A stretch of 64,000 nucleotides of DNA from Candidatus Nanosyncoccus sp. (GTDB lineage Bacteria > Patescibacteriota > Saccharimonadia > Saccharimonadales > Saccharimonadaceae), in assembly GCA_045603805.1 (NCBI GenBank), contig JAZUMU010000009.1, positions 6,944-70,943 of the forward strand, in the 5' to 3' direction. The notes below the pieces were generated by a model. It did no database searches, was not told where the DNA came from, and saw only the letters and a program-made list of their open reading frames with translations. The position numbers were made by a program, and so were the translations under genes. Positions 1-64,000 of this stretch are shown in pieces. Positions within the stretch are counted from its first letter, which is position 1. Every line of letters starts with the position of its first letter.

Positions 1-1928
1 AGCGCTCTCGTCGACGTGAAGCTAAATCAGACTTAATGCAAATCTATCGTACTATTTCACATTCTGATGCCAGCGAAGATTCTGACGTTAAGCGCTCGAA
101 TGCTAACGTGGATGGAAATTCGGCCATGGGAAAAATGTTGCAATTCGGGGCGGAAGGTTCAAAAGTTTTTGCAAAATCCCTGATGCTTCGTCCTGATATT
201 GCGGCCGCGCATGATAATGGCGATATTCATATTCATGATCTTGATTTTTATGCTACGGGAACTTTGACTTGTTGTCAGAGCGATCCGTTTGTTTTGTTTG
301 AAAACGGGGGGTTTAATACCGGTCACGGGCATCTTCGTACTCCTAATTCTATTGGTAGTTACGGTGCTTTAGCAGCGATTTTGCTTCAGGCAAATCAAAA
401 TGAACAACATGGTGGGCAATCAATTCCTAACTTCGATTATGCTATGGCGCCAGGAGTAAATAAATCCTATCGGAAGGCTCTAAAACGTAATTTAAATAAA
501 TATAACAAATTTACGGGGAAAAAGCTCGACCTAGAAATTAAAGATGATTATGAGTTTGGTGATGATAAAAAATTAGCAAAAGCTAAATGGCCGAAAGAAG
601 TTCTTGAGGCTTCAAATGAGGATGTAGAACGCGAAACTTGGCAAGCTATGGAAGGATTTATCCATAACCTAAATACTATGCATAGTCGAGCTGGGGCGCA
701 AGTTCCGTTTACTTCAATTAACTTCGGAACTGATACTACCCCTGCAGGACGACTGGTCTCTAAATATTTGCTAGAGGCAACCGAAAATGGTTTGGGTAAG
801 GGCGAAACTCCCATTTTTCCAATTTCAATTTTCAAGGTTAAGGAAGGGGTTAATTATAATCCAGAAGATCCAAATTACGATTTATTTAAAAAATCGATGG
901 AAGTATCTGCTAAAAGATTATTCCCGAATTTTTGTTTTATTGATGCCCCATATAATTTAAAATATTATAAGAAAGGTGATTATAGGACGGAGATTGCAAC
1001 CATGGGATGCAGAACCAGAGTGTTTGCTTCGGTTTTTCCAGAAAGTGATGGGATCGTTACTGGACGAGGGAATTTATCGTTTACCACTGTAAATTTAGTT
1101 AGAATTGGGATTAAACATGGAATATGTTTGGGGGAGCGTAAAGAAGCGGATTGGGAAGGATTCTATAAAGAACTTGATGAAAAAATGGACTTAGTAAAAG
1201 ATGAGTTGCTTGAAAGATTTGAATTCCAGGCCAACCAACATGTGCGAAACTTCCCGTTCTTGATGGGTCAAGGAAACTGGTTTGGGAGCGAGAAGCTCGG
1301 TTGGAATGATACTTTAAGAGATGTAATTAAGCATGGTACGCTTTCTATTGGGTTTATTGGATTGGCTGAAACTTTAGTTGCTATGACCGGAAAACACCAT
1401 GGTGAAGATGAAGATTCTAGAGATTTAGGATTGGATATAGTTACTCATATGCGCGAGAACTGTGATAAATATTCTAAAAAATATAAATTGAATTTTTCGT
1501 TGCTTGCCACGCCAGCTGAAGGAATTGCGGGGCGCTTTACGAAAATTGATCGGAAGGAGTTCGGCGTGATTCCTGGCGTAACCGACCGTGATTTCTATAC
1601 GAATTCTTTCCACGTGCCAGTTTATTATCCAATTTCTGCTTTTGAAAAGATTGAGATTGAAGCGCCTTATCATAATCTATGTAATGCGGGGCATATTACT
1701 TATATTGAGCTGGATGGTGATCCATCTCAGAATTTACCAGCGTTCGAGGCGGTAATAAGGAAGATGCATGATGAGGGAATTGGATACGGCTCAGTTAATC
1801 ACCCCGTGGATAGGGATCCAGTATGTGGTTTTTCGGGGATTATTACCGGAGAAAGGTGCCCGCATTGCGGTAGATTAGAGGGCGATTTACCGTTCGAAAA
1901 AGTTTGCAACTGTGCTAAGGGTGAATAA
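1..1928 (+). CDS. nrdD: anaerobic ribonucleoside-triphosphate reductase (class III RNR), probably 5'-partial
   Basis: The frame is open from the window start, with no stop before Met36. NrdD-type motifs: GDIHIHDLD, TCCQ, FTSINFG, ATMGCRTRV, GRGNLSFTTVNL, and a C-terminal CPHCG zinc ribbon. nrdG follows directly. Confidence 0.9.
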   Translation, partial: RSRRREAKSDLMQIYRTISHSDASEDSDVKRSNANVDGNSAMGKMLQFGAEGSKVFAKSLMLRPDIAAAHDNGDIHIHDLDFYATGTLTCCQSDPFVLFENGGFNTGHGHLRTPNSIGSYGALAAILLQANQNEQHGGQSIPNFDYAMAPGVNKSYRKALKRNLNKYNKFTGKKLDLEIKDDYEFGDDKKLAKAKWPKEVLEASNEDVERETWQAMEGFIHNLNTMHSRAGAQVPFTSINFGTDTTPAGRLVSKYLLEATENGLGKGETPIFPISIFKVKEGVNYNPEDPNYDLFKKSMEVSAKRLFPNFCFIDAPYNLKYYKKGDYRTEIATMGCRTRVFASVFPESDGIVTGRGNLSFTTVNLVRIGIKHGICLGERKEADWEGFYKELDEKMDLVKDELLERFEFQANQHVRNFPFLMGQGNWFGSEKLGWNDTLRDVIKHGTLSIGFIGLAETLVAMTGKHHGEDEDSRDLGLDIVTHMRENCDKYSKKYKLNFSLLATPAEGIAGRFTKIDRKEFGVIPGVTDRDFYTNSFHVPVYYPISAFEKIEIEAPYHNLCNAGHITYIELDGDPSQNLPAFEAVIRKMHDEGIGYGSVNHPVDRDPVCGFSGIITGERCPHCGRLEGDLPFEKVCNCAKGE

Positions 1929-2479
1929 TGACTGATTGGTGTGAACTTTCTTTAGAAAAATTAGCTAGGCAGGTCGAGACGCCGGACGGAATGATCCGGC
2001 TCTCCGGCCCCTTAGAAAGAGATAATATCGTTAATGGAGATGGCCTGAGGGCGGTGGTTTGGACCCAGGGATGCCCCAATCATTGCCCGGGGTGTCAAAA
2101 CCCTGAAACTTGGGACTACTGCTCAGGGGTTTTGATGCCGATAGAGGATGTTTTAAACCAACTCTCAACTTTTAAGGGCCAGGCCGGGTTAACTTTTTGT
2201 GGGGGGGAGCCGTTTGTCCAGGCTAAGGCTTGCAGAAGAATCGCTGATTATGTAAGAAAAGAATTCGGTTGGGATGTTTGGAGTTTTTCGGGATTTACTT
2301 ATGAGGCAATAAAAGAATTTGGCGGGGAACCTTGGGAGTTTCTAAAATCCTTGGACGTTTTGATTGATGGCCCGTTTATCATGAAGCAACGAGATTTAAG
2401 TTTAAAGTATCGGGGCTCTAGGAATCAAAGATTATTAAGATTAGAATATGGTACGGGAAAGATATTGTCTATAGAATAG
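1928..2479 (+). CDS. nrdG: anaerobic ribonucleotide reductase activating protein (radical SAM)
   Basis: TAATG overlap with nrdD. VNGDGLR is followed by the radical-SAM cluster CPNHCPGC, and there is a GGEP motif. The 183-aa size is typical. Confidence 0.85.
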   Translation: MTDWCELSLEKLARQVETPDGMIRLSGPLERDNIVNGDGLRAVVWTQGCPNHCPGCQNPETWDYCSGVLMPIEDVLNQLSTFKGQAGLTFCGGEPFVQAKACRRIADYVRKEFGWDVWSFSGFTYEAIKEFGGEPWEFLKSLDVLIDGPFIMKQRDLSLKYRGSRNQRLLRLEYGTGKILSIE

Positions 2480-2530
2480 TATAGTAGTCCGCAGCGAAAA
2501 AACTATGGGTGGTGTTGTATAATATATATT

Positions 2531-3310
2531 ATGAAGATAGCAATTTTAGGAGCTGGAGCTTTTGGGACTGCTCTTGGAGGAGTACTAGCGGAAAATGGCC
2601 ACGAGGTGGGCTATTATGATCCAGCGATAGGAAATTCATCTCTTTTAGAGGCATTGAGAGGTTCGGAATATATAGTTTTATGTGTGCCTTCTATGGTTGT
2701 ACAGGACATATTGCTTAGTTTGCCAAAGGATAGACCTCTTATTGTTGCAACAAAAGGCATATTGTCGCCTAGAATATTCGAAGATTATAAAGATTATATG
2801 GTGTTAAGTGGTCCGGGGTTTGCTAAAGATATAAAGGAACATAAAAATACTAAACTCACAGCTACGGATAAGCGTATTATAGATCTATTTAAAACTGATT
2901 ATCTAGATTTTGATCATACGGATGATAAAAAAGGGGTTTTGATGTGCGGGGCGCTAAAGAACGTCTATGCGATTTTGGCGGGAATGGAAAAAATATCCCC
3001 AAACACTGACAAACAACTTAAATTTCTTACAGAAGTTTCGGGAGAAATGAAGGCGCTGCTTTTGGCTAATGGGGCTAGACCAGAAACGGTTGACTTAGAA
3101 TGTGGTATAGGCGATTTAAGAATTACCTGTGCTCCACCATCTCGTAATTTCGAATTCGGAGTTCAGCTACGAAAAAAACCCAACTACAAACCAGAAAAGA
3201 CTGTAGAGGGTGTTCCGGCCTTAAAACGTATAAAAAATGGAGAATTAATTATTCCTAGTAGTGCGGTGAAGTTAAAAGAGTTGCTAAAAAGGAGTGAAAA
3301 ATGGGCTTAA
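2531..3310 (+). CDS. gpsA: NAD(P)H-dependent glycerol-3-phosphate dehydrogenase, short form
   Basis: Rossmann motif GAGAFGTALG, plus ATKGI, SGPGFAKDI and LKNVYAILAG. At 259 aa it is shorter than typical GpsA. Confidence 0.75.
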   Translation: MKIAILGAGAFGTALGGVLAENGHEVGYYDPAIGNSSLLEALRGSEYIVLCVPSMVVQDILLSLPKDRPLIVATKGILSPRIFEDYKDYMVLSGPGFAKDIKEHKNTKLTATDKRIIDLFKTDYLDFDHTDDKKGVLMCGALKNVYAILAGMEKISPNTDKQLKFLTEVSGEMKALLLANGARPETVDLECGIGDLRITCAPPSRNFEFGVQLRKKPNYKPEKTVEGVPALKRIKNGELIIPSSAVKLKELLKRSEKWA

Positions 3311-6300
3311 ATTCTAAACAGAAAGAGGCTGTCGAATATTTAGAAGGCCCACTTTTAGTTTTGGCTGGGCCAGGCACTGGCAAAACCCAATTGCTTTCGG
3401 AAAAAGTGGCGTATATCTTGAAGAATACTGATACTAATCCAGAAAATATTTTATGTCTTACTTTTACCGAAACTGGCGCGTCTAATATGCGCGAGCGGTT
3501 AAAGAGTATCATTGGCAAAGACGGGCTAAAGGTAAATATTGGCACGTATCATGCTTTCGGTACAGATATTCTTACTCAATACAAAAACTATGCTGAAGAT
3601 TATAATAGAAAGTTAGATTCCGCAATAGATGAAGTAACACAATTTAAAATTGTTCGCGGCATCCAGAATAAATTGCCAGGACGTGATATTCTACGCGGTG
3701 ACAATGTAAAGGATATTATCGAGGTAATATCTTCGGCAAAATCTGTGGGGCTTTTGGCAGATGATCTTAAAAGAATTGCCGAGCAGAATTTGGAAGATTC
3801 TAAAGTATTATCTGAAGCGATTTCGCCATTACTCAAAAATATTGTACCGCGTGCATTTAAGGAATCTTATGAAAAAGCTTATCGACCAATATACGAAATA
3901 CTCATAAACTACGCGGATGCACAACCGATTTTATCCGGTGTGGAGCGTTCCATCGCAGACTTAGCACGAGATTTGAAAATAGCGGTAGTAGAAGCAGAAT
4001 CTGCGGAAAAAATTAAGCCACTTTCTAGCTGGAAAGATAAATATTTCGAAAAGGACGAGAAGGGAAATTACCGACTTAAAGATCGCGTGGCTAACAAAAA
4101 ATTACTCAGCATTGCCAGGGTGATGGGTGAATATGATGACTATTTGCGAGAAAATGGCCTGTATGATTTTGATGATATGATTCAGGAGGCAGTAAGAATA
4201 CTAAAAGCTGATAATGGCTTTAAACTTACGCTGCAAGAACACTATCAGTTTATTATGTTGGATGAATTTCAGGATACTAATCCATCGCAATTTGCGATAA
4301 TCAAACAGTTGACAGACTACGAAAAGCCAATGATTATGGCGGTGGGGGATGATGATCAGGCGATTTATGAATTTCAGGGAGCGCTTTCTACAAACTTAAC
4401 AGATTTTCAGGTACATTACGGGGCAAATGTAATACCACTGGTAGAAAATTATCGTAGCACGCAGGAAATTTTGGATTTTTCACGCAAGATTATCAACCAA
4501 GCGCCGGATAGGTTTGCGGATAAGGAATTAATAGCTCATAAGCCCGCACCAGAAAAAACGCAGATTTTTCGTCATGAATTTTTAAGCTCGGACATGGAGT
4601 ATGATTTTATTGCGCGCAGGGTTCATCAGTTAATAAAAACCGGCGTGAAGCAAAGTGACATCGCTATAATTTCGTACAAAACTAAATATTTTATGCCGCT
4701 TTTGCCATACCTGAAGGCGCGGCCAGAGATAAAAATTGCTTATGAAAAGCGCGATAATTTATTTGAAGATGAGGTAATACACGAAATTCTCACTTTGGCA
4801 CGGTTTATTTATGAAATAAAGAATAATCTGAGTGGCAATACATCTATTTTGGAAATTTTAGCATATCCATTTTTTAAATTACCAATGTTGGAAGTAATAA
4901 AAGTTACTAGTGAGGCCAGAAAAGACCGCAAAGCGATATTTGAGCGTTTAAGTGCTTCGGAGAATGCGGAAATTAAGCAGGTGACGGAGTGGCTAGCAAA
5001 TTTAGTTGCAAAATCTTTTACAGAGCCACTAGAGGTAATATTGGGCTATATGATTGGTTCGACGGAATTAGACGGCTATCGTTCACCGCTTTTAGCATAT
5101 TATACGAAAGATAATGAATACGAGGCGTTCAATCTATATGAGAATTTAGCTTCGCTGAGGGGAAAACTGAGAAAGCATTTTGGCGAGAAGAGTCTAAAAT
5201 TGGACGATCTAATTGATATGGTAGATGATTATGAAGCTGCCGAAATGACACTAAATAAGACTAGCCCATATAAAGATGCAGATGAGGCCGTACAAATACT
5301 AACTGCACATAAAGCTAAGGGGCTCGAATTTGAATATGTTTTTATTATATCGGCAGACCATGTGGCATGGGGCAAAGGTAAGGGAAACAACAACTTATTG
5401 GCTCTACCGAAAAACTTAATGCAGATACGGCATACTGGCACCACGGACGGTGAAAAACTACGTATACTATATGTGGCATTAACGCGGGCGAAAAGTACAC
5501 TATATATTACGAATTCTTTGCATGATTTTAATGACAAAGCGCCGGATAGATTAGAATATCTCGAAGAGTATACAGATGGTGACGAGGTATTTTCGCCATT
5601 AATTCCGGCCGGAAAAGTAGATTGCCACTATGAATCAAGCGCGTCCGTTTCTTCCGACAAAACAGAGAATTTAAGGCATTGGTTGGCGCCATATACCAAG
5701 CTAACGCCCGATATGCGAGCAATTTATCGGGATAGAGTGAAGAATTGGCGGATGTCCGCATCGAGCTTGACTTCGTTTATAGATATCGTATATGCTGGCC
5801 CAGTGGAGTTCTTTAAGCGGCAAATTCTGCGTGCGCCGGCAGAACCAGAAACGGAAGCTTTGGCTTTTGGTGATTTGGTGCATAAAACTTTTGAGATGGT
5901 AACCAATCGAGGTTTTTCTGACGAAAAGGCGGTAGAATACTTTTTAGCGGAACTTGAGAAAAAGGAGTTACCACAAGATATTATGCAAAAAATCCGCGAA
6001 AAGGGCCCGGCTGATCTTGCAGTTTCACTGAATAAATTCGGGGAGATTTTACGCCAGGGTAAGGCGGAAGTAAACCTTGCGTCGGAGAAATTATCTATAG
6101 ATGGTGTACCAGTAACTGGCAAAATCGACCATATATTGATAGATGATAAGGCTAAAACGATTGAGACATATGATTTTAAAACTGGTGGCTATCATAAGGA
6201 AAAATGGCGTTCGTATGCGACATTATATAAATATATGTTGCAACTGGGGTTTTATAAATTACTTTTAAATAATTCTCTGGCTTATAAAAAATATAGGGTG

Positions 6301-6543
6301 GAGCGGGCACACATATTGTTCGTTACACCTGATAAAGACGATGAAGTATACGACAAAGTGTATGAATTTAATGCGGAGGATGAGACGGAGCTAATAGCGC
6401 TAGTGCGTGCTGTATACAGTATGGTCCTTGACCTTAGTTTTATGAAAAACTCGGAAATATTCCGCTCAGCGGACAATACGCTAGGGATAAAAGACATCAA
6501 GAAATTTATTGAGCTACTGCTTGCAAAAAGCATCAAAATATAA
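3301..6543 (+). CDS. UvrD/PcrA-type helicase fused to a C-terminal PD-(D/E)XK nuclease (AddA-like)
   Basis: Walker A AGPGTGKT, DEFQDTNP, VGDDDQAIYEFQGA, ENYRST, AHKAKGLEFE and VALTRAK. The C-terminus has GKIDHILID...YDFKTG...QLGFYKLL, which is nuclease-like. Confidence 0.85.
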   Translation: MGLNSKQKEAVEYLEGPLLVLAGPGTGKTQLLSEKVAYILKNTDTNPENILCLTFTETGASNMRERLKSIIGKDGLKVNIGTYHAFGTDILTQYKNYAEDYNRKLDSAIDEVTQFKIVRGIQNKLPGRDILRGDNVKDIIEVISSAKSVGLLADDLKRIAEQNLEDSKVLSEAISPLLKNIVPRAFKESYEKAYRPIYEILINYADAQPILSGVERSIADLARDLKIAVVEAESAEKIKPLSSWKDKYFEKDEKGNYRLKDRVANKKLLSIARVMGEYDDYLRENGLYDFDDMIQEAVRILKADNGFKLTLQEHYQFIMLDEFQDTNPSQFAIIKQLTDYEKPMIMAVGDDDQAIYEFQGALSTNLTDFQVHYGANVIPLVENYRSTQEILDFSRKIINQAPDRFADKELIAHKPAPEKTQIFRHEFLSSDMEYDFIARRVHQLIKTGVKQSDIAIISYKTKYFMPLLPYLKARPEIKIAYEKRDNLFEDEVIHEILTLARFIYEIKNNLSGNTSILEILAYPFFKLPMLEVIKVTSEARKDRKAIFERLSASENAEIKQVTEWLANLVAKSFTEPLEVILGYMIGSTELDGYRSPLLAYYTKDNEYEAFNLYENLASLRGKLRKHFGEKSLKLDDLIDMVDDYEAAEMTLNKTSPYKDADEAVQILTAHKAKGLEFEYVFIISADHVAWGKGKGNNNLLALPKNLMQIRHTGTTDGEKLRILYVALTRAKSTLYITNSLHDFNDKAPDRLEYLEEYTDGDEVFSPLIPAGKVDCHYESSASVSSDKTENLRHWLAPYTKLTPDMRAIYRDRVKNWRMSASSLTSFIDIVYAGPVEFFKRQILRAPAEPETEALAFGDLVHKTFEMVTNRGFSDEKAVEYFLAELEKKELPQDIMQKIREKGPADLAVSLNKFGEILRQGKAEVNLASEKLSIDGVPVTGKIDHILIDDKAKTIETYDFKTGGYHKEKWRSYATLYKYMLQLGFYKLLLNNSLAYKKYRVERAHILFVTPDKDDEVYDKVYEFNAEDETELIALVRAVYSMVLDLSFMKNSEIFRSADNTLGIKDIKKFIELLLAKSIKI

Positions 6544-6666
6544 TATATATGGTATGTACGCAGTTTTCGAGATTGCTAGGTACCTGTTGCGATGAGTGCC
6601 GTGTGGTTTCGGTGACCGTATATGAAATATGCAAAATATAGCACTTTTGAAAGGTGGTGAAAATGA

Positions 6667-6828
6667 GTGGGCAATATCATTATAAAAGATCTGACAATGG
6701 GTCGATCTTGGACTTTTACTCCGACCAATGCTGGCTACTATGCTGCGGCAGCGAAAATCGAAGAGATTATTCAGCAAGGTCATAGGGCCGGAGGAGATGT
6801 AGGTCGCGTAAAGTCTTATACTGGATAA
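6667..6828 (+). CDS. small hypothetical protein (53 aa, GTG start), absent from the ORF track
   Basis: AGGTGGTGA lies 6 nt upstream of the GTG. The ORF VGNIIIKDLTMGRSWTFTPTNAGYYAAAAKIEEIIQQGHRAGGDVGRVKSYTG ends 15 nt before a clean terminator hairpin. Confidence 0.3.
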   Translation: MGNIIIKDLTMGRSWTFTPTNAGYYAAAAKIEEIIQQGHRAGGDVGRVKSYTG

Positions 6829-6843
6829 ATCACCCCTACAGAT

Positions 6844-6869
6844 GGCAAGACTAAGGTCTTGCCATTTTT
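6844..6869 (+). terminator. rho-independent terminator
   Basis: GGCAAGAC-TAAG-GTCTTGCC followed by ATTTTT. Confidence 0.55.
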
Positions 6870-6897
6870 CCTGAAGTGTGATAGAATAGTAGCAATT

Positions 6898-7107
6898 ATG
6901 GCAAAGAAGAATAATACTAAAAGAAAACTTGTTGGTCTAGTTTCTGAAGAATCTGGTGTACGTGCGTATTATACCAAGAAAAATACTATGAATACTCCAG
7001 ACAAGCTTAGCCTTAGGAAGTACGATCCCGTACTTAGAAAACATGTTTTGTTTGTTGAGACTAAGAAGAATTTAGGTCGCAACGAGGTTAAAGAGAAGAA
7101 ACGCTAA
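6898..7107 (+). CDS. rpmG: 50S ribosomal protein L33
   Basis: MAKK... YYTKKNTMNTPDKLSLRKYDPVLRKHVLFVETKK matches the L33 core pattern. It has a lysine-rich C-terminal tail. TGnTAGAAT lies 10 nt upstream of the ATG. Confidence 0.8.
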   Translation: MAKKNNTKRKLVGLVSEESGVRAYYTKKNTMNTPDKLSLRKYDPVLRKHVLFVETKKNLGRNEVKEKKR

Positions 7108-7145
7108 AAATTCCCATTTTGGGGATTTTTTGTTTAAACGCTATT

Positions 7146-7871
7146 ATGAAAATTGAGTTTATCCCCATTAAAACTAGAATCGTTTGCGCGCCAAAAGATA
7201 ATATTTATGATATAATCGATGGTTTATGTGTACGTGATGGTGATATTATCTTTATAACATCAAAAATTATATCTCTGCATCAAGGGCAAACTCGTAAAAT
7301 TGGTGAAGTAGAAAAGATGGATCTAATCCGGCAGGAAGCAGATAGGTATTTGCCGTATGTTAATGAAGCCGGTGATTTTAATGTAAATTTAACCGTGACG
7401 CAAAATGTATTAATACCAGCCGCGGGGATAGACGAGAGCAATGCTAACGGATATTATATACTTTGGCCTAAGCGTATAGACAATTTTTGTCGTATGGTAC
7501 GGAAACGTTTAATGGAGAAATTTGGCATCGAAAGACTTGGGGTGGTCGCAACTGATTCCCATACTACTCCGTTACGTTGGGGAGTGACAGGTATTACAAT
7601 TGGTCTGGCCGGAGTAGAACCTTTGGAAGATATTCGTGGCGAAAAAGATTTGTTTGGGCGAGAAATGAAAATGACCAAAGTCAATCTCATTGATCCTCTG
7701 ACTTCGATGGCAGTGCTACTAATGGGCGAAGGGGACGAGGGAGCACCAATTGTGATTTTACGTGGGTATGACGGAATATCTTTTTCGGATGACGCATCCA
7801 TGAAAGATTTTAAGATAGAACCAGAAATGGATCTTTATAGGCCATTGATTGAAGTTTTACCTAAAACTTAA
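7146..7871 (+). CDS. F420-0:gamma-glutamyl ligase (CofE)-like family protein
   Basis: ITSKIISLHQG, AAGIDESNANG and ATDSHTTPLRWG resemble the CofE/F420-ligase fold. Start chosen at MKIEFIP. Confidence 0.65.
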   Translation: MKIEFIPIKTRIVCAPKDNIYDIIDGLCVRDGDIIFITSKIISLHQGQTRKIGEVEKMDLIRQEADRYLPYVNEAGDFNVNLTVTQNVLIPAAGIDESNANGYYILWPKRIDNFCRMVRKRLMEKFGIERLGVVATDSHTTPLRWGVTGITIGLAGVEPLEDIRGEKDLFGREMKMTKVNLIDPLTSMAVLLMGEGDEGAPIVILRGYDGISFSDDASMKDFKIEPEMDLYRPLIEVLPKT

Positions 7872-7872
7872 T

Positions 7873-9072
7873 TTATGTGTATTGAGATAATCGGTAGTTT
7901 AAATCTCTTAAGACATTCTCGAAATACATGAAACTTTCGTAGGGCGATGCGTATGCTGAAAAATATGCGTGCACGTCGCCATCATTCCAGTATTTAGTGC
8001 ACATAGAGTAGGGATGATCCGACGTAGTTAGTAAGCGCCAATCATGAATTAGATTAGCATCGTTCGTCTTTAAGATCTTTTCACGTATAGAATATAAATC
8101 TTGCATAGCTGAAGTTTGCATTGCGTTTGAGAGCCAAGCGGACAGGTCCCGTTCCGCATCGGCCCAGGTTACAGTTTCGGGCATAGAGATTTCGCCGACC
8201 GGGCTCGCAATATTGCACTCTTCAGACACTGTGATGAACCGATTTTCATATTCAGATAACCAAGAAGGTATTAGATCGTCTATAAAACTAAAAATTCCTG
8301 TATCTTTCCATTGGTGTTCTCCAAAAGTCTCAAAATCCATAAAGAGGTTAACTATATTGCCGCGCAGACATTCCATGTTAATCCAGTTTTGGTATTTTGG
8401 TACGGTAAGCGGCCATTCACTCCAACTTCGATTAGAGAAACGAAAAGCAATATCGTCGGATAGGCGATAGTTCTTCAAGAGTAGTTTAATATTTTTGCAG
8501 TTTGAGGGTTTATAAACATAATTTGGGCTGCGCCAACCTAAAATTTTATCCCATCCTTCAGCTAAAATACCTTTATAACCTTTTTTTTCAGCCCAATGGG
8601 CGAGATTATCATTGTAGGCGAGCTCGGTATTACGAAATACTTGTGGAGTTATGCCAAAAATTTCTTCGATTTTATGTGTGTGCTGCTCAACTTGATAATT
8701 GAATTCGTCCATATTGTAGAGGAAGGCCAATGAGTGATAATATGTTTCGCTAACTATTTCAGTTTGACCGCGGTCCACCATTCGTTTTATTTGTCTAATA
8801 AGCTCGGGGTCCCACTTTTCGGCTTGTTCTAGCCAAGTCCCGGTGATTGAAAGGGAGATTTTAAAATCGGGATACTTTTGCATATTTTTTTCTAATAAAT
8901 CTAGCATCGGATGGTAAGATTTCTGAGCAACTTTTTTAAAGATACGTTCATTTGATTGTCTACCATTATAATTGTCGTTAAAATAGTTAGAATTATTGCC
9001 TACATCAAAAATGGAATATTCGCGATAACGAACAGGTTGATGAATGTGTAGATATAAGCAAATTGCACGCAT
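7873..9072 (-). CDS. glycoside hydrolase family 57 (alpha-glucan active)
   Basis: N-terminal LYLHIHQPVR and an overall GH57-like pattern (FETFGEHQW). Directly downstream of a glycosyltransferase gene. Confidence 0.75.
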   Translation of the reverse strand: MRAICLYLHIHQPVRYREYSIFDVGNNSNYFNDNYNGRQSNERIFKKVAQKSYHPMLDLLEKNMQKYPDFKISLSITGTWLEQAEKWDPELIRQIKRMVDRGQTEIVSETYYHSLAFLYNMDEFNYQVEQHTHKIEEIFGITPQVFRNTELAYNDNLAHWAEKKGYKGILAEGWDKILGWRSPNYVYKPSNCKNIKLLLKNYRLSDDIAFRFSNRSWSEWPLTVPKYQNWINMECLRGNIVNLFMDFETFGEHQWKDTGIFSFIDDLIPSWLSEYENRFITVSEECNIASPVGEISMPETVTWADAERDLSAWLSNAMQTSAMQDLYSIREKILKTNDANLIHDWRLLTTSDHPYSMCTKYWNDGDVHAYFSAYASPYESFMYFENVLRDLNYRLSQYT

Positions 9073-10305
9073 CTATCCAATCCCCTTACGCTTCATGTTT
9101 TTATTATAAATCTTTAGGCATTTTTTAGCAACTTGGTCCCAGGATATTTTATGATATTCGTTTCTGATGTTGGTTTGGAGCGATTCGCAAAGCGCAGGAT
9201 TCTCAGAAATCGCTAGAATTTCATTAGCTAGCTTATTTTTATCCCAATAATCGTATTTTAAGGCAGACCAGATTATTTCTGAGACTCCTGATTGGTTAGT
9301 GATTATTAGTGCATCACCGTGGTGGGCGGCTTCAAGTGCCGTAAGACCGAACGGTTCAGAGATTGAGCTCATTACAAAAATATCTGATATAGAATAGATA
9401 TCTCGAAGTTTTTTTCCACGAATAAACCCGGTGAATATAACATTTTTTGAAATTCCGAGTTTAGCAGATAATTCAATAAGTTCATTTCTTTCTTCTCCAT
9501 CTCCTGCGAAAAGATAAATTATTTTAGGATTTTTTTCGAGAGTTAAAGCCGCTGCCTGCATTAGATTATATAGACCTTTTTGGACAGTGAATCTCCCAAC
9601 TGTAGACACGATAGTATACCTAGATTCCTTCATTTTATTTAGGTATTTATAAATATTCTCTTCGAAATAATAACTATTTGAATCATATTTTTCGTCTAAA
9701 GAGTTGTAGACTACCGAAATTTTTGGTAGCGGTATACGATATTTTTCGTGAATGATGCGTTTAGTAGATTCCGAAACCGCGATAATTTCGTCAGCCATCA
9801 TTAAGCCTTCTTTTTCTATTTCATGAATCAAAGGGTTACCTATTTTCATGCCGGCACGATCATATTCTGTGGCGTGGACATGGGCAATAAGGGGAACATT
9901 ATAGTTTCGCTTAGCAATAATACCAGCTTCATATGTTAGCCAATCATGGGCATGGATGATGTCGGGTTTAATTTTTCTTAGTTTTTTATCAACAAAGCCG
10001 CAGTAGATTCTCTGTACGTCTCGAATAGATAACTGACTTTTCTTAATGTTCGGTATTTTTTTCTCTAGTAAACAGGGAGAGACATAAGAGCCGCCAGCAT
10101 AATTATAAATTGGCTCTAATTCAGTTGCGGATATAATATTCATAAAATCTGTTTCTGGATGCTTGGCTTTATAAGGAATCACAAAATCGATGTCAGCGCC
10201 CTGACGAGAAAGAGCACGGGCCATGTTTAGGCAGGCAATACCAAGTCCTCCACTATTGTAAGGAGGTAGTTCCCAGCCTAACATAAGTATTTTCATCTCT
10301 ACCAT
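9073..10305 (-). CDS. GT4/GT5-type glycosyltransferase (glycogen-synthase-like)
   Basis: LGWELPPYNSGGLGIAC N-terminus and a C-terminal SISEPFGLTALEAAHHG (E-x7-E region). Abuts the GH57 gene with no gap. Confidence 0.8.
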   Translation of the reverse strand: MVEMKILMLGWELPPYNSGGLGIACLNMARALSRQGADIDFVIPYKAKHPETDFMNIISATELEPIYNYAGGSYVSPCLLEKKIPNIKKSQLSIRDVQRIYCGFVDKKLRKIKPDIIHAHDWLTYEAGIIAKRNYNVPLIAHVHATEYDRAGMKIGNPLIHEIEKEGLMMADEIIAVSESTKRIIHEKYRIPLPKISVVYNSLDEKYDSNSYYFEENIYKYLNKMKESRYTIVSTVGRFTVQKGLYNLMQAAALTLEKNPKIIYLFAGDGEERNELIELSAKLGISKNVIFTGFIRGKKLRDIYSISDIFVMSSISEPFGLTALEAAHHGDALIITNQSGVSEIIWSALKYDYWDKNKLANEILAISENPALCESLQTNIRNEYHKISWDQVAKKCLKIYNKNMKRKGIG

Positions 10306-10348
10306 TTTATCACATTTTATGGTAAAATGATAGGGAACATCAAATTTT

Positions 10349-10424
10349 AGGGGTGTAGCTCAGTTGGTAGAGCAGCGGTCTCCAAAACCGCGTGTCGTGA
10401 GTTCAAGTCTTGCCACCCCTGCCA
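10349..10424 (+). tRNA. tRNA-Trp (anticodon CCA), CCA end encoded
   Basis: Hand-folded cloverleaf. Acceptor AGGGGTG/CACCCCT, D arm GCTC/GAGC, anticodon stem GCGGT/ACCGC with loop CTCCAAA, T loop TTCAAGT. Confidence 0.9.
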
Positions 10425-10502
10425 TGAATTTAAATCCCAGAATTGGATTAGTAATCAATACTAATTCATTTTTTGTCTCTGAAATTATGCTAATATAAAA
10501 AT

Positions 10503-11489
10503 ATGAAGTTTGAAGATGTTGAAAATGCTAGATTAAACTATGTAAACGAGCGCAAAAAAGTAAGGAGGAAAGCCACAGTAATCACGCTTAGTATCTATCT
10601 ACCGCTACTTCTAGTAGTCGCAATTATCAATTATAGTGCATTAGTGAATTTGTTCTTATCTTTGTTCAGTTCTTCGTTACAAAATTTATTTTTCTTATTG
10701 ATCCCCATATTAATGATGCTGTTTTTTGCTATATTAATACCTTACGGAATTATCGCCATGGTGGTTTCGTCGTCTACGGCAGATGACGCCGTAAAATACA
10801 AAAAAGCTTATAAGGGGTATTTTGTAGGACGGCAGTTAGAAAAGACTTTTTCCAATTTAAAGTATAGTCACGATGTAGGTCTAGACAGACAAATCTTGAT
10901 TGACAACGGTATGATAAATACTGGTGATAGATATTTGTCGAACGATTTAACCACTGGAAAATATAAGGATGTGGACTTTGCCCAGGCGGATGTTCATATA
11001 GAAGAAGAATATAAGGATGGCGATGGCGATACGCAATACGAGACTGTTTTTAAAGGACGCTATTTAGTATTTGAATTCCCAAAGAAATTTAATTCCAGAA
11101 TAATGCTGACACATAGTGGGTCGCCTAAAAGCGAAATAAATCCAAAAGATAGAAATAAAATACTGCAATACATGCAGACTGAGTCGGCAGAGTTCAACAA
11201 AGCTTTTGCTATGTATGCTGAGGATGGAGTAGAGGCTTTATATATCTTAACGCCAGATTTTATGGAGCAAGCACAAGAGCTGGGGCGTTCTCATAACGAC
11301 AATGTGTCGATTTATTTTGCCGACAATAAGATGGTTATAGGGATTGATGATGGTGGAGATATTTTTGAACCGCCTAGTCCAGAAAAGCCAATAGATGAAA
11401 AAATAGAACTAGAAAAAGTAGGACAGGAAATCAATTTGGTAACACATATTATAGATAGTTTAAAATTAAATCGCAAAGTTTCCACGTAG
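10503..11489 (+). CDS. membrane protein, possibly DUF3137 family
   Basis: Two long N-terminal hydrophobic spans, then a soluble domain. TGcTAATAT lies 6 nt upstream of the ATG and there is no SD. Confidence 0.55.
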   Translation: MKFEDVENARLNYVNERKKVRRKATVITLSIYLPLLLVVAIINYSALVNLFLSLFSSSLQNLFFLLIPILMMLFFAILIPYGIIAMVVSSSTADDAVKYKKAYKGYFVGRQLEKTFSNLKYSHDVGLDRQILIDNGMINTGDRYLSNDLTTGKYKDVDFAQADVHIEEEYKDGDGDTQYETVFKGRYLVFEFPKKFNSRIMLTHSGSPKSEINPKDRNKILQYMQTESAEFNKAFAMYAEDGVEALYILTPDFMEQAQELGRSHNDNVSIYFADNKMVIGIDDGGDIFEPPSPEKPIDEKIELEKVGQEINLVTHIIDSLKLNRKVST

Positions 11490-11532
11490 TAATTTGTACT
11501 TATCTGTGAGTTTGTGATACAATAGATGTATT

Positions 11533-12024
11533 ATGGAAGGTAATAGGAAAAAACTTAGGGCGGTGTTGGTGTTTGGAGCACCTGGAAGCGGAAAAACGAC
11601 TTTCGCGGAAAAGTTTGCTAAAAAATATAGGCTCGCCTACTATAATCTTGATGAAATAAGGGAGGAATATAGTTTTTCTCATGAGGCCTTACTGTCGATA
11701 CTTGAAATTATTACCAAAGCTAAACAATCGATTGTAATTGAGGGTGAACTAAAGACCGAAAAAGACCGTACCGAAATAAGAAATATACTAAGAGCGCAAG
11801 GTTACAAGCCTACGCTGGTATGGGTACAGACGGATTTTGCCACAATAAAAATGCGCTTAAAGTCTAAATATAAAACAACCAAAAAAGCAAGAGAAATTTA
11901 TGACGCTGCCGTAGCGGAGATAGAAGCACCAGCCGCCCTCGAAAAAGCAGTGATTCTGTCAGGAAAGCATACTTTCGAGACCCAAAACAAGCATGCTCTC
12001 GCAGGGCTTGCTAGAACTCGTTAA
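11533..12024 (+). CDS. P-loop NTPase / small kinase-like protein
   Basis: Walker A GAPGSGKTT near the N-terminus; 163 aa. Confidence 0.6.
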   Translation: MEGNRKKLRAVLVFGAPGSGKTTFAEKFAKKYRLAYYNLDEIREEYSFSHEALLSILEIITKAKQSIVIEGELKTEKDRTEIRNILRAQGYKPTLVWVQTDFATIKMRLKSKYKTTKKAREIYDAAVAEIEAPAALEKAVILSGKHTFETQNKHALAGLARTR

Positions 12025-12029
12025 ATAAT

Positions 12030-12575
12030 ATGGTAATTAATGACAAGGAATTTGGGGAGGTGGTTGTCCGTAGGAATGTCTTAGCTAAGGGCATCAAATT
12101 TTCAATATCCACGTCGGGACGTTTGGCTATGAGCGTCCCGACATACACTTCGGAATTTTTAGCTAGACGCTTTCTTTCGGCCAATCGAAAAAATATCCGA
12201 GAAAGACTTCCAATTAAGGACCCCAAAGAACAGCGAGCGCGTGACTATCAAAAAAGGTTATTAACTAGAAAAGCAAAAGAATATTTACCTTACCGTTTGG
12301 AGTATTATGCTAAGTTGTACGGATATAACTATAGCAAGTGCAGGCTGTCTCATGCCAATACGAGGTGGGGAAGTTGTTCTTCTAATCGGACAATATCTTT
12401 AAATATTGGCTTGATGAAATTGCCGGAAGTTTTAAGGGATTATGTGATAATACATGAGCTAGCACATCTTAATCACATGGATCATTCTAGACTGTTTTGG
12501 AAAGAAGTTGGTAAACATGACAAAAATTATAAACTGCATGAAAAACGATTGAAGTTATTTACTCCTGGAGTATAA
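12030..12575 (+). CDS. YgjP/DUF45-like zinc metallopeptidase
   Basis: RWGSCS followed by the HELAHLNHMDHSRLFW (HExxH) motif. Confidence 0.75.
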   Translation: MVINDKEFGEVVVRRNVLAKGIKFSISTSGRLAMSVPTYTSEFLARRFLSANRKNIRERLPIKDPKEQRARDYQKRLLTRKAKEYLPYRLEYYAKLYGYNYSKCRLSHANTRWGSCSSNRTISLNIGLMKLPEVLRDYVIIHELAHLNHMDHSRLFWKEVGKHDKNYKLHEKRLKLFTPGV

Positions 12576-14525
12576 TCTATTTTTTTCGAGTTTGATAGCA
12601 AATCCTCCTCCTGGAGCCATGTACAGTTCTAATGTTTCGTTTTTGCCAATATGGATAGTCTTTTTTTCGTATGAAAAAGGATTGTCGCGGTAATGGGAGT
12701 CACTTTTATCCGCATAAATGGTGGCCCTATAGGGGCCTGGCGAAAGAAAACTTAAATCTATGTATATTTTGCGCCCAGATTCGTTTGTGACGCCGCCCAC
12801 ATACCAGTTCTCCGACTCTCGGTCTTTTCTCGCCACGGCATAATACTCCCCAATTTGGCCAGCGAGGGGAATTGTCCGCTCAAAATTCGTCGGCACCTCT
12901 CGAACAAAGTCGAAAATTTCCAGGAACCGGTCTTCGTATATAAAAGGACGGTCGGCGGCCATTTGCATGCCTGAGTAGATCGTGACAAAATAAGCGAGTT
13001 GCCGTGAGACAGTGGATGCAATCTTTTTTACATTATTTGTGATATCGAATATACCGCTTGTATAATCCATGCCCCCTGCTAAAAGTCTCGTGTATGGCAG
13101 ATAGCAGGCATGAGAGGGGCTTAGCGCCCCACCTTCATATTCTTGGCCCCGGGCTCCTTCACGGCTAAGTAAGTTGGGCCAGGTACGCTCAATGCCGGTC
13201 CCCTTAATAGGTTCGTGAATATCCAAACAGATATGTTTTCTCGCAGCAAGCTCAACTGTTTTTTGATAATGATTGACGCCCAATTGGGAATGATGGTATT
13301 CGTGACGGCCATTAATAGTCATCATGCTACCTGCATAGCCTGTTTTTATATAATGAATTCCGTTTAGAACATAATAATTATAGGCATCCTCTAATTGTTT
13401 TTCGTAATTGTCTATAAAACCTACCGTCTCGTGATGGCCTACCAACTCTATATTATTTAGGGAAGCGTAGCGGGCTACTTCTGGCAAATCAAAATCGGGA
13501 GTAGGAGTTGTGAATTTATTATTTATTCCGTTTTCTAGCCAATCACCTTCCCAGCCTTCATTCCAGCCTTCAATTAATAAACCTGAAATTCCTAAACGAA
13601 CCGCGGCGTCTATATATTCCTTAGCGTGTTCGGTGGTAGCCCCATGGCGCTCTCCCGGAGCCCAAGTCCATTCCCCTACATACATAGCCCACCAAATTCC
13701 GATAAATTTCAGGGGTTCAACCCAGCTAAAATCGGCTTTAGGGGGTTCGTTTAGCGCTAACATTGTTCGATTAGTTGTAAGCTCTATAGCGGAATCCGCT
13801 ATCATTATTAGTCTCCAAGGAGTCTGAAACGGAAGAGAGACATGGGCCTTAGTGTTGTCCGATAGGGGGGTAATATCTGTTTTTAAACTGCCATTTAGCA
13901 ATTTAACGGTCATGGATCCGTAGTTATATAATGCAGCTTCGTGGATGGAAAGATAAAAACCATTTGGCGTGCGTAAGGTTAGGGGGGTATGAACGGGTTT
14001 TTCAAGATCATAGACGAAACACTTTTCATAATTATATTCATACCTATCGGGTTCATAAGCGGGAATTTTCCAAGCTGTAGTGTTCAAATCAAGATTAAAT
14101 TCAGTAAGTTCGTCTTTGATTGAAATTTGTTGAAATTTGGGTTGAGGAGGGATTTCATATCTGAATGCCACGCTGTTGTCGAAAACTCTAAACCTTAAGG
14201 TCATGATGCGATGGGGATCTTTTTCCTCAGCGAGATAGAAAGTTGATTCGGCATAATTATTATTTATATACCTATCCTCTCCCCACTGTAGCTCAACGAC
14301 TTCTTTATGTTTTGAGGTTTGTGCGCGCACAAGTACAAAATTGCGATTCAGGGGTTTTTCTCCAAAGATTTCGAAACCGAGGCTAGACGGTTTTATTGTT
14401 AGTTTATCATTTTTGTAAATTGAATACTTTGGTATTCCGGATTCTAAGCTAAAACAACAACGAATTTTTTCGTTTGGGGAGAGAATATCTTTAGAATAAT
14501 CTTTTTTCTTATGGCGCCAAAACAT
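12555..14525 (-). CDS. glycoside hydrolase family 97-like alpha-glucosidase
   Basis: GISGLLIEGWNEGWEGDW, HHETVG and an overall 656-aa architecture resemble GH97. Confidence 0.7.
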   Translation of the reverse strand: MFWRHKKKDYSKDILSPNEKIRCCFSLESGIPKYSIYKNDKLTIKPSSLGFEIFGEKPLNRNFVLVRAQTSKHKEVVELQWGEDRYINNNYAESTFYLAEEKDPHRIMTLRFRVFDNSVAFRYEIPPQPKFQQISIKDELTEFNLDLNTTAWKIPAYEPDRYEYNYEKCFVYDLEKPVHTPLTLRTPNGFYLSIHEAALYNYGSMTVKLLNGSLKTDITPLSDNTKAHVSLPFQTPWRLIMIADSAIELTTNRTMLALNEPPKADFSWVEPLKFIGIWWAMYVGEWTWAPGERHGATTEHAKEYIDAAVRLGISGLLIEGWNEGWEGDWLENGINNKFTTPTPDFDLPEVARYASLNNIELVGHHETVGFIDNYEKQLEDAYNYYVLNGIHYIKTGYAGSMMTINGRHEYHHSQLGVNHYQKTVELAARKHICLDIHEPIKGTGIERTWPNLLSREGARGQEYEGGALSPSHACYLPYTRLLAGGMDYTSGIFDITNNVKKIASTVSRQLAYFVTIYSGMQMAADRPFIYEDRFLEIFDFVREVPTNFERTIPLAGQIGEYYAVARKDRESENWYVGGVTNESGRKIYIDLSFLSPGPYRATIYADKSDSHYRDNPFSYEKKTIHIGKNETLELYMAPGGGFAIKLEKNRLYSRSK

Positions 14526-14579
14526 AAGTATATTATAACATTAACATAACAAGCTAGTGCGTTATGTTATAATTGATTT

Positions 14580-16037
14580 ATGAAGCGCAATAGAAGAAAT
14601 ATAGCGCAAAAGAATATCTTTCGAGTTGTTTGTTCTGGTTTGGTTTTCGTGTTTGTTTTTTTAGGAATTCAGTTTTTTACAAAAACCGGAGTTTTTAAAA
14701 TTCCTGGAAAGGTTATTTACGAAAATGGCCTAGACGAGAACGAAAAAAAAGTTTTAGATGAAATTTTTAATGACAAAGTTGTCCTAGACAAAGATGTTAA
14801 AGTTTCTGCGTTTCAAACTGATTCTAAGCCTTATTTGGCACCTGGAGAATATGTATATAATGTTATGGTTCCGGTAACTGATTTCTATGACGAGAGAGGC
14901 GATATAAATGAGTTTTCAAATTATGAATACGAGTATATACCAATAGAAGAATTAAATTTCCAAAAGAAATTATTAGCAGTTGATGGTGATTATTTTCTAA
15001 CTAATTTTGATAAAGGTGCTAAATTTAAAATAATTAAGTTCTCGTCAGAAAAATTCGACGAGGAGATAAGGCCGTTGGTGGAAGCTACCTTTAATAAAAG
15101 TTTTCCTAGCAAAGATAGCGTCCTTAGTCTTGCACAAACTGGTGTTACCGCCATGGCCCGAGGGATGAACGCAAAGCTGAATACAGTAGGTGACGCTTCG
15201 TATTTTTCGGAAAAAATTAAAGATTACCTTAGTTCGTTTGACCTAACTCACACATCTAACGAAGCCTCTTTTACTGATCTAGCGGCGGTCAATAATATCT
15301 GTTCTGATCCTAGGTTTATTAATACTCTAATTTCGATAGGACTGGACATTGTAGAATTAACTGGAAATCATAATCTAGATTGCGGAAGCCAAGCCGCTTT
15401 AGATACAATTGATATTTACCAAAGAAATAATATCAAGACTGTTGGAGGCGGGAAGAACGTTAATGAAGCGGCTATCCCCTTAGAGCTTAAAGATAAGGCT
15501 ACAAATATAACATTTTTAGCCTACAATCTTTCAACTGGCGGAGTAACGTATGGGGATGAGCCAGGGGCCAATCAATACGATGAAGAAAATGCCGCCTCTA
15601 ACATTAAGGCCGCTAAGGAACGGGGAGATTTTGTTTTGGTCGACATCCAATATTATGAATGTAGCGAATATGATGATCCAAGCGAAAATACAACATGTGA
15701 TTATGCCGATTCGGCAGCCGGCGATCAAATAGGTTTTTTCCGACACCTCATCGACTTAGGCGCTGATGTGGTGGTCGGAACTAGTGCACACCAACCCCAA
15801 ACCTTTGAATTATATGGCAACGGGGTAATATATTATGGGTTAGGGAATCTATTTTTCGATCAGATTTGGTGGCCCGGAACTACAAGAAGCTTGATTTTGG
15901 AACATTATTTTTACAACGGCAAATTATTGCAAACCCGCATCACACCGACTATATATAGTAGCAACATGCAAACTGAGCTACTCGATCCAGGTGCTTCGAA
16001 ATGGTTTATTAAAAGATTAGTGAATGCTAGACCGTGA
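14580..16037 (+). CDS. CapA-family (PGA_cap metallophosphatase-like) protein with N-terminal membrane anchor
   Basis: TGNHNLDCG and GTSAHQPQ motifs plus an N-terminal TM span. TGtTATAAT lies 6 nt upstream of the ATG. Confidence 0.7.
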   Translation: MKRNRRNIAQKNIFRVVCSGLVFVFVFLGIQFFTKTGVFKIPGKVIYENGLDENEKKVLDEIFNDKVVLDKDVKVSAFQTDSKPYLAPGEYVYNVMVPVTDFYDERGDINEFSNYEYEYIPIEELNFQKKLLAVDGDYFLTNFDKGAKFKIIKFSSEKFDEEIRPLVEATFNKSFPSKDSVLSLAQTGVTAMARGMNAKLNTVGDASYFSEKIKDYLSSFDLTHTSNEASFTDLAAVNNICSDPRFINTLISIGLDIVELTGNHNLDCGSQAALDTIDIYQRNNIKTVGGGKNVNEAAIPLELKDKATNITFLAYNLSTGGVTYGDEPGANQYDEENAASNIKAAKERGDFVLVDIQYYECSEYDDPSENTTCDYADSAAGDQIGFFRHLIDLGADVVVGTSAHQPQTFELYGNGVIYYGLGNLFFDQIWWPGTTRSLILEHYFYNGKLLQTRITPTIYSSNMQTELLDPGASKWFIKRLVNARP

Positions 16038-16950
16038 AATGAAACGAAAAAAATATTTTTGGCTTCCAGTTATTATAGTTATGATTTTAGTGGCTGCCTC
16101 AACGGTTTGTCTGATACTACTTTTATTTCAAAATAATAGCCCATCAAATATTGATTTGGGTGAGATAATTTCTGTAGAGGTTTTGCCAGAGGAGAAGAAA
16201 AAGATTTTGCCCGATAAGGTTGACTTGCAACCTGTTGTTGATGAATGGTTGGGCACGATAGAAGGTGATGCTGGAATATATATTTATGATCTGGATCGAA
16301 ACGAGATGGCCGCAAGTCATAATCATAAGAATGAATTTGCCACTGCGTCACTCTACAAGCTGTTTGTAGCCTATGAAGGTTATAGGCTACTAGAAAATGG
16401 AGAATGGCAAGCTGATGATCCGGCCGGTGTAGCCGACTACGCTATACTCCAATGCCTAGATTTAGCAATTCGTGAATCCAATTCAGCGTGTGCGGAAACA
16501 CTATGGACAAAAATAGGGCATAATAACCTTGAGGAGATCGTCAGAAGTGATTTTGGGTTGGCCGACACTCACGTTGAAGAACTCATGTCTACTCCTGAAG
16601 ATGTGGCGAAAATGATGCAGTTATACTATTACCATGAGGGCATAGACAAAGACGCGTCAGTAGAGCAATTAAAAGATTCATTTCTAAACCAGCCTGTAAC
16701 TGAATATAATTGGAGACAAGGGCTGCCGAATGGCTTTGAAATTGCAAACGTATACAATAAAGTTGGATGGGATTATAATGTGGATTTGGGCTACTGGAAT
16801 ATTTATAATGATGCGGCTATCGTAGAGTTCCCAGACCACAATAGGCATTTTATCGTTGTTATTATGACGAATAGGGTTTCATACTTAGCTATAAGTAGGC
16901 TGGGAAGTATGCTGGAAGGATCAATTCTAGAAAGTTTCTCGAACAATTAA
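16024..16950 (+). CDS. membrane-anchored class A beta-lactamase-like serine hydrolase
   Basis: SLYK (SxxK), ESN (SxN-like) and KVGW (KTG-like) motifs with an N-terminal TM span. The start may instead be Met at 16039. Confidence 0.6.
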   Translation: MLDREMKRKKYFWLPVIIVMILVAASTVCLILLLFQNNSPSNIDLGEIISVEVLPEEKKKILPDKVDLQPVVDEWLGTIEGDAGIYIYDLDRNEMAASHNHKNEFATASLYKLFVAYEGYRLLENGEWQADDPAGVADYAILQCLDLAIRESNSACAETLWTKIGHNNLEEIVRSDFGLADTHVEELMSTPEDVAKMMQLYYYHEGIDKDASVEQLKDSFLNQPVTEYNWRQGLPNGFEIANVYNKVGWDYNVDLGYWNIYNDAAIVEFPDHNRHFIVVIMTNRVSYLAISRLGSMLEGSILESFSNN

Positions 16951-17906
16951 TATGTGCTAAAAAATTGGGACCAGTAGGTTTTATAAGGCGATTCCACATC
17001 AAAAACGAAGCCAACAGCAAGATTAGTGAATTCAGGATTCAAAATGTTCTCGCGATGCGACTCAGAACCCATCCAAAGAGCTACAACTGTCGCTGGGGAG
17101 ACGGCAGCATTCCCAATGGCAAGATTTTCTCCGCTATTGCCTCCAGAATTGGGAGCTGGGCAGGCCGTTGACCAGCTGCTTCCGTCAGGACGGGTATGCG
17201 CATATAAGGTCATCGATTCTTTGGCGCGGATATCGGCCGCATCATCACAACTATCCCCCCAGGATAGACGAGCTAGATTATTTTTAACTCTGATTTTATT
17301 AACGAGAGTTAAAACTTCATGCTCCCATTGTTCAGCTGGAGGGTCTACGACGGTTACAGTGATGGAGTCTTTTCTTCTGCCATCGTAAGTACCTGCAGTT
17401 ATAATTGTAGTCCCGGTGCCGTTTACAACTGGATATCTACAAGTATCGTTGCTGTAGCCGAGCCATGTACGAGCCGTGTCGTAAAATCCTTCGATTACGT
17501 TTGGGTCAGAAGTCTGCCAGTACATGTCGCCCAGGTCAGACAATCCTCCTCCTATACATATATCAGTGTCAGGAGTAGCATAGATTGTGATTGAGTTTTC
17601 ATTCCATAGTTCTCCAGAGGCAACTTCGGAGCTGTCAAACTCATGGCTAGTAGTTGAGACATAGTCGTCGTTGCTGATATCTTTTATGTCAATACTAACT
17701 TTGGAATCGGAAACAGAATCAAGAAGTTCCATTGCACTAGCATCATTGGACACAATGTCAGACCGCTCATCAACAGCCCGAAATTTTATTCCGCCATTTA
17801 GCCAAATGGCGCTTGATACTAATATCCCGGCTATTAATATCGCGGCGGCATTAATTGATAAAAGAATCGTGGTTTTTGGGGGTCGATTCGATTTCTTATT
17901 TTCCAT
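16947..17906 (-). CDS. secreted CAP/SCP/PR1-like domain protein
   Basis: N-terminal TM/signal. The C-terminus has LTLVNKIR...GENLA...WMGSESHRENIL typical of CAP domains. Confidence 0.65.
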   Translation of the reverse strand: MENKKSNRPPKTTILLSINAAAILIAGILVSSAIWLNGGIKFRAVDERSDIVSNDASAMELLDSVSDSKVSIDIKDISNDDYVSTTSHEFDSSEVASGELWNENSITIYATPDTDICIGGGLSDLGDMYWQTSDPNVIEGFYDTARTWLGYSNDTCRYPVVNGTGTTIITAGTYDGRRKDSITVTVVDPPAEQWEHEVLTLVNKIRVKNNLARLSWGDSCDDAADIRAKESMTLYAHTRPDGSSWSTACPAPNSGGNSGENLAIGNAAVSPATVVALWMGSESHRENILNPEFTNLAVGFVFDVESPYKTYWSQFFSTY

Positions 17907-18843
17907 TTTTTCCTTTGTTTTTTGCTATGGATTGGTCTGAGATTAAGGATCGAACAAAAGAAACTACTTCGCTCATAGCCGGCATCAATAGTAAGAATAC
18001 CATAATCATAATAAAATTTAGAATTATTACTTCAGTAGAAGGAGTGGACCCCCGGAATAGGGCAGCGAAAATAATCGAAAATATAACCATATATACTATG
18101 GCGATTGAAGCAATAATTACAATATAGGAGAAAATCTTTAGCCAGATTGAAGCAAGGTTTAAGGAACGATACCTTAGGATGGTATAGTAGAAGCCAATAA
18201 TGGTGGCAGATAAAGCTAAGGGGCCTAGCCAAACCATATTCCAATTCCCGAATAATGGCAAAATCAGGTTTGATATTAAAACTAATGTGCTGGATGCTCC
18301 GAAGCTTAACATGATAACTAAATCGCCGCCTTTTTTGCGATTTGAACGAGTTTTAATATATTGTCGGAGCAGGGACAGGACAACGGCCGGAACAATGACA
18401 CAAAAGAATCCAATATACGCAAAATAGAGTGGACCGATATTCATTGTTACGCTGTTGCCAGTTTTTGCTAAATTGATGCTCGAATAAAGTAGGCCTGGCT
18501 CTATAAAAATGAGAAGGCTGATGATAATACCCGCAACTAGAAAAATGAACGTCAGGATGCGTCCAATTTTTTCGGGCCAGGCAACATAGCCTAAAAAGGA
18601 GATATCAATCAGTATCGCGCTAACAAAGGTCCATTTGACGTGCCAATCTATGATATTGGCCCAGTTCGGATCGGCAATTAAGAATAGAGAAATGGATGCC
18701 ATCCATACCGTAGCGAAAATTGCGGCCAGAAAAAACCATACCGAACGGACCTTTGCGCCTTTAGTTGCTCCAAAAAATACAATTACACCAGACAAAAATG
18801 TTAAAATTGATACAGTTGCAAGTAAAATTATTATAAGTTGCAC
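17896..18843 (-). CDS. polytopic integral membrane protein
   Basis: About 8-9 hydrophobic spans through the whole ORF. Overlaps the downstream gene by 11 nt. Confidence 0.6.
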   Translation of the reverse strand: MQLIIILLATVSILTFLSGVIVFFGATKGAKVRSVWFFLAAIFATVWMASISLFLIADPNWANIIDWHVKWTFVSAILIDISFLGYVAWPEKIGRILTFIFLVAGIIISLLIFIEPGLLYSSINLAKTGNSVTMNIGPLYFAYIGFFCVIVPAVVLSLLRQYIKTRSNRKKGGDLVIMLSFGASSTLVLISNLILPLFGNWNMVWLGPLALSATIIGFYYTILRYRSLNLASIWLKIFSYIVIIASIAIVYMVIFSIIFAALFRGSTPSTEVIILNFIMIMVFLLLMPAMSEVVSFVRSLISDQSIAKNKGKNGK

Positions 18844-18938
18844 TAAACCTCCTTTTAGTTAATTATACCACAAGTTAAATTAATATTAACCATAAAAAAT
18901 ACCGGGATTTGACCCGGATATTTTGTTCAAGACCATAT

Positions 18939-20465
18939 CTATTTTCTACTGTTCTGCATCATGTTGTTGGTTTTTGTGTTTCCGATATTGGTAACTATAT
19001 CTGAAATTACAAAATCCTGATATTTATCACCGTTAATGTAAATAGTGTAGGTTTCTCCTTTTTTAAAACTAGTACTTCCGATTGCTGCATTGGTGAAATT
19101 TTTAGCGGCAACGTGCGAGACGATTAAATCATTATTGCTGTCCTTAATTTCTAAAAGTGTATCCATGGGCTGAGTTCCCGTAAAATATATACTGATACTA
19201 TATATGCTGGAACTAGATCCAAGATTCTCAGCCATACCGCTAGAGCCTACAGCTACTACTTCGCCGCCAGTCATAATTATGCCGACTCCAGAATCGAGAG
19301 CCCCGTTGCCATTGTTGGTCGGGCCATCGACGACTGTTTTGCCACCGTTAAAATAAATATAGCCATTGCTGTCTATGCCATCTCCGCCAGCGTTTACGTA
19401 AATATTGCCTCCATTAATAATTAACTCGCAGTCCTTGTCGACATCCATACTTCCTTGATTAGTAGGGGCTGTATTATCGGAACTGCCCCCGGCGTTAATG
19501 CCATCGTCGGAAGCCGTAACCGAGATTTCGCCTCCGTTAATGATAACTTTTCGTGCCTCTAGCCCTTCATAGCTTTTAGCTACGTTTATTGTCCCGTTCT
19601 GGATAGTTAATACTTTCTCGGCATGAACCGCATCATCTCCGGCCGAAATAATAATATCTCCGCCCTCGATAAGAACAAAACCTTTTCCAGCATCAGTATC
19701 ATTGGTTGATTTGATGGCGTCGCCTTTTGAAATGATATTAAAGGTCCCTCCGGTTATATAAACCGAATCTTTTCCGCGAATACCATCATCAGTAGAATTA
19801 ATATTATAGGTCCCACTTCTAAACTTAACATCGTCTTTTCCAACAATGGAATCTTTAAAGTTTGACGTAAGATTAAGAATTCCTTCCCCTTCAAAAGAAA
19901 GGTCGGCTTTGGAGTAGATGGCTCCGCTTATGTCCTCGTCCAAATCAGAACTGTAGGTGGGCCCGTCTTTTAAAGTATTTTCTCCGACAAGTTCAATGAC
20001 TAAATCATCACCCGAGACACAAGCAATCGCGGGCCCTGATAAATTAGTAATCGAAACGTTGTCTAAAATTAATTTTACTTCTCCTTTAACTCCAGAATCT
20101 ACCGTAACAGAACCGTCAGACAAAGAACCAGATAGATGATAGACTCCAGAGTTTGTGATGGTCGTACTTTCGGATAAATCTATATTTACAGTGGTATAAC
20201 GATCCCAATTCACTTTTTGATCCCCATTGTCGATATCTACTAGGCCGGTTATATCTGTGGGTCCGTTATCGCTTGATTTTAAATTTGCAAAAACAGCAAC
20301 AATCAGAATTATCGGGACAACCAGGAGTAACAATAACCATTTTCTATCAAAACCGCGCTGGCTTTTTAAGGAAGGTTTAGAGGAGACTTCGGCTACATGA
20401 AGCTCATTTTTTTTCTCTTCTTCGACGGTCCCCCAGAAATTATGGTCTTTTATGTTTTTGCCCAT
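18939..20465 (-). CDS. membrane-anchored beta-helix repeat protein (Cthe_2159-like carbohydrate-binding family)
   Basis: Single TM span, then reiterated G-G-x-I-x-I-x-A-x-DDGI/DAIK units. Last gene of the VTC/DUF4956 operon. Confidence 0.55.
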   Translation of the reverse strand: MGKNIKDHNFWGTVEEEKKNELHVAEVSSKPSLKSQRGFDRKWLLLLLVVPIILIVAVFANLKSSDNGPTDITGLVDIDNGDQKVNWDRYTTVNIDLSESTTITNSGVYHLSGSLSDGSVTVDSGVKGEVKLILDNVSITNLSGPAIACVSGDDLVIELVGENTLKDGPTYSSDLDEDISGAIYSKADLSFEGEGILNLTSNFKDSIVGKDDVKFRSGTYNINSTDDGIRGKDSVYITGGTFNIISKGDAIKSTNDTDAGKGFVLIEGGDIIISAGDDAVHAEKVLTIQNGTINVAKSYEGLEARKVIINGGEISVTASDDGINAGGSSDNTAPTNQGSMDVDKDCELIINGGNIYVNAGGDGIDSNGYIYFNGGKTVVDGPTNNGNGALDSGVGIIMTGGEVVAVGSSGMAENLGSSSSIYSISIYFTGTQPMDTLLEIKDSNNDLIVSHVAAKNFTNAAIGSTSFKKGETYTIYINGDKYQDFVISDIVTNIGNTKTNNMMQNSRK

Positions 20466-21137
20466 TTAAACCTCCTCTTCAAGACAAGGATGGGATAATA
20501 AAACTTTCAAGTTGCAATTTTTGATTCGAATTTCATCTAGAAAAGCTTTTTCTTTAATGTCCGACTTTAGGGTTATGTTATATGTCAGTTTATATAGACT
20601 TCCCATATTCATGGTCTTCATTTGGGTCAGTTCAATTTTTGAGGCGTATTTGTCGAAAATATCATCGAATACTTCTTCGTAATCTAAATCTTCGGGTATT
20701 ATTATTTTCAAAACACGCTCACGTTTGTTCGGTTCAAGAAATTTAGTATAGGTAAAGAAAACTATTGCAAGAACTGAAATGACCGTAATCACTGTTGCGA
20801 ATAAGATATGTCCCATTCCACAAGCCAAGCCCACCATCATGGCAAAAAAGACACTAAGAAGATCTTTGGCATGACCTTGGATAGAACGGAAGCGGATAAG
20901 AGAAAAAGCCCCGAGGATTGCAATGGAGGTACCAAGATTACCGTTAATCATAATCATAACCGCCATCACAAGGAGGGGTAGGGTCGCTAAAGTAACGAGA
21001 AAACCTTTTGTGGTTGGGGATGTCTTCATGTGAGTTACAGCAATAACCAAGCCAAGGGCCAACGCAACTCCAGCGGAAATGAGCCCAGTTGTTATATCTA
21101 GTCCGTTTGAGGTAGAATTAAATATACTATTAAACAT
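20466..21137 (-). CDS. DUF4956-like membrane protein
   Basis: Four hydrophobic spans plus a soluble tail. Overlaps the VTC gene by 8 nt. This is the known VTC partner family. Confidence 0.6.
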   Translation of the reverse strand: MFNSIFNSTSNGLDITTGLISAGVALALGLVIAVTHMKTSPTTKGFLVTLATLPLLVMAVMIMINGNLGTSIAILGAFSLIRFRSIQGHAKDLLSVFFAMMVGLACGMGHILFATVITVISVLAIVFFTYTKFLEPNKRERVLKIIIPEDLDYEEVFDDIFDKYASKIELTQMKTMNMGSLYKLTYNITLKSDIKEKAFLDEIRIKNCNLKVLLSHPCLEEEV

Positions 21138-21861
21138 TTTTTCCTTTCTTATTAATTAATTCTTCATAAACTTTGCCAACTTTAGAAAATTGCTGCGGAA
21201 AGACTCTTTCTTTGGTCATCACGTCTGCTAGCCAAAGAGGAATAATTCCGTGTGCTTTAATTTCCATTATGATATTTCGTTTGTTCTTGAAGTAGATTTT
21301 ATCACGCCCTCCTTTAATTAAGCTTAAATTTTTATCACGAAAACTTAAATTTTCATCAAATGTTATGCGTAGCTCGTCTTCACCTTTATAACTCTCTCGA
21401 TCATAAATAATCAAAATTTTTGGTTTTAGATTGAAATGCGAAATAAGATAATCTATTTCTTTTGCAATCTGGATGTCACGTTGAGTTCCAGCATTTTGGG
21501 AGACAAGACTTAGGATTGGAGTACCTCTTTTTATGAATTCATTAAAATCCTTTCGGCTAAGCATTATGCGCCTTTTGTAGCCTAAATTTAATTCTTCTCC
21601 CTTTAATTTGGTTTTGATTTCTAGAAAAACCCTATTATAACCTTCATAGCTTCTAGCTCTCATTTTTTCTTTAAATTTGGGATGATCGATAGACTGGGTA
21701 ATTAAATCGTAGTTATCGTTATCAAAATATAGATTAGACACTGTTGAACGAAAATACCCGTCTTTTTTCATATATTTTTTAATCGTTTTTATAAGTCGAT
21801 TCTTTTCGATTTCAGTAATTAGGTATTTTTTTTCGATTCGATCGAATACTTTATCATACAT
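21130..21861 (-). CDS. VTC-domain (polyphosphate polymerase-like, CYTH fold) protein
   Basis: RIEKKYLI...SNLYFDNDNYDL...KMRARSYEG pattern of bacterial VTC domains. Confidence 0.7.
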   Translation of the reverse strand: MYDKVFDRIEKKYLITEIEKNRLIKTIKKYMKKDGYFRSTVSNLYFDNDNYDLITQSIDHPKFKEKMRARSYEGYNRVFLEIKTKLKGEELNLGYKRRIMLSRKDFNEFIKRGTPILSLVSQNAGTQRDIQIAKEIDYLISHFNLKPKILIIYDRESYKGEDELRITFDENLSFRDKNLSLIKGGRDKIYFKNKRNIIMEIKAHGIIPLWLADVMTKERVFPQQFSKVGKVYEELINKKGKNV

Positions 21862-21992
21862 ATATGTATTATAATATGGTTAAATTAAAAATAGCTTAAA
21901 AAATTAATCTTATGATGGAGTGGTCGACAAACATCACTTTATTATGATTGATATTTTTAGATTATTTTAAGTCCAACATAATATAATATAAT

Positions 21993-22661
21993 ATGATTAT
22001 GAGGATATTATACGTAGAAGATGAAAAATTTTTAGCCGAAGCGGTGATGCATATGCTTAAAAAAGCGAAGATTGCGGTGGACTGGGTAGATAATGGGGAA
22101 GAGGGGCTGGAGCTAGCCTTAAAACCAAACTACGATGCGATAGTACTTGATATAATGCTACCGAAGATGTCTGGACTTGAGGTTTTGGATACAATCCGTA
22201 AACGAGGGGTAAAAACGCCCGTGATTATGTTATCAGCGCTTGGTGAGGTCGAAGACAAAATCAAGGGGCTCAATGATGGAGCAGACGATTATCTTGCAAA
22301 ACCTTTTAAAACTATCGAGTTAATTGCAAGATTGAATGCGTTAGCTAGGCGTCCTCCTTTAGCGAAAACACAGACTGTAGAATTTGAGGGTCTCAGTTTG
22401 GATTTGACCAACCGAACTCTAAACAATATTGAGTTAACGGATAAGGAAGCTGCAATTTTAGAAATGCTACTTAAGGCTCCAGGATTAGTAGTAAATAAGG
22501 AACAGATTCTGGCGCATGTTTGGGGAGCGGGAGCAGAATATGAAGAAAATTATGTAGAAGTGTATATATCATATCTTCGGAAGGAAATTAAAAAAATAAA
22601 CACTAAGGTTCGCATAAAAACAATCCGAAACTTAGGCTATAAAATATGTATTGGAGACTAA
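21993..22661 (+). CDS. OmpR-family response regulator
   Basis: Receiver domain (YVEDE, LDIMLPKMSG, KPF) plus a winged-helix C-terminus (IRNLGYK). Confidence 0.9.
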   Translation: MIMRILYVEDEKFLAEAVMHMLKKAKIAVDWVDNGEEGLELALKPNYDAIVLDIMLPKMSGLEVLDTIRKRGVKTPVIMLSALGEVEDKIKGLNDGADDYLAKPFKTIELIARLNALARRPPLAKTQTVEFEGLSLDLTNRTLNNIELTDKEAAILEMLLKAPGLVVNKEQILAHVWGAGAEYEENYVEVYISYLRKEIKKINTKVRIKTIRNLGYKICIGD

Positions 22662-23588
22662 ATGTTTAAGAAATTACGCAACAAGCTAATCTTTATTAAT
22701 CTCGTAATTACATCAATAGTTATTGTAATCGTTTTCGTAAGCGTATATGTGATATATATAGGGACCGCTTCGAGGCGTCCGCCTGTGCCAGAAGAAAAAA
22801 TTGGTAGATATGAAAACGAGGTTGAGGACGCAATAGAAAAGTCAATAAGAGAAGAGAAAAAAGCAGCGGCAGAAGGCCTACTTATATTATTAATTATTTC
22901 GGGGATAGCAATAGAAGTTGCTGTAGCTTTCGTCTCGTATTATCTAGCGGAAGAAGCTATAAAACCAGTCAGGGAAGCGTACGATAATCAAAAAATATTT
23001 ATAGCAAACGCTTCGCATGAAATTAAAACCCCGCTAGCTGCGATTTCGGCAAATCTTGAAGCTGCAGACATCAAAGGTAATAAGTGGATTTCAAACATTG
23101 AAAAGGAAACTGATAAACTGGCGGCCCTAAATACAGAACTTTTAACTTTAGCTAAGACAGACATCTCGAAAGAAACTTCTAAAGAAAAGATAAATATCGC
23201 CAAGGTTCTGGATGATGAGCTTAGAAGATTCGAGCCTAGGCTTAAACATATTAAGTTAATACGAGATTATAATTTTAATGGCGAAATTAAACTTAACAAG
23301 ATCGATCTAATTCAGATTTTCAATATTTTAATTGATAATGCGATTAAATACGGAGATAAGAAAATAATCGTGCGGACCAACAACAATACTTTAATCGTAG
23401 AAAACGATGGGGAAACAATTAGTGATGATCAAAAAAAGTTTGTTTTCGAACGATTTTATCAAATCGATAAAACTAGGGATGGGGTTGGTCTTGGACTGTC
23501 GATAGCTAAATCCTTAGCAGACAAAAACGGGTGGAATATCCAAGTGAAAACGAAAAATGGTAAGAATGTCTTTTGTGTTAAATTTTAA
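22662..23588 (+). CDS. sensor histidine kinase
   Basis: Two TM spans, H-box ANASHEIKTPL, N box IDNAIKY, G box GVGLGLSI. Its start abuts the regulator's stop. Confidence 0.85.
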   Translation: MFKKLRNKLIFINLVITSIVIVIVFVSVYVIYIGTASRRPPVPEEKIGRYENEVEDAIEKSIREEKKAAAEGLLILLIISGIAIEVAVAFVSYYLAEEAIKPVREAYDNQKIFIANASHEIKTPLAAISANLEAADIKGNKWISNIEKETDKLAALNTELLTLAKTDISKETSKEKINIAKVLDDELRRFEPRLKHIKLIRDYNFNGEIKLNKIDLIQIFNILIDNAIKYGDKKIIVRTNNNTLIVENDGETISDDQKKFVFERFYQIDKTRDGVGLGLSIAKSLADKNGWNIQVKTKNGKNVFCVKF

Positions 23589-23639
23589 CTTTAAGTTTTA
23601 TAATCTTAATTGCCGTTTTAACAGAGGTCAGAAAAATCG

Positions 23640-23668
23640 TAACATTATGTTTTAAAAACATAATGTTA
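23640..23668. promoter_or_regulatory. perfect 14-bp inverted repeat (operator-like) abutting an extended -10
   Basis: TAACATTATGTTTT-A-AAAACATAATGTTA is immediately followed by TGtTATAAT (23669-23677). The ABC transporter ATG lies 9 nt further on. Confidence 0.4.
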
Positions 23669-23686
23669 TGTTATAATTTAGTTTAT

Positions 23687-26600
23687 ATGTTAGAAATCAG
23701 GGGTGTGAAAAAGGTCTATATGACTGGGGGAGTTAAGCGGACCGTTTTAAAAAAGGTTGACATTAATTTCCGTGCTTCGGAATTTGCGGCGATTTTGGGG
23801 CCTAGTGGATCGGGAAAAACTACTCTACTAAATATTATTGGGGGGTTAGATGACTATACTAAAGGAGACTTAGTTGTCAACGAAAAGAGTACTAAAAAGT
23901 TTCGTGATAAAGATTGGGATAGTTATCGGAACCATCGAATCGGATTTGTATTTCAGAGCTACAACTTGATTCCACATCAAACCGTACTTAGCAATGTAAA
24001 ATTAGCTTTGACTCTTTCTGGTATCTCTAAAACTGAGGCAACAAGACGAGCGAAAAAAGCTTTGGAAGAAGTGGGGCTAAAAGAGCATATTGATAAAAAG
24101 CCAGCGCAGCTATCCGGAGGGCAGATGCAGAGGGTCGCAATCGCAAGGGCTTTAGTTAATAACCCGGATATTTTACTAGCAGATGAGCCAACAGGAGCTT
24201 TAGACTCGGAAACAAGTCTACAAATTATGAATATTCTGAAGAAAATTTCAGAAAAGAAGCTGGTTGTTATGGTCACGCATAATCCAGAACTAGCAGATAA
24301 GTACGCAACTCGAATAATTACCTTAAAGGACGGCTCGATTACCTCTGATTCGGACCCTTATGATGGGAAAGAGAAGACCGATTTAAAAAACGGGGAGACA
24401 AAATCAAAACAGAAGAAAACTAAGATGTCTTTTCTTACGGCACTTTCTTTGTCTCTCAATAATTTGATGACCAAGAAAGGAAGGACGGTACTTGTGGCGG
24501 CGGCGGGATCAATTGGAATTATTGGTATTGCATTAATTTCTGCCGTGTCTACGGGATTCCAAAATTATATTAATAAGATAGAGGAGGATACGCTAACATC
24601 GTACCCATTGGCGCTGCAAAAAGAATCGGCCGATTTAACCGGTATATTGCTAAATTTTACTAGTTCAAACACAAATGGACAAACGAACGACAAGCTAAAA
24701 GAGAATCAAATTTTGACGTCTACACTCGGTACAGTTTCTAATAACGATTTACCAAATTTTGACAAATATCTAAAATCTCACAAAGCTGAATTGAAAGACG
24801 ATATTAGGTTATTAGAATATGAATATAATGTAGATCCGCTTATTTATGCTAAGGATGCTACTGGCACGATAGCGAAGATGAACCCTAGTACATTATTTAC
24901 ATCTCTCGTAGGTGAGTCGTCGCTTCTTAGGAATTATTCGTCTATGACATCTGTATTTCAACAGTATGAAAAAGAAAATTTACAAAATGATACAGAGCTG
25001 CTCGCTGGGCGTTATCCTGAAAAATACAATGAACTGATGGTAGTACTAAGCAGCAAGGGGGAAATATCGGAGCTATTAACATATTCGCTAGGGTTTCATG
25101 ATACTGATGAACTAAATAAGATTGTGTCTAAAATACTAAGCGGCGAGAGTGTGGACGTCCATAACGATCCATTAGAGATTTCTTATGATGATTTGATGAA
25201 TGTGGACTTGCGCTTAGTCCCCGCGACTGAAACATATAAATATAACGAAAAATATGGGGTATATGAAGAAATGACCAGTGACAAAAATTATATGCACCAA
25301 ATATACGATAATGCAGAGAAATTAAAAATTACCGGCGTGGCAGTAGTTAACTCTGAAATGCTGTCGAGCGGAAGCGGTGTTGCTTATTTGCCTTCACTCG
25401 TAACACATATTATCGAAAAATCCGCTGATACCGAAATTGTAAAAAAACAATTAGCGAATCCTGAACTGGACATCTTTTCTAATACGAAATTTGGTGAGGA
25501 GGAAAATAATTTTAATTTCGAGTTTTCGGATTTAGTATCTATAGACGAAGCCGCACTTTCGCAGGCTTTCGGCGTTAATATCGACCAGAATGCTATACGT
25601 GCTAAGACGCAAGAATATATGGGCGAAATTTCTGGAGATATTTCTAGTGGCATTAATGAGCTACCTAATGCACGGAGGGGTCTAGTAGATAGATTCAGAG
25701 ACTTAGCGGATGAGATGGTTGCTGAATTTATGAATAAAATCGCTAGTGAGAAGATAAGTCTTGAAGACTTAGTGAATCCAGAAAAAGCTCCGATGATAAT
25801 AACGAATTTTGTGGACCAGTATACTCAGAGTAAAAGTTTTGTAGATTTAGAGGATAGCTATTCTATACCAGAAGAAAATTTAGCTAGTGCATACAATGGG
25901 CTATTAAAAGGCTACCTAGTCGCTTATCTAGAGGCGATGCTAAAACACGAAATCATGGCAGTAGATGATTACTTGAAGCAAGCGGAAATTGTGGCAGCGT
26001 TTGACAATTTGGCCGGCACAGCTATAAATTTAAGCCTGCAGCAAAATGTATTAACTAAAGTCGGTAATTTGGCAACGTATTTATCTAGTAGCTTTGCCGA
26101 AGCTTTCCACGTAGACCAAAGCGCTATAATTGATGCATTTAAACTGAATTTTACCGAGGAGGAACTGTCGCGCGTAGTTACTGCGATGTTCACCAAAAAG
26201 AAGTCTACTTTAGCCACCAATTTGTCGGCCTTAGGCTATCAAAACTTAGAAGATCCGACAAAAATGTCTTTTTATTTTTGGAGCTTTGATGGAAAAACGC
26301 GTTTTATAGAGTTTTTGGATAATTATAATGAAAAAATGCGAGCTGCAGGTATGGAAGAAAAGGCGATAGAATATTCTGATACTACGGGAGTATTAATGTC
26401 CTCCGTAAAAACCATTGTGGATGCGGTAAGTTATGTATTGATAGCATTTGTGTCTATATCTTTAGTAGTGTCGTCTATTATGATTGGCGTTATTACTTAT
26501 ATATCGGTATACGAGCGTAAGAAAGAAATCGGGATACTGCGTGCTATGGGCGCTAGCAAACACAATATTTCTTCCATATTTAACGCTGAGACGTTTATAA

Positions 26601-26830
26601 TAGGGTTTTTGTCTGGCTTGTTTGGCGTGACAATATCGTATCTGTTAATACCGATTATTAATTTAGTGTTACACCATTTTACTGGCGATATTCCTTTGGA
26701 TGCAGCGCTAGACCCGAGGACGGCTTTACTGCTAATTGTTTTGAGCGTCGCACTAACATTAATAGGTGGGCTAATTCCAGCGCGCTCGGCCAGCAAAAAA
26801 GACCCAGTTGAGGCCTTGAGAAGCGAATAG
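23687..26830 (+). CDS. fused ABC ATPase / FtsX-type permease (MacB-like) with large extracytoplasmic domain
   Basis: GPSGSGKTT, LSGGQMQR and LLADEPTGALD, then a TM span, a loop of about 600 aa and a C-terminal FtsX-like 3-TM bundle. Confidence 0.85.
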   Translation: MLEIRGVKKVYMTGGVKRTVLKKVDINFRASEFAAILGPSGSGKTTLLNIIGGLDDYTKGDLVVNEKSTKKFRDKDWDSYRNHRIGFVFQSYNLIPHQTVLSNVKLALTLSGISKTEATRRAKKALEEVGLKEHIDKKPAQLSGGQMQRVAIARALVNNPDILLADEPTGALDSETSLQIMNILKKISEKKLVVMVTHNPELADKYATRIITLKDGSITSDSDPYDGKEKTDLKNGETKSKQKKTKMSFLTALSLSLNNLMTKKGRTVLVAAAGSIGIIGIALISAVSTGFQNYINKIEEDTLTSYPLALQKESADLTGILLNFTSSNTNGQTNDKLKENQILTSTLGTVSNNDLPNFDKYLKSHKAELKDDIRLLEYEYNVDPLIYAKDATGTIAKMNPSTLFTSLVGESSLLRNYSSMTSVFQQYEKENLQNDTELLAGRYPEKYNELMVVLSSKGEISELLTYSLGFHDTDELNKIVSKILSGESVDVHNDPLEISYDDLMNVDLRLVPATETYKYNEKYGVYEEMTSDKNYMHQIYDNAEKLKITGVAVVNSEMLSSGSGVAYLPSLVTHIIEKSADTEIVKKQLANPELDIFSNTKFGEEENNFNFEFSDLVSIDEAALSQAFGVNIDQNAIRAKTQEYMGEISGDISSGINELPNARRGLVDRFRDLADEMVAEFMNKIASEKISLEDLVNPEKAPMIITNFVDQYTQSKSFVDLEDSYSIPEENLASAYNGLLKGYLVAYLEAMLKHEIMAVDDYLKQAEIVAAFDNLAGTAINLSLQQNVLTKVGNLATYLSSSFAEAFHVDQSAIIDAFKLNFTEEELSRVVTAMFTKKKSTLATNLSALGYQNLEDPTKMSFYFWSFDGKTRFIEFLDNYNEKMRAAGMEEKAIEYSDTTGVLMSSVKTIVDAVSYVLIAFVSISLVVSSIMIGVITYISVYERKKEIGILRAMGASKHNISSIFNAETFIIGFLSGLFGVTISYLLIPIINLVLHHFTGDIPLDAALDPRTALLLIVLSVALTLIGGLIPARSASKKDPVEALRSE

Positions 26831-26846
26831 TGAGTTTTGATGATGG

Positions 26847-26872
26847 CAAAAGTCCGCTCGAAATGAGCGGAC
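26847..26872 (-). terminator. rho-independent terminator for the minus-strand gene
   Basis: GTCCGCTC-GAAAT-GAGCGGAC, with the T-run on the minus strand (plus-strand AAAA at 26848-26851). Confidence 0.5.
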
Positions 26873-26887
26873 TGATGATAAGGTTAG

Positions 26888-27514
26888 TTAATAGCGAATA
26901 TCGTCTACGATTTTTTCATCGTAGACGAATGCACGTCCGGAAATACTAGAATCACCAGCAATTTCCGAGTTGCCGCTGATAATGGCCCTCCCATAGACGG
27001 TAGCGTCACCATGCACAGACGCTGTACCGGTGATTTCCGCGTCGGAATGAATGGTGGCGTTACCATGCACGCGCGAGCGCCAACCAATTCTGGCACGGCC
27101 GAATATCTCGGTGCGACCATATACTTCGGCGTAGTTGTCTATAACAGAGTCTTCGTGAATATTGGCATATCCATATACCAGTGCGTGACGACGAACTTTT
27201 GCGCGACCATGCACTTTCGCCATAAAGCGTACAACGGTTTTACCGGTAATACGGGCATTATCGTAGACTTCGGCGCGCTCTTTAATAACGGCATCGCCCG
27301 CAACGTGGGCCTTGTCGTAAACTTTGGCTTCACCCAGTATACAACAATCGCCCTGTTGGCTGAGATTAGAGTAGCTCTCCACCCAGCCACCAAGCCTGCC
27401 GGCCCCAACGTCATGGGCAGGAATGCTGATAAGATATCTGATACGATGTAGTTCGCGCCCCTCGTGGACCATTACATGATCCATGTCTATTTCGTATTTA
27501 CGTTTTGACGGCAT
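26888..27514 (-). CDS. YdcK-like hexapeptide-repeat (left-handed beta-helix) protein
   Basis: N-terminal LHRIRYL...VGAGRLGGWVESYSNLSQQGDCCI, like E. coli YdcK. About 23 contiguous [AST]-x-[VI]-x-G-x hexads follow. SD is GGGGGA. Confidence 0.7.
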   Translation of the reverse strand: MPSKRKYEIDMDHVMVHEGRELHRIRYLISIPAHDVGAGRLGGWVESYSNLSQQGDCCILGEAKVYDKAHVAGDAVIKERAEVYDNARITGKTVVRFMAKVHGRAKVRRHALVYGYANIHEDSVIDNYAEVYGRTEIFGRARIGWRSRVHGNATIHSDAEITGTASVHGDATVYGRAIISGNSEIAGDSSISGRAFVYDEKIVDDIRY

Positions 27515-27630
27515 AATTATCCCCCTTCATGCATTTTGATCCTGTTTGCTAACCTATTAAGGTACGTTACACCTTGGCTATATTGTAGCATATTTTTTAT
27601 GTTTTGCAAATAGTAATGTCTGGGACATGG

Positions 27631-27656
27631 AAAAAGCGCAGCTTTTGAGGCTGCGC
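27631..27656 (-). terminator. rho-independent terminator
   Basis: GCGCAGC-TTTTGAG-GCTGCGC, with TTTTT on the minus strand. Confidence 0.55.
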
Positions 27657-27670
27657 TTTGGATTACGCTT

Positions 27671-28318
27671 TTATGCGTCTCCGCCGGAGAAGACGATATC
27701 AACATTGAATGCCATATTGTCAAAGTTTCCTAAGTTTGCAAGGGCATAGGCATCGGCCCACGCCACAACGGAAACGGAAATTTCCTCATCTTCGGCGAGA
27801 TTACCATCACCGACGGTGAGGTCTTCGTTCGCTTCAGCAAATTCCGTGCGGCAGATTTTCGTCTGGAGATCGTCGTTGTAATACTTGGTGACGACACCGA
27901 ATCTCATAACGGACGCCACGGACGGATTGCCCGTGACTACGACATTGTAAGTGAGATTCTCTACGCGCCCGCCTTTAGCGGATATTGTAAATACGGGAGC
28001 TGCCAAAGGTGCGCCTTCATTGCCTTCCCAGATGATGTCCCCATGACGGTCTTGGGTCGTATTTACGCCAGTCAATACAGGGAATAAGTTTTCCCCATAC
28101 CCTGAAAGGGCGTAGTTGTGCCCAACCTCAACGCCGTCGACCTTTACGACCAGCTCGGACTCATCATCCTGAGCCTGCTGGCTAAGATCGATACGGCCGC
28201 TGAATACGCCTACCTTAGCCTGCTGTAACAGGTAAACTGCGGCAACGGCGCCGATGGCCAGAGCGAAAACCAGGATCACAGACAGCGTAATTACAGTTGT
28301 TCTTTTCATTTTTTTCAT
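27671..28318 (-). CDS. secreted / signal-anchored hypothetical protein
   Basis: MKKMKRTTVITLSVILVFALAIGAVAAV signal/anchor. Strong AGGAGG SD. Looks GC-richer than the flanks. Confidence 0.6.
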   Translation of the reverse strand: MKKMKRTTVITLSVILVFALAIGAVAAVYLLQQAKVGVFSGRIDLSQQAQDDESELVVKVDGVEVGHNYALSGYGENLFPVLTGVNTTQDRHGDIIWEGNEGAPLAAPVFTISAKGGRVENLTYNVVVTGNPSVASVMRFGVVTKYYNDDLQTKICRTEFAEANEDLTVGDGNLAEDEEISVSVVAWADAYALANLGNFDNMAFNVDIVFSGGDA

Positions 28319-28585
28319 TTTTGTTCCTCCTAAAAAATTTTTTGAGTTTTATAACTCGTTCTGCTTATTTTTATCAATAAAAAGAACGAGTCATAAAACT
28401 AGCTATAGAAGGATAACAAAACGCATATTAAGGTTCTTGCCCTGGCTACAATTACAGGGTATACTTTGATTATATCACACTTTATAATTTTTGTCAATAA
28501 TTTTTATGTTTTTCTGCGGATTTTTTGGTTTTATATTTTCTAGACTAAACAAGTATGCTAGAATAGGAAAAAGGAGAATAAATTA

Positions 28586-29164
28586 ATGAAAGAGCTTTTC
28601 AAAAGAACAACAACGTCAATTATTATATCGTCTATTGCGGCCTTTGTTATTGGCCTAATAATGACGATAATACCAAACATATCTTTACAAGTTATAGGGA
28701 TTATCGTCGGTATTTATGTTATAGTCCATGGTGTCACATTGATTGTTTTAGATTTTACGTCTCACAATGTTTATATGCCGTTTTACGGGATTATCTCTGG
28801 TCTGCTTTCTATTATTGTTGGGATCGTCTTAATTACGATGCCCAATATTCTGTCTACTATCTTTGCTATAGCGCTAGGCATTTGGATCATACTATCTAGC
28901 GTCAATATTATCAGCATTTCCGTCACCGTTAGAAAGAAAGTTTCAGGTTGGGTTTGGTGGTTACTGCTCGGGGTTATTGATCTGATTTGTGGTTTTATTA
29001 TTCTATTTAATCCATTCGCATCTTCGATATCAATCGTTATGCTTGGCGGGATTATAATTATGGTACACTCTATAATCACTGTTATTGATATGATTATGAT
29101 TCGAATGAGGGCTAAGGAAATAACCGAGACGATCAAAGCCAACTTTGAAAAAACTAGTAAATAG
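28586..29164 (+). CDS. HdeD/DUF308-like membrane protein
   Basis: Six hydrophobic spans with GxxxxxxG periodicity (GIIVGIYVIVHG). SD is AAGGAG. Confidence 0.6.
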   Translation: MKELFKRTTTSIIISSIAAFVIGLIMTIIPNISLQVIGIIVGIYVIVHGVTLIVLDFTSHNVYMPFYGIISGLLSIIVGIVLITMPNILSTIFAIALGIWIILSSVNIISISVTVRKKVSGWVWWLLLGVIDLICGFIILFNPFASSISIVMLGGIIIMVHSIITVIDMIMIRMRAKEITETIKANFEKTSK

Positions 29165-29198
29165 AGCTTTAAGAAGACTTAGGTTTTTATTTATTGTT

Positions 29199-29244
29199 TT
29201 TTACTATAGAAAATGCCCGACCAGGAGGTCGGATATTTTCTATG
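29199..29244. repeat. 46-nt hairpin repeat, copy 1 (native tRNA-Gln terminator; attB-like left half)
   Basis: TTTTACTATAGAAAATGCCCGACCAGGAGGTCGGATATTTTCTATG. Long dyad TAGAAAAT..CCGACC/GGTCGG..ATTTTCTA. 45/46 identical to 29374-29419. Confidence 0.8.
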
Positions 29245-29259
29245 GCTGGGGTGGTAGGA
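29243..29259 (-). repeat. 17-nt duplicate of the tRNA-Gln 3' end
   Basis: TGGCTGGGGTGGTAGGA is identical to 52767-52783. Confidence 0.85.
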
Positions 29260-29373
29260 TTTTAGATTTTGCTATCGCAAAGTCTAATACGCCGGGCGTC
29301 GGCTCGAAAAAGAAGGTAAACTTTCTTTTTGCTCGCCTCCTACTGCGTCCGAACCGGGTTCTCGTCTATTCAC

Positions 29374-29419
29374 TTTTACTATAGAAAATGCCCGACCAGA
29401 AGGTCGGATATTTTCTATG
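29374..29419. repeat. 46-nt hairpin repeat, copy 2 (B arm of attL)
   Basis: Same sequence as copy 1 with one loop mismatch (AGGA to AGAA). Joined through TG to the island end. Confidence 0.8.
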
Positions 29420-29426
29420 TGTTGCC

Positions 29427-29444
29427 ACGTCACCTTGGAGTACG
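29427..29444. repeat. left terminal inverted repeat (putative P' arm)
   Basis: ACGTCACCTTGGAGTACG is the exact reverse complement of 52742-52759. Confidence 0.8.
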
Positions 29445-29547
29445 TTTTAGCCCGAATCGTAAAATGACACTCTTGCACCAATTAATTGAGCATTATCGTA
29501 TGGGGCGTTGTCAAAAGAAAGATAAAACTACTATGGCGTTATTGCTG

Positions 29548-30411
29548 TTATTCGTCAGTCGGTGAATATACGGAATCTTTACCTATAATGCCTAAATTAA
29601 GTTTTTCCCCGCCGACTGCTATCTTTCCATTTTTCATGGGTTCAAAATATTTTCCGTCAGGGTATTTTGGCGAGAAGAGTTCCGGCACCATAATAATAAA
29701 TGGAACCGGCCCCCAACTATCTTGCTTCATCGATAGTTGTGCGTAACCGTATATTCCATAGTTTTCTATGTCATTGGAATAGAATACTTTCCAAATGTAA
29801 TCTGTTTTACTATTAGAATCGGGCAGCCAGATAAGACTTACTGAGCTGCTTCTTGGATTATCACTGCTTATGCTCCATCCATCGGTGATGTTATTTACCT
29901 TAAACTCTCCGATACAATAGTACATATCAGTCATTTCAGCCATAAAACCTGAGCCTATAAGGTTATAATTCTGATAGTAATTATTTAAAGTAGTTGCCGT
30001 ACTTAAACCCCAATCGTCAAATCCCGGCAATGATTTCCCATTGCTAACTTTTCCCCATGCAGCGTTAACGGTGTCGGTATTGGATAATAGTATCCAAGGG
30101 CTGAATTTCATGCTTACTTCAAATGTGTAGCCATCGCTATCTTCGTGGGTATAAGAAATTTCAGTCCAATCTATATCAATGGATGGAGTCTCTGTTGGCG
30201 CTTCTGTAGGCTTTTCTGTTGGTTTTGCGGTCGAGATTTCTGTGGCTACTTCAATTATATTATCGCTTGTTATTTGAGGTTGATCGATTTCGTTGCTAAT
30301 CGTATTGTCAGCTGAGTTACAACTGGTAAAAGATATGGTCATTATTATAGCGATTAATAATGATAATACCTTTTTTAGGTTCCTGTTTTCAGTAATGTTT
30401 ATTCTTTTCAT
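29548..30411 (-). CDS. lipoprotein, function unknown
   Basis: Signal peptide with lipobox ISFTSC, then a Thr/Pro/Glu-rich linker (KPTEKPTEAPTETP). Confidence 0.65.
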   Translation of the reverse strand: MKRINITENRNLKKVLSLLIAIIMTISFTSCNSADNTISNEIDQPQITSDNIIEVATEISTAKPTEKPTEAPTETPSIDIDWTEISYTHEDSDGYTFEVSMKFSPWILLSNTDTVNAAWGKVSNGKSLPGFDDWGLSTATTLNNYYQNYNLIGSGFMAEMTDMYYCIGEFKVNNITDGWSISSDNPRSSSVSLIWLPDSNSKTDYIWKVFYSNDIENYGIYGYAQLSMKQDSWGPVPFIIMVPELFSPKYPDGKYFEPMKNGKIAVGGEKLNLGIIGKDSVYSPTDE

Positions 30412-30432
30412 TTTGTTTCCCCTTAGATAATA

Positions 30433-31092
30433 TTACGGTCTTCTCTCTCCGCAGCCGCAGGTTCCGACGTAGACTGAGTTCACTTTGCCGCAAGAGGGAC
30501 ATTGCCATTCGTCTGCGCCAACCGCAGCATTTCGGTTTGGCTGAAGAATTGTTCCCATATGTTTTGGTGTACCACAACCGCAGGTGGTAACGTAGGACGG
30601 ATTGATCTTCAGACACTGAGGGCATTGCCATTCCGGACCTGCAGCTGAGCGTGTGGAGCTTTTTGTATCCCTCGGCTTCGATTCGCCGCACTCGCACTTT
30701 GACATAAGCATCGCGTTCATACGTCCGCATCTCGGACATTTCCAGCCTTTAGCTGTTTCGTTTTCTATAGGCTTGGCGTGTGATAATTTGGTGGTAGGCT
30801 GATGCACAAGCTCTCGCTCAAGATTTTGAGCGCTGTCTACAAGCTGACCGAAGCCGTAAAGCACATAGGTGCTGACAACCGAGATGATCGAGCCGAGAAT
30901 GATTTTTAAGATACCGCCCCATACGGTCACTCCCTGTACACCGGCGATTACGTTTCCGTAACTTGAAGCATACTTGCCCAGCTTCACGGCGTTCACAATG
31001 TCGATTATACCTAAAATGACACTGGCGATGATTCCTGCTACTGCAAGAAAGCTTGCTAAACCTTTGATTTTGTTTCCAATGTTTTCGTACAT
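30433..31092 (-). CDS. membrane protein with three C-terminal zinc-ribbon repeats
   Basis: Three TM spans, then three repeats of W[KQ]CP[RQS]CG...C.CG. SD is AGGAGG. Confidence 0.65.
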   Translation of the reverse strand: MYENIGNKIKGLASFLAVAGIIASVILGIIDIVNAVKLGKYASSYGNVIAGVQGVTVWGGILKIILGSIISVVSTYVLYGFGQLVDSAQNLERELVHQPTTKLSHAKPIENETAKGWKCPRCGRMNAMLMSKCECGESKPRDTKSSTRSAAGPEWQCPQCLKINPSYVTTCGCGTPKHMGTILQPNRNAAVGADEWQCPSCGKVNSVYVGTCGCGERRP

Positions 31093-31165
31093 GATTTTAC
31101 CTCCTGTGTTTGATAATTATTATTCAGCTCACACGAGTGAGCAAAAGGTCTTATTGATTTATTTC

Positions 31166-32140
31166 TTATTCGCTTGCTATCATCGATCCGTCTGATCCGT
31201 AGCTTATATTGTAAGATTCGCCTTCATCATCCTCAGATAGCTTCACAGTTATTCTTTGAACCAATCCTTCTTCATCTCTTTCAAATTCATAGATACGCTG
31301 GTTTTCGTCCGAAAGGTGCATTATACCGGATGTTCTGAAGCCATTGGCGTCATAATGAAATTCGAGCCTTGCTTGTTCGATGTGTTCATTATTACCATTA
31401 CCGCTGTCGACACCTTTTAAGTGCAGTTCGTATGTAATCTGATCCGCTGCACCGTCTGTGTTATATGAATAATGAGTGTGGCTGAATTGAGAACAGTTAT
31501 CCTCTTCAAAACGATGGTTTACATCGTACAAAGCGTCTTCTGAAAATCCTACGGAACCGTCATTAACGTCTTCTTTTGCAAACAGATTGACAGCCGATAT
31601 AGATTGGTCGTTGTCATATTCGAATGTGACAACGTAAGAGGTATTAGCAAAAAATAATCTTTCGATTCTACCATCGGTTGCGGTAATGACGCGATAAACG
31701 CCAAAATCACCGGCTTCGTCAGCGTGTTTTGTTATTCGAAGTTCGGATAAAGTATATCCGTTTTCCGGTTGCGACGAGGAGTCTTCTGTTAATGGATTAA
31801 GCAATCCTATAGGCGGATAAAGAGAATTCCTCGTCCCCGTTCCATAAAGCAAATACTCATAAGGAGATTCGTATGTAGACTTATATTGAATCAATACCAT
31901 ATTCTGATCTAATTCGTAAAGGCGAAAGCAGTATAAGGTGTTGATTTCCAAGCTCAGCGATTTGTCGAAATAACTTTTTACCTCAGACATTTCCGTCATA
32001 CCGGAGAATAGATTTTGTATATAGGGTTCGTTTGTGTTGCTCTGAGAATCGTTTTCTGTAGTTTCGGGTGTATTCAAGGAGCACCCTGTCATAAGGATTA
32101 TCAAAACCAAAGATATAAATGCTGTAAAGAATCTACTCAT
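31166..32140 (-). CDS. lipoprotein with YD/RHS-like short repeats
   Basis: Start MSRFF at a TAATG overlap with the upstream gene. Lipobox LMTGC. Motifs YNTDGAADQ, YDANGFRT and YGSDGSM. Confidence 0.65.
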   Translation of the reverse strand: MSRFFTAFISLVLIILMTGCSLNTPETTENDSQSNTNEPYIQNLFSGMTEMSEVKSYFDKSLSLEINTLYCFRLYELDQNMVLIQYKSTYESPYEYLLYGTGTRNSLYPPIGLLNPLTEDSSSQPENGYTLSELRITKHADEAGDFGVYRVITATDGRIERLFFANTSYVVTFEYDNDQSISAVNLFAKEDVNDGSVGFSEDALYDVNHRFEEDNCSQFSHTHYSYNTDGAADQITYELHLKGVDSGNGNNEHIEQARLEFHYDANGFRTSGIMHLSDENQRIYEFERDEEGLVQRITVKLSEDDEGESYNISYGSDGSMIASE

Positions 32141-33077
32141 TATTCTTTCTTCCTCCATTCCGGATTAGATGATACTACTGTTCCGTCAGATGAATAAAGG
32201 ACGTCATAAGTTGTACAATAACAGGACGGTCTATTCTTATCAAATGGATTTTGTTCGGAATATATTCTATTTACCGTTCCATCATTATTCCGATAATACT
32301 CAACATATTCTGTTTTATACTCTGTATCATCGTATCCTTGTTGAAACATATGACTTTCCCTAAGTCCGTCTTGGTCATAAGTGTACGTCACTGTCCAATG
32401 CCAATGATTGTTTTCGCTAATGGCTGATTGAAGAGTTCCGTCCGAATTGTAGTAAAATTTTATATATACGTTAGCGTTATCAAATGTTTTTGTCATATCA
32501 AACGCTTTATCGGACTTGGTTTTATAGTATGTGTTTATCTCGGAAATAGTATCATCAGAGTTATAACTAAAGCATGTGATTTCAAGCAACAGGTCGTTTG
32601 ACGGAGCATAACGTAGTATTCTTTCATACTGATCTTTAACAATATAAAAATCTGTATAATCAATTAATTTATTATAGTAATTAGGATACGATAGTTTTGA
32701 TAGGGTGTACTCATTATCGTCAACAGTTTGGTGTGACAACACTGTTTCTGTTATATCATCAAAGTATCCTTTATATGATAAAGCATATACAGAAGCGCCT
32801 CCGTTGTATCCAATATATTTTATTGTTGAAGTTTCTGTTTCACGATACTGAATAATGTCAAAGTTGTAGCCAAACAGATATGAATAATCATAAAACCGAA
32901 AAGAGTACAGTTCATCTATGCGTAAAAGCAGAGTTTTATCAAAATAGTTATATACTTCCGATAAATCGGATACAACAGAAAAACGATTTTGGACCCTTTT
33001 GGTATCTGCGTTGTCAGAGCAAGCAGAGGTAAAAACATAAAACAGAAAATCAATAATAATGCTGTTATCTTCTTCAT
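32140..33077 (-). pseudogene. paralogous lipoprotein gene with an apparent 1-nt frameshift in the signal-peptide region
   Basis: GGAG-ATG MKKITALLLIFCFMF is in one frame. The lipobox FTSAC and the rest of the protein are in another frame. That part includes LSEVYNYFDKTLLLRIDELY, homologous to the downstream paralog. The switch lies within T-runs at 33031-33049. Confidence 0.6.
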
Positions 33078-33114
33078 AATCTTTTCTCCATTAAACAAGT
33101 GGTATGTGATAAAA

Positions 33115-35316
33115 CTAATAGTTGCGTATGTATTCAATCAATGAAGATTGGTTAACAAGGTTTTCGCTCTTTATACGATCCCAATTAAACGCGTCGTCAG
33201 ATGATGATTTGTATTCTTCTTCACTGACTTCTTCGTCGTTGATTTTATAATAAGTTGTATAACCGGATGAATAATCATCTACATCCATTGTGCCGTTTTT
33301 AGTTACATAACATGAATCACCATCGAACATCAGGAAATGCCATCCGCTGTTCATCATCCCTCCTATATATGAAAACAATTCTCCGGTTTTTTCTCGATAT
33401 GTAAACACTCCTGCGGCGATCTCTTCGTTCTGAACGGTTCCATCTTCTATCCAGCATAGCTGATAAACACTTGCGTGAGCTCCGGTATCTGTGTGTATAA
33501 TCAATTCAGGCATGTCATCATCATTGATATAAAACAATTCACCGGAAAAATAAGATTTTTCCATACTATTCAGATAGTCTATATAGAGCTGTTTATAATC
33601 AGTTGTCTCAATAGAATTGGTTACAGGTTCTATTGGAGGGTCGGCGTTTTCATCTGCTGATTTTGTAACCGCAGGCAATTCGGGTATTCTATTGGTACTG
33701 CGGTAAAGCGTCCAATAGGATTTGCCGTCTATTACCTTTTCCGATACCTCAACGTAGTTGGTTTCAAGCACTCCGCCGGAATAATAGCTTGCTGTTCGGT
33801 CATACACAATGTAATACTTGTTGCCGTCATATCTGACGGTTTTGTAAGTCAACTGATAGCCGGGATCGCCAATCCCGCTGAGTCTGTTGTATAAATATTT
33901 CTTCCCGTCCAGTTCGTATTCATATAAGTATTGACCATGCTGGGGAGCAAACTGGCTTTTGTCTGCGCTCAAAGTAGCTTGCAGCATGTTGCTACACGTT
34001 TCTTCAGGTATATTAAGGATGTTATGCATCGCCCACAAGACCTTATCTTCATCAAAGGCGACATAACCATAATCATCGTACATCTTAAGAGGATCAGAAT
34101 TTACAGTCCAGTCTTCCAGTGCTGATTCTCCCGGATATATAGTCAGATTGAGGCAAGAAGGATGGCTTGCTATCATACCGACTAATTTGTCATAAATATT
34201 ATCGAGGTTGTTGCAGTCATAGTCTCTTACGCTCTCGCCTTCGCCGCCGGTATAGGCAAAGTTAAATTGATAAATAAACTGGTACATGCTGTCGGGAAGC
34301 TCAGACGGATCAACATCCACTACGGTGGGAGCTTCTGTAGGAGCGACGGTTTGCGGCTCCTGTGACGCTTCTTCCTGTGCTACAGCGATTGCTTCGGTTG
34401 CCTCGGTATTATCCGTTTTAGGATTCGTTATTGTCTTCCACGCGAATACTCCGCCGCCCGCGACTAATCCGATTGCAACGACTCCGGCTGCCAGCTTTCC
34501 CCACAGCGGAAAGGATGCCTTTGCCGCTACAGCCGCGTGCTTTGCTGCGCCTGTTGCTGTACGAGCTGTGTTGGCAACCGCATGAGCAGCGCTTGTTTGT
34601 CCGACAGGAGCGCTAAATAAGGCATTGTTGATCTGACTGTATATACCGGCAGCTGTTTTTGCTGATATTCCGCTTTTTTGGATTTGCCGGATGAAAACGC
34701 CAGCAAAGGGGATAAGCGCAACTCCTGCGGCGCCGTAAAACTTCTCTCCGGTTTTCTTCTCCTGTTCCTCAATCTCAGTACGGATTGCTTTGCGGGCAAG
34801 AAATAGTCTTGATTTTACCGTACCTTCTGAGCAGTCCATGATTTCGGCGATTTCTTCGATGCTCATTTCGTTAAAGTAATACAGCAGGATGGTTTCTTTC
34901 TGTACAACTGAGAGTTCATTAATAATCTTTCTAAGACGGCTTGAAAGATCGTCTCTCTCGGCGTATTGCTCCGGCAACAGTAGATCGGATTCGATCTGCA
35001 TGACTTCGCCGTCCTCGCTTTCGTCCTCAACAGACAGATTCGGCTTACTTCTGCGGAGCAAAGAATTACATTCATTGATAGTGATCCGCTGCAACCACGC
35101 GTTGAATGCGGCTGGATTATCCAGCTTATCAATATTCTGCCAAGCCTTAACAAAGGTTGTTTGTAGTATATCCTCTGCGTCGGCAGAGTTTTTGACTGTC
35201 ATTTGCGCCAGCGCATATATCTTTTCAAAGTACAGTTTGTACAACTCTTCAAAAGCATTCGTGTTCCCGTTCTTAGCGGCAAGCACCAATGCTGTTTCGC
35301 GATTTTTATCTGACAT
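33115..35316 (-). CDS. sigma-70 family (ECF-like) sigma factor fused to TM segment(s) and a large C-terminal extracytoplasmic domain
   Basis: Region 2 (FEELYKLYFEKIY, DILQTTFVKAW, AWLQRITINE) and region 4 (EIAEIMDCSEGTVKSRL). Hydrophobic spans follow (LWGKLAAGVVAIGLVAGGGVFAW), then about 430 aa. Confidence 0.75.
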   Translation of the reverse strand: MSDKNRETALVLAAKNGNTNAFEELYKLYFEKIYALAQMTVKNSADAEDILQTTFVKAWQNIDKLDNPAAFNAWLQRITINECNSLLRRSKPNLSVEDESEDGEVMQIESDLLLPEQYAERDDLSSRLRKIINELSVVQKETILLYYFNEMSIEEIAEIMDCSEGTVKSRLFLARKAIRTEIEEQEKKTGEKFYGAAGVALIPFAGVFIRQIQKSGISAKTAAGIYSQINNALFSAPVGQTSAAHAVANTARTATGAAKHAAVAAKASFPLWGKLAAGVVAIGLVAGGGVFAWKTITNPKTDNTEATEAIAVAQEEASQEPQTVAPTEAPTVVDVDPSELPDSMYQFIYQFNFAYTGGEGESVRDYDCNNLDNIYDKLVGMIASHPSCLNLTIYPGESALEDWTVNSDPLKMYDDYGYVAFDEDKVLWAMHNILNIPEETCSNMLQATLSADKSQFAPQHGQYLYEYELDGKKYLYNRLSGIGDPGYQLTYKTVRYDGNKYYIVYDRTASYYSGGVLETNYVEVSEKVIDGKSYWTLYRSTNRIPELPAVTKSADENADPPIEPVTNSIETTDYKQLYIDYLNSMEKSYFSGELFYINDDDMPELIIHTDTGAHASVYQLCWIEDGTVQNEEIAAGVFTYREKTGELFSYIGGMMNSGWHFLMFDGDSCYVTKNGTMDVDDYSSGYTTYYKINDEEVSEEEYKSSSDDAFNWDRIKSENLVNQSSLIEYIRNY

Positions 35317-35460
35317 TATGTACATCCCCCTTAGCTTTTCACTACATAGACGCAGAAACTTTTCATTTGGTTTAATGATTTTTAAATTTTTTCTAGAAAT
35401 AGTTTTAAAAATGCTTTATGTCTCTATAATGCCATATTCTCGTATGATAAACTAATATTG

Positions 35461-36063
35461 ATGGGAGGTAGGTTGAGATTAGATAAAACTAAGCGCAATC
35501 GAAAGTATCAATACAATAACCGGATAATCCAAAAAGTGATAATAGGATTAAACAAATCCCATCGGTGGCATATCACATTAAAACAGATAATCAATAAGAC
35601 TAAGCTGACAAAGCATACTTTATATTCTCATTACCCTGATATTGATAATGCTCTGAACACAATAGAGAGCGAACTGATTCATGAGTATAAGGATGAAATA
35701 TCACACGGGACAGCATCTTTAGCAAAAATCGTTCCGGATAAAAACCGGCGGTTGTTTTATATCACGATGCTGCATATGTCAAAGAATAAGGATGTTTTTA
35801 TAGCTGTCTGTGATGATATCGCTAACTATACATTACTGTATAAAATGATTGAAGAAGTGTATCCTATGCTTGATATCACTTGGTTTCCATTAAGTTCTCC
35901 CGCTCCAAGCGTCGGCAATGAAAGAGCAGATATGTATATCAGTATGTGCGTGGAAATACTGAGTAAATGGGGATATAAAACAAGTTGTAATATTCATAAA
36001 GCTGATAGATACATAAACAGGTTATTGCGAATCACATCGGATGCTTCCATGAGATGTAGATAG
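35461..36063 (+). CDS. TetR-like HTH transcriptional regulator (weak call)
   Basis: N-terminal ITLKQIINKTKLTKHTLYSHYPDIDNAL resembles the TetR HTH. Divergent from the sigma gene. The start is uncertain (ATG 35461 or TTG 35473). Confidence 0.45.
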   Translation: MGGRLRLDKTKRNRKYQYNNRIIQKVIIGLNKSHRWHITLKQIINKTKLTKHTLYSHYPDIDNALNTIESELIHEYKDEISHGTASLAKIVPDKNRRLFYITMLHMSKNKDVFIAVCDDIANYTLLYKMIEEVYPMLDITWFPLSSPAPSVGNERADMYISMCVEILSKWGYKTSCNIHKADRYINRLLRITSDASMRCR

Positions 36064-36280
36064 ACGTTTATTAGGAGAAAATAACTGCCTAAAATTCCCG
36101 ATGTAACATTTTTATTATGTTGTAAACTACTATACCATAATATATATAACTTTTCAAGAAAATGGTCTGCATTTCATTAAACAAATCCACACGACCTCTA
36201 TAAAGTATACATAGTAAATGCGCTTCGGATTTGGGAAATGTTCATAAATAAATGTAACAAAATAATAAGAATGTTAAATT

Positions 36281-36326
36281 CCCCTTATCCAAGTGCGGTA
36301 CAATGTACGCAAACTTGAATAAGGGG
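36281..36326. promoter_or_regulatory. 46-nt imperfect palindrome immediately upstream of the tyrosine recombinase gene
   Basis: CCCCTTATCCAAGT-GCGGTACAATGTACGCAA-ACTTGAATAAGGGG. 13 of 14 outer pairs match, and the spacer has an inner dyad GTACA-A-TGTAC. It ends 14 nt before the ATG. Confidence 0.4.
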
Positions 36327-36339
36327 TTGTATATTAATT

Positions 36340-36906
36340 ATGGCAAAAACCGAACCTATACGCGACAAAGAACAGATAAAGGCTTTAGCCGATTACTTTT
36401 TGAAACAAGGTCAAATGAGAAACTATGTCATGCTGATCATGGGAATATACACGGCTACAAGGATCAGCGATTTGTTGAACCTGAAATGGGATGATGTATA
36501 TAACCCGATAGCCAAATGCTTTCGTCAGCATTTGATATTGTTTGAACATAAGACCGGCAAGCGCAGAGCTATAGCCATTAATGAAAAGGTGGTTCATGCC
36601 CTGAGTATATATATGCCTTGCCGTAAAAGCGAATATATCTTTGATAACGGACGCGGCAAACCTCTCAGCCGCGTTCAGGCGTGGCGTATCATGCACGATG
36701 CCACTAAGGAGATGGGGATTGAAGATACCATAGCTTGTCACGGGCTGAGAAAAACATGGGGATACCATGCTTGGACAAGTCAAGCGGTATCCCCGGTAGT
36801 CATTATGGATGTTTATAATCATAGCAGCTATGATGTCACAAAGCGCTATCTCGGAGTAGAACAGGACGATTTGGATAAGGCATATTTAGGGATGAAGCTC
36901 GTCTAA
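36340..36906 (+). CDS. small tyrosine recombinase (phage-integrase catalytic domain only)
   Basis: ATRISDLLNLKWDDV (Arg I), HGLRKTWGYHA (H-x-x-R) and NHSSYDVTKRYL (catalytic Tyr). Only 188 aa. Confidence 0.8.
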   Translation: MAKTEPIRDKEQIKALADYFLKQGQMRNYVMLIMGIYTATRISDLLNLKWDDVYNPIAKCFRQHLILFEHKTGKRRAIAINEKVVHALSIYMPCRKSEYIFDNGRGKPLSRVQAWRIMHDATKEMGIEDTIACHGLRKTWGYHAWTSQAVSPVVIMDVYNHSSYDVTKRYLGVEQDDLDKAYLGMKLV

Positions 36907-39336
36907 ATCTTGATTTGTGAGCGTTATACCTTTTGGCAGTGCTATAGAATACCATCTGTCTTCATTGCTATAAAGGTAATATTCTAACTGTTTTATCGTG
37001 CTTTGGTAGTCTCCCTCTAACAAGATGTCAATAAAGTAGTAAGCATACTCATTTAGATTATAATCATTTATAGAGGTTACTATTTTTATGTGATTCTTTT
37101 CTACGTTTTGTGCTCTTTCTGCAGTGCTTTCATTTTTATAGTCTCTATAAACTATACTTCTACCAAGCATGCTGGATATCTCTTTCCAGAAGATAGTTTC
37201 TTCTTCTAGAATGCTCTTTGGAAAATCGAACTTAATCTCAACTTGATAAAACAGCCTTGTCATTCTTTCGTGAATTGATTTTGATGCTTTGATTAATTCT
37301 TCATTTCCAAACGGGATTATTCTATTTAATATGCGAGGTTGAAATGCAGAATATCGCAAGATTAAAATATAATCAGCTGCTGCGTCGGTGTTTATAAAAT
37401 GAAAAGTAGAGTTTATATGATACAAATAATCACATAAATCGTATTCTTGGTATTTTTTTGATAATTCTTTGTCTCCGTATGTACTATATAGATTAGAAAT
37501 CCTCGAAAAGCTATATTCTGCATGTCGCCAACTCTGTTCATATGGTGATGTGCTTTCAACTATTATTTTTCTTAATAATTGATGCATTATGAGTTTTTCC
37601 CCATCCCAATTAATTAACGAATAGTCAGTTAGTTTTCTTATTAATTCATGACGGCTAAGCTCATTATCAAGTGCAACTAATAAAGGGGATCGTTCTTCAA
37701 TAATTACTTTCCCTTTATAATAATCCTTAGGCAATGTTTTTGCAGTAATACGCGTTTTAGCAAACCTGCCATTACCAAGATAATTAATATAATTATATAG
37801 TTCAACTTTATTTCCATTATTAATATCTATGGTTTCAATAATACAGCTCTTTCCGTTTTTCGAACATTCAATAACGCATTTGATTCGTTGTTTCTCTCGA
37901 AATTTGAGGTCATCTAAAAATGACTCTAAAGGGAGATAATCTTCACCGAAAAACGCACACACTTTAAGTAACTCTTCAATAGTATTATATTCTGTACAAT
38001 TACTTTCTTTCAACCTATTCAGTGTGATTCTAAATGTTTGCAATATTGTTTTTTCTGAATAGCTTTTTAGATTAAGCAGTTTTAAACCAGAGCTATTTAT
38101 AAATAATTCTAAATACTTATCATATGAAATTTTGTTTACGGCAATATAACTTGATACATAGTCTAAGGCTAAAGGCAAGTAACCTAATTCCTGAACTAAT
38201 AGCCTACAACTATCATTAACTTTTAGCCCGGTTTTTATCTCCAAATAATTGGTTGAGAGTTCTGGATCAAATACATCCAATCTTATTCGTTTTGTTCCGA
38301 TTAATTCACGGTCACATTGTGTAGTGACTATTATATGACAATTATTCACAGTTAAAATATCATGAAACCATTGTTTTTGTAAAACTCCTTCCGCAGACTC
38401 ATCATTCAGATAATCTACATTATCCATAACCAACAGAGTACTCTTGCTATTATTTATAAATCTTTTGAATAATACTATGATCTCTTTATCAGAAAAACAA
38501 TCTATATTAGAGGTATTGTCTTCAAGGCTTTCCAGCAAAAACCATTTACACTCCTGTATTATGGAAGAGGCACTTTTAGCGTTGATCCAAATAATAGTAT
38601 TATATTCAGTTTTATGTAAATACAAGTATTGTAGAGCAAGTTGAGTCTTTCCGGAACCTCCCATTCCGCATATTAATTGTATCTGGATATTATTGAGGAA
38701 ATTTTCCTCAATTATTTTTAATTCGTTTTCTCGACCGCAAAAATCCAGATTGCGAGCACGGTTAACATATATTATTTGTCTGTTGGTTTTTCTTGCATAT
38801 ACCATATAAGATGGATTTGGATATAAAACTGGATCATGAGTTGATTCCTTTAGATTCATGATATATTTTCTGCAAGCCTGATCAATGTAAGATTTTTTAT
38901 CGGAAATAGAATCAAAAAATTTGCCCATATCATTACAAATCTCATCTTCCCTGATTCTTAACGCATCTGCTCTGGATTTTTGTTGCATAACAGTCAGTTT
39001 GTTAAATGGCTGTTTATATATGAATTCTTTATTATAGTTTTCACGTTGTTCTAAATAATACTTTCGTCTTTGCGTAAGATCTTTACCATATTGATATCCT
39101 TTTAAAAGTCCCCATGCACAGAGAATTATATCTGCTTGTTCACTTGTCTTAAAGCAATCTAAAACTAAATAAATAAAAAACGATTTGGCTTCTTCTAGAC
39201 GAAAATACCTACTTTTCTCTTTTTTTATATCTTCATAAGAGATTCTTCTATATATCTCTTGAACTTTCTCAATATATCGACAATCTCCACGCAAGGCTTG
39301 TAATATACTACCGATGTTAACATTTCTTTTATTCAC
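36886..39336 (-). CDS. NB-ARC-type STAND NTPase with unknown N- and C-terminal domains
   Basis: FCGRENEL...ICGMGGSGKTQLA (P-loop), LLVMDNVD (Walker B), IIVTTQ, and GYLPLALDYV (GLPL motif). GTG start with GGAG upstream. AT-rich. Confidence 0.8.
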   Translation of the reverse strand: MNKRNVNIGSILQALRGDCRYIEKVQEIYRRISYEDIKKEKSRYFRLEEAKSFFIYLVLDCFKTSEQADIILCAWGLLKGYQYGKDLTQRRKYYLEQRENYNKEFIYKQPFNKLTVMQQKSRADALRIREDEICNDMGKFFDSISDKKSYIDQACRKYIMNLKESTHDPVLYPNPSYMVYARKTNRQIIYVNRARNLDFCGRENELKIIEENFLNNIQIQLICGMGGSGKTQLALQYLYLHKTEYNTIIWINAKSASSIIQECKWFLLESLEDNTSNIDCFSDKEIIVLFKRFINNSKSTLLVMDNVDYLNDESAEGVLQKQWFHDILTVNNCHIIVTTQCDRELIGTKRIRLDVFDPELSTNYLEIKTGLKVNDSCRLLVQELGYLPLALDYVSSYIAVNKISYDKYLELFINSSGLKLLNLKSYSEKTILQTFRITLNRLKESNCTEYNTIEELLKVCAFFGEDYLPLESFLDDLKFREKQRIKCVIECSKNGKSCIIETIDINNGNKVELYNYINYLGNGRFAKTRITAKTLPKDYYKGKVIIEERSPLLVALDNELSRHELIRKLTDYSLINWDGEKLIMHQLLRKIIVESTSPYEQSWRHAEYSFSRISNLYSTYGDKELSKKYQEYDLCDYLYHINSTFHFINTDAAADYILILRYSAFQPRILNRIIPFGNEELIKASKSIHERMTRLFYQVEIKFDFPKSILEEETIFWKEISSMLGRSIVYRDYKNESTAERAQNVEKNHIKIVTSINDYNLNEYAYYFIDILLEGDYQSTIKQLEYYLYSNEDRWYSIALPKGITLTNQDLDELHP

Positions 39337-39679
39337 AAGGGTTCATCTCCAGTAAGAGTACTAAAAGTATTATAATTATCTAGAGGCGAGACTTCAAGTG
39401 ATATTTCATAATTGATTATAAGTTTATTACTCAAATGGTTGAATTTCGATATGGTAAATCAGCATCAAATATACCTCTATTGCGAAAACACGTGTTGAAA
39501 GCATATTGTTGTATGATATTGACAAAATAAAACATCTGTGATATAATTCTTATATAGAATTATAGATTGATTCTATAGTACTTTTATAGGTTAAAAAGAG
39601 CATCTCAGATCATTGTCGAATTCGCTTATCACAAAATCATGATAAGCGATAAAGCAATGATCATATGGAGGTGTTCAAA

Positions 39680-40249
39680 GTGAAAAAAACATATAAGAAT
39701 TATTGTGAAGACTGCAATACCAGTTGCAAAATGATTAGCGGAATTAAAAATGTGCCTGTTGAAATGATCGAGACATTATCTGATTGGCAAGATAAGCAAA
39801 CTCAAGATATGTTTAGAAAGATGACTATGATCTTACAGGGTGACATTGAAAAACATATTAATGTCGAACCTGTATTTGCTCAGAAGCATCAAGAACTTGA
39901 TTTTGCTAGTGTCTTACTAGGGAATCATCCCGAATGGGAACTAGTAAAAGCAGAAGTTTATCTTGACGGAATACTATTCTATTATTATCAGTTCGATATT
40001 AATAAAGATAAAAGAGTTCAAGATTGGCTTATCATTAGCCTAGAAACACCTCAAGATATAACTCTGTATCTGAACATAGAAAAAGATCAAGAACATCCCG
40101 CTTTAGTATATCGAATAAGGATGAAGGAAACAGCAAGCACAAAAACAGAAAGCATCACAATAGACTATTATGTTAATAACAATAAAGTTCGGTTCTCTTC
40201 ACTCGAAAGCGATGAAGAAGGAGTATATGAACTTATTGTTGAAATCTAA
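39680..40249 (+). CDS. hypothetical protein (189 aa) divergent from the STAND gene
   Basis: GGAGGTG lies 6 nt before the GTG at 39680; the track start at 39665 is also possible. AT-rich like its neighbour. A strong terminator follows. Confidence 0.6.
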   Translation: MKKTYKNYCEDCNTSCKMISGIKNVPVEMIETLSDWQDKQTQDMFRKMTMILQGDIEKHINVEPVFAQKHQELDFASVLLGNHPEWELVKAEVYLDGILFYYYQFDINKDKRVQDWLIISLETPQDITLYLNIEKDQEHPALVYRIRMKETASTKTESITIDYYVNNNKVRFSSLESDEEGVYELIVEI

Positions 40250-40254
40250 TCTCG

Positions 40255-40281
40255 AAATCCCGCTGCCCGCGGGATTTTTTA
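40255..40281 (+). terminator. rho-independent terminator
   Basis: AAATCCCGC-TGCCC-GCGGGATTT followed by TTT. Confidence 0.65.
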
Positions 40282-40414
40282 TGCTAGAATATGCTGTTTT
40301 ATGTTTTGACCCAAAACGATTGCAATTATTGTCTTGATGCAGTAAAATGAGCGCGAGCTCAATAAATAATACAAAAAACAAAGTCCCGGCGCCGAGACGG
40401 AAAGGATTACAATT

Positions 40415-40654
40415 ATGATTAATGATCAAAACGACCTCTCTGTAAACCTCATCGTCGATAAGATGAAATCCCTGACCGAAGGCATCTATGGTGCGATAAA
40501 GGAGCTTCCTTGTGATCAGTTCGGCACGATCATGTCAATGCTCATGACAATGTGGTGTGATCGTAATGAAATCGACATTTTCCAGTTCCTTGAGGTTCTC
40601 ATAACTGCTATATCCGATGAGAATGACGACACACACGCTTTCAGCTCGACTTAG
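40415..40654 (+). CDS. hypothetical protein
   Basis: ORF with AAAGGA upstream. First gene of a short plus-strand unit. Confidence 0.5.
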   Translation: MINDQNDLSVNLIVDKMKSLTEGIYGAIKELPCDQFGTIMSMLMTMWCDRNEIDIFQFLEVLITAISDENDDTHAFSST

Positions 40655-40668
40655 TAAGGAGGACTATC

Positions 40669-40875
40669 ATGTCAGAAGCAACTAATAAGATTCGTAATTC
40701 CAACGGCAGCCTCATCTGTGATGTCGTATATGATGAGGGAGTATGGATAGTCACCGTAAAAAGAAAAGAGATATACACCTTCATAACCTTGTACAGTGAC
40801 GGAAATATTCGCGTAGAAAACATATGCGGCAATACACTTAATGAGGCGGAATACTCCGTTTCTTTACCAGCATAA
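40669..40875 (+). CDS. hypothetical protein
   Basis: Strong SD (TAAGGAGG) 7 nt upstream. A long terminator follows. Confidence 0.55.
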   Translation: MSEATNKIRNSNGSLICDVVYDEGVWIVTVKRKEIYTFITLYSDGNIRVENICGNTLNEAEYSVSLPA

Positions 40876-40906
40876 ATCTAATACAATCTGTGAGACCGCA
40901 AGTAAA

Positions 40907-40954
40907 GACGGCAGGGCAGATACCTTGATTGGGTATCTCTCCTGCCGTCTTTTG
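40907..40954 (+). terminator. long rho-independent terminator
   Basis: GACGGCAGG..AGATACC-loop-GGTATCT..CCTGCCGTC followed by TTTTGTTT. Confidence 0.6.
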
Positions 40955-40990
40955 TTTCAAAAACAAAAAAATATGAAAGGAAATAATATT

Positions 40991-41284
40991 ATGAAAAATC
41001 GTATCGCATCACTCTTAGGAGTTCAAGAAGTATCAATCATTCCCAAAGCCAATAGTGTCAGCTCGTCTTTAGTCCAGAGAACTTATGCCAACGCTGAATT
41101 GGATGCTTTTCGGGACAAGCTTAGAGCGGGTCTCGCCAAACAGGCAATGGATAATACGGCACATTTGGCGTTAGCTGAAGAACATTTTTCCAAAATTGCG
41201 CCCGGTGGAAAGGCTGAGTATAGGCTCATCGTCGAAACATATGCCAAGAAAGCTTTGTTTGAGATTATGAGAGGTGGCATATGA
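40991..41284 (+). CDS. hypothetical protein
   Basis: MKNRIASLLG... with AAAGGA 9 nt upstream. An alternative ATG lies at 40973. Confidence 0.5.
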   Translation: MKNRIASLLGVQEVSIIPKANSVSSSLVQRTYANAELDAFRDKLRAGLAKQAMDNTAHLALAEEHFSKIAPGGKAEYRLIVETYAKKALFEIMRGGI

Positions 41285-41580
41285 CGCTTGGGATAATAGC
41301 TTTAGGCATCATCATCTTTTTGTTTGCTGCAACACTTTTGGGAGCATATATCTACTCGATTGTTTGCCCATTAGACGAAGAGGATATAGAAGATTATTAT
41401 GGCGATGATCGATCTGAAGCTTACGAAGATGATAAGGTCAGTGAAGTGTATCGTGCTGCCGAAAAAAGCTTGAAGATCAATCTGATGCAAATGGATGCTT
41501 TCAGAGAAATGGAAGAAGCAGCCGAAAAGTATTCAGGATACCCTCAGGATCTTTTTACGTTTGAAGATGATAATGAATAA
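41281..41580 (+). CDS. small membrane protein with acidic tail
   Basis: ATGA overlap with the previous ORF. One TM span (GIIALGIIIFLFAATLLGAYIY). Confidence 0.5.
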   Translation: MTLGIIALGIIIFLFAATLLGAYIYSIVCPLDEEDIEDYYGDDRSEAYEDDKVSEVYRAAEKSLKINLMQMDAFREMEEAAEKYSGYPQDLFTFEDDNE

Positions 41581-41736
41581 TAAAATCGCCGAAATATTCT
41601 TTTGATTGGCTCGGATTCATCAAAAACTATCCATTTGGTGTACTTTTTGATGAAAAAACCGATAAGCAAATAGATAACCTATGGTATAAAAGGTAAAAAT
41701 CATAATAAATCACATTGTTGAAAGGATGACAAAGTT

Positions 41737-42312
41737 ATGTCGAAACATAAAATCGAGAAAGAAGCACCGACTAACTATCGTGTGCCGAAAAATATTCCTG
41801 ATATCCCCAAAGCTACTACTATACTCTGCGATTATCCTTGGCCTAAGCATCAAGGGGGGCGACTCGGAGCTATAGAAAAATACGACCTTATGTCCATGGA
41901 ACGTATTTTGAAATTCCCATTAAAAGACCTTGCAGCAGATAATTGCACACTATGGTTGTGGACGACAAATGCTTGTCTGCCGGATGCCATACGGGTCATT
42001 GAAGAACAGGGGTTTTCATACCGAGGATACTATGTGTGGTGTAAAGCTAAACTAGGGCTCGGTTCTCAATATCTCCGCCAATGCACAGAGCTATGCGTCG
42101 TGGCGACACGCGGAAAAGTCAAGTTCAAAAATCACTCCCAAATGAACTGGGGAATCATGCCGACAACCATACATAGTGAGAAGCCGAGAGAATTCATTCC
42201 GATTATAGAACGTTTGTGCGACCCTCCGTATATGGAACTCTTCTGTCGTAGGCGCCCATCTAGCAATCAGGAATGGCTGTGTTGGGGATCAGAGACTGAG
42301 GGGGGGCAGTGA
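41737..42312 (+). CDS. MT-A70 family N6-adenine DNA methyltransferase (orphan)
   Basis: ILCDYPWP (DPPW variant), LWLWTTN, and HSEKPREF (HSxKP). Confidence 0.8.
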   Translation: MSKHKIEKEAPTNYRVPKNIPDIPKATTILCDYPWPKHQGGRLGAIEKYDLMSMERILKFPLKDLAADNCTLWLWTTNACLPDAIRVIEEQGFSYRGYYVWCKAKLGLGSQYLRQCTELCVVATRGKVKFKNHSQMNWGIMPTTIHSEKPREFIPIIERLCDPPYMELFCRRRPSSNQEWLCWGSETEGGQ

Positions 42313-42388
42313 CTTCTACATTCCAGGATACCCTGTTCCCAAATACTCCTTTGAAAAAGGCAACGACGAAAAGGAGGAGGTTTAATGT

Positions 42389-42616
42389 ATGTACGGCAGA
42401 AACAAAAAGGATACCGAAGACCACACGGATCGCGGTTTGCTCACACGACTTATAGAAGGCGTTATCATCTTCGCTATCCTTGCTTTCGCATTAAAGCTCG
42501 GCGTAGACGCTATTGTGTCCGTCAAAATACCGTTACTGATAATCGCAGTCATTATATGCGCCGCCGTTATTGGCTACCGAATCTACAAACACAAGAGGGA
42601 TCACGATGATTACTAA
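42389..42616 (+). CDS. small two-TM membrane protein
   Basis: AAGGAGGAGG SD. Two hydrophobic spans. Confidence 0.55.
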   Translation: MYGRNKKDTEDHTDRGLLTRLIEGVIIFAILAFALKLGVDAIVSVKIPLLIIAVIICAAVIGYRIYKHKRDHDDY

Positions 42617-44747
42617 AGATATCATCTTTTACGAAATTTTTATACAGCGCCCGTACGAAGCGGAGACTTTACATAGCATTCTTACCAATATCGCTACCCT
42701 TTCATCACGTGGAGCTATTGTGTGGGAGGTGCGCTGTAAAAACGGCAAAGTGAGATATCTGCTGGGAACGCCGAAAAAATCTATTGGCAAGGTACAAGAG
42801 GTTTTCAGCGCGCATAGCGAAGCTCAATTTTCTAAAGCAGAGTACAGAGATTCTGTAGAGGACGCGAGAAAAATCCATATCTCTAAACCGATATTATCTC
42901 TCAATACCGATGTATCATCAGCGATGATCCGAGCGGTACTTGCTGCCATGCTTGGGGCGAGAGCTGACACAGAATGTGTCGTACAAATTATCTTAGGGGC
43001 GGCTTTCGCCCCTAAGACTGTCCCCAAAAATCTCCCTGACCCTAACGCAACATGGCTGGATGCATTGCTGGGTAATGTAAAAACCGCTCCGCAGGAGTAT
43101 CGTCGTTCCGCTAAAGATAAAGCGGATCAGTATTCTTTTGACGCTGTGATTCGTGTCGGGATGACCGGCGAGCATACAACGGCAAGGCTGAATAATATCG
43201 TTTCTGCTATGCGGACGTTGGAATCAGCAGGGGTACATATCCACTCAGAGAAAGAATCCCCGGAAAATCTCAACAATATGGCTTTACCTTGGAGAATGCC
43301 GCTGAGGTTATCCGTAAAGGAAACAGCGTGTTTTCTGCTGCTCCCTGCCGGAGAGGAGGAAATCCCCGGTACGCCCAGCTTGCATCCGAAACCGCTATTA
43401 CCACCAGAATGGTACAAAGAGCCACACCATAATACAAACAGCCGTGTGTTCGCTGTTTCAACTGACAGCAAACACAAAAGACTCAGCATTTCGCCAAAAG
43501 ATGCTTTAGAGCACGCATTCGCTATGGGCGGAACGGGTAGCGGAAAAAGTACTGTACTTCAACACCTGATTTTGTCAGATATCGACGCAGGCAGAAGTGT
43601 TTTAGTCATTGATCCAAAAGCGGACTTAGTAACAGATATACTAGAGCGAATTCCCGACGAGCGCAAGGATGACGTTGTCGTGTTAGATCCGTCCGATCCT
43701 TCTCCGGTTGGTTTTAATCCTTTGGTATATAATCAAGACCCATCACTCACCGCTGATTCTATTCTAGCTGTCTTTCAAGAGATATTCTCTCAAAACTGGG
43801 GTATTAGATCAGCAGATATTCTATCCGGCGCACTTTTGACATTAGCGCAAGTCACAGGAGCGAATCTACTGTGGCTCCCACAGCTTCTGACGGATGAGAG
43901 CTTTCGCAAACGCATCACTTCTAAGATTAACGACCCTATCGCTTTACAGCCGTTCTGGAAACACTTTGAAGCAATGAAGGATTCAGAGCGCCGAACCGAG
44001 ATTGCTCCTGTACTTAATAAACTCAGGCAAATCACCTACAGACCGGGACTAAGGAATGTCCTCGGTCAGTCTGAACCGAAGTTCTCCCTGACCGATCTGT
44101 TTTACAAACGAAAGATCGTGCTGGTACCGCTGAATCGTGGACTTATTGGCGCAGAGTCGGCGAAGCTGCTTGGCAGTCTAATCGTAGGACTAACGTGGTC
44201 GCTGGCGCTGTCACGGGCGAAAATACCGCCGGAAAAGCGACATATGGTGTCTATCTACATAGACGAGCTTCAGGATTATCTTGCTCTGCCCACATCGTTC
44301 AGCGACGCATTAGCTCAGGCGAGAGGACTCGGCGTAGCATATACAGTCGCTCACCAGTACAGGGGACAGCTACCGCCGGATATTAAAGCAGGGATAGACG
44401 CCAACTGCCGTAACAAGATTATCTTTGGACTAAATTCAGATGACGCCAAAGATATGGCGGCACAGGCGCCTGAGCTTCAAGCTTTAGATTTTATGAGCTT
44501 ACCGCGATACCACATCTATACTTCGTTTCAGTCAGGTGGCAGAAGCACCGGCTGGATTAGCGGACAGACCTTGCCGCCGTCACCACCCTTACGTTTGGCA
44601 GCAGAACTCAAAGCCGAGAGTATGAATCGTTATGGCGTACCGGCGGAGCAGACCGAAGGCGAGTTGATTCAGATGATGACAAAGCAAGACCCTCAACCAG
44701 ACCCTAACATAATTAACAGCCCTATCGGGAGAAAGAGAAAGGAATAA
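42606..44747 (+). CDS. FtsK/TraD/VirD4-like DNA translocase (coupling-protein-like ATPase)
   Basis: Walker A GGTGSGKST, Walker B SIYIDELQDY, VAHQY, and CRNKIIFG. Start taken at MITKD, overlapping the upstream ORF. Confidence 0.75.
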   Translation: MITKDIIFYEIFIQRPYEAETLHSILTNIATLSSRGAIVWEVRCKNGKVRYLLGTPKKSIGKVQEVFSAHSEAQFSKAEYRDSVEDARKIHISKPILSLNTDVSSAMIRAVLAAMLGARADTECVVQIILGAAFAPKTVPKNLPDPNATWLDALLGNVKTAPQEYRRSAKDKADQYSFDAVIRVGMTGEHTTARLNNIVSAMRTLESAGVHIHSEKESPENLNNMALPWRMPLRLSVKETACFLLLPAGEEEIPGTPSLHPKPLLPPEWYKEPHHNTNSRVFAVSTDSKHKRLSISPKDALEHAFAMGGTGSGKSTVLQHLILSDIDAGRSVLVIDPKADLVTDILERIPDERKDDVVVLDPSDPSPVGFNPLVYNQDPSLTADSILAVFQEIFSQNWGIRSADILSGALLTLAQVTGANLLWLPQLLTDESFRKRITSKINDPIALQPFWKHFEAMKDSERRTEIAPVLNKLRQITYRPGLRNVLGQSEPKFSLTDLFYKRKIVLVPLNRGLIGAESAKLLGSLIVGLTWSLALSRAKIPPEKRHMVSIYIDELQDYLALPTSFSDALAQARGLGVAYTVAHQYRGQLPPDIKAGIDANCRNKIIFGLNSDDAKDMAAQAPELQALDFMSLPRYHIYTSFQSGGRSTGWISGQTLPPSPPLRLAAELKAESMNRYGVPAEQTEGELIQMMTKQDPQPDPNIINSPIGRKRKE

Positions 44748-44748
44748 T

Positions 44749-45768
44749 ATGAAACCAAATAACAATAACAGCGAAAATCAAGCTTTTATATCTGTTTCTA
44801 CGGCATCCAACCGCCCATCCAACCGCTTGGACTTCAAAGGCGCAGTAATGGCTGAAGATGGCACAGATAAGCAGTATAAGGGAGACGACTCTATCCCCTT
44901 TCAGGGGATACCACCTAACTCAGCGGCGGGAGCCGCCCCTGATAAAAAGACAAGGCTGACCAGAACACAACTGGAAAAGTTAGAGGAACGCTTATCTGCC
45001 AGAGACTTCTCGGTATTACAGGCTCTTAGGAAATATCGTTTTCTAACTTCTGATCAGGTTGGCAGATTATACTTCACCAATTGTTCTACCAAAACCTCAC
45101 GAACGAGGAATCAGAATCTGCTGTTAAAGCGCTTGTCCGAACACGGACTAATTCGTCCGCTGGAAAGAAGGATCGGTGGGTATCAGGGCGGTTCCTCAGT
45201 GCAAATTTGGTATCTTACCGAAGCCGGGTACAGACTGCTGACTCTTAACACGCCGGGAGAGCATAAACGGAAACGCTTTACTGAGCCTTCGCCAATGTTT
45301 CTAGAGCATACGCTCTCTATCGCCGAGTGCGTAGTCCAGCTAGCGCTCATCTGCCGCAACAGCCATGATCTATCCCTAGAGGCAGTAGATACCGAGCCTT
45401 CCTGCTGGCGTAAATACAAAACAGACGGGCGGGTGTGCTATCTAAAGCCGGATATCTTTGTCGTTACAAGCTATGAAAAATATGAGGACAGCTGGTTTAT
45501 AGAAATAGATCTCAGTACGGAATCATCGTCGCAGATTATAGACAAGTGCAATGCCTATTTAGAGTATTTCTATACCGGTATAGAACAGAAAGAAACCGGC
45601 ATCTTCCCAATCGTCACTTGGGTAGTAAAGGATAAGGCTCGCAAGGAGAAGATCAAGCAACATATTCGTGAGAGTATTAAGGACCAGCCGAAAATGTTCT
45701 TAGTCATTACACCGGATGAACTGGAGAAGATGATCAGGCAGAATATAGATAATAGGGAGCTTTGTTAA
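44749..45768 (+). CDS. replication-relaxation family protein
   Basis: LTRTQLEKLEERLSARDFSVLQALRKYRFLTSDQVGRLYF is typical of the Replic_Relax N-terminal wHTH. Immediately follows the translocase. Confidence 0.65.
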   Translation: MKPNNNNSENQAFISVSTASNRPSNRLDFKGAVMAEDGTDKQYKGDDSIPFQGIPPNSAAGAAPDKKTRLTRTQLEKLEERLSARDFSVLQALRKYRFLTSDQVGRLYFTNCSTKTSRTRNQNLLLKRLSEHGLIRPLERRIGGYQGGSSVQIWYLTEAGYRLLTLNTPGEHKRKRFTEPSPMFLEHTLSIAECVVQLALICRNSHDLSLEAVDTEPSCWRKYKTDGRVCYLKPDIFVVTSYEKYEDSWFIEIDLSTESSSQIIDKCNAYLEYFYTGIEQKETGIFPIVTWVVKDKARKEKIKQHIRESIKDQPKMFLVITPDELEKMIRQNIDNRELC

Positions 45769-45852
45769 TGGAGGTTTGCAGTATGTAAGCGGGCAAATTA
45801 TGAGACAAAATAAACCGAAAGATTTTAAAAAATTTAACAAGTTAGGAGCAAT

Positions 45853-46257
45853 ATGGAAAACATCCTTACCAATAATCAACTTTTAGACAAGTTCAAGGAA
45901 GTGTTTAATGACGATTACGACGAGAAAGTAAAAGAAGCAATCGAGATAATCAACGATGTAGACAGCAAGAAGAACAGAATGCTTTTAGAGATTTGCCAAT
46001 CAAAAAAGGACATGATTATCCCTATAGAAGCCGAAACAGCTTCCGGTAACAGATACAAAACAACGATAGGGTTGAAGAAACTGGCTACTATTATGATTAA
46101 CTGTGAGTACCCACTGCTGTTTACTATCTCGCACGAACCGGATTTTCACATGATCAAGGAAATAGCCTACAGCATTGGCTTCGAATATGTTATATTGCCT
46201 GATTATATGATCTGTGATTTTTTCCGAAGCTGTCACTATGATGAAGATACAAATTAA
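45853..46257 (+). CDS. hypothetical protein (AT-rich)
   Basis: AGGAG SD; no recognisable motif. Confidence 0.5.
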   Translation: MENILTNNQLLDKFKEVFNDDYDEKVKEAIEIINDVDSKKNRMLLEICQSKKDMIIPIEAETASGNRYKTTIGLKKLATIMINCEYPLLFTISHEPDFHMIKEIAYSIGFEYVILPDYMICDFFRSCHYDEDTN

Positions 46258-46386
46258 AATAAACAATCGGTTTATGGAGTCTTAAGATCTGTTCTGCTTA
46301 CATACTCCAAGCGCCCAAAAACAAACCAATATGCTCCTTCGGGAGCGCCACGAATAATAACACTAAGACGAAAGGAGGCACACGCA

Positions 46387-46614
46387 ATGAAAAACAGCGG
46401 CTTAATTGGGCTGAAAGTCGCTAACAACGGTCTGGGACTGAGAACAGCTTTAGAATCACAGTACGATATTACTGAGCTAAAGCATGTCGGGAATTTTGTA
46501 TTTCGGGCTGAACTCAAAGACCAGACGAGCTTGGAAATACAGACAAAGCCGGTGGAACTCGCAGCATTCCACATCCGCATTGTCAGTATCAAAAAGCTCG
46601 AAAAAGCAACATAG
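46387..46614 (+). CDS. hypothetical protein
   Basis: AAAGGAGG SD 8 nt upstream. Confidence 0.5.
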   Translation: MKNSGLIGLKVANNGLGLRTALESQYDITELKHVGNFVFRAELKDQTSLEIQTKPVELAAFHIRIVSIKKLEKAT

Positions 46615-46738
46615 CGGTTATTGATCGCAAACGCACATTAAAAGTCAGAAAAACTGAACATCACGACAGCGATATACGCACATCTTCTGCGTGTATCGCA
46701 GAGAGTACGTATTCGCACCGCAAAGGAGGCGAGTAAAA

Positions 46739-47683
46739 ATGTTCAGTACAGAATTCGGTATCGAGATTGAATTTACCGGAATTACCCGCCATAGGGCAGC
46801 GCTTGCCGCACAGGAGGTAATCGGCGGTACAGTTTCCTACATCGGCGGTTTTTACGGCACCTACCATATTACCGCACTTGACGGACGAATCTGGAAATTC
46901 ATGTTTGACGGCAGTATCATAACACAGAAACGCGAAAATGGACAAAGAGTATCTGCAAACAAGCAATACAGCGTTGAGTTGGTCAGTCCTATCGTTACCT
47001 ATCGAGAGGATATCAATCTGCTCCAAAAGCTTATACGCCATCTGCGGAAAGCAGGAGGATTCACCAACAAATCCTGCGGTATTCATATCCATCTGGATGG
47101 AGAAAAACATACACATCGCAGCCTATGGAACTTTATCAACCTTGTAGCAAGCCGTAATGATTTGTTTTATAAAGCATTAAGAATCCCTGCAGAGCGGAGA
47201 CGATACTGTAAAAAGATGGATACGCTTTTGGTAACCGCATTAAACCGTATGAAGCCAAAAACCTTTCAGGATATCGAAGAGGTGTGGTATCTCGGTTATC
47301 AGCAAGAGGTTCATCAACACTATCACGAAAGCCGTTATCATTTTCTCAATCTTCATAGTTTCTTTCACGGAAATCATACGATTGAGCTTCGCGGGTTTAA
47401 CAGTGAACTTCACGCCGGAAAGGTACGAGCGTACATTGTGTTTGCTTTGGCGATGAACCATCAGGCGTTAACGCAGCGCTTCGCTCGATATAAAAAGGTG
47501 CAGTCTGATAATGAAAAGTTTGCGATGAGGGTTTACCTTGTGCGAATCGGATTATCCGGTGCAGAGTTCAAAAACTGCCGCAAACACCTTTATGAACACT
47601 TATCCGGTAATGCTGCTTGGCGTTACGGATCAAGAGAAAACTGTAGAAGCAGGAGGAACGAATTATGTGTATCTACTACATAG
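46739..47683 (+). CDS. amidoligase family protein (glutamine-synthetase-like fold)
   Basis: FGIEIEFTGI, SVELVSPI, and CGIHIHLDG. SD is AAAGGAGG. Followed by a GGCT gene, a pairing described for this family. Confidence 0.7.
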   Translation: MFSTEFGIEIEFTGITRHRAALAAQEVIGGTVSYIGGFYGTYHITALDGRIWKFMFDGSIITQKRENGQRVSANKQYSVELVSPIVTYREDINLLQKLIRHLRKAGGFTNKSCGIHIHLDGEKHTHRSLWNFINLVASRNDLFYKALRIPAERRRYCKKMDTLLVTALNRMKPKTFQDIEEVWYLGYQQEVHQHYHESRYHFLNLHSFFHGNHTIELRGFNSELHAGKVRAYIVFALAMNHQALTQRFARYKKVQSDNEKFAMRVYLVRIGLSGAEFKNCRKHLYEHLSGNAAWRYGSRENCRSRRNELCVSTT

Positions 47684-48123
47684 CCTATGGCTCAAATCTT
47701 AATACCCGGCAGATGAAGTATCGTTGTCCCACTGCAAAGGTGATTGGTAAAACGTCTTTGGATGGCTGGAGACTTCGTTTTCGCGGAACGCCGCACAACG
47801 CTGTTGCCACCATTGAACAGGCAGAAGGTTATTCCGTGCCTGTCGGCGTTTGGAAGATCGGCAAAGAGGATGAGGCGAGCTTAGACATCTATGAGGGCTA
47901 TCCTCGTTTGTATCGCAAGGAAACCATGACTATCACTTTAGAAGATAAGCCTATTGAAGCGATGGTATATATCATGAATGAGAGTTATCCCTATAATGAT
48001 CCTTGCTATGATTATCTCTGTACGATCCGTGACGGATACACCGCTTTTGGTATGGACAAAGCTATACTGCGTGAAGCAGTCGCAGCCGCAAAGGAGGTGC
48101 AATACAATGACAGAAAAGGTTAA
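47665..48123 (+). CDS. gamma-glutamylcyclotransferase (AIG2/GGCT-like) family protein
   Basis: YIAYGSNLNTRQMKYRCP N-terminal motif, and YEGYPRLY. Confidence 0.75.
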   Translation: MCIYYIAYGSNLNTRQMKYRCPTAKVIGKTSLDGWRLRFRGTPHNAVATIEQAEGYSVPVGVWKIGKEDEASLDIYEGYPRLYRKETMTITLEDKPIEAMVYIMNESYPYNDPCYDYLCTIRDGYTAFGMDKAILREAVAAAKEVQYNDRKG

Positions 48124-48286
48124 GAACCAGATCTTTGCGATCCGCAACAGCGGTGAGACTAATATGCTGGATACCAACATGGTACAGTATATCGCTAATC
48201 GTGAGGGTTACTATGAGCTGGTCGTTTATATTGAGGAAAACCGCAGTAAATATTTTCATTTTATTATGACCGGTGAAGAGGGGTGA
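48107..48286 (+). CDS. small conserved mobile-element protein (DUF5049-like)
   Basis: AAGGAGG SD. MTEKVKNQIFAIRNSGETNMLDTNMV pattern. Confidence 0.5.
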   Translation: MTEKVKNQIFAIRNSGETNMLDTNMVQYIANREGYYELVVYIEENRSKYFHFIMTGEEG

Positions 48287-48294
48287 GATGCAGT

Positions 48295-48615
48295 ATGAGT
48301 CAACATGAAATTGCAATCACTCGTATTATCCGCAACTGGATTATCGGGACGATAGACGGATTAGAGTTTGAGGCAAAGGTTTACGATATTCCCTCAGAAT
48401 TTGGGATAGACAACGGAAAGGTCTGTAAACTCGACGTCTATCGTGATAGAGATAATGGTGAGATTGTCGCCTACGAGCGTGGCTGGGAAAAGTATCCTGC
48501 CGGAGAACAAGAAGACCTGATAGAGTCCATATTGGAATACTGTAAAAAATTGCCGTCGGCAGATGACTGGCAATTAGAAAACGGAGAAATAATCAGTAAG
48601 GAGGGATTTCAATGA
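48295..48615 (+). CDS. hypothetical protein
   Basis: SD is GAGGGGTGA. ORF MSQHEIAITR... Confidence 0.5.
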   Translation: MSQHEIAITRIIRNWIIGTIDGLEFEAKVYDIPSEFGIDNGKVCKLDVYRDRDNGEIVAYERGWEKYPAGEQEDLIESILEYCKKLPSADDWQLENGEIISKEGFQ

Positions 48616-49274
48616 TTATCCGTTATAATGTCAATGGCAAAGAAAGAAAACGACTTGCACAGGCACTTGGCAAGATTACTATGTGGGAACCGGTTTATAT
48701 TGGAGCACCTACGTTCGCTTACAGAGTACACAACTATCTTGTGGATCGTACCGGAGCGATTGAATGCCCGCCTTCTGTCGGTAAGCTGATCGTAGATCGC
48801 ATCGTGGAACTTTTGAGAGAAGAGGGCTTTGTCCCAGTATCTATTGAAGGCACTGCTCTGACAATCAGGATTCCCAAAGAAACCGTCTCTCCTGAGTCAA
48901 TCAATCGTCTTAGACAGATTATTCACAGCAAAGCCGTTTTATTTGAGCGTGCTTTCAGGACGAGTGTCATCTCTATAGAGGAATCTGACAAAGAGATCTG
49001 TTTCCCTTGGTTTACTGTATATGGAGAGGATGGTGAGTCGAAAGCCTATACTGATTTTGTTATTGCCCTTTGCGGTATGGCAGAAGCAAGAAAACGAATC
49101 ACCGCAAAACCGTATAACGGCAGTAACGACAAATTTGCTATGCGGCTATTTCTGGTACAACTCGGCATGAAGGGTGAGAAATATAAGCAGAGCCGCAAAA
49201 TCCTGCTCCGGTATCTTACCGGCAACAGCGCATGGCGAGACGGAGCACCGAACAGAGGCGAAGAAGCAAAATGA
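48612..49274 (+). CDS. hypothetical protein sharing a C-terminal module with the amidoligase
   Basis: SD is AAGGAGGG. The C-terminal KFAMRLFLVQLGMKGEKYKQSRKILLRYLTGNSAWRDG is about 50% identical to residues at 47507-47629. Confidence 0.55.
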   Translation: MIIRYNVNGKERKRLAQALGKITMWEPVYIGAPTFAYRVHNYLVDRTGAIECPPSVGKLIVDRIVELLREEGFVPVSIEGTALTIRIPKETVSPESINRLRQIIHSKAVLFERAFRTSVISIEESDKEICFPWFTVYGEDGESKAYTDFVIALCGMAEARKRITAKPYNGSNDKFAMRLFLVQLGMKGEKYKQSRKILLRYLTGNSAWRDGAPNRGEEAK

Positions 49275-49501
49275 AACCTTTACCAAAGAGAGAAACTATC
49301 ACCTGCCTACGCGAGCGCTTTCCCAAAGGGACCCGCGTCGAGCTGATTTCGATGGATGATCCGTATAGCAAGCTCAAGCCCGGTGATCGCGGGACTGTAG
49401 AATTCGTAGACGACATTGGAACTATACATATAAGCTGGGACTGTGGAAGCGGTCTGGGCGTTGTGTATGGTGAAGATAGAATCCGAATTGTCTCACAGTA
49501 G
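49271..49501 (+). CDS. DUF4314-like small protein
   Basis: ATGA overlap. GTRVELISMDDPYSKLKPGDRGTVEFVDDIGTIHISWDCGSGLGVV motif. Confidence 0.6.
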   Translation: MKPLPKRETITCLRERFPKGTRVELISMDDPYSKLKPGDRGTVEFVDDIGTIHISWDCGSGLGVVYGEDRIRIVSQ

Positions 49502-49552
49502 TACATTCAGATTCCCCAGCTCGAAAGGGCTGGGGATTACCAAAACAAAACT

Positions 49553-49861
49553 ATGGAAAGGAATGATATGATGACAGCTGAACAATTAGAGGTTATTGCT
49601 GTTTTGCGTAGCTTGAATTATCCCTACAGCTTTATTGCTAATGAGCTGAAGCTGTCTATAAATACGGTTAAGTCCATCTGCCGCAGGAAGGGCTACAAAG
49701 CCTTTGGCAGTCGCAAAACTAAAAGTGAAAAAGCGATGCCGCCAATCTGTAAATGTTGCCACATGCCACTCCCTGAAGGTATGAGAAGCGACGCAAAGTT
49801 TTGCTCTCCCTATTGCCGTGCCAAATGGCGCAGACAGAATTTCAGAATCGTTGAAAAATAG
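49553..49861 (+). CDS. small HTH (sigma region-4-like) protein with a C-terminal Cys cluster
   Basis: YSFIANELKLSINTVKSICRRKG, then CKCCH...CSPYC. Confidence 0.5.
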   Translation: MERNDMMTAEQLEVIAVLRSLNYPYSFIANELKLSINTVKSICRRKGYKAFGSRKTKSEKAMPPICKCCHMPLPEGMRSDAKFCSPYCRAKWRRQNFRIVEK

Positions 49862-49918
49862 ACTTGACATTCTTCCCCAACAGAGGGTGAATGTGTGCTG
49901 TGATAGGAGGCAGTATCA

Positions 49919-51262
49919 ATGAAAATAACTGAAATACCAGCAAACCCACAAGGAGAAAAAAGTATTCGCGTAGCGGCTTATGCCCGTGTATCAACAGATA
50001 AGGATGCCGCTTTTCATTCATTAGAGGCTCAACAGGCTTATTATGAGGAATATATCAGAAAACATCCAAACTGGACGCTCGTAGATATATACTCGGATAA
50101 CGGTATCTCAGGAACTATCATTAGCCGCCCTGAGTTTCAGCGCATGTTAGAGGATTGCCGCAACGGAAAGGTAGATTTAGTCATCACTAAATCCATTACC
50201 CGTTTTGCTCGTAACACGGTTATCCTGTTAGAAACGATCCGCGAGTTAAAAACTCTCGGTGTTGATGTGCTTTTTGAAAAAGAGAATATGCACAGTATCA
50301 GTCCGGATGGTGAACTGCTTCTGACTCTCCTAGCTATGTACGCCGAGGAGGAGGCACGTTCTGCCAGCGAAAACCAAAAATGGCGTATCCGTAAGAGATT
50401 TGAAAATGGTGAGCCGTGGTACGGTAAAATGCTGGGGTACCGGCTAATAGACGGGAAGTTGATTGTTGTCCCAGAGGAGGCGGATATTGTAAGAATGATT
50501 TTTAATGATTATATTTCCGGGATGGGGCTGCAGGCAATAGCAAAAAAGCTTAACGCTATGGGTATTCCCGCTAGGCATTCAGATTATTGGCGACCGAATA
50601 CTATCAGCAAAATTTTACACAATGAGAAATACACTGGCAATTTACTGCTCCAAAAAACGTATCGCTCAGATTTTCGGACAAAAAGAAAATTGATAAATAA
50701 AGGTGAATTAAGGAGATACTTCGTTGAGAATAGTCATGAAGCTATTATTGAAAGCGAAACCTTTAATGCTGTCCAAGAAGAGATGAAGCGGCGTTACTTT
50801 ATGTTTTTTTCAACTCAACAAAACAGTGGACGAACACCTCTATTTAAGGGGATTATTCACTGCGGGCTATGTTACACTCCATATCGGAAACGAACGGCAA
50901 ATTCTAGCAGTAATCCTAAAACTATGTGGATATGCGGAAAGTATTTTATTTTTGGAAAATCTGCTTGTCCTTCGCAACAAGTACCGGAAGATGTTTTAAT
51001 CGAAAAGACTAAAGAAATACTGAGCATAAACGTATTAAGCAGAGAAACTATCATCGAAAAAATCGCAGAGATAGAGGTAACCGGTCGTTTTCATTTGAGA
51101 TATGCTCTCAAAGATGGTTCCGTTCACTATGTGACATGGCAGCATAAATCTCGAAAGGAAAGTTGGACTGACGAAATGAAAGAAGCAGCGCGACAAAGGG
51201 CATTGCGACACAATGCGGAAAGGAGGAAAAATGAGCAAGGACATGAAGATTACCGTCATTGA
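49919..51262 (+). CDS. large serine recombinase 1
   Basis: N-terminal resolvase domain (AAYARVSTDKD, ITKSITRFARN), a recombinase domain and a Cys-rich zinc-ribbon region. Confidence 0.85.
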   Translation: MKITEIPANPQGEKSIRVAAYARVSTDKDAAFHSLEAQQAYYEEYIRKHPNWTLVDIYSDNGISGTIISRPEFQRMLEDCRNGKVDLVITKSITRFARNTVILLETIRELKTLGVDVLFEKENMHSISPDGELLLTLLAMYAEEEARSASENQKWRIRKRFENGEPWYGKMLGYRLIDGKLIVVPEEADIVRMIFNDYISGMGLQAIAKKLNAMGIPARHSDYWRPNTISKILHNEKYTGNLLLQKTYRSDFRTKRKLINKGELRRYFVENSHEAIIESETFNAVQEEMKRRYFMFFSTQQNSGRTPLFKGIIHCGLCYTPYRKRTANSSSNPKTMWICGKYFIFGKSACPSQQVPEDVLIEKTKEILSINVLSRETIIEKIAEIEVTGRFHLRYALKDGSVHYVTWQHKSRKESWTDEMKEAARQRALRHNAERRKNEQGHEDYRH

Positions 51263-52517
51263 GTCTACAAAGCAATTTATTGAAAAAGAGGATAATCAAC
51301 CAACTCATAAGTTGCGGGTTTCCGCTTATGCACGCGTTTCTACTGAACAGGATGAACAGCAATCCAGCTATGAGGCACAGGTGAATTACTACACAGCATA
51401 TATCCAAAATAATCCGGATTGGGAATTTGTAGGTATATTCGCTGACGAAGGCATTACCGGTACCAACACTAAAAAGCGTGATGGATTTAACAAAATGATT
51501 AGCAAAGCAATGAACGGCGAGATAGACTTGATTCTCACAAAATCCATATCCCGATTTGCGCGTAATACCGTAGATACTCTTCAGATTGTCCGTGAGCTAA
51601 AGGCTGTAGGTGTAGAAGTATGGTTCGAAAAAGAAAATCTCCATACCTTTGATCCCAAATGCGAGGTAATGCTGACAATAATGGCTTCTCTCGCACAGGA
51701 AGAGAGCCGTTCTATCAGTGAGAATGTTCGATGGGGCAAGCAACGCAGTATGCAGAAAGGAAATGTATATATGGCGTATTCTCGGTTCCTGGGGTACCGC
51801 AAAGGTGCAGATGGTCGTCCTGAGATAGTACCGGATGAAGCGAAGATTGTTCGTTCAATATATCAAATGTTTTTAGATGGTAATACTATCCGACATATAG
51901 CCGACCATCTGACAAAGCAGGAGATTCCCACACCATCCGGCAAAAGTAAATGGAGTGTTAGTACAGTGAGAAGTATCCTATCCAATGAGAAGTATAAAGG
52001 TGATGCTTTACTTCAAAAATCATATACGGTTGACTACCTTACAAAAGAAGTGCGTAAAAACAACGGGGAGGTAAAACAATACCTTATACAAAACTCTCAC
52101 GAACCTATTATTGAGCCGGATGTATTTGACGCGGTACAAAAGGAGCTATCCAAGAGAAATACATATCGCGCCAAAAAGCGTGATAATAGTCCTTTTTCTA
52201 ATAAGTTAGTCTGTGGCGACTGCGGCAGCTTTTATGGTCACAAAGTGTGGCATAATCACGCTAATACCGAAAGAAATGATGTTTGGTACTGTAATCATAA
52301 GTATTCAAACGCTGAGAAATGTCAGACTCCAGTACTGCAAGAAGACGACATTAAACAGGCTTTTGAAGAGTTATTGAAAAAGATAGGGTGTGAAGACGCA
52401 TCTTACTCCGATAAATCATGGCAAAAAACAGTTGATTTTCTTGAAATCTTCAAAGACTCACGTTTGCTATTTCATCTAACTGATGGAAGAATGGTAGAAA
52501 TTATGTTGCCAAAATAG
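51231..52517 (+). CDS. large serine recombinase 2
   Basis: SAYARVSTEQDEQ, LTKSISRFARNTVD, and CGDCGS...CNHKY. SD is AAGGAGG. Overlaps recombinase 1 by 32 nt. Confidence 0.85.
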   Translation: MSKDMKITVIESTKQFIEKEDNQPTHKLRVSAYARVSTEQDEQQSSYEAQVNYYTAYIQNNPDWEFVGIFADEGITGTNTKKRDGFNKMISKAMNGEIDLILTKSISRFARNTVDTLQIVRELKAVGVEVWFEKENLHTFDPKCEVMLTIMASLAQEESRSISENVRWGKQRSMQKGNVYMAYSRFLGYRKGADGRPEIVPDEAKIVRSIYQMFLDGNTIRHIADHLTKQEIPTPSGKSKWSVSTVRSILSNEKYKGDALLQKSYTVDYLTKEVRKNNGEVKQYLIQNSHEPIIEPDVFDAVQKELSKRNTYRAKKRDNSPFSNKLVCGDCGSFYGHKVWHNHANTERNDVWYCNHKYSNAEKCQTPVLQEDDIKQAFEELLKKIGCEDASYSDKSWQKTVDFLEIFKDSRLLFHLTDGRMVEIMLPK

Positions 52518-52540
52518 TCTTGTACATTATGAAAACCTAA

Positions 52541-52566
52541 AGCGTCGCAAAATGCGGCGCTTTTTC
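52541..52566 (+). terminator. rho-independent terminator
   Basis: AGCGTCGC-AAAAT-GCGGCGCT (one G-U pair) followed by TTTT. Confidence 0.55.
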
Positions 52567-52741
52567 AATGCGATATTAAAGCTAAGTTATGCGTGTCAGA
52601 ACTGGTGCACCTTTATTAATTTACTCACTAAATGAACAAAAGCACTCTGTATATTGGTGCACTCATCGGCGTTGAAATGGATTATGACTCTATACATAAA
52701 AAGAAAACCCCCGATAAATCAGGGATTTTCCTTACGTCGCC

Positions 52742-52759
52742 CGTACTCCAAGGTGACGT
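52742..52759. repeat. right terminal inverted repeat (putative P arm)
   Basis: CGTACTCCAAGGTGACGT, followed by CTTAATG-TG and the tRNA 3' end. Confidence 0.8.
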
Positions 52760-52766
52760 CTTAATG

Positions 52767-52841
52767 TGGCTGGGGTGGTAGGACTCGAACCCACGAATGG
52801 CGGGACCAGAACCCGCTGCCTTACCACTTGGCGACACCCCA
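52767..52841 (-). tRNA. tRNA-Gln (anticodon CTG), CCA end encoded
   Basis: The reverse complement folds by hand. Acceptor TGGGGTG/CACCCCA, anticodon stem GCGGG/CCCGC with loop TTCTGGT, T loop TTCGAGT. Confidence 0.9.
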
Positions 52842-52893
52842 AGCTTTTTATATTTTACCATAAATAGCTATAAAATGCTATAATTGTTTTACA

Positions 52894-53856
52894 ATGGCAA
52901 AAAAGAAAAACGAATTCACGAAAAGAGAGCTTGAGACGCTAACGGCGAAAGAAATAATAGAGAAGATACAGCGTGAGGATTATTCGCTTCTTAATTCTTT
53001 GGGGGCTGAAAATTTAAGAAAAGAGATGGTGCCGGTTGGAAAAGTTTGCGATGCGGCTCTAAAATATCTTTTTAACACAACTGGACCTAAATATGATTCG
53101 ATAAAACATAATAAAGCGGCTAGACAAAAACTAGTAAAATTATTATCCAAAGTAGCTCCCGGAACCTATGAAGGGATGCCAAAAGATAGTAAAAACGGAC
53201 TCGTAATTGGTTTTAACCACCCTTCGCTGGGAGAAATACTACGTATTTTAACCATGAAAGTCGATATTATGGGAGAAAAACCGATGTATTTTCCAGTTAA
53301 TTTACCTTGGTACGAGTCTCTGGCGCCAAATTTTAATAAAATTAAAAATCTAGGTATCATTATTACTCCGACAATCACGCCGGCTACTTGGAAAAAAATG
53401 GAGTTAAAGGAAGGTACTAAGCTATACGAAGCCGGAAATAGATTAAAACATGATTTTCGCAATATCTATACGAATCTTTCGCATGATGCGATGAAAAATG
53501 GCGGTGTAATTTTCGTGGCACCTAGCGCTACGCGCCAAGCTACTGTGTTTAAAAATGAAGAGGTCTACAAAAAAGAGGAACTAATTATTCCAACAATGTC
53601 GATGCTGGCGCTGAAACTATACTCTGATCCAGAAATTAAATGTGACTTCTTGCCAATGGCCGTATTGCCACCAAAAGGTTATAAGCGTGGGTTAAATTTT
53701 CGTAAAAAGTACCGCTTAATACCAGGTGATATTATGACTGCTGAAGAAATTCGCAAGAAATATTTTAAAACTAAAAATCCAGAGCGACTGGACGGATTTG
53801 ATTGGGATTTTCATAAACGAATCGCGGATAAGCTGCCAAAGAATTTTTGGTATTAG
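52894..53856 (+). CDS. PlsC-like acyltransferase family protein (weak call)
   Basis: GFNHPSLGE (NHxxxxD/E-like block I) and VIFVAPSATRQ (FPEGTR-like block III). Confidence 0.45.
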   Translation: MAKKKNEFTKRELETLTAKEIIEKIQREDYSLLNSLGAENLRKEMVPVGKVCDAALKYLFNTTGPKYDSIKHNKAARQKLVKLLSKVAPGTYEGMPKDSKNGLVIGFNHPSLGEILRILTMKVDIMGEKPMYFPVNLPWYESLAPNFNKIKNLGIIITPTITPATWKKMELKEGTKLYEAGNRLKHDFRNIYTNLSHDAMKNGGVIFVAPSATRQATVFKNEEVYKKEELIIPTMSMLALKLYSDPEIKCDFLPMAVLPPKGYKRGLNFRKKYRLIPGDIMTAEEIRKKYFKTKNPERLDGFDWDFHKRIADKLPKNFWY

Positions 53857-53919
53857 CTTTCGGAACTTTAATACGCGCTAGCTTAATTTTTGTTTTGTGC
53901 TAAAATAAGAGTAAGTATT

Positions 53920-55662
53920 ATGGAAGAAAACGAGTTTTTTTACCATCCCTTAGAGAATATTGAAGATGTAGAGCTTTTTTATGAAGCAACTGAGCGTACG
54001 CATTTAACTAAAGCGCTATCATCGGAGCGACCTTATACGTACTGGACCCTAGAGCTTTATGACCAAAAAAATGGAATCCGAGGAGGCGGGGGGTTAGGAG
54101 TTTTAGCCGCCGACACGAGACGGGTGGCAGAGAAAATGGGTGTACCATTCGTCCTTATCACACCGTTCTATCCTTATGAGTACCGCCAGTCTATTGAAAA
54201 TAATAGAATAGTAGAAACGCATTCTAGTGTTGACTACAAAAATTTTGGATTTCATTTTGTCGACTCGCTAAATATTAGGTGCTGTGATACTTTATGCAAA
54301 TTAGAGATTATTGAAAAAAAATTTAAAACTACGCGCATCGTTTCGATTACCGAACCGAATTTTGGGGAGCTGTATTCCGGTCTGAGCGGATCGGACCATC
54401 GCTTGTACCAAGAAGTCGCTTTAGGATTTGGAGGTTATGCGGCTCTAAAGCTACTCGGAATTAAGCCTGCAATTATGCAATTGAATGAGGTCGCAACTTT
54501 TTTCGCAGCGCTCGCAAGACTAGACGAGCTAGTGCGAAATGGAATGGACTTTTACGAAGCAGTCGTCTATACAAGAAAGCATACTTTATACACTAATCAT
54601 ACCCTCGTACAGGCAGCTGAAGCTGAGTTTTCTTATGGGCAGTTTGAACAATTTGTCTTTCCGAACATTAAATCTTCGGCAGTAAAAAAATGGATATCAG
54701 ATAAATTCACGAATGGTTATATAAAATTATCTTCTGTAACTATTGAGATAGCGGAACTAAAAAGCGGGGTTTCGAAATTGCATGCTAGAGTTGCTAACTA
54801 CCGTGATATAGCAGGGAATAAGGTCAAATTTAAGGCTATTACTAATGGCATTGACATGGATACTTGGGTACTACCCGAAATAATGGATTATTACCACCAA
54901 TTTGGTATTTTAGACCGTAATAATATTCCGACGCCTGATTACGCTGAAAAAATCAGCGGTTTAGATTCGGGAGAAATTAGAGAATTCAAGAAATCCGGAA
55001 GGAAAGTGCTTAATAAAATCCTCGAAAAATACTCAGACCATAACGGAAAGAAAATTAGATTTAGTGACGAAGATTTTATCTTTTGTTTTAAACGCAGATT
55101 CGTTGACTATAAACGGCCGGAATTACCATTTCGGGATTCTGTGAGACTAAGTAATATCCTAAAAAGTCGGGATGCGCATTATATTATTGCTGGAAGAGTT
55201 CACTCGGGGGACGAGGTGATGAGCAGAAAACTTCGCGATTTGTTAGAGCTAGTCAGGGGCGATGAATATTTAAAAGACCATGTGCATTATATCCCAGATT
55301 ATAATGAAGAGTTGGCGTATGGTCTCTCGGTCGGGTCAAATGCATCTATAAATATTCCAATCGTGGGGCTAGAGGCTTGTGGGACTTCATGGATGAAAGA
55401 TGTAGCGAATCTAGATTTCTTAATATCTACACACGATGGAGGTGTAGCAGACGCTTCTTCTGATTCATATTTTAATGTTTCTGGAGCGAACGAAGAAGAA
55501 GAACTAGATATGTTATACCAGAGAATGGAAGAGGTTCTCGCCGCGAACGATAATGATTTTGACTTAGAATACAGTTTACAACAGCAACTAAAGGCGTATT
55601 TTCCTATTATTTCGGGAGGGAGAATGCTAAAAGATTATCTTGATTATTTATTCCCGAAATAA
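53920..55662 (+). CDS. alpha-glucan (glycogen/maltodextrin) phosphorylase, GT35 short type
   Basis: GGGGLGVLAADTRRVAEKMGVPFVLITPFY, TNHTLVQAAE, and ITNGID. Confidence 0.75.
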   Translation: MEENEFFYHPLENIEDVELFYEATERTHLTKALSSERPYTYWTLELYDQKNGIRGGGGLGVLAADTRRVAEKMGVPFVLITPFYPYEYRQSIENNRIVETHSSVDYKNFGFHFVDSLNIRCCDTLCKLEIIEKKFKTTRIVSITEPNFGELYSGLSGSDHRLYQEVALGFGGYAALKLLGIKPAIMQLNEVATFFAALARLDELVRNGMDFYEAVVYTRKHTLYTNHTLVQAAEAEFSYGQFEQFVFPNIKSSAVKKWISDKFTNGYIKLSSVTIEIAELKSGVSKLHARVANYRDIAGNKVKFKAITNGIDMDTWVLPEIMDYYHQFGILDRNNIPTPDYAEKISGLDSGEIREFKKSGRKVLNKILEKYSDHNGKKIRFSDEDFIFCFKRRFVDYKRPELPFRDSVRLSNILKSRDAHYIIAGRVHSGDEVMSRKLRDLLELVRGDEYLKDHVHYIPDYNEELAYGLSVGSNASINIPIVGLEACGTSWMKDVANLDFLISTHDGGVADASSDSYFNVSGANEEEELDMLYQRMEEVLAANDNDFDLEYSLQQQLKAYFPIISGGRMLKDYLDYLFPK

Positions 55663-55793
55663 TAAATTTACGAAGGCGAATAATTTGCTTTGTGGATCTA
55701 AATTATAGGCTGAATACCGATTCTTGTTCTGTCTGTGATATAATATAGCTGACCGCAGAATCATCAATAATCCTGTGGCAGCAAGTTAATAGA

Positions 55794-56165
55794 TTGAAGA
55801 ACCGATGGAAGGAGATGTATAGCGTGTGTATTGACAAACGCATATTGGGCTGGGAGTTGCGTATAATGGAGGGAGGACTCCAAGATGAAATGAAGTTGCT
55901 GGAACAGTTTCGAATTTTCGCAAGGCGTCTTTGTTGTTCTAGTTACGATCAAAAAATTGAATTTGGTCTGCCAGAAAATGTTATCCTTCATGGTATAGTG
56001 AATGGTGTAGAGGTAGACTTATCACAAATCAAGATCAAACCGGGTCCATGGCTAGGCAATAGTCTCACTATAACAACTGATTCTGGAGAGGTATATGCTA
56101 CGGAGGTTTTTTTCGCAACTAGAGAAACGCAGTTACTCTTGAGAGCCTTACTTTCAATCCACTAG
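55794..56165 (+). CDS. hypothetical protein (cassette 1)
   Basis: Maximal ORF. The likely start is ATG 55815 or GTG 55824, after GGAAGGAG. A terminator/repeat follows. Confidence 0.45.
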   Translation: MKNRWKEMYSVCIDKRILGWELRIMEGGLQDEMKLLEQFRIFARRLCCSSYDQKIEFGLPENVILHGIVNGVEVDLSQIKIKPGPWLGNSLTITTDSGEVYATEVFFATRETQLLLRALLSIH

Positions 56166-56184
56166 TTCAATCTTGCCAAATTGT

Positions 56185-56233
56185 CCCCGGCGGCTAGCCG
56201 GGGCTTTTTGCTACAAAATTATAATCATACTGG
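56185..56233 (+). repeat. terminator-plus-tail repeat, copy A
   Basis: CCCCGGC-GGCTA-GCCGGGG CTTTTTGCTACAAAATTATAATCATACTGG. A near-identical copy lies at 56732-56780. Confidence 0.75.
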
Positions 56234-56254
56234 AAAGATTAGGGGTTTTTAACA

Positions 56255-56283
56255 TTGACTTTTTATTCTGTTTGTGCTATAAT
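56255..56283 (+). promoter_or_regulatory. sigma-70-type promoter
   Basis: TTGACT, 17 nt, TATAAT. Confidence 0.55.
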
Positions 56284-56328
56284 TATAGTTGGGAGAACAT
56301 TAAAATGAACTAGAAAGGGGGTGGGTAC

Positions 56329-56715
56329 GTGAACGGAAAGCGTACCTCTGTCAAATCATTTACTATATATACTCTGTTGTTGAATATAATTCTTGGCGCC
56401 GTATTGTTATATGCAAGCACGAGGCTTACAAATTTGTACGGAGCATACAAAAACATGTGTGTAGCAATTCCTTCCGTAGTTTCGCTTGTCCCGAGCTGGA
56501 TAGTCGGTTGCATCCTCTTCAAGAAGGAGAGGCTTAACGAAGGGATTCTCGCGCTTACGTATTTAGTGGTGCCCGTAACATACTGCATTACTTTTGCTAT
56601 CATCCACGGATTTAGCTGGAGCTCTCTCTTTGTTACATTTTTCTTTAGCCTTATCCCCACGTTTATATGCTACATGATTTTGGTGGCAAATGTCACCTTG
56701 AAGGACAATGACTAG
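56329..56715 (+). CDS. small four-TM membrane protein (cassette 2)
   Basis: GTG start after AAAGGGGGTGGG. Hydrophobic throughout. Confidence 0.55.
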   Translation: MNGKRTSVKSFTIYTLLLNIILGAVLLYASTRLTNLYGAYKNMCVAIPSVVSLVPSWIVGCILFKKERLNEGILALTYLVVPVTYCITFAIIHGFSWSSLFVTFFFSLIPTFICYMILVANVTLKDND

Positions 56716-56731
56716 TTCTTCCCAAGAATTG

Positions 56732-56780
56732 CTCCGGCAGCCAGTCGGGGCTTTTTGCTACAAAATTATAATCATTCTGG
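56732..56780 (+). repeat. terminator-plus-tail repeat, copy B
   Basis: CTCCGGC-AGCCA-GTCGGGG CTTTTTGCTACAAAATTATAATCATTCTGG. Confidence 0.75.
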
Positions 56781-56795
56781 CAATCATTTTACCCG

Positions 56796-56824
56796 TTGAC
56801 AATTCATTTCCAACGAGGTAAAAT
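56796..56824 (+). promoter_or_regulatory. secE promoter
   Basis: TTGACA, 17 nt, TAAAAT. A leader hairpin GGTATCA..TGATACC follows at 56837-56858. Confidence 0.5.
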
Positions 56825-56883
56825 ATTGACAAGTCTGGTATCAGACTTTTTTGATACCATGATATGTAACACAAAGGAGTAAG

Positions 56884-57270
56884 ATGGCTAAAATCACACG
56901 AATAAAAGCAAGTGACGACCCTCGTAAAAAGGAGGAGGCGGACGAGCCGACGATTACTCGCAAAAAAGTCGTCGTTAAAGACAAAAAAGCCGAAAAAAAT
57001 AAACGAAAAACAAGAAAAGAAGCTGAGAAAACGGTTGGCTCTAAAAAGAGCCCAGAAAAGAAACCTTTTATCCTAATAAGACCTTTTGTATGTTTGGGTA
57101 GATACATCCGAGATTCATGGAGAGAGCTCAGAAAAGTGCGTTGGCCAAATCGTAAAGCGACTTGGAAAATGGTGGTTGCGGTTTTAGTCTACACTTTGAT
57201 TTTTGTAATATTTATTTCACTTTTAGATTTATTCTTTTCGTGGTTATTTAATATAATTTTAAGTAAATAA
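56884..57270 (+). CDS. secE: preprotein translocase subunit SecE with a long Lys-rich N-terminal extension
   Basis: The C-terminal SWRELRKVRWPNRKATWKMVVAVLVYTLIF matches the SecE core. Precedes nusG. Confidence 0.8.
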   Translation: MAKITRIKASDDPRKKEEADEPTITRKKVVVKDKKAEKNKRKTRKEAEKTVGSKKSPEKKPFILIRPFVCLGRYIRDSWRELRKVRWPNRKATWKMVVAVLVYTLIFVIFISLLDLFFSWLFNIILSK

Positions 57271-57279
57271 GGAGATAAA

Positions 57280-57828
57280 ATGGCAGTAAACAGATATGAT
57301 AGCACGCGGGCATGGTACGCAATATCTACATACAGCGGCTACGAAGATAAGGTAGCGGATAGTATTAATCAGCGTACTAATACGGTAGAGATGGCTAATA
57401 AGATTTTTGAGGCTATTGTACCAAAGGAAAAACAAATTGAAATTAAAAACGGCAAACGTAAAATTGTGGACCGCAAAATATTGCAGGGTTATGTGCTGGT
57501 TGATATGAAATTATCCGATGAGACATGGTATATCATACGCAATACTCCTGGGGTGACTGGGTTTATTGGTACCGGCACTCAGCCAACTCCTGTATCTGAA
57601 AAGGAAATTGCGAAGATAAAGAAGCGTATGGGCGTAGAAGACCCGAAATTCTCCGTGAAGTATGAAGTTGGCGAAGTTGTTTCAATTACTGACGGTCCAT
57701 TTAAAGGCTTTGACGGCGCTATTTCTGAAATTGATGCCGCTAAAGGCAAACTTAAGGTAATGGTAAGTATGTTTGGTCGCGAAACACCAGTAGAGCTAGA
57801 CGCGCTGCAGGTGAAGCAGTTGAACTAA
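57280..57828 (+). CDS. nusG: transcription termination/antitermination factor NusG
   Basis: WYAISTYSGYEDKV, GYVLV, TPGVTGFIG, and the KOW motif GEVVSITDGPFKGFDG. Confidence 0.9.
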   Translation: MAVNRYDSTRAWYAISTYSGYEDKVADSINQRTNTVEMANKIFEAIVPKEKQIEIKNGKRKIVDRKILQGYVLVDMKLSDETWYIIRNTPGVTGFIGTGTQPTPVSEKEIAKIKKRMGVEDPKFSVKYEVGEVVSITDGPFKGFDGAISEIDAAKGKLKVMVSMFGRETPVELDALQVKQLN

Positions 57829-57847
57829 TATATCTAGACAAGAGAAA

Positions 57848-57869
57848 AGACCGCCGGGGTGGTCTTTTT
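57848..57869 (+). terminator. nusG terminator
   Basis: AGACCGC-CGGG-GTGGTCT followed by TTTT. Confidence 0.55.
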
Positions 57870-57874
57870 GGTAG

Positions 57875-57899
57875 CAAAATGCCCCGGTGGAACCGGGGC
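57875..57899 (-). terminator. terminator of the minus-strand inserted gene
   Basis: GCCCCGG-TGGAA-CCGGGGC, with ATTTTG on the minus strand. Confidence 0.5.
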
Positions 57900-57910
57900 G
57901 GGCGAACAGC

Positions 57911-58468
57911 CTATGATTTTATTGCGACTGCCAGCTCATTACGAGCGTTCGTGAAACACTTCGGTATGCCGTGGCTATAGTCTTCGCGAAGCTGCAGGAA
58001 ATATGCGATTTCTTTGCCGCTATGAGTGAGTTCGGGTGCCTTTACGAGATTGTTATGTCCATCACAGAATTCCTTAAAATCGAACGCCTGAATAGGCCGT
58101 GAAGCCAGGTACTTGATGGCCCGGTAGAAGCTTTCCTCGAGAGAAAATTCTGCCTCGCCCCATTCATCTACGTTGGCCGCCGCATATTCGATAGCATCGC
58201 TAAGCAACATGGCAGTGGTGCCCAGTTTGGGCGCGCCCCTTCTTAGGCATCCGACCAAGACCTTTGCGGCCGCCGAAGGCAGAAAGACGGTCTTGCTCTT
58301 GTGAATAGCTTCAAGCATGAAGCAAAGATGATTACGCTCAGTGAGTACCTCACAGCAGGCACCGATACGGTTGGGGTCGAGCTCCGTAATGCCGCCCACC
58401 AAGATAGACTGGATGGCTTCGGTGCTGGCACCGTCCAACAAATGATAAGCTGTTAAATTTTCATACAT
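57911..58468 (-). CDS. hypothetical protein inserted between nusG and rplK
   Basis: 185-aa ORF with an SD (AAGGAGGGA), its own promoter and its own terminator. No motif recognised. Confidence 0.55.
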   Translation of the reverse strand: MYENLTAYHLLDGASTEAIQSILVGGITELDPNRIGACCEVLTERNHLCFMLEAIHKSKTVFLPSAAAKVLVGCLRRGAPKLGTTAMLLSDAIEYAAANVDEWGEAEFSLEESFYRAIKYLASRPIQAFDFKEFCDGHNNLVKAPELTHSGKEIAYFLQLREDYSHGIPKCFTNARNELAVAIKS

Positions 58469-58557
58469 AGATGTATCCCTCCTTAAAGTATATTTGTATG
58501 AAAATAGCTATGGCACAAGAATGCCATTAGTGTAATAATATCATACATTAAGACTTT

Positions 58558-58577
58558 TGTCAAGATTAATCTTGACA
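58558..58577. promoter_or_regulatory. palindromic back-to-back -35 elements of two divergent promoters
   Basis: TGTCAAGAT-TA-ATCTTGACA. The plus strand reads TTGACA-17-TATAAT and the minus strand TTGACA-17-TATTAT. Confidence 0.55.
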
Positions 58578-58658
58578 TTTTGGTATAAGTATGCTATAAT
58601 TAAACTTGAGTTGGGTTTTTGTATCAGCTTGAAATTTTTACAATTAGGAGGTTATTTT

Positions 58659-59357
58659 ATGAAAGTAACAAGACGTGAAGTGGCGGATGCTGTTGCAGCC
58701 AATGACGTAGACAGGGTCGCTGAAATACTGGAGGGATATGGTTTCGGGAAAGATGGTCATGTGTTTCCATATTTTTCTCCCCATCGTGAGCTTGCGACTA
58801 TAATGCTGACGCATGCTTCAGTGGCTTCCCATCTAAATGCGCTTAACTATGAGATGGGGAGGGTGCTCATAGGACATACCGCTAAGGTAGTGGAACTTTT
58901 TCCTTTTGTGAAGTTGGTTTGGAGGGCGGCAGATTGTGAATGGTCTAACGCCACCAGCATTCCCGACCTTGTCCGTGATGCTTTGCTCCGTGATTGCTAT
59001 TCTCACGACTTCGCTCTGAGTGTTGCGAACATGGACTGCTGCGAGACCTTTACGAACATGCTCAGTTTTATCTTATCTGGCGAAGTTAAGCGACTGGACG
59101 TGGATTTTACCCCGACTCTCATTCTCTATGTTTACGTAAGGAATATTATTCCGAGAGAGTTGCTTTTTGCCTATATGGCGGCGTGTTTGAAAGGGCCTAT
59201 TTCGGACTGCGCTATATCACACCTCGGTCCCTTTGAAGCGTTTGCCTTGATGTTTTCCGGCGCCGAGGATAACAATGAGAATGACGAAGCAGAAGGCCAC
59301 GACGTGGCCAGAGATAGCATGGCCGACGATGAGAATGCTGCGGGCAACGAGAACTAA
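58659..59357 (+). CDS. hypothetical protein with an acidic C-terminal tail
   Basis: AGGAGG SD 7 nt before the ATG at 58659. No motif recognised. Confidence 0.55.
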   Translation: MKVTRREVADAVAANDVDRVAEILEGYGFGKDGHVFPYFSPHRELATIMLTHASVASHLNALNYEMGRVLIGHTAKVVELFPFVKLVWRAADCEWSNATSIPDLVRDALLRDCYSHDFALSVANMDCCETFTNMLSFILSGEVKRLDVDFTPTLILYVYVRNIIPRELLFAYMAACLKGPISDCAISHLGPFEAFALMFSGAEDNNENDEAEGHDVARDSMADDENAAGNEN

Positions 59358-59421
59358 GGCTGCCAGGGGGGCGCGAAGATTGTTACTGCAGGAATTACAA
59401 TAACGTAACCCCCTAATGCGT

Positions 59422-59443
59422 ATCCCCCTCTACGGAGGGGGAT
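59422..59443 (+). terminator. strong hairpin, probable terminator
   Basis: ATCCCCCTC-TACG-GAGGGGGAT. Only a short T-run follows. Confidence 0.45.
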
Positions 59444-59451
59444 TTGACATC

Positions 59452-59480
59452 TTGACAAATGGCAAGAATAGAGGTAAAAT
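59452..59480 (+). promoter_or_regulatory. rplK promoter
   Basis: TTGACA, 17 nt, TAAAAT. Confidence 0.5.
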
Positions 59481-59532
59481 TGAAGTGTTACGCAAATGCT
59501 TCTAAAATAATAGATTTAATAAGGAAAGTGAA

Positions 59533-59961
59533 ATGGCAGAGAAAAAAGTTATAGGAAACTTGAAACTACGCATCCCGGCGGGGCGCGCAACAGCGGGACC
59601 TCCGGTAGGTTCTACCTTGGGTCAGTGGGGGCTTAACATGATGGATTTTATAAACCCATTTAATGAAAAGACCAAAGACCTTATGGGTAAAAATGTAATT
59701 GTGCATATTCGCGTGTTTGAAGATCGTACCTTTGACTGGAAAAGTTTAGGTCAACCGGTAGATGATTTAATTCGCGAAGCTATCAAAATAGACAAGGGTA
59801 GCGGCAAGCCTAACACGAATAAAGTGGGTAAAATTACCAAAGCTCAACTTCAAGAGATTGCCGAAAAGAAGATGGACCAACTTAACGCGATAGATATTGA
59901 GGGTGCAATTAAAATCGTAGCCGGCACAGCTCGTTCGATGGGCGTAGAAGTTGCAGAATAA
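59533..59961 (+). CDS. rplK: 50S ribosomal protein L11
   Basis: KLRIPAGRATAGPPVGSTLGQWGLNMMDF and GTARSMGVEV are hallmarks of L11. Confidence 0.9.
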   Translation: MAEKKVIGNLKLRIPAGRATAGPPVGSTLGQWGLNMMDFINPFNEKTKDLMGKNVIVHIRVFEDRTFDWKSLGQPVDDLIREAIKIDKGSGKPNTNKVGKITKAQLQEIAEKKMDQLNAIDIEGAIKIVAGTARSMGVEVAE

Positions 59962-59978
59962 GACTAATTTGTTTTTAG

Positions 59979-60008
59979 AAAATCCACCTTGTGCAGGGGT
60001 GGATTTTT
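59979..60008 (+). terminator. rplK terminator
   Basis: AAAATCCACC, 9-nt loop, GGTGGATTTT. Confidence 0.6.
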
Positions 60009-60009
60009 G
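59995..60009 (+). repeat. 15-bp direct repeat, copy 1
   Basis: AGGGGTGGATTTTTG is identical to 61505-61519. Confidence 0.75.
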
Positions 60010-60029
60010 GGCGAAACAATGTGTGGCTA

Positions 60030-60058
60030 TTGACTTATATTGAATTTCGTGGTATAAT
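60030..60058 (+). promoter_or_regulatory. sigma-70-type promoter
   Basis: TTGACT, 17 nt, TATAAT. Confidence 0.55.
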
Positions 60059-60115
60059 GTTGTATAGACCGTTTGGTTTTTGTTCATTAAAAAATTACAG
60101 AAAGGATGATGAGAT

Positions 60116-61471
60116 GTGAAAACATCCGTAAGGGATTTGCCTGCCTATAGGAAAATGGTGGAAGAATTTGTCGAAAAAGAGTATAGTGAGGGCGTAGAAG
60201 ACGATACCAGTATCTATACTTGGGACGGCAAAAGTCTAGTCTCCGGTGGTCTAACACCTGGGCACTATGTAGGCGCCATACAATATGCCAAAATAGAATT
60301 TGCTGATGTCCCTGAAGAATGCAGAACACGGGAATTTTTCCTTCATGCCCTGAGTGGCGTACGCGAAGATCTCGTAGAATTTGCCAAGGCGCACCCCGAG
60401 AAGTTTGACAAGCAGTTTTTTAAAGACCATATGGTGACAAATTACTATGGGTTGATGTTTAGCCTGAATGACTTTGAATGGATGCCGTTGGAGGTGATGG
60501 ACGAAGAGCTGGTGATGTGCGCTATGCTCCGCTCTATCAGCATGAGATACATAGATAGGCGGGGTGACTGCAAAGACTGGTTTTACTCTGTGCAGAGAAG
60601 AAAGCCCGAACTCTTGACGCAGGAAATGTATATCCTGGGCGCGAGGTGTTTTGCGTCTAGAATCTGCGGAGAAAATAAGTTTCTGGAGATTACTCCGGAA
60701 AAGTATCGTACGCTGGAGTATTGGTATGCACTCTGCATAGACAACGATACTCCAGTAATGGAAGACATCCCCGACGATGCGCTGACAGATAACTTCCTGT
60801 CGGGACTTTTAAGAATTGGCCCTGAGCAAATACAATGCTTTTCTGAGGCCGCACTTGAGAGAGAGTTCCTGCTGCCCGATGTAGGCAGGATGAAATGCTG
60901 GCAGATAGCCGTAAGGATGGATGGTCACACGATTCGTTACATACCTCTTAACGACGAGAGGGTAAAATACTTCATGGACTGGTACCCTAAAGATTCTTTT
61001 GAGTACCAACATGGGTTTAAAGACCATTACAAAAAATATTTGCGCAAGAAGAATGGTACTTCTGCAGGGAACAGGGCCGTAGAGGCTGCCGGAGCGGCGA
61101 TGATGGCCGGTATAATGAGCGGCATGGATTCTGATGCAGCGATAGGCATTGCCAACGATGTGATGCATGCTGCTACAGACAGAAATTCGATACTGCCTAT
61201 TCGCTCCCGCGCGCGAGTACCTAAGGAGTATGCAAAGACGTACGATACGGAAGAGTATCTGCTCGAAATCTATAGGAAGCTGGGCATCCAAGTGATAGGT
61301 GAGACAGACCAGTATTACTACAGCGTGGTCTTGCCAGACGGACTGTCTATAGACGAAGGCTGTGACGGCACCTTTCTAAAAAACTGGTCAGAGAAGCTGC
61401 TTCGCATCTGTGACTATGGGTCGTTTTATGACCGCAGTGTGTACGTAGATGAAATCTACGTGACATTGTAA
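60116..61471 (+). CDS. hypothetical protein (451 aa) inserted after rplK
   Basis: GTG start after AAAGGA. It has its own promoter and terminator. No motif I can name with confidence. Confidence 0.55.
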   Translation: MKTSVRDLPAYRKMVEEFVEKEYSEGVEDDTSIYTWDGKSLVSGGLTPGHYVGAIQYAKIEFADVPEECRTREFFLHALSGVREDLVEFAKAHPEKFDKQFFKDHMVTNYYGLMFSLNDFEWMPLEVMDEELVMCAMLRSISMRYIDRRGDCKDWFYSVQRRKPELLTQEMYILGARCFASRICGENKFLEITPEKYRTLEYWYALCIDNDTPVMEDIPDDALTDNFLSGLLRIGPEQIQCFSEAALEREFLLPDVGRMKCWQIAVRMDGHTIRYIPLNDERVKYFMDWYPKDSFEYQHGFKDHYKKYLRKKNGTSAGNRAVEAAGAAMMAGIMSGMDSDAAIGIANDVMHAATDRNSILPIRSRARVPKEYAKTYDTEEYLLEIYRKLGIQVIGETDQYYYSVVLPDGLSIDEGCDGTFLKNWSEKLLRICDYGSFYDRSVYVDEIYVTL

Positions 61472-61477
61472 ACCGCG

Positions 61478-61501
61478 ACCGGCTCGCAAGAGCCGGTTTT
61501 T
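61478..61501 (+). terminator. rho-independent terminator
   Basis: ACCGGCTC-GCAA-GAGCCGGT followed by TTTT. Confidence 0.65.
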
Positions 61502-61504
61502 GCT

Positions 61505-61519
61505 AGGGGTGGATTTTTG
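61505..61519 (+). repeat. 15-bp direct repeat, copy 2 (orphan half of the rplK terminator)
   Basis: AGGGGTGGATTTTTG with no complementary 5' arm upstream. Confidence 0.75.
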
Positions 61520-61597
61520 TTGACTTTTTTGTGCTTTATGTAAAATATAAACGCATCATTGCGCATATTTAAAAATTGTCATTGGGGAGGAATGACT

Positions 61598-62272
61598 ATG
61601 AAAGAAAAAATCGGGATTATTGTAGCAGTCGAACCTGAGGCGATGCAATTTTTCGGTATCTTCGGAACACCAACGCATCATTTTTGTGAAGCCTACAGGT
61701 ATGAAGTTTGGTCGTGGGATAAGTATCCGGCCTATATCTACCTTATTCAGAGCGGATGCGGCGAAATCGCCGCGGCATCTGCCACCCAGTATCTGATTGA
61801 CAGATGCAATGTTGATAAAATTATCAATTATGGGGTAGTGGGTGGGCTACGTGATGGGCTTTCAGCGCGGACTGTCGGGGTAGTAAAAAAATCGTTCATT
61901 ACGGTTTTGATGTTTCCGTCAAAAAAATATCCGGTAGGCAGATACCCAAACCAGGATGATTTATTCCTGTCGCCAAAGAAGGATGCTTCACCGCAGGCAT
62001 GTCTTGATGTATTGCCGGGATTCATTTGTGCTTCGGCAGATAAGTCCGTGGGGCCTGGAGACCCTAAAAGAAAACTGAGAAATGATTTTAACGCCGACGT
62101 CTGTGAAATGGAGGCAACGGGTATCGTTCTTACTTGCAATAAAAACGGCATTCCGTGTAGCTTTATTAAAGCCATATCGGATGGTGTAGATGAAGGCGAA
62201 AAAGCTTTCAACGATAATGTGTCCGCAGCCGCAAGGGCATGTGTTGAAGTACTTGCCCGATTTTTAACCTAA
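61598..62272 (+). CDS. MTA/SAH nucleosidase-like (PNP_UDP_1 family) protein
   Basis: IGIIVAVEPE, SGCGEIAAA, and CEMEATGIVLTC...FIKAISD align with Pfs/MtnN. An internal 12-aa stretch between two A7 runs looks out of frame. Confidence 0.65.
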   Translation: MKEKIGIIVAVEPEAMQFFGIFGTPTHHFCEAYRYEVWSWDKYPAYIYLIQSGCGEIAAASATQYLIDRCNVDKIINYGVVGGLRDGLSARTVGVVKKSFITVLMFPSKKYPVGRYPNQDDLFLSPKKDASPQACLDVLPGFICASADKSVGPGDPKRKLRNDFNADVCEMEATGIVLTCNKNGIPCSFIKAISDGVDEGEKAFNDNVSAAARACVEVLARFLT

Positions 62273-62295
62273 GGTCGCGAAAGCGGCCTTTTTTC
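62272..62295 (+). terminator. rho-independent terminator
   Basis: AGGTCGC-GAAA-GCGGCCT (one G-U pair) followed by TTTTTT. Confidence 0.6.
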
Positions 62296-62379
62296 TGATA
62301 ATATACGCTTTGGGTCGTAGGTTGCGGTGAGGACAGTATTCTAAGATGACGACAAAAAGCGTGAATCTATACGGCTAGA

Positions 62380-62408
62380 TTGACTTTTTGGCAAAAAATT
62401 GGTATAAC
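62380..62408 (+). promoter_or_regulatory. sigma-70-type promoter
   Basis: TTGACT, 17 nt, TATAAC. Confidence 0.5.
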
Positions 62409-62481
62409 TATAATGATACTCCTTTCTCTTATCGGGGTATAGTTGTTTAAAATTTGTTTTACAGAAAGGAAGTGATAAGAG

Positions 62482-63279
62482 TTGAAGGTTCGGGGCGTAG
62501 AGATATGCGAGAAAATAGGCGAATCCGCTAAATTTCGCATCTATCTCGGAAATACCGAGGACAGACAGAAGGTAATAGTAAAGGTGGCAAAGACTTTTGA
62601 GGACGGAAATACCTTAGCGGTTGAGTTGGGAAAGTTCAACTTACTACGTTGCTTTGCGGACCAAGTGTCATCTTATGAAGAACGCTTGGGTAAAACCGAC
62701 TCACACTACGACTGGCTTTTTGCTGAATTGCAGTCTTCTTTTGTGGAACCTACGCAAGGAGACAGGCGCATTAGCATTTTTAAGGTATCCGACACGGAAC
62801 TTGATAGTTTGATCCCACTAGTAAAACTGTACGCTGGGACTGAAATCGATGCACGCTCTAGCATATGGATTTTGGGGAGATTCTTCAAATTCTACGGCTT
62901 TTTTGAGCTGATAGCGTTCGATCTTGATTCCAATGCGCCACAGTACCCTATTTTCTCGCCCAACGATTATTTGTTGGGGGTAGAAAAGCACCGTTTGATC
63001 TACTATAACTTCTCTGGAGACATATTTGATGTAATAGCAAATGATTTTGTCAAAGCTATTGCGAAATATATTGTCGACTGGGTAGTAATAGGAGAAGATC
63101 CAAAAGAGCAAGAGTACTTGAAGCTGTTGCAGGATTTTGCAACAGAAGGACGCAGAACATTCGAACAAGCTCATTCCGAGCTCTATGATTTAGTGCACAA
63201 ACTTTGGGAGATAGGATATCACCCGTTTACGTATCGCGAGCGCGGTACACTCGTCTGGAAAACTATAAAGGAGGAATGA
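62482..63279 (+). CDS. hypothetical protein (265 aa), upstream partner of the vWA gene
   Basis: TTG start after AAAGGAAG. VIVKVAK ... SPNDYLL ... YYNFSGD is only vaguely kinase-fold-like. Confidence 0.5.
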   Translation: MKVRGVEICEKIGESAKFRIYLGNTEDRQKVIVKVAKTFEDGNTLAVELGKFNLLRCFADQVSSYEERLGKTDSHYDWLFAELQSSFVEPTQGDRRISIFKVSDTELDSLIPLVKLYAGTEIDARSSIWILGRFFKFYGFFELIAFDLDSNAPQYPIFSPNDYLLGVEKHRLIYYNFSGDIFDVIANDFVKAIAKYIVDWVVIGEDPKEQEYLKLLQDFATEGRRTFEQAHSELYDLVHKLWEIGYHPFTYRERGTLVWKTIKEE

Positions 63280-63282
63280 TGT

Positions 63283-64000
63283 ATGGGACGAGAAGTTTTT
63301 TCAGTAGAATCTTATGCGACGGCGCGCCGAACATTTGGTGTAGACCATGATGAGGGAGTAACCAAGGCGGCGGAACGTCAAGCCCAGATTACTGGTAGGC
63401 TTAGCGAAATAGTGGATCCGGCGATAAGCCCGATTCGCAGATCGTTAATTCGACTGGATCCGCACCAGAAACAGTGGATAGCAACACTGGGATGCCCGAT
63501 GGACATCGAAGTGAGTTGCGATACTACTGGTTCTATGGGCGGCGAAGTTGATACAGAAATGGCGATTCTGCCAAAACTGTACGAGGCTGTGGCCAGTGTA
63601 TTACCTGGTTATGACCCGCAGCTTTGCTTGGGTATCTTTGGCGATGTTTGTGACGACTTCGTAATGTGTCGTCCGCAGTTTGAGATGGAGGCGCCCAAAA
63701 TTGTGAACTATCTCAAAGAAATGGCACCACAGCGCGGCGGCGGAGATACCCCTGAGGACCCGCAGTATGCGATGTTTGCAAGGGCATATCTTACTGATGC
63801 TTATACCAACCGTATCGGACTGAAAGGCTATCATTTCATCGTGACCGACGCAACCTGCCATTACCGTATTGAACGCGGTGATATCGCGCGTATTTTCGGC
63901 AAAGAAGTCTTTGACAATGAGCTGAAAAACATGACCATAATACCCACAATGGAGGAGATGGTCAAAGAGCTGAAGAAAAAGACTCATCAGTTTGTGCTGG
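63283..64000 (+). CDS. von Willebrand factor A (vWA)-like domain protein, 3'-partial
   Basis: AAAGGAGG SD, with the ATG 3 nt after the previous stop. The frame is open to the window end. MIDAS-like CDTTGSMGG. Missing from the ORF track because no stop is reached. Confidence 0.6.
   Translation, partial: MGREVFSVESYATARRTFGVDHDEGVTKAAERQAQITGRLSEIVDPAISPIRRSLIRLDPHQKQWIATLGCPMDIEVSCDTTGSMGGEVDTEMAILPKLYEAVASVLPGYDPQLCLGIFGDVCDDFVMCRPQFEMEAPKIVNYLKEMAPQRGGGDTPEDPQYAMFARAYLTDAYTNRIGLKGYHFIVTDATCHYRIERGDIARIFGKEVFDNELKNMTIIPTMEEMVKELKKKTHQFVL

What the first reader, a model, noticed from the sequence alone, without database searches (positions are those of the whole stretch)
29418..52768. Integrated element of about 23.3 kb at tRNA-Gln with att sites that reconstruct a serine-integrase attP
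**What the sequence shows**
- An intact tRNA-Gln(CTG) lies at 52767-52841 on the minus strand.
- Left end: TTTTCTA-TG-TGTTGCC-ACGTCACCTTGGAGTACG (29411-29444).
- Right end: CGTACTCCAAGGTGACGT-CTTAATG-TG-GCTGGGG (52742-52775).
- A perfect 18-bp inverted repeat therefore lies exactly 7 nt inside a shared TG at both ends.

**Interpretation**
- Joining the ends gives a dyad of about 52 bp (18-7-TG-7-18). That is the architecture expected for a large-serine-recombinase attP with a TG crossover dinucleotide.
- Two such recombinases are encoded right next to the right end.
- The TG falls in the encoded CCA end of the tRNA.
- Interior genes use strong AGGAGG SDs, and their composition differs from the flanks.
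Basis: partly seen in the sequence, partly recalled or inferred. Interest (0 to 1): 0.6.

Follow-up and report, generated by a model that had tools for sequence, protein, structure and literature searches.

The report
Mobile element inserted at tRNA-Gln end
A 23.3-kb mobilizable DNA element carrying two serine recombinase genes sits exactly at the CCA end of a tRNA-Gln gene in a tiny Saccharibacteria genome, and its relatives in gut Firmicutes insert at the same spot of many different tRNA and tmRNA genes.

Summary
A perfect 18-bp inverted repeat (29427-29444 / 52742-52759) lies 7 nt inside a TG at both ends. The right TG is the CA of the encoded CCA of tRNA-Gln(CTG). A rumen-metagenome contig holds the empty site: the left flank joins the tRNA at that TG. 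The insert is therefore 23,349 bp with a 2-bp overlap.

It is an integrative mobilizable element. It encodes a VirD4-like coupling protein, a MobC-type (Replic_Relax) relaxase and two tandem large serine recombinases that are 39% identical. No phage structural genes or T4SS genes were found.

The host genome is 0.82 Mb, probably Nanosyncoccus (Saccharibacteria). A Bacillota chromosome carries a relative with both ends built the same way and 84% nucleotide identity over 4.1 kb.

Across 80 related loci, 19 abut the 3' end of a tRNA (9 anticodons) or a tmRNA gene. Recombinases 95-98% identical sit at four different targets.

The circular junction was not seen. A second attB-like copy at 29225-29259 belongs to a separate small tRNA-linked structured module.

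The parts
29182..29419 (.). Native left flank. It holds a separate small tRNA-linked module ('X'): terminator-like hairpin plus a 17-nt tRNA-Gln 3' fragment (29203-29259), a structured core (29260-29369), and a second hairpin (29370-29417) that abuts the TG. It is not part of the recombinase element.
   Evidence: 63-nt direct repeat D1. Sequence. The same layout occurs at tRNA-Arg and tRNA-Val loci of the same genome and in a relative. Covariation.
29418..29419 (.). Left copy of the TG crossover dinucleotide (attL).
   Evidence: Only 2 bp are shared between the two junctions and the empty site.
29420..29444 (+). P' half-site: 7-nt spacer TGTTGCC plus the 18-nt arm ACGTCACCTTGGAGTACG.
   Evidence: The same spacer with an arm differing at 2 positions lies at the left end of the G278 element.
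29474..29480 (-). TGGTGCA motif 30 nt inside the P' arm; a possible accessory site.
   Evidence: same position relative to the arm in G278.
29548..36063 (.). Variable cargo: six ORFs. They include a zinc-ribbon protein (30433-31092, minus strand) and an ECF-sigma fusion of 736 aa (33115-35325, minus strand).
   Evidence: Pfam and NCBIfam. Not shared with the related elements of G004 and G034, except 35473-36078 in G004.
36340..36906 (+). Small tyrosine recombinase of 188 aa, catalytic domain only, the size of an invertase.
   Evidence: PF00589, E = 8.8e-25. NCBIfam matches to Xer and to tyrosine-type DNA invertase families, all below cut-off. 78% aa identity in G004 by tblastx.
36886..39336 (-). 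STAND/NB-ARC-type NTPase of 816 aa.
   Evidence: PF00931, E = 6.8e-7. FxSxx_TPR below cut-off. No PADLOC match.
41737..42312 (+). MT-A70 DNA methyltransferase.
   Evidence: PF05063. PADLOC MTase_II, E = 9.1e-35.
42570..44747 (+). VirD4-like type IV coupling protein of 725 aa.
   Evidence: PF10412 and PF02534. TraD and CD1115-family matches, below cut-off.
44749..45768 (+). MobC-superfamily relaxase (Replic_Relax) of 339 aa.
   Evidence: PF13814, E = 1.5e-36. PF13814 is classed as MobC in PMC5357655 (passages read).
46691..49861 (+). Accessory genes: amidoligase, GGACT, DUF5049, DUF7678, an amidoligase-like protein of 220 aa, DUF4314 and a 102-aa ORF.
49919..51262 (+). Large serine recombinase 1 (447 aa).
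   Evidence: Resolvase + Recombinase + Zn_ribbon_recom. RVAAYARVSTD motif aligned to PDB 3g13.
51213..52517 (+). Large serine recombinase 2 (434 aa). It overlaps recombinase 1 by 50 nt.
   Evidence: RVSAYARVSTE motif. 39% identical to recombinase 1.
52518..52741 (+). Right-end non-coding region with two TGGTGCA motifs (52603, 52655) and a hairpin (about 52710-52735).
   Evidence: Conserved in the G004 and G148 remnants and in G278.
52742..52766 (+). P half-site: 18-nt arm CGTACTCCAAGGTGACGT plus the 7-nt spacer CTTAATG.
52767..52768 (.). Right copy of the TG crossover (attR). It is the CA of the encoded CCA.
52767..52841 (-). tRNA-Gln(CTG), intact; the target gene.
   Evidence: ARAGORN. Rfam, 57.1 bits.

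Best explanation
Window 29420-52768 (equally 29418-52766) is a 23,349-bp integrative mobilizable element. One or both of its tandem large serine recombinases inserted it by a 2-bp (TG) crossover. The partners were an attP dyad (arm 18 - 7 - TG - 7 - arm 18) and an attB. That attB is formed by the terminator hairpin downstream of tRNA-Gln(CTG) and the CCA/acceptor end of the tRNA gene. The tRNA stays intact. The element carries its own coupling protein and MobC-type relaxase but no mating pore, so transfer would need a helper type IV secretion system (inferred). It belongs to a family with tandem recombinases that is spread through Bacillota and also present in Saccharibacteria, and the family inserts at the TG of the CCA end of many different tRNA and tmRNA genes. 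Shown here: the boundaries, the empty site, gene content, and the family-wide end architecture and targets. Inferred: catalysis by these recombinases, the circular intermediate, mobilization, and a shared role for the two paralogues.
For: - **Repeat and geometry.** (0 expected by chance).
- **Empty site.** X1 record 2 is 290 nt. Of these, 220 nt lie on 52767-52986 with 1 differing letter. The 30 letters shown before 52767 equal 29388-29417, the hairpin-2 variant AGAAGG. No 31-mer links these two places in this genome, so a k-mer misjoin is unlikely (inference).
- **Synteny.** The interval from the end of the ABC-transporter gene to the tRNA-Gln is 3.7 kb in G027 and 25.9 kb here.
- **Recombinases.** Both have all three LSR domains and the RVS serine motif.
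- **Element type.** Of the 27 internal ORFs scanned with Pfam, one is a coupling protein and one is PF13814; none is a T4SS component. Of 10 unassigned ORFs scanned with PHROGs, none is a capsid, terminase or tail protein.
- **Family ends.** Arm-N7-TG directly before a tRNA-type 3' end is seen in G004 (tRNA-Gln), G148 (tRNA-Ala fragment), L067 (tRNA-Leu), L071 (tRNA-Thr), L068, and G278 with both ends. Clade B shows arm-9-TG and arm-9-CA, with both ends in 3 genomes.
- **Targets.** In 19 of 80 loci a conserved element end abuts a tRNA or tmRNA 3' end. Recombinase-2 homologues 95-98% identical sit at tmRNA, tRNA-Ala, tRNA-Arg and tRNA-Leu.
- **Tandem pair.** Found in 54 of 78 loci; 9 more are cut by a contig end.
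Against: - No circular junction was seen. No run held the element at high identity, and only Logan contigs (not raw reads) were available. Exact end patterns found nothing in metagenome contigs or viral contigs.
- The related elements in G004:C3 and G034:C33 showed no exact inverted repeat of 15 nt or more (longest 14 and 12 nt) between the stretches searched.
- In three Bacillota relatives (L067, L068, L071) no second arm was found on the same contig within 3 mismatches.
- A 17-nt direct repeat of the tRNA 3' end (29243-29259 / 52767-52783) also brackets the region, as a tyrosine-integrase island would show.
- A tyrosine recombinase gene lies inside the element.
- Whole-element GC does not differ from that of the genome.
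- Activity of the recombinases is untested.
Confidence: 0.88

Rival explanations
1. A classical tRNA-targeting island moved by a tyrosine recombinase. It would be bounded by the 17-nt direct repeat TGGCTGGGGTGGTAGGA (29243-29259 and 52767-52783), with the crossover in the tRNA 3' part. The island would then be 29260-52766 and the inverted repeats would be incidental.
For: The 17-nt repeat exists. A PF00589 gene lies at 36340-36906. Islands at tRNA genes typically leave such a displaced fragment (PMC4383910, passages read).
Against: - The empty-site contig joins hairpin 2 (29388-29417) directly to the tRNA. So 29260-29419 stays behind when the element is absent.
- The same fragment-core-hairpin module stands at tRNA-Arg and tRNA-Val loci with no island. 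It also matches in 39 of 121 genus genomes.
- The tyrosine recombinase is only 188 aa and lies 7 kb from the nearest end. It travels with related elements at other sites.
- The G278 relative has TG-flanked arms and no such repeat was noted.
Confidence: 0.05
2. An assembly or binning artefact: a Bacillota element joined by mistake into a Saccharibacteria contig.
For: The genome is a 25-contig assembly. The nearest recombinase-2 relatives are in records named as Bacillota. Tetranucleotide usage inside the element is atypical.
Against: - Both junctions fall at the same dinucleotide with symmetrical arms.
- Both flanks are syntenic with same-genus genomes.
- Besides G000, 12 same-genus genomes carry tandem pairs. 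Two were checked and are syntenic elements.
- Right-end remnants sit at tRNA ends in G004 and G148.
Confidence: 0.03
3. A fixed, decaying remnant. It was inserted by a serine recombinase as described but can no longer excise or transfer.
For: No circular form or second copy was found. Tiny genomes of this genus hold right-end remnants without recombinase genes (G004 and G148). Helper T4SS evidence in this genome is weak: one 750-aa frame with an AAA_10 match of 25.6 bits.
Against: The arms are perfect. Both recombinases, the coupling protein and the relaxase have open frames. A closely related strain (about 0.5-3.5% divergence in the right flank) lacks the element, so presence or absence is polymorphic at close range.
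Confidence: 0.3

Closest known systems
Streptococcal IME_Class_8 (Coluzzi et al. 2017, PMC5357655; passages read)
   Same: A compact module of a VirD4-type coupling protein, a MobC/PF13814 relaxase and a serine integrase, with no mating-pore genes.
   Different: - Two tandem recombinases here instead of one.
- The target is the CCA end of a tRNA gene, which is left intact. The 2017 review states that serine-integrase IMEs insert within genes (PMC5704250, passages read).
- The host is a Saccharibacteria genome of 0.82 Mb.
- About 10 kb of extra cargo.
Dehalococcoides ssrA genomic islands with DsiA/DsiB (PMC3146451; passages read)
   Same: Integrative mobilizable islands with two co-oriented serine recombinase genes that target a tRNA-like gene (ssrA). 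The authors compare them to CcrAB.
   Different: [quoted passage not shown] Here only 2 bp are shared and the crossover is in the CCA.
- DsiA is described as small and lacking a DNA-binding domain. Here both paralogues have all three LSR domains.
- Sequence relatedness was not tested here.
SCCmec CcrA/CcrB
   Same: Two tandem large serine recombinase genes on a non-conjugative integrative element, inserted at the 3' end of a conserved gene.
   Different: NCBIfam CcrA, CcrB and CcrC models score 60-149 bits against cut-offs of 700-900, so these proteins are not members. The target and the att sequences are unrelated.
Phage-type large serine integrases (Bxb1, phiC31, A118/LI, TP901-1, SPbeta SprA)
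   Same: Domain order, a 2-bp crossover, and an attP of about 50 bp with dyad symmetry. PDB matches include SPbeta YokA, TP901-1 and phiC31 integrase.
   Different: - A single integrase and one fixed attB in those systems.
- Here a paralogue pair, TGGTGCA motifs beside the core, and family members at many different tRNA and tmRNA genes.

Membership tests
Large serine recombinase (both ORFs) | N-terminal resolvase catalytic domain with the serine nucleophile motif | tested here: met
   PF00239, E = 1e-33 and 1e-34. RVAAYARVSTD and RVSAYARVSTE aligned to PDB 3g13. That the S in RVS is the nucleophile is recalled knowledge.
Large serine recombinase (both ORFs) | Recombinase domain followed by a zinc-ribbon domain | tested here: met
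   PF07508 and PF13408 in both, above cut-off. The coiled-coil insert was not examined.
Large serine recombinase system | 2-bp crossover with no longer identity between attL and attR | tested here: met
   The empty site, attL and attR share only TG.
Large serine recombinase system | attP of about 50 bp with dyad symmetry, observed as a circular junction | tested here: inconclusive
   The dyad can be reconstructed from the ends. No junction was found in 4 runs laid or in 3 collection scans.
Large serine recombinase system | Catalysis of attP x attB recombination | not testable with these tools
   Needs an expression assay.
Integrative mobilizable element (IME) | Own integrase plus relaxase (with or without a coupling protein), and no mating-pore genes | tested here: met
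   27 internal ORFs scanned with Pfam: 2 LSRs, PF13814, a VirD4-like protein; no VirB4, VirB6 or VirB8-type hit.
Integrative mobilizable element (IME) | oriT and mobilization by a helper | not tested
   No oriT search was made. The helper is unknown.
Prophage | Capsid, terminase and tail genes | tested here: not met
   None among 27 ORFs (Pfam) or among 10 unassigned ORFs (PHROGs).
SCC-type CcrAB | Equivalog-level match to CcrA or CcrB | tested here: not met
   149 and 130 bits against a cut-off of 900; 60-63 bits against 700.
Tyrosine-integrase tRNA island | Displaced tRNA fragment marks the far end, with a full-length integrase next to an att site | tested here: not met
   The fragment belongs to module X, which stays in the empty site. 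The tyrosine recombinase is 188 aa and internal.

The most novel reading that the evidence does not exclude
This family of tandem serine recombinases is a general 'tRNA-end' integrase system. It crosses over at the TG that encodes the CA of the CCA. It recognises features shared by all tRNA and tmRNA genes, for example the T-loop at a fixed distance from the CCA, rather than one gene. That would give the elements a ready landing site in any bacterium whose tRNA genes encode CCA. It would also explain how the same element type is shared between rumen Bacillota and ultra-small Saccharibacteria, possibly between epibiont and host. The two paralogues and the TGGTGCA motifs beside the core may divide the work: the symmetrical attP on one side, and the asymmetrical attB or accessory sites on the other.
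Probability: 0.35. Interest if true: 0.75.

Novelty: new variant of a known kind. Interest (0 to 1): 0.62.

Why it matters
- **Target choice.** Serine integrases are the preferred tools for inserting large DNA, and each known one is tied to its own attB. A family whose near-identical members land at the CCA end of four different tRNA or tmRNA genes suggests recognition of a universal, non-disruptive site.
[quoted passage not shown] My searches turned up only the Dehalococcoides ssrA islands as a precedent. Later descriptions, or descriptions in supplements that I could not open, cannot be excluded.
- **Candidate Phyla Radiation.** A precisely delimited mobilizable element in a 0.82-Mb Saccharibacteria genome has a relative at 84% nucleotide identity on a Bacillota chromosome. 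This is concrete evidence of recent gene flow between the Candidate Phyla Radiation and Bacillota in the ruminant gut. A 2025 preprint reports that relaxases are rare in such genomes (109 in 103 genomes; 10.1101/2025.01.22.634366, passages read).

Tried and rejected
- **Empty site and circular junction in sequencing runs.** The look-up of sequencing runs gave only small shares (at most 0.21), and all runs were held as Logan contigs. Four runs were laid. The empty site was found in X1. No attP junction was found, and the element was covered only by short fragments. Lack of cover is no evidence of absence.
- **Collection scans.** The exact right-end 27-mer gave 0 in metagenome contigs. The left-end pattern gave 0 in metagenome contigs and 0 in viral contigs.
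- **Plasmids.** The coupling protein-relaxase DNA gave no match at blastn sensitivity.
- **Arms of the G004:C3 and G034:C33 elements.** No convincing inverted repeat was found. The left boundaries may lie outside the stretches searched.
- **Second arms in the L067, L068 and L071 genomes.** None within 3 mismatches on the same contig.
- **Third copy of the arm.** G000:C1:15172-15189 (1 mismatch) lies in dnaK, at the codons for VLQGDV. Of 20 genus loci with the 18-mer at up to 2 mismatches, 16 are dnaK, 3 are a protein with LLQGDVGSGKT, and 1 is the G004 remnant. I treat this as a coding coincidence, but it is unexplained.
- **Rfam.** Nothing but the two tRNAs at gathering threshold. One chance-level hit (E = 0.96) in 28900-29700.
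- **Defence annotation.** PADLOC matched only the methyltransferase among 10 cargo proteins.
- **Complex prediction for the two recombinases.** Not run. A pass would mostly reflect likeness to solved serine-recombinase dimers and would not change my odds.
- **Tree.** It was a quick tree (LG+G4, SH-aLRT only). L069 and L094 were left out because they scored identically to L051 and L060. LSR2-like ORFs under 380 aa were also left out (L088, L122, L123, L133). MAG binning errors could inflate the number of phylum changes.
- **The search of earlier findings.** It was closed and I did not try again.
- **Supplements.** None could be opened. The supplementary tables of PMC12084326 and PMC5357655 may list serine-integrase elements at tRNA genes.

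Full report
**Observation.** The arms 29427-29444 and 52742-52759 are an 18-nt perfect inverted repeat (I24). With up to 3 mismatches the 18-mer occurs only at these 2 sites in the window, against 0.00 expected in 100 shuffles. ARAGORN finds tRNA-Gln(ctg) at 52767-52841 on the minus strand. Rfam's tRNA model stops at 52770. So TGG at 52767-52769 is the encoded CCA, and the right-hand TG is its CA. Each arm is separated from a TG by 7 nt.

**Host.** The window is contig C9 of an assembly of 818,514 bp in 25 contigs, 95% complete. All 36 same-genus genomes drawn are 0.5-1.0 Mb. A named record, Candidatus Nanosyncoccus alces, carries the same recombinase pair. Its scores are identical to those of a same-genus locus. 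I therefore take the genus to be Nanosyncoccus (Saccharibacteria); this is an inference. The sequencing runs that share words with the region are ruminant-gut metagenomes, with small shares only.

**Gene content.** Pfam was run on 27 internal ORFs.

| Coordinates | Product |
|---|---|
| 49919-51262 | large serine recombinase 1; Resolvase + Recombinase + Zn ribbon |
| 51213-52517 | large serine recombinase 2; same three domains |
| 42570-44747 | VirD4-like coupling protein |
| 44749-45768 | PF13814 (Replic_Relax) protein |
| 41737-42312 | MT-A70 methyltransferase |
| 46691-49501 | amidoligase, GGACT, DUF5049, DUF7678, DUF4314 |
| 36340-36906 | tyrosine recombinase, 188 aa |
| 36886-39336 (minus) | NB-ARC-type NTPase |
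| 33115-35325 (minus) | ECF-sigma fusion |

- The two recombinases are 39% identical over 383 aa. Both have the RV(A/S)AYARVST motif aligned to PDB 3g13.
- PF13814 is classed as the MobC relaxase superfamily. In streptococcal IME_Class_8 it occurs together with a VirD4-type coupling protein and a serine integrase (PMC5357655, passages read).
- No T4SS component appeared among the 27 ORFs, and no phage structural protein among 10 unassigned ORFs in PHROGs.
- The element is therefore an integrative mobilizable element, not a prophage and not a self-transmissible element.

**Boundaries.** Three lines fix them.
1. *Empty site.* In run X1 a 290-nt contig lies on 52767-52986 with one differing letter. 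It continues leftwards with 70 letters that do not fit. The last 30 of these are identical to 29388-29417. Other X1 contigs on the right flank differ by 8 of 231 and 21 of 1105 letters, so X1 holds a close relative without the element.
2. *Two-base overlap.* Aligning the empty site with attL and attR leaves exactly TG common to both junctions. The insert is 23,349 bp.
3. *Relatives without the element.* G027 and G028 have tRNA-Gln, the right flank and a terminator hairpin abutting TGG, with no element. In G027 the end of the ABC-transporter gene is 3.7 kb from the tRNA; here it is 25.9 kb.

**The second attB-like copy.**
- 29182-29259 repeats the left-flank hairpin and TG plus the next 15 nt of the tRNA, 175 bp upstream of attL (D1). 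Alone, this could suggest a tyrosine-type island bounded by a 17-nt repeat.
- The same layout stands at the tRNA-Arg(GCG) and tRNA-Val(TAC) loci of this genome and in G027, with no island. The layout is [hairpin + tRNA 3' fragment] - about 35 nt - conserved core - [hairpin + complete tRNA].
- The core matches in 39 of 121 genus genomes, with up to 7 scored matches in one genome.
- It has covarying helices. RNAalifold predicts 14 pairs, 10 of them with compensatory changes. In total 94.7% of cells are paired, against 42-55% when the partners are slid. None of 500 shuffles reached the observed covariation score.
- It is a separate feature, and it remains in the empty site. The recombinase element went into the proximal copy, the one continuous with the tRNA. 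The distal copy lacks the T-loop.

**Relatives of the element.**
- In the genus, 55 of 251 genomes (including G000) have a recombinase-2-like match at E of 1e-10 or better. Besides G000, 12 genomes show tandem pairs in the match table.
- G004:C3 and G034:C33 carry elements syntenic with window 35.5-52.5 kb. By tblastx, identity to G004 is 89% aa for the coupling protein, 86-90% for the relaxase, and 78% and 68% for recombinases 1 and 2. The left 6 kb of the window element is not shared and is variable cargo.
- G004 (at tRNA-Gln) and G148 (at a tRNA-Ala fragment) keep only a remnant of the right end: arm, 7 nt and TG, with no recombinase genes nearby.
- Outside the phylum, the nearest recombinase-2 homologues are in records named as Bacillota:

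| Identity to recombinase 2 | Record |
|---|---|
| 79% | Ruminococcus MAG |
| 74% | Clostridia MAG |
| 70% | Agathobaculum isolate |
| 65% | Pseudoflavonifractor isolate |

- The 68.7-kb Ruminococcus contig (G278:C36) has flanks of about 50% GC. They encode ornithine carbamoyltransferase, PlsX, DegV and a FakA-like protein. So it is a genuine Bacillota-type chromosome. Its element shares 84% nucleotide identity over 4.1 kb with the window.
- Both ends of that element are built as here. Left: flank-TG-TGTTGCC-ACGTCACTGTGGAGTACG. Right: TGACCTCCAAGGTGTCGT-CCAAATA-TG-GTGGAG..., a tRNA-like 3' end. ARAGORN calls this end a tmRNA only at a relaxed threshold.
- In a quick tree of 85 rows the 12 Saccharibacteria rows need 5 changes of label, and starred branches force at least 4. 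This suggests repeated exchange, with caveats for MAG binning and tree quality.

**Family-wide target.**
- Among the 80 loci, ARAGORN finds 27 tRNA or tmRNA genes in 22 loci.
- In 19 loci a tRNA (12 loci, 9 anticodons) or tmRNA (7 loci) on the opposite strand follows recombinase 2. A clade-specific conserved element end runs right up to its TGG.
- Recombinase-2 homologues that are 95-98% identical, with an identical 45-nt end, sit at tmRNA, tRNA-Ala(CGC), tRNA-Arg(CCG) and tRNA-Leu(GAG).
- In that clade the far arm was found on the same contig in 3 genomes, 13-56 kb away. The two examined end in arm-9 nt-CA, then diverge into unrelated flanks. This mirrors arm-9 nt-TG at the tRNA.
- The TG of the CCA end therefore seems to be the crossover across clades whose arms are unrelated.
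- The tandem pair is present in 54 of 78 loci; 9 more are cut by a contig end.

**Extra feature.** TGGTGCA occurs twice upstream of the P arm (52603, 52655) and once, inverted, 30 nt inside the P' arm (29474). The spacing is the same in G278 and in the G004 and G148 remnants. It may be an accessory binding site.

**Mechanism.**
- *Shown:* a precise 2-bp junction, dyad arms, intact recombinase genes beside one end, an intact target tRNA, and a natural empty site.
- *Inferred from established knowledge of large serine integrases (recalled):* dimers bound to attP and attB synapse, cut at the central dinucleotide, rotate and religate. The non-palindromic TG sets the orientation.
- *Inferred:* the conserved tandem arrangement with overlapping frames implies joint or divided function. 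Transfer needs a helper mating pore. The genome has one weak VirB4-like candidate. CPR genomes commonly carry a FATA-type T4SS (10.1101/2025.01.22.634366, passages read).

**Against and missing.**
- No attP junction or second copy was found.
- No match was found in plasmids.
- No arms were found for two same-genus relatives.
- Whole-element GC equals that of the genome, although tetranucleotide usage is atypical.
- The Shine-Dalgarno enrichment holds only for the conserved right half.

**Comparison with what is known.**
- The element works like a serine-integrase IME of the IME_Class_8 type and like the Dehalococcoides ssrA islands, which also have two serine recombinases (PMC3146451, passages read).
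- It is not a Ccr system: all scores are far below the cut-offs.
- It differs from the published picture in two ways. Serine-integrase IMEs are said to insert within genes (PMC5704250). [quoted passage not shown]
- I rate it a new variant of a known kind. I cannot exclude a later description in papers or supplements that I did not see.

Noticed in passing
window 29182-29419; G000:C14:59904-60200; G000:C9:706-1000; loci L165-L191: A dispersed module of about 150 nt beside tRNA genes. Its layout is a displaced tRNA 3' fragment (17-19 nt) with a copy of the terminator hairpin, a variable hairpin, and a conserved core: N6-GGGCGTC-N3-TCG-hairpin-CTC-N3'-TCCTA-N6'. It ends in a foldback copy of the tRNA T-arm whose tail is complementary to the fragment. 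The core matches in 39 of 121 genus genomes. 10 of 14 predicted pairs show compensatory changes. There is no Rfam match. It may be a new structured RNA or a miniature element that inserts at the T-loop.
   Followed up: partly
L168 and L181 (genus relatives): In two copies the module core is fused directly to the body of a tRNA-Gln gene at the T-loop, beside another tRNA-Gln copy. The module thus replaces the last 20 nt or so of one tandem tRNA.
   Followed up: no
G000:C1:15172-15189 and 16 of 20 genus loci (L028-L046): The 18-nt arm of the element matches the dnaK codons for VLQGDV, with 0-2 mismatches and exactly in some genomes. Three further hits encode LLQGDVGSGKT. Probably a coincidence of coding sequence; not explained.
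   Followed up: partly
window 52603, 52655 (+) and 29474 (-): TGGTGCA motifs flank the att core at conserved distances (about 88 and 139 nt from the P arm, 30 nt from the P' arm). The same is seen in G278 and in the remnants of G004 and G148. L071 has 8 copies.
   Followed up: partly
window 28460-28500: A promoter-like stretch (TTGACA-17 nt-TATAAT on the minus strand) matches dozens of places in genus genomes at 80-97% identity (query 861-900). It is probably a strongly conserved consensus promoter.
   Followed up: no
L024 (G004:C6:46700-53700) and L025 (G027): The interval between the ABC-transporter gene and tRNA-Gln is a variable hot spot. It is 8 kb of unrelated genes in G004 (including a cation-efflux gene) and 3.7 kb in G027.
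   Followed up: partly
L053 (G031:C35:24378-28523): Three serine recombinase genes in tandem in one same-genus genome.
   Followed up: no
window 36340-36906 / 36886-39336: A tyrosine recombinase of 188 aa converges on, and overlaps by 21 nt, an 816-aa NB-ARC-type NTPase. The recombinase is conserved in the related elements of G004 and G034, and parts of the NTPase in G004. Function unknown; no PADLOC match.
   Followed up: no

Follow-up and report, generated by a model that had tools for sequence, protein, structure and literature searches.

The 64,000-nucleotide stretch of DNA analysed here (the window) carries an integrative element, mobilizable or conjugative in type, from Clostridia of the gut and rumen. 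Comparison of related loci shows that an 816-residue NB-ARC gene occupies an exchangeable cargo position of this element, and that the protein begins with a new conserved domain always fused to a STAND NTPase. We lean towards reading it as an NLR-like STAND NTPase that is cargo of a 2.6-kb slot and acts as a defence or conflict sensor, the divergent 189-residue ORF beside it being separate.

The NB-ARC protein and its N-terminal domain

The gene and its parts are as follows.

36886–39336, minus strand: 816-residue NB-ARC (AP-ATPase clade) STAND NTPase gene, GTG start (ORF call, Pfam, NCBIfam, AlphaFold2, Foldseek)
38752–39336, minus strand: N-terminal all-helical domain, residues 1–195 (phmmer, AlphaFold2, conservation)
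38062–38751, minus strand: nucleotide-binding domain (NBD) and helical domain 1 (HD1), residues 196–425 (Pfam, alignment, model, motif positions)
37537–38061, minus strand: winged-helix region (WHD), residues 426–600 (secondary structure, pLDDT, alignment, motif position)
36889–37536, minus strand: C-terminal ~215 residues (model, alignments)
39369–39397, minus strand: candidate NB-ARC gene promoter, TTGAAG, 17 nt, TATAAT, 10/12 (consensus scan only)

By sequence and predicted structure the ORF is a genuine NLR-type NB-ARC STAND NTPase, with matches to the family far beyond what chance would give. The Pfam NB-ARC model matches with E = 6.8e-7 (29.2 bits, gathering score 23.5), and the NTPase part of NCBIfam FxSxx_TPR (NF040586) matches residues 194–474 with E = 4.4e-37, at a score far under that family's cut-off (128 against 300 bits). 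All motifs named in a preliminary description of this DNA are located: the P-loop GMGGSGKT at residues 224–231 (K230; nucleotides 38644–38667), LLVMDNVD with Walker B LLVMDN at 301–308, IIVTTQ at 335–340, and GYLPLAL, the GLPL motif, at 385–391. FCGRE (199–203) and an MHD-like IMHQLL (583–588) are also present. Database record P0001 is an identical protein. The AlphaFold2 model has a pLDDT of 81, and its top Foldseek match is Apaf-1 (1z6t; E = 2e-9, target-normalised TM 0.50), with NRC3/4, Sr35 and CED-4 also among the best matches.

The protein has in common with Apaf-1, CED-4 and plant CC-NLRs the NBD-HD1-WHD core, the P-loop, Walker B, GLPL and MHD-like motifs, and a layout in which an all-helical N-terminal output domain precedes the NTPase and a helical domain; CED-4 and Apaf-1(1–591) likewise have no repeat sensor. 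Unlike them, it is bacterial and borne on a mobile element, has a variable beta-hairpin insertion in the WHD (residues ~498–547), lacks WD40 and LRR repeats, and carries an N-terminal domain that sequence tests identify as neither CARD nor CC. Its sensor-I arginine is also replaced by glutamine (TTQ), where relatives have TTR or TTH; with the DN of Walker B, this may indicate an atypical ATPase cycle. The nearest sequence relatives of the NTPase module are the FxSxx-COOH/NB-ARC-TPR proteins of Actinomycetota and Chloroflexota, hundreds of which match it at 25–32% identity. Their TPR arrays are long and their N-termini are of other kinds (TIR, HTH or none), whereas the 816-residue protein has a different N-terminal domain and no TPR.

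Nothing had earlier been recognised in the first ~190 or the last ~430 residues. For the latter, the part up to residue ~600 proves to be HD1 and winged helix of the NB-ARC module, and the C-terminal ~215 residues stay unassigned. These residues, presumably a sensor or regulatory region, are modelled as a helical bundle (~600–724) and a tail of low confidence over the final ~80 residues, contain no repeats, and are the most divergent section of the protein (23–27% identity to relatives). The first ~190 residues indeed find no match in Pfam, PDB sequences or PADLOC; sequence comparison and modelling place them in a small all-helical family, previously undescribed, with residues 10–160 predicted at pLDDT >90. 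A phmmer search of 1.84 billion representatives returns 42 proteins (counted as clusters or representatives), the domain being N-terminal in every one. They share the motif AKaFlI..La.D...SDIVLCAWGLL.GY...T.RR.KYL.E ... P.PSY, in which D69, L77, R90, R91 and P175 are invariant. Among 44 aligned proteins, Pfam detects NB-ARC in 20 and AAA_22 in 17, and a few end in C-terminal Sel1 or TPR repeats. Pfam and PDB profile searches find no recognisable effector domain in the 816-residue protein. The picture of an NB-ARC STAND protein on a mobile element, with an N-terminal domain that libraries do not recognise, is thereby borne out.

An exchangeable slot and its flanks

The slot and its neighbours comprise these features.

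35458–36063, plus strand: 201-residue protein with a weak TetR-like N-terminal helix-turn-helix, conserved neighbour on the recombinase side
36112–36268, no strand: invertible DNA segment, 143-bp core 36119–36261, imperfect inverted repeats 36112–36127 and 36252–36268
36340–36906, plus strand: 188-residue tyrosine recombinase, catalytic domain only (Pfam Phage_integrase, E = 9e-25)
36895–39517, no strand: variable cargo slot, 2.6 kb, holding the NB-ARC gene and its promoter region (ends of DNA homology)
39519–39547, plus strand: promoter of the 189-residue gene, TTGACA, 17 nt, TG-n-TATAAT, 12/12 (consensus scan, locus comparison)
39553–39577, no strand: palindrome TATAGAAT-N9-ATTCTATA, candidate operator
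39600–39674, plus strand: structured 5' leader of the 189-residue gene (folding energy, RNAalifold)
39680–40249, plus strand: 189-residue ORF, backbone gene heading a conserved block of small ORFs
40254–40281, plus strand: intrinsic terminator after the 189-residue gene, 10-bp stem (40254–40278) and U-run

Genes for a relaxase, a coupling protein and an MT-A70 methylase lie on the element, as do those for two large serine recombinases. No mating-pore ATPase is seen in its scanned part, and the element may therefore depend on a helper. Besides the methylase, which is an orphan, the window's element holds no other known defence gene.

Comparison of about 15 related loci defines the slot. On its left, the DNA similarity shared with L099/L100 (97%) and with L006/L095 breaks off at 36887–36894, at the recombinase stop; on its right, L006, L092 and L095 align again from 39518–39519, at the –35 element of the 189-residue gene's promoter. 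What fills this position varies between related elements: some have divergent alleles of the same family with a mosaic of domains, others have a type I-B retron or a gene that is unrelated. First, in L099/L100, whose backbone is 97% identical, an unrelated gene follows the 36894 breakpoint; thus, the element does not need the NB-ARC gene. Second, a complete type I-B retron, with ATPase-Toprim_I-B (E = 9e-152) and RT_I-B (E = 2.5e-88), sits in L092 directly upstream of the conserved promoter and in DNA of 25–29% GC; this replacement is seen on a single contig of 7 kb, and the wider element there is a different one. Retrons are phage-defence systems. Third, the NTPase diverges faster than the backbone: relative to L006, the coupling protein is 87% and the relaxase 91% identical, against 38% for the NTPase over residues 1–475 only, where the tblastn alignment ends. 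Domains also diverge unevenly, the N-terminal domain and NBD being 53% and 30% identical to P0004 and 23% and 44% identical to P0003, a mosaicism that points to conflict-type evolution. As part of the variable slot, the candidate NB-ARC promoter is not conserved among relatives.

An AT-rich block around the gene had been described before, and it is confirmed (NB-ARC gene 30.9% GC, intergenic region 29%, 189-residue gene 33%, window 40%). Its interpretation as a secondary insertion of 3.4 kb holds insofar as the gene is exchangeable mobile-element cargo; the homology breakpoints, however, delimit a 2.6-kb slot with the 189-residue gene outside it. With its conserved flanks around interchangeable, AT-rich, unrelated cargo that includes known defence, the slot resembles the hotspots of ICEs/IMEs, P4-like satellites and pipolins, a general pattern of integrative elements (PMC10201445, PMC9122126, PMC11551731). 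What sets it apart is its borders: a small recombinase of the invertase type, accompanied by an invertible promoter, on one side and an invariant consensus promoter on the other. We know of no earlier description of this slot as a hotspot.

The recombinase gene at the left edge is convergent with the NB-ARC gene, and the reported 21-nt overlap is exact. It also adjoins the slot in L005, L006, L087, L088, L095, L099 and L100, has weak matches to FimB/FimE-type invertases (NCBIfam), and is a probable invertase. Beside it lies a putative 143-bp invertible promoter switch: the core is identical to L099 at 143/143 positions in reverse complement between flanks that are 97% identical, and a consensus scan places a promoter match inside the segment on the minus strand (36157–36129). 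The 201-residue protein, whose top PDB-sequence matches are TetR regulators (residues 32–79, E = 0.13), has homologues in L006 (50%) and L001 (30%).

A probable defence sensor, less likely a regulator

From this context we infer a role in defence, and the 816-residue cargo protein is most likely a defence or conflict sensor encoded by a single gene. ICEs and IMEs commonly carry defence systems as cargo (PMC10201445). Among STAND clades, 198/589 are defence-associated, and they are interspersed in the phylogeny with non-defence clades (PMC13581612). On the model of Avs, bNACHT, Apaf-1 and plant NLRs, recognition of a protein from a phage or rival element would fall to the short, divergent C-terminus or to a host factor that it binds. 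Recognition would free the protein from autoinhibition and permit ADP-to-ATP exchange at the P-loop (K230); oligomerisation through the NBD, HD1 and WHD would then cluster the N-terminal domains that deliver the output. Since the N-terminal domain has no catalytic signature, this output would most likely halt growth or kill the cell without enzymatic activity, acting on the membrane or through protein-protein contacts.

Like Avs and bNACHT, the protein is one large STAND chain made up of an N-terminal output domain, a central NTPase and a variable C-terminus, and its gene is likewise fast-evolving, AT-rich mobile-element cargo in a slot shared with a known defence system. It differs in belonging to the NB-ARC clade, in having no nuclease, SIR2, TIR or protease effector, in being known from sequence and model, and in having no HMM matches to these systems; the relative P0002 alone has a marginal Avs4 P-loop match. 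The region after its WHD (~215 residues) is also much shorter than the sensors of typical defence STAND proteins, which have at least 400 residues (PMC13581612), and this counts against the defence reading, as do the lack of a recognisable effector domain, the TTQ and DN motifs, the scarcity of other known defence genes on the element and the absence of the family from viral contigs. The earlier interpretation as a defence STAND protein gains from the mobile cargo position and from the retron in the same slot of a relative, but not from PADLOC, no model of which matches the protein or its close relatives.

It is improbable that the NB-ARC protein is instead the element's own signal-sensing regulator in the style of MalT, AfsR or GutR, one that would activate the divergent transfer or mobilisation operon through binding of its N-terminal domain to DNA or to a transcription factor. 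STAND transcription factors, with which it shares the STAND core, do exist (PMC13581612). The gene is always divergent from a long operon, ending in serine recombinases, that it could control, and has a TetR-like protein, a sigma-factor fusion and the invertase as neighbours, and the N-terminal domain, devoid of a catalytic signature, is basic in this copy (pI 9.3). However, the family median pI is 7.7, and neither Pfam, run over 23 family members, nor a PDB profile search detects a SARP domain, a LuxR domain or the HTH set beforehand as a sign of an AfsR/MalT-like regulator; AfsR itself gives only a marginal match in the P-loop region (E = 0.06). The gene is moreover dispensable for the backbone and diverges much faster than it, gives way to an unrelated gene in L099/L100, and is replaced by the retron in L092, where the neighbouring operon keeps its promoter and palindrome.

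The 189-residue gene and remaining alternatives

The divergent ORF beside the NB-ARC gene is confirmed, with a GTG start at 39680, 7 nt downstream of its own GGAGG, and an identical protein in database record P0121. Its promoter is unchanged in the window, L006, L001/L004 and L092, and the palindrome overlaps the expected transcription start at a position kept in relatives. The 5' leader (–30.7 kcal/mol, z = –6.2) is predicted to form three stacked stems, of which the basal one pairs with the ribosome-binding site GGAGG. In an RNAalifold comparison of three loci, 8 pairs show compensatory changes, and where a mismatch is single it reads G.U on the sense strand. The strong terminator noted earlier is likewise present (–16.2 kcal/mol, z = –3.6).

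The preliminary description joined this gene and the NB-ARC gene in a two-gene defence module (sensor plus effector, inhibitor or adaptor), which now seems quite unlikely. A divergent ORF of ~190 residues does accompany the NTPase in the window, L006 (48% identity), L095 and L096/L097 (HMM E = 8e-7), and L001 has an ORF at the same position (23% identity). Both genes are AT-rich, and the NTPase lacks a large sensor, as does CED-4, which is controlled by a separate protein. Co-occurrence, however, is not obligate: L092 and L093 have a 189-residue homologue (48% identity) with conserved promoter and leader but no NTPase, and NB-ARC relatives without the 189-residue gene have unrelated upstream genes (118 residues in L007/L008, 58 in L088, 297 in L090, 175 in L098). 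Nor do the two proteins share a domain, adaptor or other (hhalign probability 0.2%). The 189-residue gene falls on the backbone side of the homology breakpoint and is a separate transcription unit with its own invariant promoter, palindrome, RBS-sequestering leader and terminator. Because each gene occurs without the other and no domain is shared, the locus comparison identifies it as a gene of the element's backbone that is under tight control, and not as the NTPase's partner.

Equally doubtful is that the protein senses proteins of a co-resident conjugative element or plasmid rather than phage, serving to exclude rivals or to set when the element itself is mobilised. All finds of the family are on such mobilisable or conjugative elements and none in viral contigs, the C-terminus diverges fast, and the element encodes a relaxase and coupling protein with no mating-pore ATPase in the scanned part. 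Against this, the slot also accepts a retron, and all bacterial STAND sensors characterised so far detect phage proteins (PMC13581612). Decay into non-functional cargo is very unlikely: the glutamine at sensor I, the Walker B DN, the very low GC and the low-confidence C-terminal tail would fit it, but all 816 codons stay open in a region in which stop codons would readily appear, the remaining motifs are intact, the N-terminal domain is predicted with high confidence, and a copy of the gene at ≥90% identity (P0163) is present in at least one other sample.

The NB-ARC protein and its N-terminal domain

The window carries an NB-ARC STAND gene whose output domain is undescribed. The gene occupies a cargo slot of a mobile element, newly defined by this analysis. 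The features concerned are as follows.

33115-35325 and 29548-32742, minus strand: 736-aa fusion of a sigma-70/ECF-type sigma factor to a C-terminal extension of ~550 aa, and the run of genes that it heads
36112-36127 and 36252-36268: imperfect inverted repeats of 16-17 nt
36119-36261: 143-bp core of an invertible segment
36281-36326: long hairpin in the recombinase gene leader
36340-36906, plus strand: 188-aa tyrosine recombinase gene
36886-39336, minus strand: NB-ARC gene, 816 codons, GTG start
~36895-39517: cargo slot, 2.6 kb
39519-39547: predicted promoter of the 189-aa gene
39600-39674: leader of the 189-aa gene, 75 nt
39680-40249, plus strand: 189-aa gene, GTG start at 39680
40348-40398, minus strand: two terminator-like hairpins
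41737-42312, plus strand: MT-A70 / type II-like DNA methyltransferase gene

The 816-aa product, identical to the recorded protein P0001, is a true AP-ATPase/NB-ARC protein with the NBD-HD1-WHD fold. First, the four motifs listed in the preliminary description are all present. The P-loop GMGGSGKT (aa 224-231) conforms to the Walker A pattern GxxxxGK[ST], with G224, G227, G229, K230 and T231 invariant in a four-sequence alignment, and LLVMDNVD (aa 301-308), IIVTTQ (aa 335-340) and the GLPL-type (HD1/ARC1) GYLPLAL (aa 385-391) follow. An FCGRE box (aa 199-203) adds to this set, and the MHD-type motif of the winged helix (ARC2) is represented by IMHQLL (aa 583-588), its His retained in three of four relatives. 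Second, the family assignment is backed by Pfam NB-ARC (PF00931; 29.2 bits against a gathering score of 23.5, E=6.8e-7), by the NTPase part of NCBIfam FxSxx_TPR (E=4.4e-37 against the window protein) and by a PDB profile search, in which the plant NLR Roq1 is the top match. Third, Foldseek against the PDB places Apaf-1 first (1z6t, E=2e-9, TM 0.50 normalised to target), followed by NRC3/NRC4, Sr35, CED-4 and an archaeal STAND-TPR protein, with top hits at E 2e-9 to 1e-7. The Walker B segment LLVMDN contains D305, and the second acidic residue of the expected hhhhD[DE] is N in four of four relatives; sensor I (RNBS-B, expected TTR) is TTQ in the window protein, TTR in the relatives P0002 and P0003, and TTH in P0004. 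These residues appear compatible with nucleotide binding and leave hydrolysis uncertain.

With four sequences, AlphaFold2 gave a good model of the core only and poor termini (pLDDT 60); a 44-sequence run, with a mean pLDDT of 81, replaced it.

Domain layout of the 816-aa NTPase (AlphaFold2)
aa ~10-160: all-helical N-domain, pLDDT >90
aa 200-355: nucleotide-binding domain
aa 358-422: helical domain 1
aa 426-600: winged-helix region, including the MHD-like motif and, at 498-547, a variable beta-hairpin insertion
aa 600-724: helical bundle
aa 734-795: low-confidence tail

The unrecognised last ~430 aa of the preliminary description thus shrink to ~215 C-terminal residues without assignment, preceded by HD1 and the winged helix. 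Neither Pfam nor the AlphaFold2 model reveals repeats in these ~215 aa. The C-terminal 322 aa, correctly translated, retrieved no protein at all in a homology search, the parent included; this search is uninformative and not evidence of uniqueness.

Judged from its sequence, the N-terminal domain represents a new family of small size. With residues 1-195 as query, a full HMMER scan across 1.84 billion representatives finds 42 proteins, in which the domain is always N-terminal. Among 44 aligned family members, Pfam NB-ARC is present in 20 and AAA_22 in 17, and a few (distant) members end in Sel1 or TPR repeats; on the basis of these matches, the domain is the N-terminal module of a STAND family, the more typical members of which possess repeat sensors. 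The conserved pattern of the domain reads AKaFlI..La.D...SDIVLCAWGLL.GY...T.RR.KYL.E, with a P.PSY linker after it, and D69, L77, R90, R91 and P175 are invariant. The domain is not consistently basic (median pI 7.7 across the family), and aa 1-195 have no Pfam or PDB-sequence match across 23 members. The matches of the two full-length models in fold searches against the PDB (twice) and BFVD (once) are dominated by the NTPase core, with nothing on the N-domain. A JGI metagenome scan with the N-domain yields a single 1-kb contig, and a scan of viral contigs yields no family member.

Full-length relatives of the NTPase are very rare, with three among 5.8 billion proteins (31-39% identity) and two more in species-representative genomes; relatives come from one Ruminococcaceae MAG and one MAG of rumen origin. 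All full-length relatives sit on related mobile elements. The divergence of the protein is mosaic: relative to P0004, the N-domain is 53% and the NBD 30% identical, and relative to P0003 these values are 23% and 44%.

Cargo slot and its flanks

The NB-ARC gene overlaps the recombinase gene convergently by exactly 21 nt and belongs to an AT-rich block, both as previously described; GC content is 30.9% in the NB-ARC gene, 29% in the intergenic region and 33% in the 189-aa gene, compared with a window average of 40%. The gene sits in a conserved slot and is not a one-off insertion. On the left, two metagenome contigs, L099 and L100, share 92-97% DNA identity with the window from the sigma-factor gene through the recombinase; this homology stops at 36894, past which their convergent gene shows no relation to any NTPase family member. 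On the right, homology to the related loci L006, L092 and L095 starts at 39518, the -35 hexamer of the 189-aa gene's promoter. Given these sharp edges and the differing content between them, the NB-ARC gene and its own candidate promoter fill a 2.6-kb slot, which elsewhere holds divergent NB-ARC alleles, an unrelated gene (L099/L100) or a type I-B retron (L092). The retron is complete in its protein genes (L092 1121-4283; ATPase-Toprim_I-B E=9e-152 over its full length, RT_I-B E=2.5e-88) and lies in 25-29% GC DNA directly upstream of the conserved promoter of the 189-aa homologue, with a DUF932 gene on its other side. Type I-B retrons are a known anti-phage system. Conserved flanks with interchangeable content that includes a known defence system, the pattern of a defence hotspot, are thus present in a small sample of ~10 independent loci.

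The left flank probably contains a phase-variation switch, a 143-bp invertible segment with a putative promoter. The segment core is identical at 143 of 143 positions to the reverse complement of L099, within 97%-identical flanks, and the segment has the opposite orientation in both L099 (3550-3706) and L100, which are otherwise 97% identical. It is bounded by the inverted repeats TTATTATGTTGTAAAC and, as reverse complement, TTATTATTTTGTTACAT, and the recombinase gene starts 79 nt away. As in Fim-type switches, inverted repeats, both orientations and a small adjoining tyrosine recombinase are found together, and the 188-aa recombinase is probably an invertase. The segment contains a promoter-like site, TTGAAA-17-TGgTATAGT. 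In the window this site points leftward, antisense through a TetR-like gene, in the direction of the sigma-factor operon on the minus strand; in L099 and L100, and apparently in L006, it faces the recombinase gene and then the convergent cargo gene, with no terminator between. A shufflon or otherwise invertible C-terminus of the NTPase is rejected, as no convincing inverted repeats lie within or flanking the gene; the real inversion is instead upstream of the recombinase. The recombinase gene leader also forms a conserved long hairpin, CCCCTTATCCAAGT...ACTTGAATAAGGGG, with the counterpart CCCCTTATCTTAGT...ACTAAGATAAGGGG upstream of the recombinase genes of L006, L005 and L087. Part of its left arm is complementary to the recombinase gene 3' end (36871-36888), exactly at the slot boundary.

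On the right flank, the 189-aa ORF is a backbone gene with its own transcription unit. Its GTG start lies 7 nt past a GGAGG, and a 189-aa protein of identical sequence has been recorded. The predicted promoter, TTGACA-N17-TGTGATATAAT, matches the consensus at 12 of 12 positions with an extended -10 and is invariant across loci whose proteins are merely 23-48% identical; a palindrome, TATAGAAT-N9-ATTCTATA, occupies the expected start site. The leader (-30.7 kcal/mol, z=-6.2) folds into a long hairpin of three stems, the basal one of which pairs with the Shine-Dalgarno GGAGG and sequesters the ribosome-binding site. Counterparts occur in L006 (9702-9795, minus strand), L001 (9702-9790, minus strand) and L092 (~4690-4786), and the stems co-vary, with eight compensatory pairs in three sequences and single mismatches that are G.U on the sense strand. 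Rfam models give nothing near any gathering score in window 35.0-41.5 kb, this leader included. An oriT-type hairpin is an alternative; together, the leader, the invariant consensus promoter and the start-site palindrome point to very tight multi-level control of the 189-aa protein. The strong terminator reported past the gene is borne out (-16.2 kcal/mol, z=-3.6). Just downstream of it are the two minus-strand terminator-like hairpins. No gene on the minus strand terminates there, and the hairpins may insulate the block of small ORFs both ways.

The preliminary description had joined the NTPase and the 189-aa gene in a two-gene module, and this part of its reading fails, while an NB-ARC STAND carried as mobile-element cargo stands. 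First, each gene is found without the other. The 189-aa gene is present without the NTPase in L092, where a 48%-identical homologue lies behind the same promoter, and in L093; conversely, the genes upstream of NTPase relatives in L007/L008, L088, L090 and L098 are unrelated to it. Second, the two are separate transcription units. Third, they have no common domain. EAD/Death-like multi-gene conflict systems have one adaptor domain on both the NTPase N-terminus and a neighbouring effector (PMC7159879, PMC8195603), whereas a shared adaptor is rejected for this pair (hhalign probability of 0.2% between the N-domain and 189-aa families, no EAD/Death-like Pfam match). The two genes co-occur frequently because both flank the same slot. 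A DUF6926 match to the 189-aa protein (E=0.016) appears in no homologue and is taken as chance, which leaves the protein without a family.

Possible role of the NTPase

Judged by its genomic context, the NTPase is most likely a cargo-borne single-gene sensor for conflict or defence, because the gene shares an AT-rich exchangeable slot with a retron, evolves fast and in a mosaic fashion, and is carried on mobile elements. Defence systems are common on mobile elements (PMC10201445). If the protein works like the STANDs characterised so far, the short C-terminal region, or a host factor, would bind a trigger; nucleotide exchange and oligomerisation would follow, and the clustered N-terminal domains would give the output, which is probably non-enzymatic.

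The protein departs from the known systems in several respects. Avs proteins have a recognised N-terminal effector (nuclease, SIR2, TIR or protease) and, at the C-terminus, a large repeat sensor for binding a phage protein, whereas aa 1-195 of the window NTPase are without any match and only ~215 aa, lacking repeats, follow the WHD. bNACHT proteins have a NACHT-type NTPase module, whereas NB-ARC is the best model for the window NTPase, which has no Pfam NACHT match; NACHT is touched weakly by just 2 of the 44 N-domain family members. PADLOC, in a 2023 release that predates Avs7-21 (PMC13581612), gives no match for the window NTPase that the preliminary description had put forward as a candidate system, and gives its relative P0002 a marginal Avs4 match over the P-loop region (E=3e-4). 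The missing PADLOC match and the unusually small sensor region would speak against defence, and defence and non-defence STAND clades are interspersed (PMC13581612).

A weakened alternative is that the NTPase regulates the element. MalT/AfsR/GutR-type regulators have a LuxR-type HTH, SARP or HTH fused to the NTPase, whereas the window protein shows none of these. The preliminary description had allowed for an N-terminal HTH; searches with Pfam at E up to 1 and with a PDB profile at E up to 10 turn up no DNA-binding domain, and in the AlphaFold2 model the helices around the conserved RR of the N-domain are separated by a 12-residue loop and not an HTH turn. Moreover, the putative operator of the neighbouring gene is conserved where the NTPase gene is absent, and near-identical backbones lack the NTPase gene.

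A bolder extension of the sensor reading, considered unlikely, is that the helical domain of ~190 aa at the N-terminus serves as a new kind of executioner and that the cargo slot is under phase-variable control. NB-ARC oligomerisation would then activate the N-domain like the CC of plant resistosomes or the CARD of apoptosomes, making the NTPase a compact 'minimal NLR' of anaerobic Firmicutes. The invertible promoter, flipped towards the recombinase, would read antisense into whichever cargo gene fills the slot, and the outcome would be reversible ON/OFF immunity on a mobile element.

Bacterial NLR-like sensors are a very active field. To our knowledge, those characterised are almost all from Proteobacteria and have enzymatic effectors. 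Clostridia of the gut and rumen are the source of the present family, which falls in the NB-ARC clade together with Apaf-1 and plant NLRs. Its helical output domain is confidently folded yet unrecognisable, and there is next to no sensor domain; the family could therefore bring to light a new output mechanism or control of the CED-4 kind. If the NTPase proves to be an uncharacterised STAND of the ordinary sort, what lasts is mainly a negative result, namely that the proposed two-gene module does not exist. The slot is precisely defined, with an invariant promoter at one edge and, at the other, a probable invertase plus an invertible promoter. It provides a handle for mining cargo (defence) genes from abundant gut mobile elements of this type.

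Gene order and other genes of the element

The gene order of L001-L004, L006 and L095 is that of the window.

Shared gene order
Start: relaxase (Replic_Relax), coupling protein, small ORF, MT-A70, then 3-4 small ORFs
Next: ~190-aa ORF divergent from the NB-ARC gene
Next: convergent 188-aa recombinase (absent in L001-L004; the L095 contig stops inside the recombinase gene)
Next: TetR-like ~200-aa gene (L001-L004, L006)
End: sigma-factor fusion (L006)

Identities between the window and L006 are graded, from the relaxase (91%) and coupling protein (87%) through the recombinase (75%) to the TetR-like (50%) and 189-aa (47%) proteins; the NTPase is 38% identical to the L006 copy over the first 475 residues only. 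L007 and L008 carry a ~700-aa NTPase relative in a shorter element with two serine recombinases and without relaxase or coupling protein. IME_Rho_tet (PMC12904643) was rejected as the element family since its gene content is different (10.7 kb, MobC, tet).

In the P0003/P0139 sub-clade, large co-directional genes (L005 2662-5781; L090 4412-6915) follow the NB-ARC gene, encoding 1039 aa in one locus and 641 and 176 aa in the other. Neither Pfam nor PADLOC matches these genes, which might be the true partner or effector genes of those alleles.

The MT-A70 methyltransferase (PADLOC MTase_II, E=9e-35) lies within the conserved block upstream of the coupling protein and is an orphan, with no restriction partner seen. 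Orphan methylases of this kind are typical of the anti-restriction methylases of transferable elements.

The sigma-factor fusion heads a run of minus-strand genes without assigned function, one of which has Zn-ribbon repeats. This run may be a cargo operon controlled by the invertible promoter. A similar sigma fusion, with DUF6273, is present in L006.
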